From the IMG/VR virus record IMGVR_UViG_3300027736_000062, positions 1 through 53,694 of that record: DNA of 53,694 bases; one strand, 5' to 3'. The position numbers were made by a program, and so were the translations under genes. The DNA is from a virus. Lineage: Duplodnaviria > Caudoviricetes. The notes below the pieces were generated by a model. The model ran no database searches. It was not told the origin of the DNA and saw only the letters and a program-made list of their open reading frames with translations. Of this stretch, positions 1 to 53,694 are shown piece by piece (within the stretch, counting starts at the first letter, position 1; every line of letters starts with the position of its first letter).

Positions 1-153
1 CGCACCAGCCGTGGTGATCACCATCAGGCCGTTGGCGCTCAGGTTGGCCAGATTCAGGACTTGGCCAGCTAGAGTGATTGTAGGGTCGCCAGAAACGCCG
101 CTTCCATTGGAAATTGACAGGCCCACGCCAGAAACGGCGATGGAACGGCCTGT
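1..153. repeat. Terminal overlap (circular assembly junction), copy 1
   Basis: Matches 53542-53694 except at positions 1 and 27; an ORF reads through the junction. Confidence 0.95.
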
Positions 154-474
154 AATGGCCGTAGAAGACGTTTTTACCTGAAACCCAGTACCAGAGTTCA
201 CCAGCGACAAAAGAGCGCCTGTGGTCGTTATATTGAAGACGCCCTGAGCGCCGCCGTCAGTGATTGTCAAGCCATTGGTCGCGCCAACGTAGCGGCTGTT
301 AGCTAACTGAGGCGTCTGGGTGACGGTCAGGTAGGTGTAGGGCTGCGACGGAGATGCGGAGATCGCCGCCGTGGTCGTCTGCACCGTGACGCCATTTTGG
401 ACAATAGGAACCGCCTCAGTGCCTGTGATAGCACCAGCGGCTGGCAGTTGGAGTATGGTTACTTGTGCGGACAT
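1..474 (-). CDS. 5' part of tail fibre/structural gene that continues across the junction into 51733-53694 (about 760 aa in total)
   Basis: ATG at 474 overlaps the upstream stop (TAATG); open frame MSAQVTILQLPAAGAITGTEAVPIVQNG... is in frame with the 644-aa ORF at the other end. Confidence 0.85.
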   Translation of the reverse strand, partial: MSAQVTILQLPAAGAITGTEAVPIVQNGVTVQTTTAAISASPSQPYTYLTVTQTPQLANSRYVGATNGLTITDGGAQGVFNITTTGALLSLVNSGTGFQVKTSSTAITGRSIAVSGVGLSISNGSGVSGDPTITLAGQVLNLANLSANGLMVITTAGA

Positions 475-836
475 TATGTGCTCGTATTGTCTGGTGGGTT
501 CGGTGCAATAGTGTCCTTGTTTCCAGTCGAGGTTGGCGTCTGGGTATTACCCTCGGTCGAGATCTGGAACACGTTGGTTTCACCACCCGTGACCAAATAG
601 TTGTCGCCAGCGTTGAGTGGGAGGTCAGGACGTGGAAACCGAATCGTTATCCTTTCGGTTTTACGAGCAGGCAAACGATAGGGGTCGAGCTGATCTGCAC
701 AGCCTTCGTTGCACACGCGGAGGCCGGGGAAGTTTGGATCATTGCGCATCACGGCGTGCGGGCGCTTCATCTTGCAGCGGTCGCATATCGCAATTGCAAT
801 GTCAGAGTAGCCTTCAGTGTCCAGAAAGATGGCCAT
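474..836 (-). CDS. Small Cys-rich (CxxC...CxxxC) late protein
   Basis: Tightly packed in the late operon; CDRC and CNEGC motifs. Confidence 0.75.
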   Translation of the reverse strand: MAIFLDTEGYSDIAIAICDRCKMKRPHAVMRNDPNFPGLRVCNEGCADQLDPYRLPARKTERITIRFPRPDLPLNAGDNYLVTGGETNVFQISTEGNTQTPTSTGNKDTIAPNPPDNTST

Positions 837-839
837 CGG

Positions 840-1901
840 TCACCTCGTGTAGACGGAAATGTTGGGCGCAAAGTAGATGGGCGACTTGTCGCGCTCTTCC
901 TCTTCAGCCATGGCAAGGTACTTGTCAGCTTGGCCCTCGAGGTACTGAATACGCGTGGCGTCCACCCCGGGCAGCTCCATGGCCATCCTGTGGGACAGCA
1001 TCATCACCACCGCCTCGTACCAGCGCTGTGGGACCTCCAGCTCTCCGTACAGGTCACCCACGTCCATGATCTGGCGTGAGTACCAAATGGTCATCTGGTA
1101 GAAGGCATTCTGGGGCGTTGGCCAAAGCACGATCTCACTCTGGGGAATCGTGCGATTGAACCAAAACTGGAAAGGCTGGTTGGCCGTGAAGTTCTTGTTA
1201 GGCAGGTTGGTGTAGTCGTCGCGGTTCAGGCGCGACATGGTGATCTCTGTGCTGTTGTTACCGAAATACAACTCGCGCAGGCTCAGGGTGGTCCCGCTGT
1301 AGGCCCGAATGCGGTAGTACGGCACGGTCTGGCCGTTGGCAATGTCGGTCCAGATCCACTCGTTATCAACCACCGTGATAGCCCCAAGATCGACCAAGGT
1401 TGCCCAAGTTACGTTGTCAAGCGAGTATTCGAGGATGAATGATTTAGTGCCGCTGGAGGCAGGCAGGAACCCAATTGAGCCAATAAAAATGGGGTTGGAT
1501 GGGCCAAAGTTGATGGCAAAATTTCCATTTGCAGAGGTTTGAGTGCATACCGTGTCTACATCACCATCGTACAAATTGGCCACTGTGCCGCCCGCGGATG
1601 ATGTGTAGCTGCCGTCAGGGCGGTTCATCCAGCGGTACAGGGCATTGAGCACGTCGTTGCCGCCAAGGGGCAGCAGGTACGTTGCTTTGTCTGCTGTGAA
1701 GCCGTAGACTTTTTTGCTGATAGCCCAATACTGAATGCCAATGTTGATCAAATTGGACAACAGGAAAAACAAAGACTCGCGGGCGCTCAGGACCTGCTCA
1801 GAGGTCAGCTCTTCGGCCAACTTCCCACAGCGACGTGCGCCGTGGTCAATTAACGTTTGCACCGTTACAACGGTCGTACCTGTAGTGCCAGAATATGCCA
1901 T
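840..1901 (-). CDS. Head-tail adaptor-like virion protein with inserted galactose-binding/discoidin-like domain
   Basis: Helical N- and C-terminal adaptor-like segments (LWPTP...LEVPQRW) flank a beta-sandwich with NLYDGDVDT...EYSLDNVTW...YYRIR signature. Confidence 0.55.
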   Translation of the reverse strand: MAYSGTTGTTVVTVQTLIDHGARRCGKLAEELTSEQVLSARESLFFLLSNLINIGIQYWAISKKVYGFTADKATYLLPLGGNDVLNALYRWMNRPDGSYTSSAGGTVANLYDGDVDTVCTQTSANGNFAINFGPSNPIFIGSIGFLPASSGTKSFILEYSLDNVTWATLVDLGAITVVDNEWIWTDIANGQTVPYYRIRAYSGTTLSLRELYFGNNSTEITMSRLNRDDYTNLPNKNFTANQPFQFWFNRTIPQSEIVLWPTPQNAFYQMTIWYSRQIMDVGDLYGELEVPQRWYEAVVMMLSHRMAMELPGVDATRIQYLEGQADKYLAMAEEEERDKSPIYFAPNISVYTR

Positions 1902-1910
1902 CGTTGTTCC

Positions 1911-2165
1911 TTACCAGCCGGGGCAATCCCACCGCTTCAGCGATGCTTTTGCGCGTGGTGCGTCCCCTTTAGAATGCTCGACCACACCAGACATCCGAGC
2001 GCAAAACGAGTCCTTGCGGGGACCCCCTTTGGGTTGGGGCGCTTTTAGGTGCGAACCAGTCTCTCGATTGTACTTGTCGCGACCCTTTTGGGTAAGCCCC
2101 GCGCCTTTGGCAACGGACAATTTTTCACCGCGACCAACAGCAAGATTGACTTTTTTTTTGCTCAT
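1911..2165 (-). CDS. Small basic phage protein (DUF6321-like)
   Basis: RKDSFCARM...SLKRWDC motif; operon packing. Confidence 0.7.
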   Translation of the reverse strand: MSKKKVNLAVGRGEKLSVAKGAGLTQKGRDKYNRETGSHLKAPQPKGGPRKDSFCARMSGVVEHSKGDAPRAKASLKRWDCPGW

Positions 2166-2440
2166 TTTACTTTGGCGGTCTTTGCAGACTGCTTAAAGTC
2201 TTGAGCCGTTGGAGCACCCTTGCTGCCAACTCGGCGCATCTTTTCGCCAGATCCTTCAGCGATTCTTTCACGTTTTGCATTGATATTTTCATACAAGCCG
2301 CCGCCTTTCATTTTCTTTGCCTCATCAGCTTTGGTAAATTCCTTACCAACCTTTTGAGAGATGCCAACCTTCTTAGCGAACGCAGGGTTATGTGCGACCG
2401 CCGTCATCAATTTGTGTTGAGCTGGTGACTTGCTTGGCAT
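2162..2440 (-). CDS. Small basic protein, two short modules joined by MKGGG
   Basis: Lys/Arg-rich ORF, ATGA overlap with neighbour. Confidence 0.75.
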   Translation of the reverse strand: MPSKSPAQHKLMTAVAHNPAFAKKVGISQKVGKEFTKADEAKKMKGGGLYENINAKRERIAEGSGEKMRRVGSKGAPTAQDFKQSAKTAKVK

Positions 2441-2442
2441 GA

Positions 2443-2859
2443 TCAGCCTAAAGGGTTGACGTAGTGTTTGACCATCTCTAGCACCACCGTGTAGGTGTCG
2501 CCAGCGCTTGCATCAAGCGTGGTGAACGTGATAGCCCCGTCAACGCCAGTGCTGGCGTTGTTGGTCAATCCGCCAATTTTGCTGTAGTCTTGCGTGTACG
2601 AGTTGTTCTGTGGGATCGTTTCAATAACCACAGGCGTAGTTGCCTTCCACTTCAACTGCACTTCCATGCCGTGCGTCAACGCAGTGACTTTTGTAATCGT
2701 GACGCGGTCGCAAGCACCGCCAGAACCCGAAGGGGTCAGCGACGCAGGGTTAACCTTGACAACATTGGTCTCACCAGTGCCATCACTGGTGTTTGTAAAT
2801 TTCATAATTGCAACGCGCTCACCATCAAAGAGCGTTTGACTTCCAACTGCATCAGCCAT
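2443..2859 (-). CDS. Virion structural protein (beta-rich, jelly-roll-like)
   Basis: GGAG SD, position downstream of capsid genes, Thr/Gly-rich beta pattern. Confidence 0.65.
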   Translation of the reverse strand: MADAVGSQTLFDGERVAIMKFTNTSDGTGETNVVKVNPASLTPSGSGGACDRVTITKVTALTHGMEVQLKWKATTPVVIETIPQNNSYTQDYSKIGGLTNNASTGVDGAITFTTLDASAGDTYTVVLEMVKHYVNPLG

Positions 2860-2874
2860 AATTTATCTCCAATT

Positions 2875-2898
2875 AAAAGCAGGGGCCGAAGCCCCTAC
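2875..2898 (-). terminator. Rho-independent terminator with UUCG loop
   Basis: Minus strand AGGGGC-TTCG-GCCCCT followed by GCTTTT. Confidence 0.75.
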
Positions 2899-2904
2899 CT
2901 TGTT

Positions 2905-4173
2905 TTAGCAATTCACAGCTCCACCACGCTTTTTAGCGGGTGACACTGTGACTGACTCTTTGGTCTTTGTGACGCTGTCAGTTTTGGGCATCGAGGAGAA
3001 CAGGTCTTTGGCCACGCTCTTCACTTTACCCATCACCTTGCCGGGGAAGCCACGGATCGACTTGGCCATGGCCATATCGTCCTCGTCAGGCCCCATTGCC
3101 TTGTCGTAAGCACCTTTTGAGAGGTCGACAGTGCCGCCCTCCGCAAGCTTCATACGGCTGGCTGGACCATACTTCTCGTTCGTGTCCATTTTGGCGGCAC
3201 GGAACGCAGGAGCATTCTCAGAGGTAGACATTTTCTGCAAGCGACCTTGTGCGGGCGTTACTTTGCCACCAGCCTTGTAAGTACCAGCGAGTTCGTTGAT
3301 TCTTACGGGCTTGGAGGCGGGCTTGCGACCTTGAGGCATCGCGACGGGACGACCTGAATTAACAGTTCCGCCCGCCGCGTAGGCTTTTTTTGTGGAACCG
3401 CCTTTTTTGTACATGGCGTCACCCATCATGCCTTCGCCCATCATGCCGCCGTCCATCATGCCTTTGACCTTGCCGCCTTTTTTGTAGCCGCCGCCGTTTG
3501 ACTTGGCAACACCACCAGTAGCAAAGCCACCGCCATTGCCCAGCTTCACTCCACCAGTTTTGGCGGGTGAATGGTCAGGCTTGGCCGTGTCCATCTTGGT
3601 GTTGCGATATTCGCCGCCTTGGTCTTCGGTGTTGATGATGCCGTCGCCAGCAACCCCACCTTTGGCCATCTTGACGTCACCGCCTTTTTTGTAGCCGCCT
3701 TGGCCATTGACAACGCCGCCAGTGGCCATCTTGCCGCCCTTTTTGAGCTTCAATGAAGTGCCTTTGCCGCCTTTGTGCTCTTGCATGTCGTGCTGCTTGA
3801 AAGCCTTTTTGATCATGGCCTTGTCTTGCGCCATGTCCATCTTGCCGCCTTCAGCCTTGCCGCCTTTTTTCATTGCAGGCATACCCATAGGGGCCTGCAT
3901 TTGAGCAGCGCCGCCGATTGGGCCAGCAGGGCCAGCACCAGCGGGCATGCCCTTCATGGCGCGGCGACGCATAGCCAGCGAAGGCTTCATGGGAGCGCCA
4001 GCCATCGGCATGCCGCCACGGGCAGGCATCGCAGGAGGGATGTCAGCAGCGCTCATGGGCGAACCCATCATGCCACCGTCAGCCTTCTTGGCCACCTTGC
4101 CGCCTTTTTTGAGCTTCAGTTCAACTGAAGGCTCAGTGGTCTCCATTTTGACCATTGGTTTAAATTGACCCAT
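2905..4173 (-). CDS. Low-complexity Met/Lys/Gly-rich protein with many [FYML]xxGG repeats (putative internal head protein)
   Basis: AAGGAG SD before ATG 4173; repeats KKGGKV, MATGG, YKKGG, MAKGG, FATGG, YAAGG, YKAGG, LAEGG. Confidence 0.8.
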   Translation of the reverse strand: MGQFKPMVKMETTEPSVELKLKKGGKVAKKADGGMMGSPMSAADIPPAMPARGGMPMAGAPMKPSLAMRRRAMKGMPAGAGPAGPIGGAAQMQAPMGMPAMKKGGKAEGGKMDMAQDKAMIKKAFKQHDMQEHKGGKGTSLKLKKGGKMATGGVVNGQGGYKKGGDVKMAKGGVAGDGIINTEDQGGEYRNTKMDTAKPDHSPAKTGGVKLGNGGGFATGGVAKSNGGGYKKGGKVKGMMDGGMMGEGMMGDAMYKKGGSTKKAYAAGGTVNSGRPVAMPQGRKPASKPVRINELAGTYKAGGKVTPAQGRLQKMSTSENAPAFRAAKMDTNEKYGPASRMKLAEGGTVDLSKGAYDKAMGPDEDDMAMAKSIRGFPGKVMGKVKSVAKDLFSSMPKTDSVTKTKESVTVSPAKKRGGAVNC

Positions 4174-4183
4174 GTCGTTCTCC

Positions 4184-5161
4184 TTATGCTTGTGTGACGC
4201 CGAGAGCGCCAACACGGGTTGCATTTGGGCCTACCGCAATTGCAGGCAGGGCGATTCCCATTACGAGACGTTTGATACCGTCACAGGCCGATGAGGGCAG
4301 GTAAGTGCCCCTTACGTCACCAGTTGTGGTGGTTGCTGTAGCAGTGGCGGCAACAGTCATAGTGCCAGCATCTTCAGCCAAAGTATTGTCCCAACCAGCG
4401 CGGGTAACGTAACCTCGATCAGTGATGCGCAATGGTGCACCCAAGATGTCGGTTGTACCTACCGCAACAGTTACCACACTTCCGCCAGAAGCAGTGACAC
4501 TAGAGATCTGGTAGAAGGCTTTTTTACCGTTGACAGTTGTTGATGCCACTGTTCCTGTTGCAATTACTTCGCTCATGGCTTGACCGTAGTAGTCGTAGCC
4601 AGAAACAGTAATGTTGACAGAAGTCGGAGTACCAGCACCTGTGGTTGTAGAAACCGCACGAGGGCAGTCAAGCTGCAAGCCTGTTGCGCCGCCTTGAATT
4701 GTGGCGGATGTAACACCAGCACCTGCGGCCAGCGTGAGCGTGGTGGCAGTTGTGATAACAGCGGCAACAATGTTGGTTGTCAACTTAGCCTGTGGTACGG
4801 CGTCCCAAATATAAACACGACCTAAAGGGCCAACACCTACGCTCATTGGGGACGGGTTTTGCAACAAAGCATTACCAGAACCAACGATGGTGGCGCTTGC
4901 TACGGTTTGCGAGGCGCTTACGGTGTAAGTTCCTACACCACCTGTGCCTGTACCAAAAGCGGTAATGTAAGTTCCATTGGTAAGGGACGTTGAGCTGTCA
5001 ATAAACATACCCACAGCAATTGGGTCACCAGAAAGCAAGGCGGTGACGGTCAATGTGGTGGTAGCGATTGAGCCAGTGAAAGTTGAAACAGCAGGGTACT
5101 GGTCCATACCTTGAACGGTAAGGGCGGAACCCAGAAAAAGATCATCTGAAAATTGAGGCAT
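4184..5161 (-). CDS. Capsid-decoration/structural protein with inserted Thr/Gly-rich beta module
   Basis: AAGGAG SD before ATG 5161; immediately downstream of the major capsid gene. Confidence 0.65.
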
Positions 5162-5192
5162 GGTCTGCTCCTTGAAAAGTTTGACCAAACAT

Positions 5193-5226
5193 TAAAAAAA
5201 GGGGCGGGTTTTTTACTCCCGCCCCG
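5193..5226 (-). terminator. Rho-independent terminator after the major capsid gene
   Basis: GGGGCGGG...CCCGCCCC stem followed by a T run on the minus strand. Confidence 0.85.
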
Positions 5227-5233
5227 CTTGGCT

Positions 5234-6148
5234 TTACATGCCGGGTGTACCGTACATTGCACGCGGGTCGGTGAACCCGGGGATGTAACGCTCGGTAGCC
5301 TTGTAGCGCATGGAGTCGGTTTCAAAATCGCCTTCCATGGTCTTTTCCAGCTTGCGACGCATCAAGAGCTTCATGCCCTCGGGAGCGTCGGTTTGTACCC
5401 AGAATGCTGTAGGGCTGGTTAAGCGGCTGATAACAGCAGCGCCTTCATCCAACAAGCCAATTGACTTGACAGGGTTCAGGTCGTTGTTTGCTGTACCAGA
5501 GCGCAGGACGCTCTTTAGCAGAACTTCGGCTTGGAAGACGTTGCCGGGGGCCACCACCAATTGGCGGGGCACAAGGCGGATCTTCTTGCCGTTGTTGTCA
5601 ACAGCTTGACGGATCTGGATCAACATCTGTTCCAAAGAAGTCTGGGACAGGTTGGCCGCAGTGGTCAACTGGTTGCTGAAAGTACCGTTCACGATGGGGT
5701 GGGCAGTGTTAATCAAAGACACGCCGTCGCCACCGGGGTAGCTGCTGTTGAACGCACGATTCAAGATGTTCGCGCACAGGGTCTCTTTTGTCTCGATCAG
5801 AGACTGAGCCAAGTGACGAGCATAAACCTGACCGATACGGATGTGGTCGCCGTCTTCAACCAACACTTTGGTCAACGCGAAGGCCAAGCCATACACGTTG
5901 TACACATAGCGTTGCAAGAAGAGCACGCCGCCCTGTTGATAGCTGACAGGAGTACCGTCAGGCAACTGGGGAGCCGCGCCAAAACCGTACAGGACGGGTT
6001 CTTCGTGGTAGTTACGGGGAATACCGTCTTGCTCGCGGAACACACGGCTCCACTCGTCGGTACGTTGGTCATAGACTCCGTCGAAGCATTCGTTGAGGAT
6101 AGGTTCAACAATACTTCTAAAGTCCGTACTGCGCATTGGTGCTGCCAT
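5234..6148 (-). CDS. Major capsid protein (HK97 fold, Mu gpT-like group)
   Basis: 304 aa; PRQLVVAP and EGDFETDSMRYKATERY...DPRAMYG motifs; follows scaffold and precedes a strong terminator. Confidence 0.85.
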   Translation of the reverse strand: MAAPMRSTDFRSIVEPILNECFDGVYDQRTDEWSRVFREQDGIPRNYHEEPVLYGFGAAPQLPDGTPVSYQQGGVLFLQRYVYNVYGLAFALTKVLVEDGDHIRIGQVYARHLAQSLIETKETLCANILNRAFNSSYPGGDGVSLINTAHPIVNGTFSNQLTTAANLSQTSLEQMLIQIRQAVDNNGKKIRLVPRQLVVAPGNVFQAEVLLKSVLRSGTANNDLNPVKSIGLLDEGAAVISRLTSPTAFWVQTDAPEGMKLLMRRKLEKTMEGDFETDSMRYKATERYIPGFTDPRAMYGTPGM

Positions 6149-6159
6149 TTTATTGCTCC

Positions 6160-6732
6160 TTAGATAGCGTTAATGGTAGCAACGTACTGGCTACGGGCGA
6201 CTTGCACCTGAACCACTGTATACGCATCGCCCCAAGCGTTGTCAACGCCGTTATACAAACCAATGATCCGCAGATCACCGACGTTACCCGAACCCACCAG
6301 TGAGGTTGAGATCATGCACTGTGACAAGCCTGTGGTCGTGGAACCAGCAGTAATGCTTGCAAAGTTGGCTTGATCGCCGATTGAGGTTTGCGCTAGGCTA
6401 CCGTTAGCCTGAATGTCGTACACGATATTCGGGTCAGAGTAGTAGTAGGTCACTTCAGAGCCAGTTTGGTAGGCGGTGTTGGCCACCCACTGATTGCTGA
6501 CCAGACGACGGCCCGTAGTATCAGTATACTCATGACCAGCAAAAGCACCTTGGAAGGCGCTGCCAGCAGTAGCAGCAATGATGTTTCCAGACGTATCAAG
6601 GGCCACAGGTTGGCCCTTCAAAATTCCGGTTGAATAACCGGAGGCAATACCGCCAGCGAGCGCCACAGCGCGATCCAGACCCGATGGGTGGAACGAAGGA
6701 CGCAGGCCGAACGGAGCAGAGGTTGCACTCAT
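6160..6732 (-). CDS. Capsid cement/decoration protein
   Basis: APFGLRP N-terminus and GQPV motif; directly upstream of the capsid gene. Confidence 0.6.
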   Translation of the reverse strand: MSATSAPFGLRPSFHPSGLDRAVALAGGIASGYSTGILKGQPVALDTSGNIIAATAGSAFQGAFAGHEYTDTTGRRLVSNQWVANTAYQTGSEVTYYYSDPNIVYDIQANGSLAQTSIGDQANFASITAGSTTTGLSQCMISTSLVGSGNVGDLRIIGLYNGVDNAWGDAYTVVQVQVARSQYVATINAI

Positions 6733-6754
6733 AATTAACTCCTTTGTTAAGTCC

Positions 6755-7297
6755 TCACCCGTGGAATACGGGAGTTTGGACGTTTCGGTTCAAATTGCCA
6801 AAGCCTTCGCCTTCAACACTTCCCAGACTTCTGCCTGAGCTATCGCGGTTTCCTTGAAGCTGCTCAACTTGGACCTGAACTTTGTCAGACTCCTCATTGG
6901 GCGCGTCATGGTGCATTTGAGTCATGACCTCCTGATAAACCTCCATTGGAAGCTTGTACAGGCGCATCTCATTGCACGCGATAAAACCAATGTCTTCGCC
7001 AGCCTTTACGCGGTAATTGTCGAACCCGGGTAACTCATCCGCTCTCACGGGAACATACCCCAGTCGCATCCGCTTATCAATACTGTCGTAGCCGTTGGTG
7101 GTTGATAACCAGCAAAGATGCCATCCCGGAATTTCCGGAACCTTCGGCAGCGCACTTTGTGTCCATTCATCGCTCCACATCTTGCGACGTTCCTGCTTTG
7201 AAATGAACGCCTCTTCTGGGGCAGCGCGTGACAAATCTTGTGAAGATCGGCTTTCACGGCCACCTGCGTTGAGGGTTTTTTTGAGACGAGAATCCAT
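6755..7297 (-). CDS. Conserved head-module protein of unknown function
   Basis: Between scaffold and cement genes; PGWHLCW...RLGYVPV pattern. Confidence 0.7.
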   Translation of the reverse strand: MDSRLKKTLNAGGRESRSSQDLSRAAPEEAFISKQERRKMWSDEWTQSALPKVPEIPGWHLCWLSTTNGYDSIDKRMRLGYVPVRADELPGFDNYRVKAGEDIGFIACNEMRLYKLPMEVYQEVMTQMHHDAPNEESDKVQVQVEQLQGNRDSSGRSLGSVEGEGFGNLNRNVQTPVFHG

Positions 7298-7302
7298 AAT
7301 GT

Positions 7303-8241
7303 TTAGCTCCTTCTGTTGCGTGCTTCAATAGCGTATCGTTTGATCATCTTGTTGCGTTTTTCTGGGTCATCCCAAAAACCTGCATCCTTCATTGCTCGGA
7401 CCTGTTCAGGTTCCAAAACAAATTGGTTGCCATTAACGCGACCAGACGATTCACGACTCGATCCTGTAACCACACTTCGGGGACTCCTTCTGGAAGGCTC
7501 GTCAGTGTTTCTAGTATAACGGTGTGGTAGCCGTTTTTGCAAGCGGTTGTCAAGCTCGTCCCAATAATCTTGGGTGGCAGGGTCCCAGCCCTCGGCAACC
7601 AGACGGTTGTCAATGACCTTGGCGATCTGAGTATCCTCATCTCCAGCCTCTGGGTCATACCAAGAGTTGCGCTCCATCCAGCCGTTGGCCAAGCGAACAA
7701 GCTTTGGATTGGCTGGCGCTGACTCCTGCGAGCTGGCGCGGGAGACCTGCTCCTTGTAGCTGTGCATGGCCTCCAGCTTGCGTCGGCTGTCGTACCAAAG
7801 CTCTTGGGCCTTGGTGAACGCCGAGCCGTCAGAGTTGTCCGTCGCCTCCTGCATTTTCTGCTGGGCGTACCGCAGACGGTACTCCTCGTCCTCCATGGCC
7901 TTGTCGTAACGGGCCATGTCCGCGCCCTGCGTCTTGCGCTCCAAAACGGCAAGGCGGTCCTGCATTTCCTGATTCTGACGACGCAGCAAGATCAGGTTTT
8001 GGTCCTTCTCCTCGTTGGTGCGCTTGATGTAGTCCTTCTTGGCGCGGCGGCGGTTGCGCCTTGCCTCTCGGACTGCATCAGTGTCGTCAGGGTGGTCGAC
8101 ATCACCGTCGTTGTCCTGATGAGTTTCAGACCCGTCACTTGCGTGGTCAGACATATGGTCTGGCAAATCCACCGTGACGGAGCCGTCTTTTTCCTCAACG
8201 ACGTTGAGATCTTCAATCTTTTCTTTGGCTTCAGTGCTCAT
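7303..8241 (-). CDS. Scaffolding protein
   Basis: Acidic N-terminus, coiled coil, W..RN.W motif, basic C-terminal helix; located between portal and capsid. Confidence 0.65.
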   Translation of the reverse strand: MSTEAKEKIEDLNVVEEKDGSVTVDLPDHMSDHASDGSETHQDNDGDVDHPDDTDAVREARRNRRRAKKDYIKRTNEEKDQNLILLRRQNQEMQDRLAVLERKTQGADMARYDKAMEDEEYRLRYAQQKMQEATDNSDGSAFTKAQELWYDSRRKLEAMHSYKEQVSRASSQESAPANPKLVRLANGWMERNSWYDPEAGDEDTQIAKVIDNRLVAEGWDPATQDYWDELDNRLQKRLPHRYTRNTDEPSRRSPRSVVTGSSRESSGRVNGNQFVLEPEQVRAMKDAGFWDDPEKRNKMIKRYAIEARNRRS

Positions 8242-8672
8242 AGGAATGCCCTCACAGCAAGTGGATCACCAGTCAACTTCGCAATCACTTCGTGATCGTT
8301 CAGGACCATAAACAAGGCGCGTTCTTCGTTTTCATCCTCGCCGGGGACGTGAACCTCCCAACGATCGCCACCCCACTTGGGCACGCGGATGTAATCGCCC
8401 TCTGTACACCAAGAGCCTTCAGGCCAGCCCAACATCGTGTCACGATGCTTAAATGCCAGCGGTCCGATCTCGATGACCTTGGCCACCATGTTTTGCCACT
8501 TTTCGGTTTCCTTGGTTTCTTCGACCAAAATAATTCCAGATGCAGTTGTTGTCTTTTTTGTGCGGCGAAGCTGAACTAACAGTCTTCCACCAAGAGGTTT
8601 TGCACCGGGATCTACGCTCGGAAATGCCCAAGCCATCTCAGCTTCGTTAGAAGCTACCGGGTTGTTACTCAT
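8238..8672 (-). CDS. groES: GroES-like co-chaperonin
   Basis: KPLGGRLLV...TASGIIL...KVIEIGP...GDYI...LNDHEVIA matches the Cpn10 pattern. Confidence 0.8.
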   Translation of the reverse strand: MSNNPVASNEAEMAWAFPSVDPGAKPLGGRLLVQLRRTKKTTTASGIILVEETKETEKWQNMVAKVIEIGPLAFKHRDTMLGWPEGSWCTEGDYIRVPKWGGDRWEVHVPGEDENEERALFMVLNDHEVIAKLTGDPLAVRAFL

Positions 8673-8847
8673 TCTCATCTTCCTTCATCAGGTTGTTTAG
8701 GATTTCGAGGGCCTCTTGCAGGCCCGCGTTGTGACCGACCAGTCGAACGTAAGACTCCCAGTTCGTCGCATTACCAGCAACGAGGGACGCGGCTATTTCA
8801 GCCTGCCTAGCCTTAATTCCACCAATCAGATCCGAGAGGGTTCTCAT
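8665..8847 (-). CDS. Small helical head-module protein
   Basis: Overlapping packing; W..Y...VG...GL motif. Confidence 0.7.
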   Translation of the reverse strand: MRTLSDLIGGIKARQAEIAASLVAGNATNWESYVRLVGHNAGLQEALEILNNLMKEDENE

Positions 8848-8996
8848 TTTTTCTTAGCCTGTGATAAGCCTCCTGACTGTTTGGTTGGGGTTGTGCTGCC
8901 ACCCTTCATGCTCTGGCCGTCGAGCTTTTCGCCCATAGCCATGCGTTTGTGCTGAGGCACATTGATGCTCTTTTGCTCTTGATCACTCGTTGCCAT
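8844..8996 (-). CDS. Small basic protein (50 aa)
   Basis: AAGGAG SD before ATG 8996; ATGA overlap with next gene. Confidence 0.6.
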   Translation of the reverse strand: MATSDQEQKSINVPQHKRMAMGEKLDGQSMKGGSTTPTKQSGGLSQAKKK

Positions 8997-11535
8997 AGTT
9001 TTCTCCTTGGGTTGGTACAGCCTTGCTTTGCTCGAAATTGAGCTTTGCCGCATCGCGTGTTAGGCGGGCTGTTTCGATGCGTTCTTTCATCTCTTGGTCG
9101 CTGGTTGCGATGGCCAACTTCATTTGCAAGTCTTCCATTGCTTCCTGCTGGTCCTGTTGCAGTTTGGCCATGTCCATTTCGATCTTGGCGGCCAAAGCTT
9201 TGTCCTTGAGGCCCATCTCTGCCTCGTCGCGTTTGGCGCGGCGCTGGGTCTCGGCCATGCTGGTGTCCAGCAGCACCTTGGTGTCTGGCGTCATCTGTGG
9301 CTGCGGCTTGAACTGCTGGAGACCCTGCACCAATTGCTGGATCACAGGCATGATGCCCTTGAGCGTTTGGTCCGCATCCAGCTCGACGTGCTGCGAAGCC
9401 AAGGCAAACAGTTTGTCCACCGCCTTGGGGTCTTTTTGCAAGTCGTAGTCCTCGAGCTTCTCGCCCATGGCCTTCTGGACGTAACCCGTCATGCGGTTCA
9501 AGTACCACAAAACAATGTGCTGCTTGATGTGCTCGACCGACTTGGGCAGGTAGGCTGGCGCAATGATGGGGTTGCCACCAAAGATCGGACTCTTTGCAAA
9601 GTCCAAGTGCGCTTGAATGTGGCCAAGGTGGTCCTGCTCGGGGTAGGCGTAGGCGGCTTGGCCAATTGCCATGGCCACGTTCTCGTTGGCCGCGTCCATC
9701 TTGACTGGCGCTGGAACGTCAACCATGATTTCGTTGATGCCGGGCACTTTGATCTGCTTTAGGAAGCGCTGAATCACCACTTTCTTGTTAAACAGCTCAG
9801 GATTTTTGTCCATGATGGCCATGACCGCTTGGGTCTGTGCCATTCGCTGGGTTTCGCTGAAAATGTGCGGGTCGGAGACCGGAATCACGTCGGTAACGCG
9901 GGCAAAGTCCTCGCGCTTGACCTCCAGATCCTCCACAACCTCGCCGCGCTGCATGTCATCCAAGTACCAACGGTTGATTCGGCTCAAAACCTTGAGCACA
10001 CGGCCCTGAGACTCGTGCAAACGGGCGTGAATGGAGCTGAATACGGCCGCACCCTGCTCAATCAGCGCCTGAGTCGTGCCAACCGGGGTGTTGGAGTTGA
10101 CGTCAGCAATTTTTTCCTCTGCGGTGGTCACCACGCCTTTGGCGGCGTTGGTCAACCAGCCCAAAAGCTCGAAAAGCACAGGCGATGGTGGGTTAAACGG
10201 CATGGGCATGGCCATTTTGCGCACGTCATCCACGCCGGGAGCGCCTTCGATCTCCACAACTTGCGTGACTTCAATTTCTTGGGACTGGCCAGAGATCTTG
10301 CCGCCCTTGAGCTTCAGGAGCGTCGCAGCGTTGTTGATGTGGGCAGAGTCCAACAGAGCACGCAAAGCGCCTGTAAGGGCCGCCGAGAGGCCGCCAATGA
10401 GCTGTGGCAGGCCAACTGCGTATGCACCGCGCCATGGAATGAATTTGAACTCAATCACCCAGTCCAATTTGGTGTAGGTGTCGTCGCCTTCTTCCCAGTT
10501 TCGGTACAGGCCGATCACCTCGGTCGACAGATCGTCGATCATCAGGATGTACGGGGCCATCTCGCCTTTGGTTTCGGGGTCGTCTTCCAGCTCCAGCCAT
10601 GTGTAGATGTGGTAGACCCGGCGCACGGCATCTTCGTTGTCGTTTTGCGACTTTCCTTCGACCTTGTTCGTGGCTTTTTGTGCCCCGGTCATCTCTGGGT
10701 CCATCGTTGCGCGGGTCATTGAGGTCTCGCGGTACAGGCCAGACTGCACGCGGCGCTTGTAATCCCAGTCGGAGATGTCGTCCACCTCGGTAAAGCGCTC
10801 GGCCGTGTAGAAGTTGCCTGATGCGTAGGGCAAAAGCACGTTGTCGATGGGCAAAAACTGGGCACAAGGGCGGCGTTTCTTCTCGTCGTACCAGAGCTTC
10901 ATGTATTGCGAGCCACCAAGCGGGAGCTGCGTCAGCATTTGCTCTTGCTCGTCGCGGAATTCCTCGATCTGCTCGGTCAATTGCCAGTTCATGTAGTCGC
11001 GTTTGCGCTCTGCAATGCTGGTTTTCTCTTCGGTGACGTCGCCCAAGATCTTGGTTTTGGTCGGGCCGTCAGGCGGGAACATCTCTTTGATGGCGCGGGC
11101 TGCAAAATCGATGCAGGTCTCGGCCATTACGGGGTGAACTACCTTGGATGCACCGTTGAAGTTGGCTCCGCCGGGCGCGTCATTGCCCATACCCGTGCGC
11201 TTGATGCCCTCTTCGTACTGCTTGTCGCGCTGCTTGCGTGCGTCCTTGTCCTTCTCGACCAGCTCGATGTACCGCAGGGCCATGGCGCTCAGGTCGTAGT
11301 CCTGAATCAGGTCGCTGTCAGCCAAGTTTTGGTAGAAGTCCTCGTCCTCCATCGGCCCCTTGGTGTCCATGGTGACCACCACGCTCCCGTCAGGCAGCTC
11401 TTCCAGCTCAGAGTTGGCTAGGTCAGGCATGTCAACAACCTGCGCCTCCTCTTCGCCCCCAGCTTCAGTGTCTTGGTCAGGGTTGCCGCCAACAAAGCGG
11501 TTAAATTCTGGGTCTATTGGGAATTGGGTTGCCAT
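8983..11535 (-). CDS. Portal protein (P22-like, long C-terminal barrel)
   Basis: 850 aa; VVHPVMAE, FPPDGP, PVGTT.AL.EQ, PVSDP motifs; Gln-rich coiled-coil tail. Confidence 0.88.
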   Translation of the reverse strand: MATQFPIDPEFNRFVGGNPDQDTEAGGEEEAQVVDMPDLANSELEELPDGSVVVTMDTKGPMEDEDFYQNLADSDLIQDYDLSAMALRYIELVEKDKDARKQRDKQYEEGIKRTGMGNDAPGGANFNGASKVVHPVMAETCIDFAARAIKEMFPPDGPTKTKILGDVTEEKTSIAERKRDYMNWQLTEQIEEFRDEQEQMLTQLPLGGSQYMKLWYDEKKRRPCAQFLPIDNVLLPYASGNFYTAERFTEVDDISDWDYKRRVQSGLYRETSMTRATMDPEMTGAQKATNKVEGKSQNDNEDAVRRVYHIYTWLELEDDPETKGEMAPYILMIDDLSTEVIGLYRNWEEGDDTYTKLDWVIEFKFIPWRGAYAVGLPQLIGGLSAALTGALRALLDSAHINNAATLLKLKGGKISGQSQEIEVTQVVEIEGAPGVDDVRKMAMPMPFNPPSPVLFELLGWLTNAAKGVVTTAEEKIADVNSNTPVGTTQALIEQGAAVFSSIHARLHESQGRVLKVLSRINRWYLDDMQRGEVVEDLEVKREDFARVTDVIPVSDPHIFSETQRMAQTQAVMAIMDKNPELFNKKVVIQRFLKQIKVPGINEIMVDVPAPVKMDAANENVAMAIGQAAYAYPEQDHLGHIQAHLDFAKSPIFGGNPIIAPAYLPKSVEHIKQHIVLWYLNRMTGYVQKAMGEKLEDYDLQKDPKAVDKLFALASQHVELDADQTLKGIMPVIQQLVQGLQQFKPQPQMTPDTKVLLDTSMAETQRRAKRDEAEMGLKDKALAAKIEMDMAKLQQDQQEAMEDLQMKLAIATSDQEMKERIETARLTRDAAKLNFEQSKAVPTQGENYGNE

Positions 11536-11558
11536 GGGTTATTTCCTTGTGCTATGAT
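11529..11558 (+). promoter_or_regulatory. sigma70-type promoter for the antisense small gene
   Basis: TTGCCA (11529-34), 18-nt spacer, extended -10 TGc-TATGAT (11550-58). Confidence 0.55.
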
Positions 11559-11590
11559 TTAAGTTCACATTACACGCATGGAGAGTGCAG

Positions 11591-11800
11591 ATGGATAAAT
11601 ACGATCAAGCAATTGAGTTTCTGAAGGGTGTGGACCCCGGTAGTTACTTTGACGAATGTGCAGAGCTGATGGAGGAGCTTCTGGCTCAGGCTGAGGCACG
11701 CAAGCCCAAGCCTGCGCGGTTCTCGACAGAAGAGCAAGCGTGGCTAAAGCAGTCAAGTGCTGGCGCTCGGTACTACGCAAAGGCTCGTGGGATTCTGTAA
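11591..11800 (+). CDS. 69-aa protein encoded antisense to the late operon
   Basis: GGAGAG SD; fills the intergenic gap; stop abuts the stop of the large upstream gene. Confidence 0.7.
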   Translation: MDKYDQAIEFLKGVDPGSYFDECAELMEELLAQAEARKPKPARFSTEEQAWLKQSSAGARYYAKARGIL

Positions 11801-14800
11801 TCATCGCTCGTCCGCCGCCATGGCGTTGATGTTGTAGCCAAGTGCAGCAAGTGCAGCGGCGGGCGTCATGCCTTGGCGGATCAAAGCCACGGCCTTTGGC
11901 CAATCAGCCTCACTGAAGAACCTGCGGGTCTCTTGGATGTCGCCGCGTGTGCCACCCATCTTGGAGTCGCGCAGGGCCTTCGCTCGAATTGCTGAACGCA
12001 CATTTTCAGACTCACCAAGGTTCTGTGACACGGTGGGGGGCAGGTCCGCGAATGCGTTGAGCATGTCGGTGGTTGCCTCACCACTGTAGGGCGCGGTGGA
12101 CAGCGGGCCTTCGGGGCTGCGCTTACCAACACCGGGGACATACCCCATGGTACTCAAGCTCTTCTCTTGCGACGACGGGAAGATCTCCTCCAGCCCCTTG
12201 CTGCTCTTGCGCATCGCCTTTGACGCATCCTTGGGGTTCATAGTGGCGTCGTATGGGAACATCACAGCACCACGGTTGCTTGCCGTCACGCCAAAGCCTT
12301 GAGGGCCTACTAGCTCATTCATCTTGGCCAACTGCTCAGACGTAGGCAGCATGCCTGCGCTTGGGTCGCTCAGTGCTTCTGGGTTGAGGTCACGAGTGTC
12401 AAGCACCATTGAGTTCTTGCCCTTGGTGCTTTTCATGGTGTTGGGCAGGTTGTACGCGCCAGCCTCCTGCGCATCCATTAGGGCGCGAAACTGCTCGGCT
12501 GCGTCCATCATCCTGCGTGAGTCTGGAGCCATCAAGCCGCCACCACCCGTTGGGAAGTCCATCAAGGGGCGAGAAATTGTCATGGGGTTGGTCTCAGTAC
12601 CACCAAGGCTGTTTTGGTAATACCCCTCTGCTTGGCGCGTTGGGAGCTGGCGGTAACCTAGCGCACTGTAAATGGCGTCGCGGTTGCCTGCGCCCACCTC
12701 TGGGAATTCGTTTAGTGCAGCCTCGGGCGCAGGCATGTCAAAACGACCTTCGAGGCTGTAGGCAAGCTTCTCTTCGGGCGTCATGTTCAGGGCTTGTGGG
12801 ACGTGGTTCAAACGCGCCCCGGGGATCTGCTCCGCCGTGGACGACGCCGCGTGCTTGTACATGTAGTCGCGGGCGGTGTTGTTGGCGTCTTGCAGGGACA
12901 TCTTGATGCCCTCTAGCTCGTCGCCTTTGTACTGGCCTTTCTTGCCCCTGCTATACAGGTCCTGCGCCTTGCCATAGACCCATGGAACTTCTTGAATGTG
13001 CGGGCCTTGCCAGTCCGTGCGGCCACCAGTGCCTGCGGTGTTGGCGCGGTCCACTTGCAGCGCGGTCTCGGCGTCCATGAACGGGTGCATGGTGTCTGAC
13101 ACGCCAGCCTTCCACGGGTTGCCCTGTGGGTCGGTGTAGCCCATGCCTTGGGCACGGCGGAAGTCGTTCACACCGAACAGGCCTTCGTTGGGAATGCGTG
13201 GGTCGTTCTTGTTGGCGTATTCGCCGATCTTGAAGCCCATGTTGGCTGGGCGATCTTCGGCCACGGCGCTGTCAAGATTGCGCATGCCAGCACCACGGTA
13301 AGCCATCTGGGGGTCACCAGCGTTGCGGCTATTCAGGTGCTTGAGCGCAAAGGTCAACTCTGACTCAGGGCTTACGCCTGCGGAGTAGACGCCATGCTGC
13401 TCAAGCGTGCGGGGTAACTGGTAAGGCTCGCTGCTCTCGGCGATGCCCTGCTTGGCTCGGTCGTACCATGTGCCAAGGCGCTCAGGGTCTGCAAGTCGCA
13501 CGGCCTCGACAGAGTCAGCGAAGTCGGTGTCCATGGCGCGGCGCATAGCACCAAGGCCTTGGCCACTTGTCACCGTGCGGGGTGCGCCGATGTAGCCTTC
13601 TGCTGTGGGCTTGAGGTGCTTGCCTGCTCGGGCTGCTTTGAGCACTGCCTCGTCGCCTTGGTCTTCGGCCATCTTGCGGTAGACGTCAGGGGGCACAGCC
13701 ACGCGCTTGCCCGTTGACTTGGCTGGCTTGGCTGCTTGGTCCTCGGGGCTTTGGCTTGCGCTTTCCTTGGCGGCCTTCTCGACCTTCTTCTGGCGCACGG
13801 CCTCTTGCTCTTGCTTCTGGCCAAACTTGTCGATCACGGCCCGCTCTTCAGGCGTGCGGACCACGATAGGCTCAACGCCCTTGGGCGCTTTGCCCATGAG
13901 CTTCTCGAGGCCTTCCTTAACGATGTTCTTGACCTTGCCACCCTTGGCCATCTCGACGTCGCCCTTGATGGCTGACTCGGGCAGGATCATCTCGCCGATC
14001 TCACCACGCACGCGGTAGCCGGGTTCGTAGGGTGTGCGCTTGGCCTTGCCCGTCTCAGGGTCGATGATCTTCTTGCTGTTCCATGGCTCGCCTTCCCACA
14101 TGAGCTGGTTGCCATGACGTGATCGCTCGATGACCTCATAGGGCGCTCTGTTCTTCTTGGCGCTGTCCTCGGTGAACACTCGCTGGCCCTTGTCGTATTT
14201 GTAATCGAAGGCGTCCATCTGCTTCTTGGCTTCAGTGGCGCGGCGTCGCACCTCGTCGCCTAGCGATGTGTGGAAGTCTTGCAGGTTCGTCAGGTCCTTG
14301 GCTGCGGTGACTGGGGCCTTCATGCCAGCGGCCTCGGCTGCGCTCTCAATTGCATTTTTGGCCATGCGCTTGATTGCGCCACCACCTGCGTACTTGTAGT
14401 CCTTCTTGTTGCCATACTGAGGCTTGCGTGCCAATACCAGCGGGCCGATCTGGATGGCCTCTTCGGCTGCCGTGATGGGCTTCATGCTGCGGCGGTCGTA
14501 GAAGTAGCCATGGCGCTCTGGGTCCATACCGACCTGTGCCCACTCTGGGTGGTCGAGGTACTCTTGAGCGCGGGCCATTGCGGTCGCCTCATCCATCGGG
14601 TTCCAGTTGCCCTTGATGGTGGCGATCGTGCCCTTGGGCTTGCCTGCTGCAATGCTGAGGGCTGCCTTCTCGGACATGCCGAACGTGGGGTTCATCACGC
14701 CAGCGACGCTTTCATATCCAACGCGGTCGCCAGCTCCGAAGCCAGCGGCTTGGCGGTGAACTGCTGGAACCCACACGCCATGATCGCTGTAGGCAGGGAT

Positions 14801-15727
14801 GTCAAGGCGCAGGCCCACTGGGTCACCAGCTTCGAGAATGCCCGAGGGTGTGCCGTACAAGTCGCGCTTGTCTGCCGTCAGTGCGTTGACTGCGTCATCT
14901 CTGCTGGCAGGCTTGGGCACAAACTCGTAGGGCTTGACGGGCTTGTATTTCTTGACGAGCTTCTCGTATTCGGCGCGGGTCATCTCGTCGCCCTGAATCT
15001 TTTGTGCGCCCTCTTGCAGCTCGGGCACGCGCTTGGTCACGTCCTTGAAGTGCATGTTGATGCGGTCGACCATGGGCTTCAAGCCATCGACCACGCCCTC
15101 GACTGCGTCCTTCACAGCCTTCTTGACTGCGCCGCCCTTGGCGTAGGCTGGGCCTTCAATGATATGGCCACCGTCGGCCATGTCAGGCACGGTGCTGAAC
15201 ACCTCACCACCAGAGGCAAACTTCTGCACCTTGCCGTGCCAGACGTGCTCACGGCCCCTGTGAGAGGATGGAACGCCACCACCAGCCATGGCCCACTCTT
15301 TGAGGGACTGGCTCTTCTTGGGAACCGAATCGGTTTCGATTAGCTTTAGCTTCGGTAAGTCAATGGTCTTGAGTTTCTTGAGCATGTTCTTGCCTGCCTT
15401 AAATGTGCTGTAGCCGCCGGGGATCAGGCCTGCTGCCGCGCCAGCGGTCTCGGCGGCTGCGTCAATGTAGTCACCGCGCTTGACCGAATCGCCTGCGTGG
15501 CCAAGGTCGCGAGCGCCTTCCTCAAGTCCCATGGTGGTCCCGACGAACGGCACGAAGTCAGCAATGCCCATACCCATGGGCAGGTTGCTGCTGTCGCCGC
15601 CTGTGATGGTCTGTGCGTGCTTGCGGGCTTTGTAGCGGTTGACACCTAAGCCCTCCATGCCGCCTTGGAGTGCTGAGGCCATACGCTCTCGTATGGTTGG
15701 GTCGTATGCCCGCATTTCGTCAGCCAT
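11801..15727 (-). CDS. Large multidomain (polyvalent) protein with GG-motif linkers and a HhH-glycosylase-like domain
   Basis: About 1308 aa between terL and portal; segments delimited by MAGGG/FASGG/MADGG/YAKGG/YAGGG/MAKGG. Confidence 0.8.
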   Translation of the reverse strand: MADEMRAYDPTIRERMASALQGGMEGLGVNRYKARKHAQTITGGDSSNLPMGMGIADFVPFVGTTMGLEEGARDLGHAGDSVKRGDYIDAAAETAGAAAGLIPGGYSTFKAGKNMLKKLKTIDLPKLKLIETDSVPKKSQSLKEWAMAGGGVPSSHRGREHVWHGKVQKFASGGEVFSTVPDMADGGHIIEGPAYAKGGAVKKAVKDAVEGVVDGLKPMVDRINMHFKDVTKRVPELQEGAQKIQGDEMTRAEYEKLVKKYKPVKPYEFVPKPASRDDAVNALTADKRDLYGTPSGILEAGDPVGLRLDIPAYSDHGVWVPAVHRQAAGFGAGDRVGYESVAGVMNPTFGMSEKAALSIAAGKPKGTIATIKGNWNPMDEATAMARAQEYLDHPEWAQVGMDPERHGYFYDRRSMKPITAAEEAIQIGPLVLARKPQYGNKKDYKYAGGGAIKRMAKNAIESAAEAAGMKAPVTAAKDLTNLQDFHTSLGDEVRRRATEAKKQMDAFDYKYDKGQRVFTEDSAKKNRAPYEVIERSRHGNQLMWEGEPWNSKKIIDPETGKAKRTPYEPGYRVRGEIGEMILPESAIKGDVEMAKGGKVKNIVKEGLEKLMGKAPKGVEPIVVRTPEERAVIDKFGQKQEQEAVRQKKVEKAAKESASQSPEDQAAKPAKSTGKRVAVPPDVYRKMAEDQGDEAVLKAARAGKHLKPTAEGYIGAPRTVTSGQGLGAMRRAMDTDFADSVEAVRLADPERLGTWYDRAKQGIAESSEPYQLPRTLEQHGVYSAGVSPESELTFALKHLNSRNAGDPQMAYRGAGMRNLDSAVAEDRPANMGFKIGEYANKNDPRIPNEGLFGVNDFRRAQGMGYTDPQGNPWKAGVSDTMHPFMDAETALQVDRANTAGTGGRTDWQGPHIQEVPWVYGKAQDLYSRGKKGQYKGDELEGIKMSLQDANNTARDYMYKHAASSTAEQIPGARLNHVPQALNMTPEEKLAYSLEGRFDMPAPEAALNEFPEVGAGNRDAIYSALGYRQLPTRQAEGYYQNSLGGTETNPMTISRPLMDFPTGGGGLMAPDSRRMMDAAEQFRALMDAQEAGAYNLPNTMKSTKGKNSMVLDTRDLNPEALSDPSAGMLPTSEQLAKMNELVGPQGFGVTASNRGAVMFPYDATMNPKDASKAMRKSSKGLEEIFPSSQEKSLSTMGYVPGVGKRSPEGPLSTAPYSGEATTDMLNAFADLPPTVSQNLGESENVRSAIRAKALRDSKMGGTRGDIQETRRFFSEADWPKAVALIRQGMTPAAALAALGYNINAMAADER

Positions 15728-15911
15728 GATCAGTGCCTTTCGCTTGTACCCCTGAATCATAAACGGTGGCATCTGTCAAGTCCACCCTCTGATTCAGCCA
15801 GCGCTCGAACATGTCACGCGCCCAGTCCTTGTCGACAGGCTCATTCCATGAGCTTATCAACTCAAAGCGATTGGCGCACATTTCGACGCGGGCAGTTTGG
15901 TTAGATTGCAT
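15720..15911 (-). CDS. Hypothetical protein (63 aa)
   Basis: Bridges terL and the next gene with short overlaps. Confidence 0.55.
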   Translation of the reverse strand: MQSNQTARVEMCANRFELISSWNEPVDKDWARDMFERWLNQRVDLTDATVYDSGVQAKGTDHG

Positions 15912-17319
15912 ATGGGTTCACCCTTCGTACTCGGCCAGTGTCGGCGTAATCGTCTTCGTCCCATGTGTCGTCGGGCAGCGGGTCGATGTCCAGCCAGCCA
16001 GCGTCGCGCAGGTAGCGCAGGGCTTGGGTGCAGGCGTCCACGAGGTCGTCGTGCGTGGTCTCAGGGAATGAGCAGATCTGGCTCACGAAGCCCTCGGCCC
16101 AGTCCTTGACGTAGCCCTTGCGGTTGTCGCTCTCAGGAATCCACACCCGGCCTCGGGCGATGACGTTGGACACAATGTTCAGGCGCTGGAGCTTGTCCGC
16201 CCTGCCGGGGTTGTAGGCGCGGACGGGCAGGTGGGCACGTTGCAGGTCTTGGATCAACGAGATGCCCGCCGACTTGTCCTCGATCAACAGCAGGTCAACG
16301 CGCTTGCGGTCCTTGCCCTCACCGAAGACGGTCTCGTACTCCTCGATCACCTTGGGCCTCAAGTCAGGGTACATCATGCGCTCCTGCCAGCAGTCGATGA
16401 TCATGGCCGACATGGGGCCGTCCTGCGGCTTAAACACCCCGAAAGTAATGCAAGCGGTCGGGTCGTTCTGCGCCTTCTCTGATGTGGCCACATCGTAAGA
16501 CTGCAAAATGTACTCGAACTTGGGGAAAGCACGTCCTGCGGGCCAGAGCTTGAACATGTCGCGCTTGACGATGCCGCCCTCCTCGGGGTCGATGATCTCG
16601 GCGTAGATTTCCTGCCGCCCGAGCTTCGTGCCCTCATAAGCAAGGATCTGCTTTCTGAAGTTGTCGGACAGGTTGCCAAGGTTGGCGTAGGTCGAGGCGG
16701 TGGTCACCACCACGTCGTCACCCTCGCGGCCCATCAGCTCGATGATCAGGTCCTTGGGGCGGGGCGTCGTCGTGCAAATCATGCGGGTGCGCTTGCCCAG
16801 TCGCATTCCGAACTGGATCTGCGCCCATGCCTCGTCGATATAGTCCCACGCGGCCAGCTCGTCGCACCATCCCCCATGGAACTGAGGACCCCGGAAGCGC
16901 TCAGGCTCGCTGGCCGGGATGCCCTTGATCAGCGACCCGTTGGTCAACCTCAACTCGTGCGCGGTCTTGTTGTAGTCGGCCACCAGAGACTTGGGGATGA
17001 CGGTGATCAGGCCTGAGTCACCCTCAAAGCATGTGGCTCGGACGTCAGCGCTCGTGGGGGCGGCCACCAGCCAGCGCGTGCCGGGGTTCTCATATGCCCA
17101 CCACGCGATCTGCTCGGCTGCCGTGCGGGTCTTGCCTGCTCCACGGCCAGCCAGCATGAGCCAGATGGACCACCACTCGCCCGGGGGCAGCGTCTGGTGC
17201 TTGTGCTGGGTCTTGAACCATGACATGCGCCATGCCCATGCAAGCCGATACTCGGGGCTGGCCAACGCAAGGTACTTCTGCGTCTCCGGGGCAGCCACGA
17301 TCTCGGCTATGTCACTCAT
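15901..17319 (-). CDS. terL: Terminase large subunit
   Basis: Walker A AGRGAGKT, Walker B WCDE, TTTP coupling motif, RNase H-like C-terminus (SYD..., IEDK, HDDLVD). Confidence 0.95.
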   Translation of the reverse strand: MSDIAEIVAAPETQKYLALASPEYRLAWAWRMSWFKTQHKHQTLPPGEWWSIWLMLAGRGAGKTRTAAEQIAWWAYENPGTRWLVAAPTSADVRATCFEGDSGLITVIPKSLVADYNKTAHELRLTNGSLIKGIPASEPERFRGPQFHGGWCDELAAWDYIDEAWAQIQFGMRLGKRTRMICTTTPRPKDLIIELMGREGDDVVVTTASTYANLGNLSDNFRKQILAYEGTKLGRQEIYAEIIDPEEGGIVKRDMFKLWPAGRAFPKFEYILQSYDVATSEKAQNDPTACITFGVFKPQDGPMSAMIIDCWQERMMYPDLRPKVIEEYETVFGEGKDRKRVDLLLIEDKSAGISLIQDLQRAHLPVRAYNPGRADKLQRLNIVSNVIARGRVWIPESDNRKGYVKDWAEGFVSQICSFPETTHDDLVDACTQALRYLRDAGWLDIDPLPDDTWDEDDYADTGRVRRVNPYAI

Positions 17320-17902
17320 TGGCGTCGACCTGCTTGTTCAGCTCCACGTTCATGAGCAGGGCCGCAAGGTAGGTGTCGGCCTCGGACTGGACCTCGACCT
17401 TCACCGGGTTGCCGGGGTCGCCGCCCACCGCCACTTTGTTGCCGTACTTCTTGGGGTTCCAGCAGGCCAGCAGCTTCAGGCGGTGCTCGGCGCGGTTCTT
17501 GTTCCACGCGATCGATCCAGAGTCGTAGCGCTTGTTCCCCCCCTCGTCAAACACAGCCAGCGGCTCACCGTCCATGATGGCCAGTGACTCCTCGGCCAAT
17601 GCGTCGTAGCCAGCCTCGCGTGCGTGCGCGACCCGTAGGGAAAGACTGTCGTCGCGTGCCAACCACTCGTAGACCTGAGTCCAGTGCGGCATGTGCTCGT
17701 CCCTGCATATCTGCCTCATGGTCTCGCCCTTACCTAGACGTTCGCAAATCTCTGCTGCAAGCTCTGGTGTGTGCTTGCTTGGTCTGCCTGTCTTCTTTGG
17801 GGCTGTGGAGGTCTTTGCGGGCTGCGGGGCTACCTTACCCTTAGCTTTAGGCTTTGGGGCTGCTGTAGCTCGTTTTGATGGCTTTGCGGCGGTTTCTGGC
17901 AT
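17312..17902 (-). CDS. terS: Terminase small subunit (Sf6/P22-like)
   Basis: GRPSKHTPELAAEICERL..GETMRQIC..EHMP HTH; ...PKKYG; directly upstream of terL. Confidence 0.85.
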   Translation of the reverse strand: MPETAAKPSKRATAAPKPKAKGKVAPQPAKTSTAPKKTGRPSKHTPELAAEICERLGKGETMRQICRDEHMPHWTQVYEWLARDDSLSLRVAHAREAGYDALAEESLAIMDGEPLAVFDEGGNKRYDSGSIAWNKNRAEHRLKLLACWNPKKYGNKVAVGGDPGNPVKVEVQSEADTYLAALLMNVELNKQVDANE

Positions 17903-17950
17903 GACCTTAGTCCTCGTCCGTTGATCTTGCCGTTATCGTAACCGATTCGC

Positions 17951-18175
17951 TTAATTTGCGGGTGATTCGCTGTCGTCGATCAGCTCGAGCTGCTCAGGTG
18001 CGCGGTACTGCTCGATCTTGGTCCCTGCCTTGATCTGTTCGACCAAGTCGTCCTGCGATGCGACGCGCACGGTGTACTCGCTGCTTGCAACGTGGCTCAG
18101 GGCCTGTTGGCGTAGGTTAGCTTTGACTAGGCGTGCGCCGTGGTCGTTGCGGACGATGTAAATGCGTTCTGCCAT
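17951..18175 (-). CDS. Hypothetical protein (74 aa)
   Basis: GGAGAG SD before ATG 18175; RIY.V...RLVKA....QA..HVA motif. Confidence 0.7.
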   Translation of the reverse strand: MAERIYIVRNDHGARLVKANLRQQALSHVASSEYTVRVASQDDLVEQIKAGTKIEQYRAPEQLELIDDSESPAN

Positions 18176-18350
18176 GGTGGCTCTCCGATTTGTTTGGTGG
18201 TCCCAGCCGCTTGTGCTGGTCGAAACCGATTCGGTTTCTCTTCGCTTTCGGATCGCTTGCAGTTCGCTAAATGTTGCTGGTGTGTGCATCGCAGGGTGTA
18301 TCTGCACACGGCGACCCTTTCAGCTTTCGCTTACTCGCCCCCAACCCATA

Positions 18351-18442
18351 ACCAACACGGCTACAAGCTGAACGGCAATATCGTTTGCTCGTCCATAGCC
18401 ACGATCCGTTACGTCGGGCATCCAGCTTGTATGCGTGTTGGT
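18351..18442 (-). ncRNA. Candidate structured RNA (long closing stem with two internal hairpins)
   Basis: ACCAACACG-CA-UACAAGCUG pairs with CAGCUUGUA-GC-CGUGUUGGU; intergenic. Confidence 0.55.
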
Positions 18443-18480
18443 CCCAGCTTTCGCCGGGAACCGATTCGGTTTTGATTCGC

Positions 18481-18624
18481 TTATTGCATGATGTCTGGCA
18501 GCATGCACATGACGATCAAAAACACAGTAAACATTGTACCAATAATCCAGCGACTGAGCAACGACTCTTCAGGTTGCTGGCTGGGTAATTGGCTCATCAT
18601 TTCGTCGATCTCTTGGCGGTTCAT
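18481..18624 (-). CDS. Small membrane protein (47 aa)
   Basis: Manually translated MNRQEIDEMM...WIIGTMFTVFLIVMCMLPDIMQ; ATGA overlap; one hydrophobic helix. Confidence 0.65.
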   Translation of the reverse strand: MNRQEIDEMMSQLPSQQPEESLLSRWIIGTMFTVFLIVMCMLPDIMQ

Positions 18625-18848
18625 GTCAGCTCCAATACGGTGGCACGCTCTGCGCCTTTGTGTTCTTTGTGCGAGAACTCGTCGATCTGCTCATGCTCGC
18701 CGTAGTACCACTCCTCGTTGACGTTCAGGGCCACCGTGATGATGGTAACGTGGCCAACCTCGGTGACACCGCCCTCGTACCCGGGGCGCACCACCATAAG
18801 CTCAGGGTCCAACGCCTTGAGCTGCTCGATCAGGTCTTTGACTTTCAT
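18621..18848 (-). CDS. Hypothetical early protein
   Basis: MKVKDLIEQL..LDPEL.V...GYEGG, a common phage small-protein pattern; ATGA overlaps. Confidence 0.7.
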   Translation of the reverse strand: MKVKDLIEQLKALDPELMVVRPGYEGGVTEVGHVTIITVALNVNEEWYYGEHEQIDEFSHKEHKGAERATVLELT

Positions 18849-19048
18849 GCCGCCACCTTTGCCAGCTTCTGCTGGCGCTCGCGCAGGGCGTCGATCTCGG
18901 CCCACAGCTTGACGGCGTAGTCCTCAGCGATGTCCTGCCCTTGCGCCTCCAACGTGTCGTGGCAGTCAATCAGGGCACGGCGGCAGGTGTAGAAGTCGTA
19001 CCCTGCCACCTTGCGGGTGAACACTGCGTGGTGGTTGCTGTAGTTCAT
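18845..19048 (-). CDS. Hypothetical early protein
   Basis: ATGA-coupled on both sides. Confidence 0.7.
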   Translation of the reverse strand: MNYSNHHAVFTRKVAGYDFYTCRRALIDCHDTLEAQGQDIAEDYAVKLWAEIDALRERQQKLAKVAA

Positions 19049-19338
19049 TGTGCTGCCGTCTCGATCTCGCCGATGGCGCTGTCGATGCTGTCAATCGCGC
19101 TGTCTAGCTCGCTTACGGCGTTGTCCAGTGCGCTTGCGGCCTCTTCCATAGCCTGACCTTTGTCGCCGTTCTGAAGGCCCTCTGGCATGTTGTCGAACTT
19201 CTCGCGCTCCTCTTCGGCCAAGGACTGAATCTCGTCCTTGATCGCTTCGTACTCAGAGCGGATGTCGTCGAGCTGGCCCCTAAGCAACTCGAGGGCATCT
19301 GTAAAACTAGCAAGAGTCTTGCGGGTTGCGTTGTTCAT
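19045..19338 (-). CDS. Acidic coiled-coil early protein
   Basis: EEEREKFDNMPEGLQ..DKG motif; coupled packing. Confidence 0.75.
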   Translation of the reverse strand: MNNATRKTLASFTDALELLRGQLDDIRSEYEAIKDEIQSLAEEEREKFDNMPEGLQNGDKGQAMEEAASALDNAVSELDSAIDSIDSAIGEIETAAQ

Positions 19339-19463
19339 TTTGCTGCCTCACCGTCTTCTGCTGCTTCCTCGGCGGCCACTTGGGCCTCGTACTCTGCTTG
19401 AGCCTTGGCCACCAAGCGCTGGATGTCCAAAGTGACCAATCGGTTGAATTCTTGCTGTGTCAT
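19335..19463 (-). CDS. Small early protein (42 aa)
   Basis: Manually translated MTQQEFNRLVTLDIQRLVAKAQ...; AAGGA SD; ATGA overlap. Confidence 0.6.
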   Translation of the reverse strand: MTQQEFNRLVTLDIQRLVAKAQAEYEAQVAAEEAAEDGEAAK

Positions 19464-19537
19464 GTCGCTGTCCTTTTCTGTGTTGCCTGCGGGATGCAGT
19501 GGTGTAATTCTATATTAAATTTCAAGGCTGTGCCAGT

Positions 19538-19783
19538 TCACTGAAAATATTCTGCAATCTCTTGCTCAATGGCCGCTTCAATCTTGCTGGTCAACTTCTT
19601 GGCCAACCATGGTGCAGGGCGGCCACGGCGGTCACAGACCTCCCACTCGCTCTCGGTGTAGCCGTAGTAGTCCCAATCGCTGTCTGCGCGGCTGTCGCCT
19701 GCGACGCTCTCGAAGTGGGTGACGCCGACGATGCATGGGATGCCTGCTACGCGGGTCTCAATTTCTGCGATGTAGTTTGTCAT
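19538..19783 (-). CDS. Hypothetical early protein
   Basis: AAGGA SD; IETRVAGIPC...DYYGY...DRRGRPAPWL motif. Confidence 0.75.
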   Translation of the reverse strand: MTNYIAEIETRVAGIPCIVGVTHFESVAGDSRADSDWDYYGYTESEWEVCDRRGRPAPWLAKKLTSKIEAAIEQEIAEYFQ

Positions 19784-19829
19784 TTCGCTGTTCCTTTTCG
19801 CTGTTACCGATCTTGCTGACCGTGTTGTT

Positions 19830-19893
19830 AGTATAACACCAGATTAAACTAAAATACGGCCAATGCAAAATATTTTCTAAGTAGTTTCCCTTA
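19830..19893 (-). promoter_or_regulatory. Early promoter cassette copy 1
   Basis: Extended -10 TGt-TATACT, GTTTAAT spacer motif, upstream AT tract and imperfect palindrome TAAGTAGTTTCCCTTA. Confidence 0.6.
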
Positions 19894-20655
19894 TGCCGCC
19901 TTGCCTGCTTCGAGGATCTTGTTGGCTGCGCTGAAGATGCGCTGGGCCGACTTATCGGTGATGTCTGCGCCTTGCAGCCAGTTCTGGATGTAGCCGCGTG
20001 ACTCGTGCAAGCCGGGCAGGTCCAGCACCGAGCACAGGATGTAGGCCACGCCCTCTGCCTCGACTTCGCGGATGTCGCGGGGTGTCACCTCGCTGTCGGC
20101 CATCACCTCGTCGGTGGTGTGGCCAAGGACGACGTGGGCCAGCTCATGGAAGCGTGTCTTGTGGGGCAGCACGGCCACTGGGTTGATGGCGATGGTGCGA
20201 CCGCTGGCGTAGCCTTGGCAGTTACCGTTGGGGTAGTCAAAGGCCACCTCGCTGATGTCCAACTTAACCAACGCGGCTGCCTTGTCCCATGCTGGGGTGA
20301 CCACCTCGTTGACATACTCGTCGCCCTCAGTCTGACCGAGCACGAACCAGTTATTGCGAAGGCTGAACATGCTGAACGACTCGCCAGTCTTTTCGCCTGC
20401 TGCGTCTTTTTTGTTGATGGTGAGGGGCATCACCAGTGCGATGGCCTTCTGGCCCTTGCTGACTTGGCGGCCCAGCTCGGACCACTTCTTGTAGGTGGCG
20501 ATGGGGCCGATGGGGATCTCGCGCTCCATGCACTGTGACCAAGCCAGCAGTTGGTTGCCGATGCTGTAGCCGTGAAAGGTGCTGTAGCACTTGCTGATGA
20601 TGCCGGGCTGGTTGACGGCGTCTTGAAGCAGTTGGCTGAAGTTTGCTTTTTCCAT
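19891..20655 (-). CDS. ArdC-like ssDNA-binding/zincin antirestriction protein
   Basis: FHGYSIGNQLL...ATYKKW.ELGRQV.KG.K N-terminal domain plus HELAH and E.EAE zincin motifs. Confidence 0.8.
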   Translation of the reverse strand: MEKANFSQLLQDAVNQPGIISKCYSTFHGYSIGNQLLAWSQCMEREIPIGPIATYKKWSELGRQVSKGQKAIALVMPLTINKKDAAGEKTGESFSMFSLRNNWFVLGQTEGDEYVNEVVTPAWDKAAALVKLDISEVAFDYPNGNCQGYASGRTIAINPVAVLPHKTRFHELAHVVLGHTTDEVMADSEVTPRDIREVEAEGVAYILCSVLDLPGLHESRGYIQNWLQGADITDKSAQRIFSAANKILEAGKAA

Positions 20656-20704
20656 GATGATCTCGCTTTCAATTCTGTGTTACCTGCGAAAGTGCAGTGG
20701 AGTT

Positions 20705-20767
20705 AGTATAACCTGGAATTAAACAATACAACAACCAACCCAAATTATTTTCTAGGTATTTTCCCTA
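20705..20767 (-). promoter_or_regulatory. Early promoter cassette copy 2
   Basis: -10 TATACT, GTTTAAT spacer motif, TTGTTG, AT tract, palindrome TAGGTATTTTCCCTA. Confidence 0.65.
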
Positions 20768-20919
20768 ACCTCTTTAGCCTCCATGCGGAGGTGCGCCAGC
20801 AGCACGCCAAGGTCTTGGCCAACCTCCGCCTGCCACAGCTCGATCTCTCGCAGGATGTAGTCGCACCCGGCGTCAAAGCCTTTGATGTAGTCCGACATCA
20901 CGGTCTCTGGCGCGTTCAT
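20752..20919 (-). CDS. Small early protein (55 aa)
   Basis: Manually translated MNAPETVMSDYIKGFDAGCDYILREIE...; ATGA overlap. Confidence 0.6.
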   Translation of the reverse strand: MNAPETVMSDYIKGFDAGCDYILREIELWQAEVGQDLGVLLAHLRMEAKEVRENT

Positions 20920-21107
20920 GCTGCAACCCCTTGGCGGGCCTCTTGACGGCCTCGTTCGACCAAGTAGCGGGCCTCGGTCCTATCCTCGATCGTTTCGGCC
21001 TCCAAGAGCGTTCTGATGGCCTGCGCGGCTGCTTGGCCAGCAGCAGGGGACTGCGCACGCTCGTACTTGAACCCGAGCGAGATGTATTGGACTTCTGCGT
21101 GCTTCAT
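20916..21107 (-). CDS. Hypothetical early protein
   Basis: ATGA-coupled on both sides. Confidence 0.7.
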   Translation of the reverse strand: MKHAEVQYISLGFKYERAQSPAAGQAAAQAIRTLLEAETIEDRTEARYLVERGRQEARQGVAA

Positions 21108-21385
21108 GCTGTGTACTCCAGTGCCTGCAAATTGCTGATGCGATTGTTGATCTCGGTGACCGTTTTTTGGTACTCGGCCATGACCTTTTGCTTTTGCTGT
21201 TCCAACGCGGCAATTTGCTGTGCGCGTGGATCAAATTTGTCAGGCACTTCGATCTCGATTTCTTGAGGACCAACGTAAACGCGATGGTCGCAGTCTTCAA
21301 GCTTGAACGAGAAGACTTGAAACTCGCCCTTCTCATCGAAGGAATATTTTTGGTAGTGAACGTGGACTGTGGTTTTAACTTGCAT
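21104..21385 (-). CDS. Hypothetical protein with C-terminal coiled coil
   Basis: P..FDP...QI.ALE pattern; coupled packing. Confidence 0.75.
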   Translation of the reverse strand: MQVKTTVHVHYQKYSFDEKGEFQVFSFKLEDCDHRVYVGPQEIEIEVPDKFDPRAQQIAALEQQKQKVMAEYQKTVTEINNRISNLQALEYTA

Positions 21386-21403
21386 GATTCGCTTTCGTTT
21401 CGG

Positions 21404-21577
21404 TTATGCGGTGATGACGCCTTGGTTGATAAGCTGCTGGGCCGTGCGACCGAACCAGCCTTGAAGTTGCCACGCGAGGCCAGTGTCCACAAGGGTCTGC
21501 CATGCCTCGATGACTTGCTCTTCGCTGTCGGCCTCAATAAAGCCCTCTGCGATGCCTGTTGCTGTGTAGTTATCCAT
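21404..21577 (-). CDS. Small early protein (57 aa, DUF7417-like)
   Basis: Manually translated ...AWQTLVDTGLAWQLQGWFGRTA..LI..G; AAGGA SD. Confidence 0.7.
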   Translation of the reverse strand: MDNYTATGIAEGFIEADSEEQVIEAWQTLVDTGLAWQLQGWFGRTAQQLINQGVITA

Positions 21578-21600
21578 TTCGCTTTCCTTTCGCTTTTGAT

Positions 21601-21615
21601 GGGGGCCGAAGCCCC
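21601..21615 (-). other. UUCG hairpin without a U tract (RNA stability/processing element)
   Basis: GGGGC-TTCG-GCCCC, same 14-nt core as the 2882-2895 hairpin. Confidence 0.5.
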
Positions 21616-21624
21616 GTGGGTTGA

Positions 21625-21888
21625 TTAGATGTAACTGTCTTCTTTGCGCTTGTCTTTGCCATTGTTGAACTGGCGTAAAGCTTCGCTCTTGTGATAGTCG
21701 GAGCCGTGCTTACTGATGAAATTCAGCAGGTCACGGCGCACTTTGATTGGATGCCAGTATTCGCCCTCTGCATGCAAGTCCAACTCGTGCAGGCAAACAA
21801 AACTCATGTCATCTACGGTGCTGTGAACCAATGGGTCAAAGTAAGTGTGGTGTGACACTTTGGAGAAATCTTTTTTTGCGTCAGTCAT
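21625..21888 (-). CDS. Hypothetical His-rich early protein
   Basis: Fills the gap; G-rich SD. Confidence 0.65.
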   Translation of the reverse strand: MTDAKKDFSKVSHHTYFDPLVHSTVDDMSFVCLHELDLHAEGEYWHPIKVRRDLLNFISKHGSDYHKSEALRQFNNGKDKRKEDSYI

Positions 21889-21901
21889 GTTGCCCCCCTG
21901 A

Positions 21902-22201
21902 TTAACGTGAAGTTACTTTGACGCTGAACACTGCGGTCACTTTGGTGTGACGTGCGATCTGCTCAGGTGTTGCGCCCAGCTCGGCGAAGAGGGCCTTGCT
22001 GTCAACCACAGAGCGGTTGGTCTCGATGTAGGTGGCTTTGAACAGCTCACCCTCAAAGGACTTGTCGCCTGTCAGGCTGGCGTCGTTCTTAATGCCGTCC
22101 TTGATGGCGTCGGCTTGCTTGGTCAGTGCTGCAATCTGTGCGAGCAATGCACCCAAGGTGTCAACGTCGTGGGCGGCTGGGGTAGTGATGGTAGTAGTCA
22201 T
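21902..22201 (-). CDS. Hypothetical early protein
   Basis: First gene after promoter copy 3; VD.LG.L.AQIA.L...AD.IK pattern. Confidence 0.75.
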   Translation of the reverse strand: MTTTITTPAAHDVDTLGALLAQIAALTKQADAIKDGIKNDASLTGDKSFEGELFKATYIETNRSVVDSKALFAELGATPEQIARHTKVTAVFSVKVTSR

Positions 22202-22256
22202 GTCGCTGGTCTTTCTCTGTTACCTGACTGTGCGGATTTGCTGTGTCAGTGCATGT

Positions 22257-22319
22257 AGTGTAACACCAAATTAAACGAGTCAACAATTTTTTCAAATTAT
22301 TTTGTAGGGACAAACCCTA
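22257..22319 (-). promoter_or_regulatory. Early promoter cassette copy 3
   Basis: Extended -10 TGt-TACACT, GTTTAAT spacer motif, TTGTTG, AT tract, palindrome TAGGGACAAACCCTA. Confidence 0.65.
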
Positions 22320-22593
22320 ATAGGGTCCGGACATCTTCCAGCAGGTCCAGCTCGCCGTAGCCGTAGTGCTTGGGGAAGCCCTTCGTGCCAAGGCCGTGGA
22401 GGCCCGTCTTGCCCCTGTGGTGCTCTGGGCATAGCGGTATGACGTCCATGTGCTTTGAGCGCCCCCAGCCCCCCGCCAAGGCCCTTGGATGATGCAGCTC
22501 GGCGGGGGTTCCCTCGTACCCCATGCGCCTGCACACGATGCAGCCCAGCTCGGCTACGCGGCTCATGTGCTTGCGCTCGGCGATGGTGGTCAT
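22297..22593 (-). CDS. Ref-like (recombination enhancement) HNH nuclease
   Basis: LGCIVC...ELHH.R...VIPLCPEHHRG..G.H. Confidence 0.75.
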   Translation of the reverse strand: MTTIAERKHMSRVAELGCIVCRRMGYEGTPAELHHPRALAGGWGRSKHMDVIPLCPEHHRGKTGLHGLGTKGFPKHYGYGELDLLEDVRTLLGFVPTK

Positions 22594-22739
22594 TGCTTGC
22601 CCTTTGTAAAGCCTGCACGGTTCTTCAGCTCATGGCACGCCATGCACCGCCACATGACGCGGCCATCGCTGGTGCGACTTTGCTTCTCTGCTGGGCGCAG
22701 GCGGCACACTGAACACGTCCTCTTGATGGGTTCAGTCAT
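22590..22739 (-). CDS. Small Zn-finger protein (49 aa)
   Basis: CSVC...CMAC; coupled packing. Confidence 0.55.
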   Translation of the reverse strand: MTEPIKRTCSVCRLRPAEKQSRTSDGRVMWRCMACHELKNRAGFTKGKQ

Positions 22740-22983
22740 TTGCTTCGTCGTCCTTTGGCCAAGCCCTGTCGCACGTTGGGCAGCGTCGCTCTCGCTCATC
22801 TTCAATCTGTCGCTTTCGCCAACCATTTGCCCGCGCCTGCTGGCGCTCAATACGCTCAAACTCTTCGTCCTCTTCTGTTTTTCTGAGCCTGTCAATTTCA
22901 CCATGCAGCCTTGCGTTGGTGATCAACAAAGAATCCCTTGCGATCTTTAAACGCTCAAATTCGATTTCGTCGTCGTCGGTCAT
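22732..22983 (-). CDS. Hypothetical charged protein
   Basis: EEDEEFERIE motif, CPTC; coupled packing. Confidence 0.6.
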   Translation of the reverse strand: MTDDDEIEFERLKIARDSLLITNARLHGEIDRLRKTEEDEEFERIERQQARANGWRKRQIEDERERRCPTCDRAWPKDDEAND

Positions 22984-23324
22984 ATTGTGGCCTTCCCTTC
23001 AGCTCGATTGCTGGCCTCTTGTGAGCGCCACACCTCGATGCGGGCCTGTGCCGCGATGAGCATCCAGCGCAGCTCTTCGCGAACCTCCACGGCCTGCTGC
23101 AAGGCCTTCAGGTGCTCTTTGTACTTGGGTGATGCGTAGGCCTCGCGCTCTTGCATGGCCGCAGTCTTGTGGCCCATCTCTTCGGCCTCGATCATTTGCT
23201 CGGCCTTGATAGTCTTGCGTAGCTCTTCCATGTAAGTCTTGTTGCCCTCGGCCATTGCATACGCCTTGGACTTTGCAATCATGAAATCGACTGCGGCTTG
23301 TGGGTCAATAAGTTTTTCAGTCAT
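22980..23324 (-). CDS. Helical protein, possibly UvsY-like recombination mediator
   Basis: QEREAYAS..Y...L...IEVWRS.EA..R pattern. Confidence 0.6.
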   Translation of the reverse strand: MTEKLIDPQAAVDFMIAKSKAYAMAEGNKTYMEELRKTIKAEQMIEAEEMGHKTAAMQEREAYASPKYKEHLKALQQAVEVREELRWMLIAAQARIEVWRSQEASNRAEGKATI

Positions 23325-23481
23325 TTAATTCTCCAATCCAATGTTTGCGCTCTTCCATCATTTCATTTGCAAGCACATAGACGTATTCGGCAAAATCTTT
23401 TGGTCTGTCTATTCCTTCGGGAGCAAGGCCTGCTGCCACAAACATTGCAAAAAAATCAATCAATTCTGGCTCTTGCTTCAT
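23317..23481 (-). CDS. Hypothetical protein
   Basis: D.FA..V..GL...A...Y..A..MM.ER family pattern. Confidence 0.65.
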   Translation of the reverse strand: MKQEPELIDFFAMFVAAGLAPEGIDRPKDFAEYVYVLANEMMEERKHWIGELND

Positions 23482-23687
23482 GTCGCACTCCCAAACAATG
23501 CTTCGCCTGCGGCCACCGGAAAGTGTCCACCCCACGCCACGATCTGCTGCACGTCCATGTGTTCGAGAAACCCATCCACCGGGCTGATGCGGTACTCGAT
23601 CTGCCCCTCATAAGTCTTGACCTTGGCAATGCCCACGCAGCCCTTGGACCCGTTAAACCACTTCACCTTCAACGCTTCTTCGTTCAT
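23478..23687 (-). CDS. Hypothetical protein
   Basis: ATGA-coupled; WF...GCVGI...D.Q.I..WG..FP. Confidence 0.65.
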   Translation of the reverse strand: MNEEALKVKWFNGSKGCVGIAKVKTYEGQIEYRISPVDGFLEHMDVQQIVAWGGHFPVAAGEALFGSAT

Positions 23688-24085
23688 ATTTCGCTCACTT
23701 TCACTTTTAACATTCCACCGATTGACTCGGCCCAATAAATTCGCAGGTCGACAATGTTGCTGTCGTCCTCCCAAACACCTGCGTGAGTGCAGCCGTCAAG
23801 GACCGCCTTCAGCAAATTGTCAAGGTCGCGCCGTCTGTTGTCTGGCCTAAACGCCTCGATGTTCACGCGCAACTTCCCAGCATAGTGCTTGGCCCCGCGC
23901 TGAATCAACACTTGGTCGGCCACGGCCTTGCGGTAGGACCTACCCTCTGCGCTGATGATCATGCGACCTTGGAACGTGCGCCAATATTTGTTCACGCTTG
24001 GCGGCCACGGCAACGTGAGGGTGATCGCATTTTCGTTTTTGCTGATCACGTCCTCGAGCTGCTTTTGCAATTCTTCTAAGGTCAT
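23684..24085 (-). CDS. rusA: RusA-family Holliday junction resolvase
   Basis: LPWPPSVN.YWR...PDNRRRDLDNLLK...D......DDS. Confidence 0.9.
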   Translation of the reverse strand: MTLEELQKQLEDVISKNENAITLTLPWPPSVNKYWRTFQGRMIISAEGRSYRKAVADQVLIQRGAKHYAGKLRVNIEAFRPDNRRRDLDNLLKAVLDGCTHAGVWEDDSNIVDLRIYWAESIGGMLKVKVSEI

Positions 24086-24348
24086 TGGTTCTGCGCAGGT
24101 ATGCGGTTGAACATGTGCTCGGCTGCATTGCGCAAGGCTGTGCAGACTGCGCCCTCGTCCTCCATGTCGGCCATGTCCAGCAGCATCTGGGCGCAGGCCC
24201 TCCGCTCAAGGAACATTGCCTGCTTTGTGGTCTGAATCGCTATGGCCATGATCTCGGCCTTGGCCTCGCTCAGTGCTTTGTCAAACTCGTTCTGCGTGAA
24301 CAAAGTCTGACCCTGCGAAAAAATGTTTTTGTCAAAGTTCATTTCCAT
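24082..24348 (-). CDS. Hypothetical protein
   Basis: Coupled packing; ERRACA motif. Confidence 0.65.
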   Translation of the reverse strand: MEMNFDKNIFSQGQTLFTQNEFDKALSEAKAEIMAIAIQTTKQAMFLERRACAQMLLDMADMEDEGAVCTALRNAAEHMFNRIPAQNQ

Positions 24349-24571
24349 TCTCCTTCGTTACCTCGGTTACCTTTAATCCATTGATCCCGAACATCTTGTT
24401 CAAGTCGAGAGCCTGCATGTAAGTCATTCCAGCCCTTGTGACGACGGCCAGTGTGGTCAGTGTGACCGTTAAGCCAGCGGTGCGCCGCATCGCGATCTTG
24501 TATGCGTCGTTTGATGACCCATCGAACGAGACAACGGTGACGATGCTCGTCTGGTCCTTCTCCCTCGCCAT
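24332..24571 (-). CDS. Hypothetical protein
   Basis: Starts immediately after the helicase stop. Confidence 0.55.
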   Translation of the reverse strand: MAREKDQTSIVTVVSFDGSSNDAYKIAMRRTAGLTVTLTTLAVVTRAGMTYMQALDLNKMFGINGLKVTEVTKENGNEL

Positions 24572-25582
24572 TCAAAATGCACCTCGGTCGTCAAACGACA
24601 TCGGCAGCCCGCCGCTCTCGTCCACAAACTGCTGGGACTCGCGGTTGAACCAGAGGGAGTACCACTCCTCAGCTTCACCGTTGCGCTGCTTCTCGCACAT
24701 CAGCAAAGCGTCTGGCTTTTTGTGGTCAGGGATCTGGCCGTTCTGAATGTCGTGCTCCTTCTTTTTGTTGCGCCACATGAGCAACACGTTGTCCACTTGG
24801 TCGGCGATCGCGCCCGAGCCTTTGATGTCGGTCTTACTTGGCTGCATCTCTTCGTTGCCCAGCTTGCGGATATGGTGGACCAAGTGAATGTGAATGTGAT
24901 GGTCACGCGCCAGCGCGGTCAGCTCGTCGACGAAAGTCTTCTGAGCGTTGTAGTCATCCTCGCCCGTCACGCACTTCATCAGGCTGTCGATGAAGACATG
25001 CTGCACACCCAGCTCGACCGCGCAGTAGCGTGCCATGGCAATCACCTGCTGGCTCGATGTTGTCCCCTGCTGGTCGTACAGCCACAGACCCATCTCCGAG
25101 TAGTCGATGAAGCGAGTCAGCAGACGGCCAATGTAGGTGGCTTTGTCGGTGTAGCGAGGGAAGTCAATGTTTTCGCCAGCAAACTGACGCAGCATGCGGT
25201 ACAGCGTGCGCTTGGGCTTCATCTCAAACGAGGCAATGCACACGCGCTGCTTTTGCTTGATCAACCCCAACGCAACTTGGCCAGTCACCAAAGACTTGCC
25301 ACCGCCGTTGCTGCCAGCGTACAAAGTCACCTCGCCGGGTCGGAACTGAAACGTCGAATGCGTCTTCGCCCAAGGCATCGTGGTGCTCGAGTCCTTCTCA
25401 GGCGGGCTGACCAAATCCTTTTGCAACTCCTCCAGCCACACCGATGCCTCATGAACCTTGTGGGTCACGTCATGAGCCTTCAAGTATTTTTCCGTGTCGA
25501 TCTCTTGCGACTTGACCAAACGCACTTTACGGGCCTCGTCAAGGGCGCGTGCTCTTTTTTCAATTGCAGCCACTTCAGACAT
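24572..25582 (-). CDS. Superfamily 4 (DnaB/T7 gp4-like) replicative helicase
   Basis: RPGEVTLYAGSNGGGKS, SFEM, FIDSL, HHIRK, DIKGSGAI, EKQR. Confidence 0.88.
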   Translation of the reverse strand: MSEVAAIEKRARALDEARKVRLVKSQEIDTEKYLKAHDVTHKVHEASVWLEELQKDLVSPPEKDSSTTMPWAKTHSTFQFRPGEVTLYAGSNGGGKSLVTGQVALGLIKQKQRVCIASFEMKPKRTLYRMLRQFAGENIDFPRYTDKATYIGRLLTRFIDYSEMGLWLYDQQGTTSSQQVIAMARYCAVELGVQHVFIDSLMKCVTGEDDYNAQKTFVDELTALARDHHIHIHLVHHIRKLGNEEMQPSKTDIKGSGAIADQVDNVLLMWRNKKKEHDIQNGQIPDHKKPDALLMCEKQRNGEAEEWYSLWFNRESQQFVDESGGLPMSFDDRGAF

Positions 25583-26009
25583 TTGCATACCTCACTGCTT
25601 CGTCAATCCGTTGGTAGGCCGTGAGCATGCGCTCTCGGGTCTCCTCGTTTGGCATCTTGTTGTTAGCAATGTCAAAGGCCACGATCTGGACCACCAGCGC
25701 CTCAAAGTGAATGATGCGCATCAGGTCGCTTGCAAAGAACGCGGGCTTCATGCTGGGCTTGCCAGTCACAGGGTAATCTCGGCGCTTCTCGTCGGATGGA
25801 AAAAGGTCAGTCATGTCCATGCCAATTGCACCCAGCACGCTGGCCGTCTCGCAGCCTGCAAAGCAGTGCAGCAGCACCCTGCCATCCTCACCCTCACGAA
25901 CGGCCAGAGAAGGCCCCTTGTCGGCGTGAGCTGGGCAGCGGGCAGTCCATGAACCGTTGCGGCCCTTGACCTTGTCCAAACGCGAGATCAGATTCTCGAC
26001 GGGTGTCAT
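25575..26009 (-). CDS. Stand-alone primase-type Zn-binding domain protein
   Basis: ARCPAH.D..PSL.V......LLHCFAGC; no catalytic domain follows. Confidence 0.8.
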   Translation of the reverse strand: MTPVENLISRLDKVKGRNGSWTARCPAHADKGPSLAVREGEDGRVLLHCFAGCETASVLGAIGMDMTDLFPSDEKRRDYPVTGKPSMKPAFFASDLMRIIHFEALVVQIVAFDIANNKMPNEETRERMLTAYQRIDEAVRYANV

Positions 26010-26227
26010 GATTCACCTCTTGCTCGGATGTCATGAGCCACGGATGCCAAACAGCCACGCGCCTCCATGTTGCCTGTTTGTGCAATGTAACGAAAAACCA
26101 TATCAGCACACGCCTCACGCTCGGCCAGTACAGCTTTCTCAATCAGATCTTTGTACTCAGCCTCGACAGCCTCACGCCACATCTTTGCAACGTCATCTTG
26201 AAATTCTTTGCGGGTAAGGACTCTCAT
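26006..26227 (-). CDS. Hypothetical protein
   Basis: AEREACA...IRARG motif; ATGA overlaps. Confidence 0.7.
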   Translation of the reverse strand: MRVLTRKEFQDDVAKMWREAVEAEYKDLIEKAVLAEREACADMVFRYIAQTGNMEARGCLASVAHDIRARGES

Positions 26228-26889
26228 ATCACTCTCCTGTTGAAAACCGAACCGTTAACCGAATCGCTTTGAGAGTCATCTTCCCAACGCTTTTGATTGA
26301 TGAACGTAAGTGGGGCTGGCTCAAACCCCGAAACCCACTGCTCAGAGGCCCGCAAACGGGTCACGCAGGCGATAATTTTGTCAGCTAAGGGGTCTAGTGC
26401 TTGACGCCTCCATTTCGCCTCACAGGCCGATTTAGCGACTTTGCGTTTTGATGATGGCCATGCCGACCAAAACTCGTCAAAACGTGATGTTGTCGGTGAA
26501 ACCGACGTAATGGTATTTATCTTATTCTGTATCTTCTTAGGGTTAACTTTCGGTTCCGTTTCGGTTACCGATTCGGTTTTCTTCGGCCTGCCGCCTAGCT
26601 TCCCGAGCTGTCGATTATTTGCGACCTGCGCTTGATACTTCGCTATTTCGACATGACAACGATGGTTAAAATAGCCGTTTTCGGTATGTTCAAAGAACTC
26701 ACCCAAAACCGATTCGGTTATGTCCAAATCAATACGAATTTTTCTCGAAACCGATTCGGTATTGAGTGGGATTGGCTTCTCGCTCATGTAGTACAAATCC
26801 AACAGACGGCGGTAAGCCAAGTCTTCTGCATCGCTCAGATGCGTGGTGTGGGTGATGTAGTCACCAAGGTGGAATTTGTACCAGATCAC
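26224..26889 (-). CDS. Replication initiator (YdaU/DUF1376 N-terminus, lambda O-like organisation)
   Basis: WYKFHLGDY...T.HLS..EDLAYRRLLD.YY; GGRPKK linker; F.EFW.AWP...TFINQ.RWED C-terminus. Confidence 0.85.
   Translation of the reverse strand: MIWYKFHLGDYITHTTHLSDAEDLAYRRLLDLYYMSEKPIPLNTESVSRKIRIDLDITESVLGEFFEHTENGYFNHRCHVEIAKYQAQVANNRQLGKLGGRPKKTESVTETEPKVNPKKIQNKINTITSVSPTTSRFDEFWSAWPSSKRKVAKSACEAKWRRQALDPLADKIIACVTRLRASEQWVSGFEPAPLTFINQKRWEDDSQSDSVNGSVFNRRVI
26566..26761. repeat. Iteron-like palindromes ACCGATTCGGT (putative origin)
   Basis: Copies at 26567-77, 26708-18 and 26750-60 inside the initiator gene next to an AT-rich tract; degenerate copy at 26257-69. Confidence 0.7.
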
Positions 26890-27095
26890 TTTAATGCTCC
26901 GAAGATGTCGGGCCGTAAAAATGTGCGCTTAACTTGCCCCCTCGTGTAGCGCTCAATGGCCACACTCAACTCAGGACTAGGCAGCGCCCGCCCAGAGATG
27001 ACGAGGCTCATCCACGTCTTGCTCACGCCTAGCTTGGTGGCCATGGCCAGCTTTGCTCCTCGTGGCTTTGTTTCAAAAAATTCAGTCAGTGTCAT
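26886..27095 (-). CDS. Cro/YdaS-like HTH regulator
   Basis: MTL.EF....RG....MA..LGVS..W.S....G...PS......IE..T.G.V....LRPD. Confidence 0.85.
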   Translation of the reverse strand: MTLTEFFETKPRGAKLAMATKLGVSKTWMSLVISGRALPSPELSVAIERYTRGQVKRTFLRPDIFGALK

Positions 27096-27126
27096 TCAGT
27101 CATTCTCCAGTGGTTGGTTTAAGCGC

Positions 27127-27188
27127 ATCATACACTAAAAAAATATTTGCGCAACGGGGTTGTATCTTCAAGTTAAATTTGGTACAGT
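27127..27188. promoter_or_regulatory. Divergent early promoters
   Basis: Plus strand TTGTAT-17-TACAGT with TG extension; minus strand TTGCGC-16-TATGAT. Confidence 0.6.
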
Positions 27189-27215
27189 TGCGAAACTTTA
27201 ACTCGAAAGCGAATT

Positions 27216-27320
27216 ATGCGAAACTTTTTTACAGCGGTTGTGCGTTTTTTTCTTGGCCCCGGTAGCGGCATCATGCTGTTTATTTTGGTTGGCTTGGCTT
27301 ACTACTTGGCCAAGGACTGA
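27216..27320 (+). CDS. 34-aa single-helix membrane peptide
   Basis: Manually translated MRNFFTAVVRFFLGPGSGIMLFILVGLAYYLAKD; first ORF after the rightward promoter. Confidence 0.55.
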   Translation: MRNFFTAVVRFFLGPGSGIMLFILVGLAYYLAKD

Positions 27321-27321
27321 C

Positions 27322-27495
27322 ATGGGCGACGAGTCTGAATTTCACCAGCTCATGCTGGAACGAGTGCAAATGCTTGAGGAGGCCCTTCGCAGGGCCATCG
27401 CAGGCGTTGCCACCCCAGACGACTGGGCAATGATTCGCATGGAATGCGGTCTGCCAAGGGCGTCTATTTTTAAACCTGATAGGAGCGAAAAATGA
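27322..27495 (+). CDS. Hypothetical protein (57 aa)
   Basis: AAGGA SD before ATG 27322; ATGA overlap with next gene. Confidence 0.65.
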   Translation: MGDESEFHQLMLERVQMLEEALRRAIAGVATPDDWAMIRMECGLPRASIFKPDRSEK

Positions 27496-28145
27496 GTTTG
27501 ACAGCGAAAGACAGCGGCGGCAGCTTTACCCCCGTAGCCCCCGGCATGCACCTTGCACGGTGCTACCGCATCATAGATCTGGGCACACAGAAGACCGAGT
27601 ACCAAGGACAGACAAAACACCTTCAAAAGGTAATGTTGCAGTTTGAAGTCCACGGCGAAGACGACGACGGCAACGCGTTGGTGACAGCCAAAGGCGAGCC
27701 AATGTCTATCAGCAAGAACTTTACCTTGTCGTTGGCTGAGAAGGCCACGCTGCGCAAGGACCTGCAAGCTTGGCGTGGCCGTGACTTCACTGCTGACGAG
27801 CTGCGTGGCTTTGAGCTGAAGAACGTGCTCGGTGCGTGGGCCATGATCACTGCGGCCAAGTCTGTTGGCAACAACGGCAAAGAGTACACCAACGTGATCT
27901 CGATCAACCCAGTGCCTGTGGCCATCAAAAAGGCTGGCCTGCCTGAAGGCTTCAACAAGTTGGCGATGTTTGTGATTGAAAACCCCGACATGGAGCTGTT
28001 CGAGACCTTTGGCAACGGCCTGAAAGAGAAGATCCAAGGTTCGCCTGAGTGGCGTGCCCGTAACGGTGGTCAAGAGCAGCCTGCCAGAAAAGCTACGAAC
28101 ACAGGGTCGGGCTTTGATGACATGGATGATGACATCCCTTTTTAA
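27492..28145 (+). CDS. ssDNA-binding/replication protein (NGO0469-like) with acidic SSB tail
   Basis: PG.H.ARC..IIDLGTQ N-terminus; C-terminal DDDIPF. Confidence 0.75.
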   Translation: MSLTAKDSGGSFTPVAPGMHLARCYRIIDLGTQKTEYQGQTKHLQKVMLQFEVHGEDDDGNALVTAKGEPMSISKNFTLSLAEKATLRKDLQAWRGRDFTADELRGFELKNVLGAWAMITAAKSVGNNGKEYTNVISINPVPVAIKKAGLPEGFNKLAMFVIENPDMELFETFGNGLKEKIQGSPEWRARNGGQEQPARKATNTGSGFDDMDDDIPF

Positions 28146-28163
28146 TTAGAACGGGCAATTGGC

Positions 28164-28487
28164 ATGAACACCACAATGAACTTGTTTGATCAAGACTTTG
28201 GGTCTGACCCAAAAACACTGGTCCGAAGTCAAGATCCGGACACAAGCCACAAGGCGGCAAATGCTGTTGACACTTCAAAACTTGAGCGCATGGTTTTTGA
28301 AGCCATTGGAACTTTTCCAAACGGTTGCATTAGCGACCAAATTCTTTCCATGTTTCCAAACTACCCGTACTCCTCAATCACCGCCAGATATCGGGCTTTG
28401 CTCGATAAAGGTTTTATTGAGGACACCGGGGAGCGAAGAGCTGGAGCTTCTGGTAAAGGTCAACGCGTTATGAGGATTTTAAAATGA
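28164..28487 (+). CDS. Winged-helix DNA-binding protein
   Basis: R..DP.TS..AA...SSITARY..L..KG.I...G.RR...SG..QRV. Confidence 0.7.
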   Translation: MNTTMNLFDQDFGSDPKTLVRSQDPDTSHKAANAVDTSKLERMVFEAIGTFPNGCISDQILSMFPNYPYSSITARYRALLDKGFIEDTGERRAGASGKGQRVMRILK

Positions 28488-28666
28488 GAGTTTTATCTGT
28501 TAGCTGGAACCCTGACCGCGACATCACAAAGCTAAAATTTAATGAACATTTTTTGGCTTCTGATTGGGTTGTACGGGCGGACGTTTTGCAAGACCTTATT
28601 CACGACCTGACAGTCATGTATGAGGGAATGCTCACAAAACCAAAAAACGAAGAAGAAAACACATGA
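28484..28666 (+). CDS. Hypothetical protein
   Basis: ATGA-coupled on both sides. Confidence 0.6.
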   Translation: MRVLSVSWNPDRDITKLKFNEHFLASDWVVRADVLQDLIHDLTVMYEGMLTKPKNEEENT

Positions 28667-29433
28667 CCATCACAGCAAAAGAACCACGCGCCAGCGAAAG
28701 CAATCACTGGTACACCCGCGACGGCGTGCCGCGCTACACGGTGATCGGCAAGAACGGCAAGGAGCGCAACACCACGCTGCGCGACGCCCGTACCGAGAAC
28801 CTTGTGCCCAGCGTGACCACCGTCTTGAACGTGATGGCCAAGCCTGCGCTCATCCAGTGGTTGCAAAAGCAGGTGTTGCTGGCCGCTCTAACTTTGCCGC
28901 GCATCGACGGCGAGCCAGAGGACGACTACATTGCCCGCATCATGAGCGACAGCAAGGAGCAGGGGCGCAAGGCCGCAGACGACGGCACTGACATTCACGC
29001 ATCGATCCAAGGCTTCTACGAGGGTGAGGTCATCACGCGCCACGAAGAGCACGTCAAAGGCACTGTGGCCAAGCTCGAAGAAGCTTTTGGCCAACAGCCT
29101 TGGATCGCCGAGCGACCGTTTGGCCACAGCCATGGTTTTGGTGGCAAGTGCGACCTGCACTGCGTCACTGGTGATGGCATCGTGGCCGACGTTAAGACCA
29201 AGGAATTTACCGACGCCACCAAGATCGATGCGTATGATGACCACCTCATGCAATTGGCAGCGTACCGTGTGGGCCTTGGCATCCCCAAGGCTCGCTGTGC
29301 CAACGTGTTTGTCTCGCGCAGTGTCCCGGGCCTCGTGGTCGTGAAGGAATGGTCCGAAGAGGACCTCCAACGCGGCTGGGAGATGTTCTGCTCACTGCTT
29401 AAATTCTGGCAACTCAAGAATCAACACTCATGA
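28663..29433 (+). CDS. PD-(D/E)XK exonuclease
   Basis: PSVTTVL, GT.IH, E, GG.CDL, DVKT, QLAAY. Confidence 0.85.
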   Translation: MTITAKEPRASESNHWYTRDGVPRYTVIGKNGKERNTTLRDARTENLVPSVTTVLNVMAKPALIQWLQKQVLLAALTLPRIDGEPEDDYIARIMSDSKEQGRKAADDGTDIHASIQGFYEGEVITRHEEHVKGTVAKLEEAFGQQPWIAERPFGHSHGFGGKCDLHCVTGDGIVADVKTKEFTDATKIDAYDDHLMQLAAYRVGLGIPKARCANVFVSRSVPGLVVVKEWSEEDLQRGWEMFCSLLKFWQLKNQHS

Positions 29434-29651
29434 AACCTGTAGAAGCCTTTCAAACCTCAGACGGCATGCTGTTCTCCACAGCGCAGTCTGCCGAGAAGCA
29501 CGAAATGATGTTGTCTAAAGAGAGCGTCGTCGACGAATTCTTAGACAGCGATCTAAACCCCTACACGGGCCACGCTCACCGCTCAATGGCTCGTAACACT
29601 GTTGTCAACTGGGAACTATGGAAGTCTAAAAATGAAATCCTTGCTAAATGA
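29430..29651 (+). CDS. Hypothetical protein
   Basis: F.TSDG..F.T...A..HE motif. Confidence 0.65.
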   Translation: MKPVEAFQTSDGMLFSTAQSAEKHEMMLSKESVVDEFLDSDLNPYTGHAHRSMARNTVVNWELWKSKNEILAK

Positions 29652-29859
29652 AGAACTCGTCAAACAAGTCTTTTTCTACAGCGACGAAAAGCGGCCAGAT
29701 CCGCTGATCGCTGACGAGGTAGACATCGTGCAATTTGCCGAGAAGCTGGAGGCCGTACTGCGCCCCTTGATTGCGGCTGAAGAGCACAAGCGCTGCGTCA
29801 CGATCGTGGCACACATGAACCGCGAAGTGGCCAGCGCCCTATCAAACCAGAAGCCTTAA
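29632..29859 (+). CDS. Hypothetical protein
   Basis: Last gene before the convergent terminator. Confidence 0.6.
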   Translation: MKSLLNEELVKQVFFYSDEKRPDPLIADEVDIVQFAEKLEAVLRPLIAAEEHKRCVTIVAHMNREVASALSNQKP

Positions 29860-29887
29860 AAAGACCCCCTCCCGCGAAGGAGGGGGC
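29858..29887 (-). terminator. Terminator at the early/late convergence
   Basis: CCCCCTCC/GGAGGGGG stem followed by TCTTTTT on the minus strand. Confidence 0.75.
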
Positions 29888-29948
29888 ATAAGAATGCCGC
29901 AGGCAACTGGCAAAGCCACGGCAATCCAAGCGGGGAGAGCCGCTTGAA

Positions 29949-31532
29949 TTAGGGTAGGGGTCCCGTCATCTCGTCAAGCAACGGCGCGTTGGCCAACCCC
30001 TGCATTTTTCTTTTAACGTACTCTTGAAAATCTGGGTTGTCGCGGTAGGCTTGCGCAGCGCCAGTCCCAATCGCCAACGGTATGCCAACGGGCGCGGTGG
30101 GCGGGAACATTGACAAACCAGATCCCAAAATATTTCCACCACTTAGCATCATGCTTGTGGTGTCTCGCTGACCTTCTGGCTTGCGTGCCTGCTGTGCAAT
30201 GTTGACGCCCTCGCCCGCAGCGCTGGCCAAGGCCAACGGCGGCAAAACGTACTTGCCAACGGCTGCGGCGGCAGCGGCCACGGGCCTCATCATGCCCTTG
30301 AACATGTCGGTGACAACGTCCAACCCAGAAGGTCCTTTGGGGGGAATAGGAGCCGTTGAAACAGGCTGCCTTGGGGGTAGCTGAACCAAGGTTCCTTGAG
30401 GCGGTGGCGCTGCGGGTCCGGGCATAAAGTTTGGCGGCAAGTCAGCGGCTGGAAGCGGTCCCTGAACCCTGAACGACTGTTTAGGCCCACTTCCAGCGCC
30501 TTGGTCTAACGTCAGTAATCCGCCGTAACGTGGGTTCTCAACGTACTTTTCGCCGGGGAACATGCTCTGGACTTTGTTCAGTCCTTCGCGCCGCTGGGAG
30601 GTTAAGTCGTGAACACCACCAGTTTGTTTGGTCATGTCCAAGGCGCGGCCAGCTTCAATGTCGGTCAACCCTGCCGACTTGGCGTAGTTGTAGGGCATCG
30701 TGCCAGTCTGGCCAGCAGCAAGCCTTCCAGCGTCTGCACCGCCTGACGGGACTGGCAGGCGAACAACGCTTTGCGGTGGGCCGCCAGAAGGGCTAGGAAC
30801 GCCCGCAGAGGGCGCTGGAGGGGTTGGTGGCGTCCTACCCTGCATACCTGTTGCAAAACCCGTTCCTACGCGCTTTGCGCCAGCTTCCAGCAGTGCCCCC
30901 GCACCAGAGCCTGCTGCGCGGGTTGCGGAAACACCAGCGCCAGTCCCAGCACCAATCATTTGAGCCTGACGTTTTTCTTGAGCGTCCATTGCCGCCTGCA
31001 TGCGGGCATCACGCTCCTCATCGGTTTCCTCTGCTGGCGCGGGGGTTGCAGGGGCTGGGGCAGCCGCTCCCTCAGTAGGTTCAAAGGGCAGCGCCTTGTT
31101 TTCAGGTATTGAGGCCTGAGCGCTGGCCAATGAGCTTTCGTATTCTTCAACGGGAACACCAAAGTAGGAGCCGTTTTTTCCAGAGGCCAAGCCTCGAGTG
31201 AACGCACCGACGTCAGGGCCAGTGTTGACGGCCAGCGGAAAGTTGCGCTTGATCTGGTCGGCGTAGTACATGCCGAAGACCTCGGGGTCCTCGAACTGAA
31301 CGTACTTGTCCTTGGACCCCGTCTTGTTGTCTTTTGCTTCAAAGCCGTTGCCGCTGAAGTCTTTGATGCCGCCCAAGTTGTGATGCTTCTTGGCCATTTC
31401 GGTTTGACCCCAACGACTTTCAAGGCCCCACTGACTCAGCAGCACGTTTGGGTCAACCTTAATTTCTTTGCTGACTTGCTGCGCAATAGGGCCGTAGGTC
31501 TCAATGAACTGCTCAATGTTTTTGTTGGACAT
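29949..31532 (-). CDS. Virion/ejection protein with N-terminal GH73 (FlgJ-like) glucosaminidase
   Basis: QWGLESRWG...HNLGGIK; Pro-rich linker; hydrophobic C-terminal helices. Confidence 0.75.
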   Translation of the reverse strand: MSNKNIEQFIETYGPIAQQVSKEIKVDPNVLLSQWGLESRWGQTEMAKKHHNLGGIKDFSGNGFEAKDNKTGSKDKYVQFEDPEVFGMYYADQIKRNFPLAVNTGPDVGAFTRGLASGKNGSYFGVPVEEYESSLASAQASIPENKALPFEPTEGAAAPAPATPAPAEETDEERDARMQAAMDAQEKRQAQMIGAGTGAGVSATRAAGSGAGALLEAGAKRVGTGFATGMQGRTPPTPPAPSAGVPSPSGGPPQSVVRLPVPSGGADAGRLAAGQTGTMPYNYAKSAGLTDIEAGRALDMTKQTGGVHDLTSQRREGLNKVQSMFPGEKYVENPRYGGLLTLDQGAGSGPKQSFRVQGPLPAADLPPNFMPGPAAPPPQGTLVQLPPRQPVSTAPIPPKGPSGLDVVTDMFKGMMRPVAAAAAAVGKYVLPPLALASAAGEGVNIAQQARKPEGQRDTTSMMLSGGNILGSGLSMFPPTAPVGIPLAIGTGAAQAYRDNPDFQEYVKRKMQGLANAPLLDEMTGPLP

Positions 31533-31533
31533 C

Positions 31534-33303
31534 TCACTCACCTTCTTTCTTGCGTCGGATCACGCCAGTCTTGGGATCTCGAATGAACCCAGTGCTTGGA
31601 GCGCCCGAAGCGGCAGGTGGAGCCTCTTGCTTGCGCTGGCTTGTAGGCACGGCTTTGATGCCGCCAAAGATCTTCTCGGTCTCCGCCTCAAAGCTTTTCT
31701 TGATGTCTTTGTACAGGTCCGACTTGCGCTCAAACTCAAGGTACGAGCGCCCGGGATTCTTGTCCTGCCACTGGCGGAATGCGTCAGCGGTGTCAATGTC
31801 AAACTGCGAACGTGACTTGAGCAAATCCATGCGAGTGCGAAGCACCTCGGGGCTGGTGCTGGTGGTCCCGGGGATGGCGCGAACGATCTTGCGCTCACCC
31901 TCAGTCACAGCACCTTGCTTGGCCAAATACAAACGAGTGAAGGCCAGCTCAATCTCAGCAAGCTCGGTCGCAGCCTTGGTGACGTTGTCGAGGTCCTTCT
32001 GCGTAACACCCGGCATCATCTTGCGCATGCTGTCCTCGAACCCAGCAAGGTTCAATGAACCGCTAGGCGTTTGAATGCCCTCTTTGATTAAATTGCCGAT
32101 TGCGGCAGTGACGCCGGGGCGGGCAAAAATACCAAAGTAGTTCGGGCTTTGTTTAAGGTAATCTGACACGCGAGTAACGCTGCCAAAAATACGACGTGCG
32201 GTGGCGTCCGTCTCTTCAACCGCCGCCTCTTTTTCAGCAGCTTTTTCACCAAGCTTGCCTGCGCGTGTTTCAGCTTCTTTTTGCTCGGTAGCCAACTGCT
32301 GCACCGATTTAAGGCCGCCACTTGGCTCGCCATCGGCGGGCTTGCCATCAGTAGGCGCAACGTCGGTTTTCTTGCGAGGACCTTTGACAACGCGCTCGGC
32401 CAAGTCGTGGTAGGCAGGGTCGTCGTTGGCCGCAAGCAAACTGAGCCTTGCAGCGGTGCGGGCGTCCACGGGGAAGGTCCCGGGGTAGCCGTAGATTTGG
32501 ATCTGCTCCACTTTCCCTGTTGGGAACTGATAAAACTTACCAGTGGCCAGATCCTGCACGCCGCTCTCTTTATCGCGGAAACGCTTCTGATTGATCTCCT
32601 GCGCCTCTTTGATGAGATCAGCAGCGGACTTACTTTTATCTGAACGATTCAACCGAATGTAATCGCGTGCCGTCATGAAATCTGGATTTGGCGGCATTAC
32701 TTGAATGCCCTCAATGTTTTCAAAACCGGGGGGCTTGTTTGACTCCAGAGAAGCCAAAGCGCCTTGAGGTGAGCCAACAACTTTAGGTGCTGTGGACTGT
32801 GAGCTTGCTTGAGACAAAGCACCAGCAGCGGGAGCGCCTTCGGTGGGGGCCTCTGCGGGGGCTGCGCCACCTGACAACGGTCCAGCCTGTGGGCCAGCAA
32901 TTGCGCCAGCCTGTGGGCCTGCTATGGGGCCTGTTGCAGGCTGTGGCCCGTTCAAGTATTTCAGCAGCTCTGCGTCGCGCTGTTTCATGCGCTGAAGTTC
33001 AATGCCTTGACCAGCAACCGCAACCTCGCGCTCACCTAATGCCAACTGACGCTTGTCTTCCATCTCTTGGGCTGCGCCGACCTTGCCAGCGGCCTTGCCA
33101 AGCGACTCGCCAAATCCACCAGTTTGCGTAGGCGACAGGAACCCCTCGGCCATAGCCAAAAGGGTTGGATCAAACAACATTTTTCGGTTGGTAAGAGAGT
33201 CCGAAAGTCGGGCAACCGCGTCCTGATAGCGTTTATTTGCCGCAGCAATTTCTGGATCTTCTCCAGCCAAATACTGCGCTGATGGGGTTTTGGCTTCAGC
33301 CAT
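31534..33303 (-). CDS. Ejection (DNA transfer) protein
   Basis: Helical; GGFGESLG and QGAVTEGER motifs; position in the P22 gp7/gp20/gp16-type block. Confidence 0.6.
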   Translation of the reverse strand: MAEAKTPSAQYLAGEDPEIAAANKRYQDAVARLSDSLTNRKMLFDPTLLAMAEGFLSPTQTGGFGESLGKAAGKVGAAQEMEDKRQLALGEREVAVAGQGIELQRMKQRDAELLKYLNGPQPATGPIAGPQAGAIAGPQAGPLSGGAAPAEAPTEGAPAAGALSQASSQSTAPKVVGSPQGALASLESNKPPGFENIEGIQVMPPNPDFMTARDYIRLNRSDKSKSAADLIKEAQEINQKRFRDKESGVQDLATGKFYQFPTGKVEQIQIYGYPGTFPVDARTAARLSLLAANDDPAYHDLAERVVKGPRKKTDVAPTDGKPADGEPSGGLKSVQQLATEQKEAETRAGKLGEKAAEKEAAVEETDATARRIFGSVTRVSDYLKQSPNYFGIFARPGVTAAIGNLIKEGIQTPSGSLNLAGFEDSMRKMMPGVTQKDLDNVTKAATELAEIELAFTRLYLAKQGAVTEGERKIVRAIPGTTSTSPEVLRTRMDLLKSRSQFDIDTADAFRQWQDKNPGRSYLEFERKSDLYKDIKKSFEAETEKIFGGIKAVPTSQRKQEAPPAASGAPSTGFIRDPKTGVIRRKKEGE

Positions 33304-33315
33304 GTTTTTCTCCTT

Positions 33316-34293
33316 TTAACCCGGAAAGTCGTCAAGAGACTTTGCGTAATCAATTTCTTCTTGAGTTCGTTGGCCGGGTGTAAAGCCGTCACCTTTGAAA
33401 AAAGTGCTTGGATCAAAGCCTTTAAATTTATCTCCAATAAAGTCAAACAACTTGCCACCTGCGGAGCCTTCTTTTGTAGCGCCGAGCATAGACATGACGC
33501 CCAAAATGTTGGACAGATCTGACGTGCTGTACATACCAGCCTTTGGTCCCACAAACTTCTCGGTTTGACTTTGAGGAATGGTGTAGCCGCGCATGAGTCC
33601 AGAGGCGGTCGTTGCGGTCTTGAGGGGCGCGTCCAGCAAGCTCTGCTGGTACGCCTGACGCTCTGCACCAGCCTTGGTCAATGCACCAGCAGCGGTTAGG
33701 CCCGTGTCCAGCTCTTGCTGTGCAAGCTTGCCTTGAGTACCAGCGGCCAAGTTTTGCAATTGGGCTTCATCTAACGCGCCCTTTAAAGCCTCGCTGTAGC
33801 CTTTTGACAGTGCGCCGTACTGCTGGCCTGTCAAGCCCGCTTGAATGTCCGCCATGCCCTGTCCAAGAGCGCCAGCGTAGCGTTGGCTGCCAAGGCCACC
33901 AGTGCCAACAAAACCAGCCTTCATGGTGGGCAGCAAATTGCGCTGCACATTTTGCTGAGACAAGCGGCCCATCTCATCCACCACATTGCTGGTGTAGGGG
34001 TTCATCAAAGCCTGAATGCGCTCGGGCGTGATGCCTTTGGCTGCTTGAGCTGCGGTGTCTTGAGCGGCTTGGAGGTCGGGCTGGTACGAGGTTGTGGCCC
34101 CCGGCAAGTTGCTGTACCCCATAACCTGCAACGGGTCATAGCCAGCCACAGACTGTGTGGGCGATCGGCCCATGGCGGTCTGGCCAGCAGTCGAGACGTC
34201 GGTCAGGTACTTCGTGTAGTAATCGGGTGCATTGTCAGTCCGCGTCGTGGTCTGCGTAATGTCTGGTAACGGTGCGCCTTGGGTAAGTGCCAT
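33316..34293 (-). CDS. Ejection (DNA transfer) protein
   Basis: Gln/Ala-rich; MNPY...VV and G.LGS.R motifs typical of pilot proteins. Confidence 0.65.
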   Translation of the reverse strand: MALTQGAPLPDITQTTTRTDNAPDYYTKYLTDVSTAGQTAMGRSPTQSVAGYDPLQVMGYSNLPGATTSYQPDLQAAQDTAAQAAKGITPERIQALMNPYTSNVVDEMGRLSQQNVQRNLLPTMKAGFVGTGGLGSQRYAGALGQGMADIQAGLTGQQYGALSKGYSEALKGALDEAQLQNLAAGTQGKLAQQELDTGLTAAGALTKAGAERQAYQQSLLDAPLKTATTASGLMRGYTIPQSQTEKFVGPKAGMYSTSDLSNILGVMSMLGATKEGSAGGKLFDFIGDKFKGFDPSTFFKGDGFTPGQRTQEEIDYAKSLDDFPG

Positions 34294-34295
34294 GA

Positions 34296-37200
34296 TTATC
34301 TCCTAGCTGTGCGAGCGGGTTTTTTAAGGTAATCCAAAGGTGATTTTTTCGCTGGTGGCGGTAAATCCTTTGGTTTTGCCGACCTGTGATACGCCCGAAT
34401 CGAGTGCATCATGTTGTAGAGTTTATCGCTTCCTGCCTTAGTTGAGCCATTTCCAAGCGCGGCAACCACGTCAGCAGGGAATACAAATTCGCCATCAGCC
34501 AACATGGCAGGGATATCGTCCGACTGCCCGTCCCCGGGTCCCGTGACGGCGTTTCCTGTGCGGAAGTCCAGCCGTGGCTTGCCAGAGTGGTGAACCACAT
34601 TTAGCCCACCCCCAGCGTAGTGGCCATAGCGGGTTGTGCCGCCACCCGCAAACAGAGGCGTTGCAAGGCCACCAGCTTTGAATGGAAGCGTCGGAGCTTG
34701 ACCGCCACCCAGAAAGTCATTGATGTCGGTCTGCTGCCCGTAGTTGAAATAGTTAGACCCTTGCTGGGGCTGAGGCTGTGGGGTTGAGAGTTCGTCTTGC
34801 ACTTGGGCCACCTGCTGGTTCTGTTGTTGAGTTTCTTGCTGTGTTGGGTTTGGCGAGTAATCATTTTCTTTGACCATCTTGAGATATTGCTCAAGAGGGC
34901 CTTCAAACTTTGCTTCACCTGTAGTTTTCAAACCAATTTGTCGATATGGCGTGTCGTCGGACACAGCGGCAGCAGCGGGGGCAATCATGGCCATTGCGGC
35001 GCTGAGGCCGCCTTGAGTCCTTGCTTTGTCCTCAGCGGCCTTTTTGGCTTTTGCTTCTTCTTCTTGCTGTTTTTTAATATCGGTGACGCTGGTCTGTAAA
35101 CCACTTATGCCAGTGCCAAGCTCTTTAAGAGCCTGTTGCGTGGCCTCTTGATATGTCTTGCCTTGCAACACCAGCTCGTCGACGCGAGTGTTGAACTGCG
35201 TCTGAACATCGGTGATGTTCTTGGTCAGATCCGTCTTGACATCGGTAATTTGCTGAGTCGTTGTCTTGACTGCGGTATCAATTGCCTTGTTGATATCCAC
35301 GCCCATTTGGATTTGGGCATTGACGATGTCCTTCTGGTTTTGAGTCAGCGTGTCAAACTTGGTCTTGACGTCACCACTCAATGTGTTGAGCTGGGTCTTG
35401 ACGTCAGTGATCTGCTGCGTGGTCAACTTGGACGCAGTATCAATCGCTTTGTTGATGTCAATACCCTGTTGCGTGTACGCAGAGACAATGTCTTTTTGAC
35501 CTTGCGTCAGCGCATCAAATTTTGTTTTGACGTCAGCAGTAACACCAGTCAGCGCTTTTGTCAGCGCGTCATTGGTGACAGTGTCATTTGTTGCGGTTGT
35601 GCCAGTTGTACCTGTAGTCCCGGTAGTTCCAGTTGTACCAGTTGTACCAGTTGTACCAGTCGTCCCGGTTGTCCCGGTTGTCCCGGTTGTCCCGGTTGTC
35701 CCAGTGGTTCCAGTGGTTCCAGTGGTTCCAGTGGTTCCAGTTGTACCTGTCGTACCAGTAGTTCCGGTCGTTCCCGTGGTTCCAGTTGTGCCTGTAGTTC
35801 CAGTGGTTCCGGTAGTGCCTGTGGTTCCGGTAGTGCCTGTGGTTCCGGTAGTGCCTGTGGTTCCGGTAGTGCCTGTGGTTCCGGTAGTGCCTGTGCCGCC
35901 CGTTACAAAAGTCGTTCCAGTCGTACCTGTTGTCCCAGTAGTTCCCGTTGTTCCTGTGGTCCCAGTCGTGCCAGTCGTACCTGTGGTTCCTGTGGTTCCT
36001 GTAGTACCAGTCGTTCCGGTAGTCCCAGTTGTACCCGTTGTACCCGTTGTACCTGTTGTTCCGGTGGTTCCTGCTGTTCCGGTAGTTCCTGTTGTTCCGG
36101 TAGTTCCCGTTGTTCCGGTAGTTCCAGTAGTTCCCGTCGTTCCTGTTGTGCCCGTAGTCCCAGTGGTTCCCGTAGTTCCCGTCGTTCCGGTCGTTCCGGT
36201 CGTTCCGGTCGTCCCAGTGGTTGTTGTGACCTTAGACGCTTCATAGGCTGCTTTGTCACCGTTGAATTTAGTGTAAGTACCGTAGTCAGGAAAACCTGCA
36301 TCAATAGCTTTTTTGGTGTTTGCAGCCTGCGTCAGAGCATTGTTGTAAACGCCCAAATCACCTTTGTATTGAGTGTAGGTTGCGTAGTCGGGAAATCCCG
36401 CTGCTTTTGCAGTGGCTAAATTTGCCGCACTTGCATTGGCCGTGTTAAATGCATTTATGTCACCCTTGTAAAGGGTGTAATTTGCGTAATCAGGAAATCC
36501 TGCCGCCTTAGCAGTTGCCAAATTTGTGGCGTTTGTTTTGGCTGTGTTGTACGCCTGAATGTCACCGCTATATTGCGTATAAGTCGCATAATCGGGAAAG
36601 CCTGCATCAGTGGCTTTTTTGGTATTTGATTCGTTTGTTTTGGCGGTATTGTAGGCAGCAACATCTCCGCCATATTTGGTGTAAGACGCAAAATCAGGGA
36701 ATCCTGCGGAGGTAGCCTTGAGTGTGTTTGCGGCGTCAGTTTTTGCGGTGTTGTAATCCGACAAATTGCCGTTGTACTTAGTGTAAGTCGCATAGTCAGG
36801 GAACCCAGCCGCAGTGGCCAAGTTGTTGTTCTGCGCGTTCTGATAAAGCGTTTTGTCGCCACCATATTGTTGGTACGCAGCGTAATTTGGAAAGCCTGCT
36901 GCTTGAGCTACGGCCTCATAATCCGTTGTAGTTTGCAATGGCGCAGTTCCATTCAAAACGCTTGGGCTAAATACAACTTTGAAATCAGCCGCTGGCGTTT
37001 TGTAAATGTCATCGAGCACCGTTGTGAAATTAAACGATGGGTTTTTCTTGACGATTGAGTCAATGTTGCCAAGCGTGATTGGTGTTCCATCAGCAGACCT
37101 GTAAACAACAGTGCTGTAATCAGTCACGCTAGAAGGCAACGTGTCTTTTATGTCGCTTGGCGGAATTCCTATGCTTGTTCCAACAGCAGTCAATGCGCCC

Positions 37201-40200
37201 AAAGTAACCGAGCCACCATTGTTTGATTTGCCAATTTCAGCAGAAGAATTGAGAGTGCTCAGATCAACGTCTTTTGTTCCGTTCATCAGCTCTTGGAACG
37301 TCACATTGTTGCCCGAGTAATCTTTTGCAACAACGGCCAAATTATTGATTGATGCCGGGGCAATGATTGTGGCAGCCGTACCCGCTCCAATAATGCCAGA
37401 GTAGAAAGATTCTGCGTTTAATTGTCTGGTATTGATTTCGCCAGTCGTTACATACTGCGTTGTTGCATTTTGAGCATAAGTTTCAAGGTACTCTTGAGCA
37501 AAGTTAGTTGCAAGGGTTGAGCCAAATTTGGCCGCCACCTCTTTGACACCTCCAGTAACGCCTTGAAAATAATGTGCAAACAACATCTTGTCCGCAATAA
37601 ATTCTGTTGGAATTGTCACTGCGGCGTGAATTGCTCCAACCATCAAAGCCTTGTCGCGAGCCACATCTTCTGACACGCCTTTTGCTTTTAAGGCGTCATA
37701 AGTTTCTTTGGCTCCAGCCCCAAGAGACTCCAAACCATCAAGGGACGCAGAAATAGCCGACCTGACTGCGATTGCTGCTGGTATGCCCATCGGCCCCATA
37801 AAGGCAGTTGCCACGGCTCCAAGGGCCAGCCCGGGGCCTTCCTGAACAACCTCTTTGCCAGTGGCGCTGATGAACCCAAGCGGGTTGTCGTATGCGGCCT
37901 TGCTTATGGTTTGAATAGCAGTGAAAAAATCTTCCTTGCCTGCTTTTGCAATTGCGTTTTCAATGTTCTTTGTTTCTTGCGCAACGCTTGCACCGTCCTT
38001 GTCTTTGCCCCACTGCTCAATGGTTTTACCCAAGTTGTAAGTTGCGTTGTCGTAAGATGTTCCTGTGAGCGCTGCAACGCCACTGGCGTAGTTTTGCATC
38101 AGCTCGCCAATACCCTGAGCGCCTGTAGCCGCTAATTGACCAAGAACCCCGGTCGCCCGCACATTGGTGGCAGTTCTGTCGTCAGCAAGGCTTAGAGAGC
38201 CTCCTGTGACGTTACCCATGGCGTCGAAGGTGCGAGTATCAACGTAGACGTTGTCGTCCTTCTTGCCGTAGTAAATGTTCTCAGCGCCAGCAGGTTTGCC
38301 GCCCAAGAAACCTCGACCTGCACCAGCCACGTCGTTGGCAGGCATGAGGTTGATTCGGTTCTGAGCGTCAGCTAAATATTTGTCATAACGCTTGGTCTGT
38401 TCTTCTTTGTTTTCAGTGGTGTACTGTTTACCGTTCCACTCAAAAACCGCCCCGTTGCCGTATGCAGATCGCGCTGCCGCATAAGCTTGGCCAAACGAAA
38501 CTTTTTGGTCAACGGAAGCGCCGGGCGACACATAACCGGACGGCAAATCCAAACCATTGATGGCCAAGTCGGTGGCGGTGCTTTGGACGTTGCCTGACTT
38601 GAGTGCAGCTTGAAGCTGATCGCTTGTGGGGTCCTTGCCGACTACAGCAAAGTAAGCATCGCGTGCTTTTTGACTGGCCAACAAATTGATTTCATTGGTA
38701 GGACTGACGGTGTAAGTTGCTCCAGCAAGCTTGGCAGCTTCTGCTTCGGTCGGCGTGAAACCGTAATCGCGCCTGCAAATATTTTGCACGTCAGTAGTTG
38801 ACAACACGCGCCCGGCATCATTGTTGAAATCAACCTTGGACCCGTCAGTCCCAGTAAAGTCCATGACTTTTTGGGGAATGCCAGCAGCGTTGGTGAACAC
38901 CTGCTGACCGTCTTGCATAAACTTACCTTGACTGGTCAAAATCATGCCGTTGGAAAGGGTCCAACTGCCATCATCATTTTTGCTTGTAACCTTGATGGCC
39001 CCGGTGTTCAGGGCGTCAATGGTCGCATCACGAGTGGCCACCTCAGCCAGCGCCTTGGTGTAATTCTCAGCGGTCCGATCTGCCGCGTCTTTGGTCTTAG
39101 CCCAAGCATCGTATTTTGTTTGATAAGCGTCAGCAGCAGCCTTCAATGCAGCAGCAGTTGAGCCAACAGCAGTTACATCTTCAACATCTTTTTTGATGAC
39201 GTTAAGGTCTGCAATCTTTTTGTCAATTACAGCTTTGCTATCGCTCAATCCATCAAGCATTGGCTTGTTGTCGTCATACAGCTTTTGCGCTGCTTCTTGC
39301 GTAGACTTAGCCGTTGTGGCCGCAGCGTTGGCGGCTGTGGCGGCAGCATTTGCTTTGTCTGCAAACGACTGTTGAGTTGGCGCATCTTGAACAACTCGAT
39401 AGGTTGGGTTTCCCTCATCATCTGTTACGGTCCCGTCTGATTTCCAATATTTGTAATAACCATCTTCTGAGTTCCAACCGTCAGTTAATGTTGCTCCAAC
39501 AACCCTGTAGTAATAAATACCGTTATCGTCGTCACCTATTAAATATCCAATATCACGCATTTTTGCTTCGTAATTGTCGTAAGCCGATTTACTGTCGTCA
39601 AAAATTTTCTTTTGATCGTTAAACGTGTTTACGGCAGCCTCATTGTCAGAGGCTAATTTGTCATACTCTGTTTTGAACGGGCTGTACTGCTCATCAAGAA
39701 TTTTTTGGTATGCAGCAGCATCAGTATTGATGGCATTGCGCAGCTCTTCGCCTTTTGTGACTTTGGTGTCGTACTCCGCTTTGGCAAGGGTGTACTTATC
39801 TTGAGCCGCTTGAGCCGCTACAGTGTCTGTCGTCAGCAACTTGTATGAGTCTTTGACAGACTGCGCAAGGGACGACGTACCCATGTTTATGGTTGCATAA
39901 GCAATGTAATTGCCAATGGCCTGAGCTGGGTCGCCTTTGCCAGAAATGATTGTGTTCAAAGCGGTGCTTGTTGCACCCTTCATCAGGTCCAAAGCTTTGG
40001 TGCTGAATCCCCAGTTGGGGTCCTTGTTCAATGCATCAAAATAGCTGTTGGTTGATGAATAGACAAGACCAGATGTAAAGCCTGAAGCAATCCCATCAGT
40101 GATTGATTTTCCACTGATTGCCGCATTCAAGCCACCAATGATTGATGAATTCAAACTTGCAGTCGCAGCCTTCGCAACAGACACGGCCATGTCTGCTGGG

Positions 40201-40598
40201 AGGTTGTAATTCTGCATCATCGAGTTTGTGAAATCTGTACCAGCGGTTTTGGTGTAGTCGCCAATTACCTTGCCAATTTCAGTGCCACTTAAAGCTTCAG
40301 AAGCAACGTAAGAAATTGCTGCCGACTTGGCAATGTCTTCAAGCTTCCCGCCTTTGGCGGCAGTAATTGCCGCAGCAGTTACATATGGCGGAATTCCAAA
40401 ATATGTACCCGCAACTTGCAACAGAGTCGGCAAAGGATCTTTGAGAATAGCCGTGACTGCTTTGCCTATGCCCTCAACAGCACCAACAATTGCTTTGCCT
40501 ATCCCAGAAATAACATTACCCACGGCGCTAACAACGCCAGAGATAGCGTCACCAATTCCACCAACGATTCCTGATACTGCATCAACAATTCCACTCAT
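34296..40598 (-). CDS. 2100-aa ejection/internal virion protein with repeat tracts and tape-measure-like C-terminal domain
   Basis: Amphipathic N-terminus, coiled coils, 34-aa repeats, (TTG)n, C-terminal [20 protein letters not shown]. Confidence 0.8.
35595..36227 (-). repeat. (Thr-Thr-Gly)n coding repeat, roughly 65-70 triplets
   Basis: 9-nt degenerate tandem repeat; perfect 18-nt unit x5 at 35803-35892. Confidence 0.95.
36231..36910 (-). repeat. Seven ~34-aa repeats [15 protein letters not shown]...YN.A
   Basis: Visible in the translation and as ~102-nt DNA repeats. Confidence 0.9.
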
Positions 40599-40600
40599 GA

Positions 40601-41086
40601 TCAGGCCCTCTTTTCACCAGTGGAAACCGCAAAAAGCTGGTGCTCGCTGTCAAACTTTGTTTTGACTGCCGGGTCTTTCATTTTCCGAGCGGCCGCCTTC
40701 AAAGTTCTGACAAGCTCAGGCGTGTGAATTCTTGCGACAAGAGTGTCAAAACCAATCTTGCGAGCCGACTCTAAAAACTGATGCATGTTTTCAATGTAGT
40801 TGGGAACGGTGTCGCCGTTGTAAGCATGCACATATCCAACACGCCCCTCAAAGGCGGCGATCGTGAACAAAGTGTTGCCTGCGCGAATTCTGATCAACCC
40901 CTTGTCGCTATACAACTGAATCATCATTGAGTACAGCATTCTCTCGGGGCTGACGTGGGTTTTTTTGGCAGCCTGCTCAACCATTTTTTGACCGACCTTG
41001 TCCTCATGCGCGGCCACCACAAAAATGTCCGTGGGTTCGAGCATGTGCTCCTTGGAGCTGACAGGATGGATGCCTTCGAGTTTCAT
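40601..41086 (-). CDS. Hypothetical protein (position of the P22 gp14/GNAT-like gene)
   Basis: Between tail hub and ejection genes; alpha/beta pattern. Confidence 0.6.
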
Positions 41087-41343
41087 GTTGATTGCGTTGC
41101 CGGGTTAACTGCTGCCACCATAGCCTCGGCCCAGTCATACCAATTGTTGTATTGGTCAGTGCGGGGCGTTGCTTCGTTTGAGAAGACGTCAATTGCGTTT
41201 AGGCCATTACCCCATTTTTTCCAATCTGTCAATGGGTTTGGAATTTCAAGGTTCTGTGCGCCGTAAAGCTCGCACATGAGGCAAGCCCACGACTCAAACG
41301 TGTGATATCGTGGGTCGTATATCTGTGCAGGATTAAGGGCCAT
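41083..41343 (-). CDS. Small Trp-rich tail-module protein
   Basis: DPR...F..WA...W..W...W..WA; coupled packing. Confidence 0.7.
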   Translation of the reverse strand: MALNPAQIYDPRYHTFESWACLMCELYGAQNLEIPNPLTDWKKWGNGLNAIDVFSNEATPRTDQYNNWYDWAEAMVAAVNPATQST

Positions 41344-43546
41344 ATGGCCTCACGTCGCCGATCTCGGCGTTCAAAACCAATTTACCAAGCTGGTAGTTTC
41401 CCCCAGCCACGTCAGAGGTGAACCTCAGTCGCAACTCACGGCGCTGCTCACGCATGTCAATCTTGCCTGTGTTGGGTCCAAAAATGTAAGGGTCGGACTC
41501 CTTGTCTTCGCCCTGAGCAAACGGGCGGCCAGTCACAACCACGCTCATCTCGCCCTCTTGCACAAAATCAGGCTCGATACGCTCCACGCGAATCCAACGG
41601 TTGAGGCCTTCGGGCTGAGGCTGAGAAGGACCACCACCAAGCCAGCTCAGGTCATTGGTCTCAAATGAGCTGAGAATTGATCGCACGTTCTGGCCATTGA
41701 TGTCGTCCGTTCCAATCTCATGCTGGTAGATTTCGATCAAGTTTTCCGGGATCGAAAACGTCAAGGAGGCCGCGCCAGTTCCCGTGGCGGCCGCCGACAT
41801 TTGGATTGCTTGAGCATAAATTGCCGACACAGGAATTGAGAACCCCGCTCCCGTGCCACCCAAACTGGCCGCCGTGGCGCTTAGGACGTTGCCAACCAAA
41901 TAGGCAGCTCCACGGGCCGTGATGGTCACGGTGGTCACTATGCCCCCGGCAACGCCTATGGTTGCCTTAGCGCCCAATCCAGAGCCTCCTGTGAGGGTTA
42001 CGTTGGTGTAGGAGCCGTTGACGTAGCCTGCGCCTCCTGTAATCGCTCCCAGCGTCTTGATGTTGCTGGAGGTGATGGCCACCACAGTCGTGCTTGTTGG
42101 GATGTTGGAGCCAGAGATGACTTGATTCAAAGCCACCTGAGTGTTGTAGGTGTCGCTGTACAGGAAAACGCTGCCAGACACCTCGTTGAAAGTAGCCGTG
42201 AACACGGTCTCAGCAGTGCTGGCGTGCCAGTCTGCGGCCACGGGAAAAGCAAACACCTGCGAGAAGTACCCGGCAGAGCGCTGCGCACCACGGGCCTCGC
42301 CAGCGTCGTACCAAGTGTTCTCACGCACGTTGTAGATGATCGCGTCAGTGCATTCGGTGGCATCGCCTCGGGGATAGAACCACCAGATCTCGCCGTAGCG
42401 AGGAACCTTTGTTGCCCAAACCTTTTGACGCTGGTCATAGTTCAAGTTGTCAAAAAAGTAGTTCTGGTTCATGGTGTTGGGGATCTCTTTGACCACACCG
42501 TTGTACAGCAGGAATCGATCAACACCGCACCAGTAATAGACACCGTCGTACTCAATGGCCGACTGCGAAGACAAAATTGATGACTGGCTGCTGATGATGT
42601 CATAGCGCCAGTATTGGGCAGGCGTTCCCGTGCCGCCGATGAACGACACGCGGACAAGGCTGTCAAGGCTCCAAAACAGCCCAGAGGGCGCGTTTGAGCC
42701 GCCCCTGACGGGTAGCCCTTGCACGATCTTTCCAGAGGCCACATTGACCGCGTTGGCGTCCGCAGAAACCCAGTCGTTGGTGTTGCCAGCCGAGCAGTTC
42801 TGGATCAGGCCATTGTTGCCGTACACAAACAGGTAAGGGTGCAGCGACACAACCCCGCCAGACACCGAGATGTTGTTGTTGAAGGTCAGCGTCACAGTGC
42901 CAGAGGCCGTGGCGGCGTTGGAGAGCACCAGCGTGGTCGTGACGATGGACACCACCGTGGTGTTGGCGGGTATGCCCGTGCCAGTCACCGTTTGGCCAGC
43001 GCCAATCAATGTGTTTGACGCCGCCAAAGTCACCGTGGCGCTTAAATTTGTTGTCGTGCCAGAGGCAGTAAACACACCAATTTGACTCATGGTCAAGGCG
43101 GTGATGTCGCCAATCAACACAGGGGTGTTGTTGTTGTTTCCGATGGAGGCAAGGTTTTGCCCCGGGTGAGCAATTAAGGATTGCAAACCCGTTCCCGCTA
43201 CGTCGTAGAAGCCGTCCATCTGCCACAGGTTCAAATTAGACTGCGTGAAGTTAGACAGGGTAAAGTTACCCACCCCAGCGCCCACGCCATTGTTGTCAAT
43301 GGTCAGGACCTGAAGGCCGTTGTTGTAGCCGCTGAAGATAGACGTAAAGGCGTTCTGAGCGTTGACCCAGATCCCGCGTGAGGGGCCTGTGAGCTGATCA
43401 GAAATGACCCGATAGCCACCGATCTTGCGAGGACGGCCACGCTGAAAACGGACCCACTCGCCGTCGTTGTAGAACTGCTTGTCAAAGACCGTGCCGTCGC
43501 GCTGGATACCCGGCTGCGTGTCGAGGGAGAAAACCTTGGCAGCCAT
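41333..43546 (-). CDS. Tail hub/stabilisation protein (P22 gp10-like) with inserted beta modules
   Basis: PGIQRDGT...WVRFQRGRPRKIGG; YYW.G...F..YNG.V..IP; EIWWFYP; YN..E.TWY; RIEPDF. Confidence 0.7.
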   Translation of the reverse strand: MAAKVFSLDTQPGIQRDGTVFDKQFYNDGEWVRFQRGRPRKIGGYRVISDQLTGPSRGIWVNAQNAFTSIFSGYNNGLQVLTIDNNGVGAGVGNFTLSNFTQSNLNLWQMDGFYDVAGTGLQSLIAHPGQNLASIGNNNNTPVLIGDITALTMSQIGVFTASGTTTNLSATVTLAASNTLIGAGQTVTGTGIPANTTVVSIVTTTLVLSNAATASGTVTLTFNNNISVSGGVVSLHPYLFVYGNNGLIQNCSAGNTNDWVSADANAVNVASGKIVQGLPVRGGSNAPSGLFWSLDSLVRVSFIGGTGTPAQYWRYDIISSQSSILSSQSAIEYDGVYYWCGVDRFLLYNGVVKEIPNTMNQNYFFDNLNYDQRQKVWATKVPRYGEIWWFYPRGDATECTDAIIYNVRENTWYDAGEARGAQRSAGYFSQVFAFPVAADWHASTAETVFTATFNEVSGSVFLYSDTYNTQVALNQVISGSNIPTSTTVVAITSSNIKTLGAITGGAGYVNGSYTNVTLTGGSGLGAKATIGVAGGIVTTVTITARGAAYLVGNVLSATAASLGGTGAGFSIPVSAIYAQAIQMSAAATGTGAASLTFSIPENLIEIYQHEIGTDDINGQNVRSILSSFETNDLSWLGGGPSQPQPEGLNRWIRVERIEPDFVQEGEMSVVVTGRPFAQGEDKESDPYIFGPNTGKIDMREQRRELRLRFTSDVAGGNYQLGKLVLNAEIGDVRPYGP

Positions 43547-45042
43547 TAGAAGGTCCCGCCCTGAACACCCCCAGTAAAGTTCCCCGTGCCCGGGATGTTT
43601 AGCCCTGTCGCGGTCAGCCCAAACAGCTTGACGCCCAAGATTGCAATACCAAACTCGCCCGAGCCGGGGCGGTAAATGCCTGTTGACGTCTCGGTCGCAA
43701 AGTTAAGCGATGGAGCGCCCACCGTGCCATCCACCAAAGACACGTTCACCGCACCAGCGGCAATCGTTGAGGCGTTCAGCAAGTTGACCGAGTCGCACAG
43801 CAAGATCACCTGCTGGCTTGCTGGGACGGTAGCCGTGGCTCCTCCTCCGCTTGTCGTAAAGGTAATCTGGTAGCCGGGTCCGCCGCCGTTGGTCTGATTG
43901 GTGATGTAGTACACCTGAATTGTTTGTGGCAGCACTATGGTGACGTTGCCAGTCAGGGTCCCGGTGTACTTCTGAATTGTGTTGGCCGCCTCTGAGGCGG
44001 TCAGGGTGTAGCTGCCAGTCACCACAGCCTTGGTGAGCTGGGTAAAGTTGAACTCAGTGCTGCGGCCTAAACCGACGGTGAAGAAGGCAGAGCCAGAGCA
44101 GCAGATCACGCAAGAGTCAGCAGGCTGCAAGGAGATGGTTGATGCGCCGTTGATCAGAATGCCGCCAGCAGGAGCAATGGTCAAAGTACCAGTGCCGCCG
44201 TTGCGGACCATCATGTACCAGTCATTGCCCAACGTTACAGCAGAGGTGAGCGTCAGTGTTCCAGAGCCGCCAGACCAGACGTAGGTTGATGCTCGGTCAG
44301 TGGTCAGCGCGGTGTAGCTGGACGCAAAGGTGTTGACCTCGTTTGCTGAATTTAGCGTGTTGGAAATGGCCTTGAGGCCAAAACCAGCAAGGGTGGCGGC
44401 ATCTACGTTGGATGTGCCAACTCCAAAGGCTATGAGTCCCCATGTGCCCGCCGTGGTGGCGTTGGTGGTGAGGTAGATGTACTTGGCTTCGCCCGGGGCA
44501 ATCGTGACAATCGTGCCGCCAGTGTAAGTTCTGACGGTAAAGGTGTAGGAGCCTACGTTGCGGAACAGCGCATCAATGCCAACAGAGGCCTGATTGGCGG
44601 GCGGCATGTCCAAGGTGAATGAGTCAAGCGTGAACGTCAGGCCAGTCGTTGTACCAGCCGTGGTGGCCACCGCAGCGCCTCCCAAGGTGGCCGACAGTGT
44701 GAAGGTTGTTGTGCCGTTGGTAACAATGATGTAGTAGGTGTTGCCAGTGGTGATGCCGCCTGAAGTGCCCGTGGAAACTCCAGTGACAACAACTGCTTGG
44801 CCAACAAACAAGCTCGGGGTGGCGGTGCAGGAGCATTGGCCTGCCGTGCCTGTAACGGTGACGCCAGAAAGCACCAAGCCGCTTGACAGCGACGTGACGT
44901 CCATGACCCGTGCGGCGGCGTTGTCGGTATCGCTGCCGTTGATTGGCCAAGAAAGGGTCGTGTCGGCTGAGAGCGTTATATCGCGATAAGAGACGTCGGT
45001 CGGTTGAATGACCTGACCTGTAAATGGACTGGTAAAGCTCAT
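43546..45042 (-). CDS. Tail-associated structural protein
   Basis: Thr/Gly-rich beta repeats; DGT..APSLNF..E.STGIYR motif. Confidence 0.65.
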   Translation of the reverse strand: MSFTSPFTGQVIQPTDVSYRDITLSADTTLSWPINGSDTDNAAARVMDVTSLSSGLVLSGVTVTGTAGQCSCTATPSLFVGQAVVVTGVSTGTSGGITTGNTYYIIVTNGTTTFTLSATLGGAAVATTAGTTTGLTFTLDSFTLDMPPANQASVGIDALFRNVGSYTFTVRTYTGGTIVTIAPGEAKYIYLTTNATTAGTWGLIAFGVGTSNVDAATLAGFGLKAISNTLNSANEVNTFASSYTALTTDRASTYVWSGGSGTLTLTSAVTLGNDWYMMVRNGGTGTLTIAPAGGILINGASTISLQPADSCVICCSGSAFFTVGLGRSTEFNFTQLTKAVVTGSYTLTASEAANTIQKYTGTLTGNVTIVLPQTIQVYYITNQTNGGGPGYQITFTTSGGGATATVPASQQVILLCDSVNLLNASTIAAGAVNVSLVDGTVGAPSLNFATETSTGIYRPGSGEFGIAILGVKLFGLTATGLNIPGTGNFTGGVQGGTF

Positions 45043-45674
45043 GAATCCCTCACAATCGCCTGACGATCAGCGGCACGAGTGACGTTCTCCGTCTTCAGGA
45101 CTTCAATGATTCTGTCGTAGTTGCTTTGCCACATAGGCATGCGCTCGTCGTTCTTGAGGAACGGCATGGCTTGCAGCAAAGTGCCATACAGCAGCGCTTG
45201 TGGCGCGTACTGGGTGAACCAGTTGGACTGGTTCGATGAGTCCAAGGGCTGCACTCGCTCGTAGTACAGCACCTCGTAGTTATAGCCCAGCGTGGGCGTT
45301 GGGCCTATCAGCCAATGCTCATAGTCGTAGTCGCAAAAGAACAGCGGCACGTCCGTTGACGTTGGGTTTGGCCAATACTCGCGGATGTACTCGTAGGTGC
45401 GCAGCAGCACAGGCTGGCGCTTGCCTGACACGGTCACGTTCATAGACACCGTCTTGCGCCAGCGTGCGGGTTTTGGAATGACATTGGCAGATGCCACCAT
45501 GGTGCTTGTGACCACAGTCAGGTTGCCAAGAAATTTGATCTCAGCCGCAATGATTTGCTCCGCCAGCATAATGAACTGCGGAATCTTGTCCAATGTCTGC
45601 TGGTCGGTACGCTCCAGATAGGTCTGGATGTCGTCGACCAGCGAGTCATACGTCATTACGGCTGCGACTGTCAT
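45039..45674 (-). CDS. Head-to-tail adaptor (P22 gp4/T7 gp11-like)
   Basis: TY..L...I..YL.R...IP.FI.LAE; .PTP...Y..E..YY; LLYG.L.QA.PFLKNDER. Confidence 0.75.
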   Translation of the reverse strand: MTVAAVMTYDSLVDDIQTYLERTDQQTLDKIPQFIMLAEQIIAAEIKFLGNLTVVTSTMVASANVIPKPARWRKTVSMNVTVSGKRQPVLLRTYEYIREYWPNPTSTDVPLFFCDYDYEHWLIGPTPTLGYNYEVLYYERVQPLDSSNQSNWFTQYAPQALLYGTLLQAMPFLKNDERMPMWQSNYDRIIEVLKTENVTRAADRQAIVRDS

Positions 45675-45685
45675 TTTGTTCTCCG

Positions 45686-46027
45686 TTATCCGACGTTGCG
45701 CTCAAAGTGCGGGCAATCGACCAGAGATTTAAAATTGCCACCCCAGCGGTTTTTAGGGTGCAAAGACTCCCAATATGCGCCAAGCGGAGCGATCTGCTCC
45801 TTGTCCCAGATTATCTTCCCGTCCTTGAAAAAATTCAAGTCGATAGCGCAGCGCTTTAAATGAATGCTGTTCAGGGTCTTGGAGCGGCCCGTCTTGACGT
45901 AAATGGCCTGCTGCTCAGGGGTACGGGCCAACTCGCCTCCAGTGACCATCCAGCCCTGTTCTGTGGCGTATTGGACCAGTTTGCAGGCGTCCAGCAGGAA
46001 CGCGGCTTGTTCTTGGCTAAGGCTCAT
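45686..46027 (-). CDS. Endolysin, M15 family L-Ala-D-Glu peptidase
   Basis: RT.EQQ, S.H....AIDL, WGG.F....D.PHFE. Confidence 0.88.
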   Translation of the reverse strand: MSLSQEQAAFLLDACKLVQYATEQGWMVTGGELARTPEQQAIYVKTGRSKTLNSIHLKRCAIDLNFFKDGKIIWDKEQIAPLGAYWESLHPKNRWGGNFKSLVDCPHFERNVG

Positions 46028-46536
46028 TTTTTGCTCCTCATGTCCGCCAGTTTCTCTACTGTCCTACCACCAAAATACGCGAGGAAGATTATTTGGCCCC
46101 ACTGGCCCAGCAAATTTACATAGCTTTCTTGTGCGTTAAACCCGAAGGCTGACATCATGGTGAACAAAAAGAACGCCACAAAAATGGCAATTAGGGCCAT
46201 TGGACGGATGTTCTTGGACAGCCAAGAGTCGGAAGACATATCAGCCTTCCAGCGATCAGTGACGTTGTTGTCTTGGCTGGCTTGAGCCGCCAACAGGGCT
46301 TTGAGTTCCTCTTGCTCCAACCGAGCCTTTTCGATGCCTAGCTCAAGCAGGCGCTCTTCGTGATCGTACTGAAGCTGGCGCAGCTTGCTGACCTCTTCGG
46401 GACTTGGGTTGTCAGAGATCTTGACTCCAAGGGCGTTCTCGACAACCTCTTTGCCCTTTGCTTGGATTGCAGATGACAAAAGACCCAAGCCGTTTTGAGC
46501 AAGGGTCCCGAGTAGTGATGCAACGATTGGAATCAT
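46024..46536 (-). CDS. Holin (3TM, GTA-type)
   Basis: RW.ADM.SDSWLSKNIRP, two TM helices, AYFGGRT.EK; adjacent to the endolysin. Confidence 0.75.
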   Translation of the reverse strand: MIPIVASLLGTLAQNGLGLLSSAIQAKGKEVVENALGVKISDNPSPEEVSKLRQLQYDHEERLLELGIEKARLEQEELKALLAAQASQDNNVTDRWKADMSSDSWLSKNIRPMALIAIFVAFFLFTMMSAFGFNAQESYVNLLGQWGQIIFLAYFGGRTVEKLADMRSKK

Positions 46537-46537
46537 G

Positions 46538-46891
46538 TCAGTCCTTTCCAGTCAAAGTTTTGATTGCCTTGTTCACTGGAACCTTTTCTTCCAAAATGGC
46601 AATGTGCATTCGGTTTTCAGCAATCTGGTCGCGGTTGCGTTGAATCTCTTTTTCAAGGTCTTGGCGCAGTTTTTCACGGGCCAGTTCGGCTCCGGTGTTT
46701 GACGCCTGCTTGTTGTCCGATGTGACAACGAGCGAAATTTTGCTGTTGAGGATGGTGACCTCGTGCGCCAAATTGGACAAGGCACTCATGAGGTAAACAA
46801 CGCAAGAAAAAAGCAGAGGCAAAAGAGCAAAAGTGATCTTCTCAATGAGTTGACCCTTGGCCTCCATGTTCTGAATTTTCTCCTCGCTCAT
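46538..46891 (-). CDS. Membrane-anchored coiled-coil protein (lysis region)
   Basis: N-terminal TM helix followed by coiled coil. Confidence 0.6.
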   Translation of the reverse strand: MSEEKIQNMEAKGQLIEKITFALLPLLFSCVVYLMSALSNLAHEVTILNSKISLVVTSDNKQASNTGAELAREKLRQDLEKEIQRNRDQIAENRMHIAILEEKVPVNKAIKTLTGKD

Positions 46892-47107
46892 TTAAATTCC
46901 CAGTAATTTTTTGACAAAGTCTGCGGCTACCCCGGGGCCAAGCAGCACGGCAAGAATGACTACATACAAGAGGTATTCAATCCTGTTCATGCGCTTGGAA
47001 CCATCATCAAATCGGGCTTGTATGCCCTCATATCGTTGAGCGCAAATTGCCTCGTGAACACTTAAACGCTTGTCGGTTTCAGTGGCAAGCTCTTCAATTT
47101 GTTCCAT
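46892..47107 (-). CDS. XhlA-like small membrane protein
   Basis: L..HE..CA.RY coiled coil with C-terminal TM helix. Confidence 0.7.
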   Translation of the reverse strand: MEQIEELATETDKRLSVHEAICAQRYEGIQARFDDGSKRMNRIEYLLYVVILAVLLGPGVAADFVKKLLGI

Positions 47108-47122
47108 GAGGCAATTCCCGCT

Positions 47123-47284
47123 TTACTCTACTACTGTCACGTCAGCAGGGGCTGCGGGTGCAGCTTGGGCTTGCGCCTCTTGCTGGATGCCATTGATCAA
47201 TTGCTGCACCTGAATAAAAGGCTGATTGCCCAAATATTGCAGGATTGCGTTGACCAGCTCAGTTGAAAGTGCAATTTTTTGCAT
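47123..47284 (-). CDS. Small tail-fibre-associated protein (53 aa)
   Basis: Manually translated MQKIALSTELVNAILQYLGNQPFIQVQQLI...; GGAGAG SD. Confidence 0.7.
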   Translation of the reverse strand: MQKIALSTELVNAILQYLGNQPFIQVQQLINGIQQEAQAQAAPAAPADVTVVE

Positions 47285-47339
47285 GAAATACTCTCCGTGT
47301 AATTGCCGCTGTTAGGGCCAGCGGTTTGCCCGTTTGAGA

Positions 47340-47564
47340 TTATGCCGCAGCAGCCTGCAAAGGACCAAGATCTTCAGTTGTCCAAAAGTCTTTGGCCAGC
47401 ATGATCTTGAGGTGCTCTTTGTTGCGCGACACAGTGTCGGCCCAGTCAGCATCTTCCATGCGCTCAGGCTTGCCGCCGTTGATCAGGTTCACTGAGTCCA
47501 TTGCGGCGCTGTAGTGGCGTGCAATCTCTTCGGCGGTGGGCTTGTTTTGAACAATGTCAGTCAT
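47340..47564 (-). CDS. Small tail-fibre-associated protein
   Basis: AAGGAG SD; EEIA.HYSA..DSV.LI...RN.EHL.IM..K..W. Confidence 0.75.
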   Translation of the reverse strand: MTDIVQNKPTAEEIARHYSAAMDSVNLINGGKPERMEDADWADTVSRNKEHLKIMLAKDFWTTEDLGPLQAAAA

Positions 47565-47566
47565 GT

Positions 47567-47890
47567 TTAGGCTCCTTGTTGCCACGGTAGGGTTTGGTTA
47601 ATAACGGGTGGGTTGTTGCTTGCATCAATTTGCGCTTGCAAGTCTGCCTCAATTGCGGTGCGGTCAATTTGTGGGTTAACCCAACCCCACACTTGCTCTT
47701 GCGTGAGTTGGTTGTACGGCGTAAACGGAGAGCCAGTTGCGTATGTCACATCAACCGAACCAAAAGCATTTGCGGCTCCATTGTCGGCGATTGCTTGGCA
47801 TTTCCAATTAACCTGAAACACCACATCCGTTTGACCGTCCTGCTGTGGGTAAGCAGGAAGTCCAAGAATAATCCAATTAAATTGTGTCAT
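47567..47890 (-). CDS. Tail fibre chaperone-like protein
   Basis: W.I..L......DG..DVV..V.W...FTPY.QLT..QV.GW...LPW; directly after the fibre gene. Confidence 0.7.
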   Translation of the reverse strand: MTQFNWIILGLPAYPQQDGQTDVVFQVNWKCQAIADNGAANAFGSVDVTYATGSPFTPYNQLTQEQVWGWVNPQIDRTAIEADLQAQIDASNNPPVINQTLPWQQGA

Positions 47891-47898
47891 TTTTTTCC

Positions 47899-50800
47899 TT
47901 ACAAGAGGTAGGTGACTGTTGCGCCGTCCATTGAAACGGTATCAATGAAAAATATGGCTTTGTAGTACTGACCGGCGAAGCCGGGTGTCCAAATTAAAGT
48001 GCCGCCGCTGGTCGATACTGTCCCAGTGTATGAATACCCGTTAACAGCATATGTGACAACTGGAGTTCCAAGCGTCCAAGTTGGCGAAGCGCTTCCTTGT
48101 CGACCATAGTTGGCAACAAATTCAATTTCAGCCGCGTCAGACGCAACCGCGTGAACAACCATTATGCGAACTTTAATGAATGTCCAATTGTTTGTTCCCA
48201 GATTGGAAACCGTAAGTAAATTGACAGCGGCTGAACTAGCCCATGAAGTCAACATACGAATAGCAGATGTAGCATTACTTCCCGTTGAGTTATATTCAGT
48301 AGCACATCCGTTTGACCCGTCAATCACTGTTATAGGCGCACCATCCCCGTCAGACAAAACAATGCGGTTGCTTGCTGTGCGGAAGTCAAAGCCGTAAGAA
48401 TTGCCAGTAAATCCACCAATGATGACATTTTTTGAACCTGTGGTCATAGCATAACCACAGCCGTTTGTTGTGTCGTTTGTACCAACAAAAGTATTGCCAG
48501 TACCAGTTGTCATGAAGTAGCCAGAGGCTGTTCCAATAACTGTATTGTTGCCCCCAGTGGTTTTGCTAAACCCGGCTTGAGCGCCAATAAACACGTTTGA
48601 ATTTGATGTGTTGTTATAACCAGCCTGAAATCCCAGAGCCACAATGTTTACACCAGTGGTATTTGCAGAAGCCGCTTGATAACCGACGGCAGTGCTGTTG
48701 CCGCCTGTGGTGTTGGAGTAGAGGGCAAAGCGGCCAATGGCGGTATTAAAACTTCCAGTGTTGACTGCAAAGATTGCGCCGTCACCGATTGCTACGTTAC
48801 TGCCACCAGTTGTACTTTGCACCAGAGCGTACGAGCCAATTGCGACGTTATTGCCGCCAGTAGTGTTATCCCTGCCAGCGCTATCACCCATGTAGGTGTT
48901 TGAAGAGCCTGTGGTGTTGTAGTAACCAGCCAAGCTACCGACAAAAGTGTCTGAGGTTGCAGTGGTTGTAAATTTACCAGCTTGATAGCCAATTGCAGTT
49001 AATTGAGATGCGGTGGTTGCATTATTGCCAGCTTGAAAACCTAATGCTGTGTTGCTTCCTGTGGTTGAATAAAACAGCGCTTGATAACCGACAGCCGTGT
49101 TGTTGGCTGATGTTGTGTTGGTTTGAAGTGCGCCGCTGCCGACTGCAACGTTAAAGTTTCCGGTCGTGTTGTAGTAGAGCGATGAGTCGCCAAGGGCAAC
49201 GTTGTTTGCGCCTGTTGTATTGGAATACAACGCAGGGGAACCCATAGCGACGTTGTAAGAGGCTGTTGTCGTTGCATAACCAGTAAGGCGACCAATAAAA
49301 ACGTTTAAGCCACCAGTTGTAGCGGAGTAACCTGCCTGATAACCTACAGCAGTGTTGTTAGATGCTGTGGTGTTGGCATTAAGAGCCTGTACTCCTAAAG
49401 CGGTGTTGCTTCCGCCTGTTGTGTTGGCTCGAAGTGCGCCAAGACCTATAGCTGTATTATTTGAACCTGTTGTTGTAAACTGCAGCGCAACATATCCAAG
49501 TGAAGTGTTGTAGTCACCCGTTGTGTTGCTGTCACTTGCTGAACGACCTATAGCGGTATTTTGAGTACCCGTAGTGTTATTTGCCAAAGCCTGTAAACCG
49601 AAAGCTGAATTATCGCTTGCAGTGGTGTTTGATAAAAGTGCGGCAAAACCTACAGCAGTATTATTGCTACCAGTTGTGTTTGAACCAAGCGCCCCATTAG
49701 TACCACCATAAGTACCATTTCCAACTGCGGTGTTTAAAGTACCAGTAGTGTTGCTATTTAGTGCATTATCACCAAACGCAGTATTGTTGGATGCCGTGTT
49801 AGAGCGCAAAGCACCACGACCCACGGCGGTCACACCATTACCAGTTGAATTTGAATACAAGGCTTGGTAACCAATAGCCGTATTTTCTTGTCCAGTTGTA
49901 TTTGTGTATCCAGCTTGGTAACCAACAGCGGTGTTGTAAGATGCTGTGGTGTTGGCTTGGAGGGCCGCCGCACCAAGTGCTGTATTGTAGCTACCAGTGG
50001 TGTTGCTATCTAATGTTTGATAACCAAAAGCGGCATTTGCAGTGCCAGTGGTGTTTGCATATAAAGCCTGATAACCCATTGCAGTAGCATCACCAGAGGT
50101 ATTGCTGTACATGGCTTGAGTACCAACGGCAACAACTCCATTACCACTATTTGACGTATACCCAGCTTGATAACCTACAGCAGTGTTGTTAGATGCTGTG
50201 GTGTTGGAGTAAAGGGCTTGTGAGCCAAAAGCCGTATTTGACGCACCCGTTGTATTGGAGTACATGGCAATGTAGCCTAAAGCAGAATTATCTGCCCCAG
50301 TATTTAAATACAAAGCAGAACGCCCAACAGAAGTGTTTTGAATTCCAGTGGTTACGGAGCCTAAAGAATTTAAACCAAACGCCGTATTTCCAGAGCCTGT
50401 GCTGTTGCTTTGTAAGGCCCCCGAACCCACCGCAGTGTTGGTAGACACAGCACCCGCACCACGGCCTACTGTGATGCCGTAAACAGTCAGGTCAGTGCCG
50501 CTGTACAGCAAGTTAGCAGAGTCAGTCAGCAAACCGCCAGTTGTTGCGTAAGTCACGCGGCCAGAAGTGAGGCCAGAGTCGGTCAAAGACGTAACCGTTA
50601 CACCTGCCAATGAAAGCGATCCAGCAACCGTTACAGCGCCGCCAAAGTAGGCAGCGCCAGCAGCAACATACAGCGAGTACGGGTTGGTCAGCGTGACGTT
50701 TGTCCCAGCGCTTGGAGCGCCTGCAATGTACAGGGTTGCTGCGTTGGTATAGGTGACGCTGGTGTTGGTCGCGGCAATTGGCGTGATGCCCAAGGAGGCG

Positions 50801-51723
50801 ATTGCACCAATTGCGTTGGTTGCGCTGATTGCCGAAGTGACATCGGTCACAGTACCCGTGCCCATGTACAGCTTGGCAGGCGTAGCAGCAGCAAACACAG
50901 CAGAGCCATTGAAACTGCTATTGCCGATCGTGACGGTTTTGACTAAGGTGCTCAGGCCAGTTGTCGAGTAGCCAGTTGACGATAAAGTTGTGCCGTCAAA
51001 AGTCAAGTTTGCAGAGTCAGCCTCAAGGCCAGCAGTGCTGGCAATAACTACCCGACCAGAGGTCAGGCTGGTGTTGGTGATGCTAGAGCTAGAAACGCCT
51101 GTAAGGCCCGTCAGGGACGTCACCCACTGCGGAGCAGTACCAGAGGAGGTCATGACCCTGTTCGCGGCTCCAATGGCCAAGAAGGTGGTCGTGGCCACGC
51201 CAGACTGGTAAGGGACCGATCCAGCAGCGCCGCCAGCAAGGTTGGTCGCTGTGTTGACCGTAACGCTGGTAGGCGCAACCCACTGCGGAACCGTTCCAGT
51301 CGATGTCAAGATGTAGTTGACAGTGCCAATGCCCAGTTTGGACAGCGTGTTGGTGGCTGATGCGTACAGCACGTCACCTTGGGTATAGGCAGACTGCGCA
51401 GTACCGCCATAGGTCGCTCCGAGGGCGTTGGTGAGGTTCAGCGTGGTCAGCGTGGTTGTGCTTGTTCCGCTGTTGAACGTCATCGCAGCATTACCAGCCA
51501 ACGCCCCTGCGTTGTTGTACTGGATCTGCGTGGTTGAGCCGCCAATCGTGCCAGCACCCTTGGTTGCAATTACCTGCACAACGCCTGCGTTGTCCTCGTA
51601 ATACAGCTTGCCGTCGGTGATGTTAATTGCCAATTCACCTTGCGCAAGATTTGCCGCCAAAGGCACGGCAGATGCAGTTGTCGAAAAGTAAAGTTGAATT
51701 GGTGTGTAGTTCGTTGCAGCCAT
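47899..51723 (-). CDS. Tail fibre with ~14-aa NTTG/N.A.G beta-roll repeats
   Basis: N-terminal P....L..GELAIN..DGKLYY anchor; dozens of (S/A)NTTG..NTA.G..AL repeats; distinct C-terminal tip. Confidence 0.85.
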   Translation of the reverse strand: MAATNYTPIQLYFSTTASAVPLAANLAQGELAINITDGKLYYEDNAGVVQVIATKGAGTIGGSTTQIQYNNAGALAGNAAMTFNSGTSTTTLTTLNLTNALGATYGGTAQSAYTQGDVLYASATNTLSKLGIGTVNYILTSTGTVPQWVAPTSVTVNTATNLAGGAAGSVPYQSGVATTTFLAIGAANRVMTSSGTAPQWVTSLTGLTGVSSSSITNTSLTSGRVVIASTAGLEADSANLTFDGTTLSSTGYSTTGLSTLVKTVTIGNSSFNGSAVFAAATPAKLYMGTGTVTDVTSAISATNAIGAIASLGITPIAATNTSVTYTNAATLYIAGAPSAGTNVTLTNPYSLYVAAGAAYFGGAVTVAGSLSLAGVTVTSLTDSGLTSGRVTYATTGGLLTDSANLLYSGTDLTVYGITVGRGAGAVSTNTAVGSGALQSNSTGSGNTAFGLNSLGSVTTGIQNTSVGRSALYLNTGADNSALGYIAMYSNTTGASNTAFGSQALYSNTTASNNTAVGYQAGYTSNSGNGVVAVGTQAMYSNTSGDATAMGYQALYANTTGTANAAFGYQTLDSNTTGSYNTALGAAALQANTTASYNTAVGYQAGYTNTTGQENTAIGYQALYSNSTGNGVTAVGRGALRSNTASNNTAFGDNALNSNTTGTLNTAVGNGTYGGTNGALGSNTTGSNNTAVGFAALLSNTTASDNSAFGLQALANNTTGTQNTAIGRSASDSNTTGDYNTSLGYVALQFTTTGSNNTAIGLGALRANTTGGSNTALGVQALNANTTASNNTAVGYQAGYSATTGGLNVFIGRLTGYATTTASYNVAMGSPALYSNTTGANNVALGDSSLYYNTTGNFNVAVGSGALQTNTTSANNTAVGYQALFYSTTGSNTALGFQAGNNATTASQLTAIGYQAGKFTTTATSDTFVGSLAGYYNTTGSSNTYMGDSAGRDNTTGGNNVAIGSYALVQSTTGGSNVAIGDGAIFAVNTGSFNTAIGRFALYSNTTGGNSTAVGYQAASANTTGVNIVALGFQAGYNNTSNSNVFIGAQAGFSKTTGGNNTVIGTASGYFMTTGTGNTFVGTNDTTNGCGYAMTTGSKNVIIGGFTGNSYGFDFRTASNRIVLSDGDGAPITVIDGSNGCATEYNSTGSNATSAIRMLTSWASSAAVNLLTVSNLGTNNWTFIKVRIMVVHAVASDAAEIEFVANYGRQGSASPTWTLGTPVVTYAVNGYSYTGTVSTSGGTLIWTPGFAGQYYKAIFFIDTVSMDGATVTYLL

Positions 51724-51732
51724 AATTTTTCC

Positions 51733-53694
51733 TTAGAAAGTCCCGCCCGAGATGCCAGACCAAACGGGTCCAGTTGCACCCGCTGTCAGCACATAACCCT
51801 GCGTGCCAAGCGCTAGTTTAGACAATGTTGTTGCGCCACTTGCGTAGAGCGTATCGCCAACCGTGTAACTTGTCAGATTTGTTCCGCCAAGATTAACAGG
51901 AACAGTGGTCAAAGAGATGACCGAACCAGTAATCACAATTGGTGATGTCCCTGTGTAAACCTGCGACGAGCTGAATTCAGCAAACGTGATTGCCGTCGTG
52001 CCAAAGGTGATGGTCCCAACAGTGGTTACAACAAAAGAAGTGTTCTTGTTGACGGTCCCGTTTTGGGTGAAGAAGTAATCGTTCTGGCTAAGTTGGTTGG
52101 CCCCAGTGCCGTAGGTGTCTGCGTCAGTTGCACGAGTCAACACCGTACCGCCCGTGGCCCATGTGTAGACGCCGTTGTAAGCTTGGTTGGCCTCGTCCTT
52201 GATCAGAACTCGGTTTGTGTTAGCCAGTGTATAGCCATCAAGAACAGTCAATGCCACGGATAATGTGAGGGTCGCTCCAACACCAGCCGTGCCGTTGTTG
52301 TAAGTGACCGTGCCACCTGTCGTCGTAGCAAGGGTCGTGGTTGTTGCCGCCTGCACAGGCTGGTGAAAAGTCAAGCCAACCGCAGCGGTGGTGTCCACAT
52401 ACTGTTTAGTTGCAAGCTGGAGGGCTGTTGTTGGGTCCTGAGTGACTGCAACAGAGGTCAAGCCACCAAGCGTCAATGAGCTGCTGCCAAGCGAGATTGC
52501 AGTCGTACCAACAGTCACAGAGCTGTTTGTCAGCGAGGCGTTACCAATATTGGAAAGCGTGTTGCTTGCGCCGCTGATGGTTTTGTTTGTCAGCGTTTGC
52601 GTGCCTGTCAAGGTCGCCACAGTCGAATCAATTGCAACAGTCACCGCAGCAGAGCCGTTGTAGCTCGTGCCAGTAAGGCCAGTGCCAATGGTCAGGCTAA
52701 ACAGGTTTGACCCAAGTGAGACGCCAGAGATCGTGCTGTTGGTCAGCGACGCATTGCCAATGTTGGTCAGCGTGTTACCTGTGCCACTGATTGACTTGTT
52801 GGTCAACGTGTCGGTGGTAGTACGAGCTACCAAGGTGTCTGTGATTGTCGGCAGGGTCAGTGTGCCAGTGTTGACGATGGTCGCAATGACTGGAGCCGTC
52901 AAAGTCTTATTGGTCAACGTCTGTGATGCGGACAATGTCACTACATCTATACCACCAACGGTTACCGCAGTTGCGTTGAACGTACCACCCGTCACCGTCT
53001 TGCCAGTGAAGGTCAGCGCGGCAGGCAGCGAAAGCACAACAACAGACGTTCCCGTTGCGGTTATTTCGTTTGCGGTTCCAGATACAGACGCCACCGCTCC
53101 GATGCCGCTTGGAGTGATTGTCAAATTAGCTGCGGCAGTCAGTTGACCTTGGGCGTTGACGGTGAAAGTTCCCACCTGAGTCGAAGACCCGTAGGACCCA
53201 GCGGTCACGGCGGTGTTGGCAAGTGAAATAGTGCCTGAGCCTGTGATAGGACCGCCCGTAAGCCCAGTCCCTGTATTGATCAAGGTCACGCCACCAGAGA
53301 GCGAGAATTGACGCCATGCGCCCGTGGAATAGCCCTCGTAGGCCCCGTCGGTGCTGTTATAGCGGATCTTCCCGTCTGCGCCAGAAGGCCTTTGGCCAGT
53401 GGTTCCCACGGGGATGAAGATTGACCCAGTGCCGGGGATGATAGGGTTGGACGCCAAACCAATGGTGGGGTTGCCAGCCGTGCCGTCCGCGTTGAACACG
53501 GCAGTCTGGTCAACCACGTTCAAGATTGACGTCGCCGACAGAGCACCAGCCGTGGTGATCACCATCAAGCCGTTGGCGCTCAGGTTGGCCAGATTCAGGA
53601 CTTGGCCAGCTAGAGTGATTGTAGGGTCGCCAGAAACGCCGCTTCCATTGGAAATTGACAGGCCCACGCCAGAAACGGCGATGGAACGGCCTGT
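51733..53694 (-). CDS. 3' part of tail fibre/structural gene (starts at 474 across the junction)
   Basis: QTLTNKT repeats, G.IRYN....EGY, ATKQYVD, RVLIKD....NG.Y....LTRA.D motifs. Confidence 0.85.
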   Translation of the reverse strand, partial: TGRSIAVSGVGLSISNGSGVSGDPTITLAGQVLNLANLSANGLMVITTAGALSATSILNVVDQTAVFNADGTAGNPTIGLASNPIIPGTGSIFIPVGTTGQRPSGADGKIRYNSTDGAYEGYSTGAWRQFSLSGGVTLINTGTGLTGGPITGSGTISLANTAVTAGSYGSSTQVGTFTVNAQGQLTAAANLTITPSGIGAVASVSGTANEITATGTSVVVLSLPAALTFTGKTVTGGTFNATAVTVGGIDVVTLSASQTLTNKTLTAPVIATIVNTGTLTLPTITDTLVARTTTDTLTNKSISGTGNTLTNIGNASLTNSTISGVSLGSNLFSLTIGTGLTGTSYNGSAAVTVAIDSTVATLTGTQTLTNKTISGASNTLSNIGNASLTNSSVTVGTTAISLGSSSLTLGGLTSVAVTQDPTTALQLATKQYVDTTAAVGLTFHQPVQAATTTTLATTTGGTVTYNNGTAGVGATLTLSVALTVLDGYTLANTNRVLIKDEANQAYNGVYTWATGGTVLTRATDADTYGTGANQLSQNDYFFTQNGTVNKNTSFVVTTVGTITFGTTAITFAEFSSSQVYTGTSPIVITGSVISLTTVPVNLGGTNLTSYTVGDTLYASGATTLSKLALGTQGYVLTAGATGPVWSGISGGTF
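53542..53694. repeat. Terminal overlap, copy 2
   Basis: Matches 1-153 with two mismatches. Confidence 0.95.

Follow-up and report, generated by a model that had tools for sequence, protein, structure and literature searches.

What do four proteins of one phage genome have in common if they are not homologous and yet carry the same five-residue motif? The window analyzed here, a stretch of 53,694 nucleotides, is a circular 53.7-kb phage genome of podophage appearance: an SU10-type adaptor is present, and Pfam and PHROG scans of the window ORFs detected no family of tail tube, sheath or tape-measure chaperone. A preliminary description had noted [FYML]xxGG in four non-homologous late genes, and the coordinates and sequences it gave for them are borne out. 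We find that the motif is a genuine, previously undescribed junction and tail tag of cargo proteins, restricted in distribution, conserved at the protein level, placed at junctions and in tails, and located where the genes interchange between fused and split forms. In its strict form, [FYML]-[AK]-x-G-G, usually followed by x-[VIL], it occurs 22 times genome-wide, and all 22 copies fall within the four named proteins of 92, 439, 1323 and 2100 aa. None of the 99 GG dipeptides in all other window proteins belongs to a strict copy, a confinement figure that is partly post hoc because the [AK] refinement was picked after the hits were seen. At the -3 position of GG, F, Y, M or L stands in 29/63 cases in the four proteins and in 9/99 cases in all others, with a background F+Y+M+L frequency of 0.16. 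As the preliminary description had it, capsid, portal, terminase and early proteins of the window contain no strict copy; nor do other Gly-rich window proteins (737, 498 and 1274 aa, with 11-14 GG each). Synonymous codons vary among the 22 copies, and the motif is therefore not a DNA repeat.

Composition-preserving shuffles, 5000 per protein, reveal enrichment in part. The 439-aa protein has 14 loose copies where 2.05 are expected (p<2e-4) and 12 strict copies where 0.56 are expected; the 1323-aa protein has 8 loose (2.22 expected, p=0.0016) and 6 strict (0.44 expected). Enrichment fails for the 92-aa protein (one loose copy, MKGGG at aa 44; 0.08 expected, p=0.08) and for the loose form in the 2100-aa protein (6 copies, five of them within aa 1962-1998; 3.73 expected, p=0.18), where the strict form reaches 3 versus 0.74 (p=0.04). 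The count alone is thus significant in only two of the four proteins, and the other two rest on relatives: the motif occupies the junction of the two modules of the 92-aa protein in 28 of 29 fused forms, and the glycine pairs of the C-terminal cluster of the 2100-aa protein are invariant or nearly so in 56 sequences.

Confinement to the same protein families extends across 80 close relatives, whose capsid proteins are 91-98% identical. Motif copies per 1000 aa are most frequent in the 439-aa family (26.1), followed by the 92-aa family (11.0), DUF6321 proteins (5.7) and polyvalent proteins (2.7). The portal has 0.05, and the capsid (71 ORFs), the large terminase, the adaptor and the proteins of 334, 190 and 180 aa have none; since the relatives are closely related, these counts are not independent events. 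Among 914 unique contexts, the frequencies at position -3 are 0.21 for Y, 0.17 for M, 0.13 for F and 0.11 for L, and position -2 is K or A in 69%.

The motif is seen as a junction in the small basic proteins. In the 92-aa protein (2162..2440, minus strand; pI 10.3), module A (aa 1-43) is joined to module B (aa 49-92) by MKGGG (aa 44-48, nt 2297-2311). PHROG matches split at aa 45/47, with phrog_16759 covering aa 1-45 and phrog_16028 covering aa 47-91. In 204 phage records each match covers either aa 1-43/53 or aa 48-90, and none covers at least 80% of the protein. Across 21 aligned relatives the junction column reads F/M/L, K/A, x, G, G. The adjacent 84-aa DUF6321 protein (1911..2165, minus strand; Pfam DUF6321, 5.6e-17) constitutes a further module, C, which lacks the motif in the window; in relatives the motif joins it to B, A or D, as in the fusions B-MKEGG-C, A-FKEGG-C and D-LKAGG-C. 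The small-module locus of the relatives comprises five basic modules in 86 unique ORFs of 12 architectures, and 75 of its 84 internal junctions carry the strict motif, the other nine being near variants that still end in GG. The window, other relatives and marine T7-like phages also encode the same modules as separate ORFs, split at the motif point. The preliminary description had noted the motif at apparent domain boundaries and had proposed stand-alone ORFs that start or end there as a test; both are supported. Stand-alone downstream modules begin with MAKKN.., MSKKN.. or MAKxG.., and one begins with MAKGG, so that the M versions of the motif could be fusion scars; the F and L variants cannot be start codons, and FKGGG accounts for 10 of 29 A-B junctions.

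In the 439-aa protein the motif becomes a repeat. This Gly/Lys/Met-rich basic protein (2905..4224, minus strand), with its 12 strict copies, is probably disordered and has no Pfam or PHROG match; its length is 439 aa from the first ATG and 422 aa from the conserved start MGQFKP (nt 4173). Its family in relatives numbers 67 ORFs of 248-515 aa with 7-14 motif copies each. The N- and C-terminal segments are conserved and the repeat middle is variable: identity among relatives is 95% over the first 20 aa, compared with 27-80% over the whole protein. The window protein ends in KKRGGAVNC, and GG lies in the last 8 residues of 65/67 members. Nearly half of the motif spacings (339/704) are 5-13 aa, which looks more like a repeat, because cuts there would give tiny peptides. 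The motif carriers are basic and look disordered, with pI values of 10.1-10.4.

A different arrangement is found in the 1323-aa mosaic polyvalent-type protein (11801..15772, minus strand), encoded between the large terminase and portal genes. Its strict motifs start at aa 162 (nt 15275-15289), 185 (nt 15206-15220), 198 (nt 15167-15181), 210 (nt 15131-15145), 461 (nt 14378-14392) and 608 (nt 13937-13951). Part of the cluster at aa 162-214 is one conserved block of ~55 aa common to relatives, not four independent copies. Different segments of the protein are common to different relatives, and the alignments begin or stop at aa 461-473, 586-635, 133-142 and 199. The protein itself has no Pfam hallmark domain of polyvalent proteins and no Pfam family at E≤0.01; such domains are found in same-locus proteins of relatives (ART-PolyVal in 8/38, PcfJ in 6/38, LPD23 in 1/38), and it has modules in common with some of these domain-bearing proteins. 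Internal alignment endpoints of polyvalent proteins fall no more than 15 aa from a strict motif in 66 of 341 cases; 1000 null draws gave 25.0 ± 4.6 and never exceeded 42. GG of any kind likewise shows enrichment near the endpoints (138 versus 96 ± 8), but only 1.4-fold, compared with 2.6-fold for the strict motif. In one relative the polyvalent protein is divided into two ORFs, the first of which stops 17 aa past FAEGG. A motif-like tag is also present in the last 30 aa of 26 of 39 polyvalent-locus proteins, where 4.5 are expected.

The fourth carrier is a 2100-aa tape-measure-like protein (34296..40598, minus strand; Pfam Collagen, 1.4e-26), which is probably ejected. From N to C terminus it comprises a glycine-zipper segment, collagen-like GTT repeats, a coiled coil and a C-terminal module (aa 1955-2100; 34299..34736) with the motifs FKAGG (nt 34668-34682), FAGGG (nt 34638-34652) and YAGGG (nt 34605-34619), after which follows a conserved GEFV box. 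By tblastn the module is found in 90 phage records, the best E being 6e-11, and most of these carry the annotation tape measure protein. A profile of the module matches two solved tape measure chains that it did not include, 8zdo (5e-15) and 8rk3 (5.9e-9); the window sequence alone matches 8rk3 at E 0.055. One or more [FY]AxGG, a glycine-rich turn and the GEFV box form a layout common to tape measure C termini, seen in 9NA, a bat-gut phage, JBD30, Douge and lambda. The direct link between window and lambda is weak (hhalign probability 35%, E 4e-4, 62 columns), and the strong lambda match of the profile search is circular, lambda being part of the query profile. The 2100-aa protein has a module in common with tape measure proteins, which does not imply a measuring role; as to a tail-length ruler, the scans found no tail tube genes in the window, and a podophage adaptor instead. 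The module is very widespread (12,925 representative clusters at E≤1e-3), yet unresolved in every solved tail: in the available text of three reports the tape measure is modeled only over its last ~30-40 residues (PMC10721106, PMC11445458, PMC13033339). In our models the motif region has a pLDDT below 50.

Lambda offers a precedent for processing. FATGG and YATGG, which the preliminary description placed close to gpH's C-terminal end, are indeed present at 733 and 778. The accessible part of one study describes how gpH is cut within the C-terminal part, rich in glycine, to yield gpH* and a C-terminal fragment, and states that the cleavage site and the enzyme are both unknown (PMC12617516). We compute from its data that the cut lies within about 30 residues of FATGG; fragment 1-737, ending in FATGG, has a calculated mass of 80.1 kDa, compared with about 78 kDa reported (PMC12617516). 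In lambda tail-tip assembly a deubiquitinase-like peptidase, gpK, cuts gpI, according to excerpts of a meeting report (PMC12908700), and a peptidase of this type in lambda tail assembly had also been predicted (PMC1779556). Elsewhere, as far as the available passages of the reports go, TP901-1 Tal undergoes processing at a junction motif rich in glycine, and mutating the glycines blocks it (PMC11409707), and in T5 the cut in the tape measure protein follows Arg1127 rather than GG (PMC10038345).

Which enzyme might act on the tag in this phage? The preliminary description stated that no recognizable protease is encoded, which holds insofar as we found no conserved one, and is amended by one gene. 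Among the 63 window ORFs scanned with Pfam and PHROG (37 + 26), no GG-specific peptidase of the CE clan, JAB, C39 or any other type was detected, a result compatible with a missed fold; nor was any peptidase family detected in the polyvalent-locus proteins of 38 relatives (E≤0.01 for 11, E≤0.001 for 27). The only recognizable non-lysis peptidase of the window is an ArdC-N plus zincin metallopeptidase (19891..20655, minus strand) with Pfam matches to ArdcN (1.2e-11), Peptidase_M78 (2.3e-4) and MPTase-PolyVal (0.011) and an intact HELAH at aa 170. That it processes the tagged proteins would accord with these matches, and zincin-like peptidases have been proposed as processors of polyvalent proteins in the accessible text of PMC5512222. 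The gene, however, lies among early and middle genes and is absent from all five motif-keeping relatives inspected, each at least 94% complete, and it is therefore not the conserved factor; we consider such a role highly improbable. We know of no reported substrate of an ArdC-like zincin. Two further candidates gave little. The 180-aa head-module protein (6755..7297, minus strand), conserved in relatives with invariant His60, Cys108 and His129-His130, gave no protease-like fold (best Foldseek E 0.68, best VIA Z 3.5), and 40601-41086 yields only weak acetyltransferase-like leads. The capsid protein lacks an N-terminal propeptide, because the Pfam model alignment begins at residue 6, and the window has a separate scaffold-like gene; this combination is typical of phages without a head protease.

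We propose that the motif, lying in flexible joints and in C-terminal tails, acts as a short linear tag for recognition, and that a common partner would read it. Its carriers would be internal proteins that are probably ejected: the polyvalent effector, the set of small basic modules, the long repeat protein rich in Gly and Lys, and the giant tape-measure-like protein. Processing at the tag is our leading reading, held tentatively and at somewhat under an even chance. The preferred step would be endoproteolysis at or just after GG, which would free modules loaded as one chain and also detach a docking tail; the putative enzyme would be a host enzyme, or a phage protein without a recognizable protease fold. 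Polyubiquitin, the core precursors of adenovirus and the scaffold tails of herpesviruses would be parallels for such handling. The data are about equally compatible with a tag that serves packaging or docking and is not cut. The motif would then bind a common procapsid partner (scaffold, capsid inner face or portal) or itself, so that cargo is co-packaged as one mass, with the multi-copy Gly/Lys-rich protein as hub and DNA-binding filler. Several observations favor such uncleaved cohesion: the tight tandem spacing and high copy number in the 439-aa family, its conserved ends and variable middle, the C-terminal placement of the tag in that family and at the polyvalent locus, the basic and disordered-looking carriers, the low-confidence model of the motif region in the C-terminal module, a capsid that lacks a propeptide, and searches that turned up no conserved protease. 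Against it, none of our results identifies a partner, the parallel with aromatic-glycine cohesive motifs is drawn by analogy from eukaryotic proteins, and cohesion alone does not explain the interchange of fused and split genes exactly at the motif, nor does it account for the related region of lambda gpH being, in the accessible account, the region of cleavage (PMC12617516). We regard it as possible rather than likely.

The motif might also have no common reader. GG would then be a flexible linker, the M, K or A before it remnants of MAK../MSK.. gene starts, and the copies within each family inherited or duplicated segments of glycine-rich proteins. The start sequences of the stand-alone modules, the single ~55-aa block in the 1323-aa protein, the enrichment of any GG at alignment endpoints and the non-significant counts in the 92- and 2100-aa proteins all agree with a passive hinge. 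The 914 contexts do not: at -3, F, Y and L match M in frequency, and the preference for K or A at -2 is marked. Other Gly-rich proteins of the window lack strict copies, the endpoint enrichment is stronger for the strict motif than for GG, and the same pattern turns up both in proteins without homology to one another and in the tape measure proteins of unrelated phages. We consider a passive hinge unlikely.

A bolder extension of the processing reading, to which we give less credence still, is that one code, hydrophobic-[AK]-x-G-G, both loads and releases internal proteins in a large phage group and is also the cleavage site of lambda gpH (FATGG/YATGG), perhaps cut by gpK. Modules strung together or tailed with the tag would be recruited to the procapsid and cut after GG by an unrecognized peptidase, in a phage counterpart of polyubiquitin or adenovirus-core processing. 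Injected phage proteins are a main arena of phage-host conflict, and the recruitment of cargo into the capsid and its later release are understood for only a few model phages. A tag that a tape-measure-like protein has in common with polyvalent effectors and with small basic head proteins would help to predict virion cargo, give a handle for loading foreign proteins into capsids, and help to explain the free fusing and splitting of these genes.

Among known systems, the 1323-aa ORF resembles the polyvalent proteins of phages and conjugative elements described by Iyer, Burroughs, Anand, de Souza and Aravind in 2017 (PMC5512222). Like it, these are large mosaic multidomain proteins with a portal-adjacent gene in the head module; head packaging and injection are presumed for them, and the available text proposes their processing into separate domains (PMC5512222). 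Their hallmark domains (ART-PolyVal, PcfJ, LPD23) are present in some same-locus proteins of relatives and are not among the Pfam matches of the window protein. The words 'glycine' and 'linker' do not appear in that paper, which describes no junction motif and assigns processing to internal zincin domains (PMC5512222), whereas none were found in the window-type proteins. The tag also extends here to small basic proteins, a repeat protein and a tape-measure-like protein. Siphophage tape measure proteins have the same C-terminal module, which here ends a 2100-aa collagen-containing podophage-like protein. The Tal proteins of TP901-1 and Tuc2009 likewise have a glycine-rich processed junction between a structural and a cargo (catalytic) domain, but in the available description the site is NGGGNSGGGD, without the hydrophobic-[AK] prefix (PMC11409707). 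Tal has a single site in one protein, while the tag here is common to several. In the adenovirus protease consensus P4 is hydrophobic and P2 and P1 are Gly. By contrast, the hydrophobic residue of our motif, at -3 from the first Gly, would be P5 if the cut follows GG, and the adenain register could apply only to xGGG variants. As in polyubiquitin, a last unit has a short C-terminal cap behind GG, although any ubiquitin likeness of the putative cargo modules would be conjectural. Of the known GG-directed systems (adenovirus protease on core and capsid precursors, ASFV pS273R, polyubiquitin with deubiquitinases, and gpK acting on gpI), no peptidase of the CE clan, JAB or C39 type was detected in the window, and cleavage here is putative. 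What these systems and the tagged proteins have in common is a short motif ending in GG that joins modules or precursors, together with products that are, or here would be, basic and DNA-associated.

In the window, the loose form of the motif, [FYML]xxGG, accounts for 29 of the 63 Gly-Gly dipeptides in four proteins (92, 439, 1323 and 2100 aa) and for 9 of the 99 in all others, at a background F+Y+M+L frequency of 0.16. Every copy listed in the preliminary description is present at the position claimed. A or K nearly always stands at position -2, counted from the first glycine. With that residue added, the strict form [FYML][AK]xGG occurs 22 times in the whole window, always within the four proteins, against 0 of 99 among the other Gly-Gly dipeptides, a split that is partly post hoc because the [AK] refinement was picked after inspecting matches. 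The glycine-rich structural proteins of 737, 498 and 1274 aa hold 11-14 Gly-Gly each and 0 strict copies. Synonymous codons differ among the 22 copies, so the constraint acts at the protein level. Enrichment over shuffled sequences, which the preliminary description named as a check for each protein, is found for the 439-aa protein (14 copies versus 2.05 expected, p<2e-4) and likewise for the 1323-aa protein (8 versus 2.22, p=0.0016), but neither for the 2100-aa protein (p=0.18) nor for the 92-aa one (p=0.08); the latter two, being not significant by count alone, rest on comparative evidence.

Relatives were collected by a capsid search of IMG/VR, which gave at least 600 matching stretches, 595 of those listed encoding a relative. 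We kept the best 80 of these at least 595 (capsid identity 91-98%). Mechanical ORF calling on the capsid strand gave 1992 ORFs once identical copies had been dropped. Among these best 80 of at least 595 relatives, 944 strict copies fall in 217 of the 1992 ORFs. Their density per 1000 aa is 26.1 in the 439-aa family, 11.0 in the 92-aa family, 5.7 in DUF6321 proteins, 2.7 in homologues of the 1323-aa protein, 0.84 in unclassified ORFs and 0.05 in the portal; the capsid (71 ORFs), large terminase, adaptor and the 334-, 190- and 180-aa proteins have 0. The same families carry the motif across related genomes, with the capsid and large terminase free of it and the portal nearly so. Confinement of the motif to these families is therefore a trait of the clade, though the 80 relatives are close kin and the counts are not independent events.

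The window, a virus record of 53,694 bases, closes on itself: the ORF at 51733-53694 (minus strand) runs on in frame into 1-474 to give one 811-aa protein, so that the record is a complete, circularly permuted genome. The minus strand holds nearly all genes. The late region comprises the small terminase (17312-17902), the large terminase (15901-17319), the 1323-aa protein (11801-15772) between large terminase and portal, the portal (8983-11535), a GroES-like (Cpn10) gene (8238-8678, minus) between the portal gene and the scaffold-like gene, a charged 312-aa scaffold-like protein (7303-8241) followed by proteins of 180 and 190 aa, the capsid (5234-6148), a 334-aa protein and the Gly/Lys/Met-rich 439-aa protein (2905-4224). 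It ends with proteins of 138, 92 (2162-2440) and 84 aa (DUF6321; 1911-2165) and an adaptor-like protein. A second block contains an SU10-type adaptor (45039-45674), the 2100-aa protein with collagen-like repeats (34296-40598) and then a glucosaminidase protein. No tail tube or sheath genes were seen in the window by Pfam and PHROG scans, so the phage is likely a podophage. There are two SU10-adaptor-like genes, at 840-1901 and 45039-45674 (both minus), one with a strong match (3.1e-23) and one with a weak match (1.3e-4); the weaker also has a weak discoidin-like match. Within this layout, the motif is a protein-level feature restricted to a group of proteins that are probably internal.

The 439-aa family comprises 67 ORFs of 248-515 aa in the best 80 of at least 595 relatives, and its members are 27-80% identical, while the capsids are more than 91% identical. 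Each member carries 7-14 motif copies (median 10). In 914 unique Gly-Gly contexts, Y, M, F or L stands at -3 in 62% and K or A at -2 in 69%; nearly half of the spacings between copies (339 of 704) are 5-13 residues. Among 56 members the N-terminal 20 residues show 95% identity, and at the other end Gly-Gly lies within the last 8 residues in 65 of 67 and a C-terminal cysteine is present in 57 of 67. The window protein is basic (pI 10.1). Pfam at E<=10 returned nothing meaningful for this protein, for the last 146 residues of the 2100-aa protein (its C-terminal module) or for two pieces of the 1323-aa protein. Cargo-type proteins often close with a cysteine soon after Gly-Gly (in the window at 2905-2935, the C-terminus of the 439-aa protein; phage sequences L012-L091 among relatives): KKRGGxxC in those 57 of 67 family members, ..SCW and ..CPCW in small-module tails, ..CPGW in DUF6321 proteins and ..LCGCHD in several polyvalent proteins. 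Such a cysteine may form a disulfide or metal link.

The 92-aa protein consists of two independent modules, A and B, with MKGGG at their joint. PHROG profiles split at aa 45/47, and 204 phage records match either aa 1-43/53 or aa 48-90, none over 80% or more of the length; the former matches are from jumbo phages, where some bear the annotation virion structural protein, and the latter from marine podophages. Module B and the DUF6321 module (C) are also found as tiny separate ORFs beside the scaffold gene in T7-like pelagiphages and cyanophages. The locus is combinatorial: the best 80 of at least 595 relatives contain 86 unique ORFs with 12 architectures of modules A to E, and the strict motif occupies 75 of their 84 internal module junctions, the other 9 having near variants such as HKEGG and KKDGG. 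The window encodes A-MKGGG-B and then a separate C; many relatives encode A-B-MKEGG-C in one chain, and relatives with the modules as separate genes split at the same point as the motif junction. The proposal that such domains would also exist as stand-alone ORFs bounded at the motif is therefore borne out, fused and split forms sharing the break point: genes fuse and split freely at the motif. Tiny genes for module B and the DUF6321 module lie beside the scaffold gene in marine T7-like phages (L008, 1406-1907; L011, 1504-1650; L172, 1144-1758), and one pelagiphage has, as a tiny separate gene next to the scaffold gene, a 35-aa lysine-rich ORF with MLKGG.

The 1323-aa protein matches no Pfam family and no PHROG family. 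In relatives, the proteins encoded at this locus contain ART-PolyVal (8 of 38), PcfJ (6 of 38) and LPD23 (1 of 38) domains, and by these domain matches the terminase-portal locus is one for polyvalent proteins as defined in PMC5512222. The 1323-aa protein itself is a mosaic whose alignments to different relatives start and stop at several internal points: aa 461-473 (YAGGG at 461), aa 586-635 (MAKGG at 608), and aa 133-142 and 199, which adjoin a motif cluster at 162-214. Part of this cluster is a single conserved block of about 55 residues common to relatives, so its four copies are not independent. The 39 locus proteins have 341 internal alignment endpoints after collapsing, and 66 of these have a strict motif no more than 15 aa away, against 25.0 +/- 4.6 (maximum 42 in 1000 draws) under random placement; for any Gly-Gly the count is 138 versus 96 +/- 8. 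A recurrent domain of unknown function at aa 225-460 (14393-15100) is shared by polyvalent proteins of this clade, of roseophages CRP-9 and CRP-207 and of an uncultured podophage (phage sequences L001, L002, L025, L032, L043, L044, L065 and L081); its sole Pfam lead is a weak match to mycobacteriophage L5 gp82. [FY]xxGG always follows about 12 residues past this domain, even where the protein then stops, and in one relative the polyvalent protein is encoded as two ORFs, the first stopping 17 aa beyond FAEGG. The last 30 aa hold a motif-like tag in 26 of 39 polyvalent-locus proteins versus 4.5 expected. The motif is located at module junctions and C-terminal tails.

In 90 phage records, annotated tape measure proteins match the last 146 residues of the 2100-aa protein, as do proteins whose genes follow the portal gene of pelagiphages and roseophages. 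The tape-measure-type layout, seen in 9NA, a bat-gut phage, JBD30, Douge and lambda, is at least one [FY]AxGG, then a glycine-rich turn, then a GEFV box. Among solved structures, a profile matches the tape measure chains 8zdo (5e-15) and 8rk3 (5.9e-9); the strong match that it also gives to lambda is circular, since lambda itself is inside the profile, and a profile built from the family of the window protein matches lambda only weakly, with a probability of 35% (E 4e-4, 62 columns). At E<=1e-3 the module occurs in 12,925 representative clusters, and in the best 150 of these it is always at the extreme C-terminus, in proteins of 97-3022 aa. In 56 relatives the Gly-Gly of its three motif copies is invariant or nearly so. 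Models of solved tails cover no more of their tape measure proteins than the final 30-40 residues (PMC10721106, PMC11445458, PMC13033339), so the module has no known structure. An AlphaFold2 model from 56 sequences has a mean pLDDT of 51.6, with the motif region (residues 1-46) below 50, and is too poor for a fold search. By eye, we take the GEFV box to resemble a hairpin of LexA or signal-peptidase type enzymes; a peptidase-like role was dropped, there being no such Pfam match and no corresponding serine in lambda gpH. The rest of the protein (minus strand) has a glycine-zipper N-terminus, seven repeats of about 33 aa with GFPDYA, and a long collagen-like run of GTT triplets (aa ~1469-1670) whose one interruption is FVTGG. 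Genes for proteins of 86 and 161 aa (40601-41343, minus) lie directly upstream; in siphophages, tape-measure chaperones are encoded directly upstream of the tape measure gene.

The preliminary description saw no recognisable prohead protease, and none was found, although the window does encode a single non-lysis peptidase, an ArdC-like anti-restriction protein of ArdC-N and zincin type with an intact HELAH (19891-20655, minus). This candidate is missing in each of the 5 relatives whose completeness is 94% or more, and is therefore an accessory gene of the window genome rather than a conserved processing enzyme; its co-fold, with Zn, with the 92-aa protein (score 0.01, mark 0.32, run without controls) speaks neither for nor against binding. 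No peptidase families were found in the polyvalent-locus proteins of 38 relatives. The conserved 180-aa protein (6755-7297) has invariant His60, Asp71 and Cys108. Searching PDB sequences with its profile gave no match, the protein atlas gave unnamed viral clusters only, and its model (mean pLDDT 65, middling) yielded a best Foldseek E of 0.68 and a best VIA-align Z of 3.5, to winged-helix regulators; neither sequence profile nor predicted fold supports a hidden cysteine protease. For the 161-aa protein (40601-41086) the atlas points only weakly to DUF2824 and to GNAT acetyltransferases (scores 0.90-0.92). The capsid matches its family from residue 6 and the scaffold-like gene is separate, a layout that often goes without a head protease.

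A passive hinge or a scar of gene fusion is an unlikely explanation of the motif as a whole. Stand-alone downstream modules start with MAKKN.., MSKKN.. or MAKxG.., and in one case with MAKGG, so by their sequence the methionine versions could be fusion scars or internal starts. The F and L versions cannot be either, and they are frequent, with FKGGG at 10 of 29 A-B junctions in the best 80 of at least 595 relatives. A plain flexible linker, moreover, does not need the conserved hydrophobic-[AK] prefix, which is why some factor probably reads the motif.

What that factor does may be cutting or binding. Our tentative preference is for a cut after Gly-Gly, which would account for why fused and split genes are equivalent and would agree with the precedents in lambda and Tal. 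Docking or cohesion through the motif without cutting is a lesser possibility that we would still take seriously: it would account for tandem copies standing so close together, for the tags at protein ends and for the failure to find a protease. Cutting and docking could both be true, by analogy with other viruses, in which targeting sequences are removed after use.

As to the precedents, lambda gpH is cut in a glycine-rich region near its C-terminus into gpH* (~78 kDa, covering about residues 1-710) and a C-terminal fragment that remains in the tail tip, with neither site nor enzyme known according to the same paper (PMC12617516). Its FATGG ends at residue 737 and its YATGG at residue 782. 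A cut after FATGG would give computed fragments of 80.1 and 12.2 kDa, compatible with the published sizes and non-diagnostic. Also in lambda, gpK, with a deubiquitinase-like domain, cleaves a ubiquitin-like domain from gpI in tip assembly, as a meeting report describes (PMC12908700) and as was predicted earlier (PMC1779556). A glycine-rich junction motif is the site of processing in TP901-1 Tal (PMC11409707). The T5 tape measure protein, unlike a Gly-Gly-directed system, is cut after Arg1127 (PMC10038345). Literature searches with the motif pentapeptides as words gave primers and unrelated matches only, a poor search that is no evidence of absence; nothing relevant to Gly-Gly directed phage virion cleavage appeared among the matches listed, and none was found on DUF6321, DUF3008 or DUF7936. 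The words 'glycine' and 'linker' do not occur in the paper on polyvalent proteins (PMC5512222). On these grounds we rate the tag as new within known kinds, namely polyvalent or ejected proteins and glycine-directed processing, and not as a separate category.
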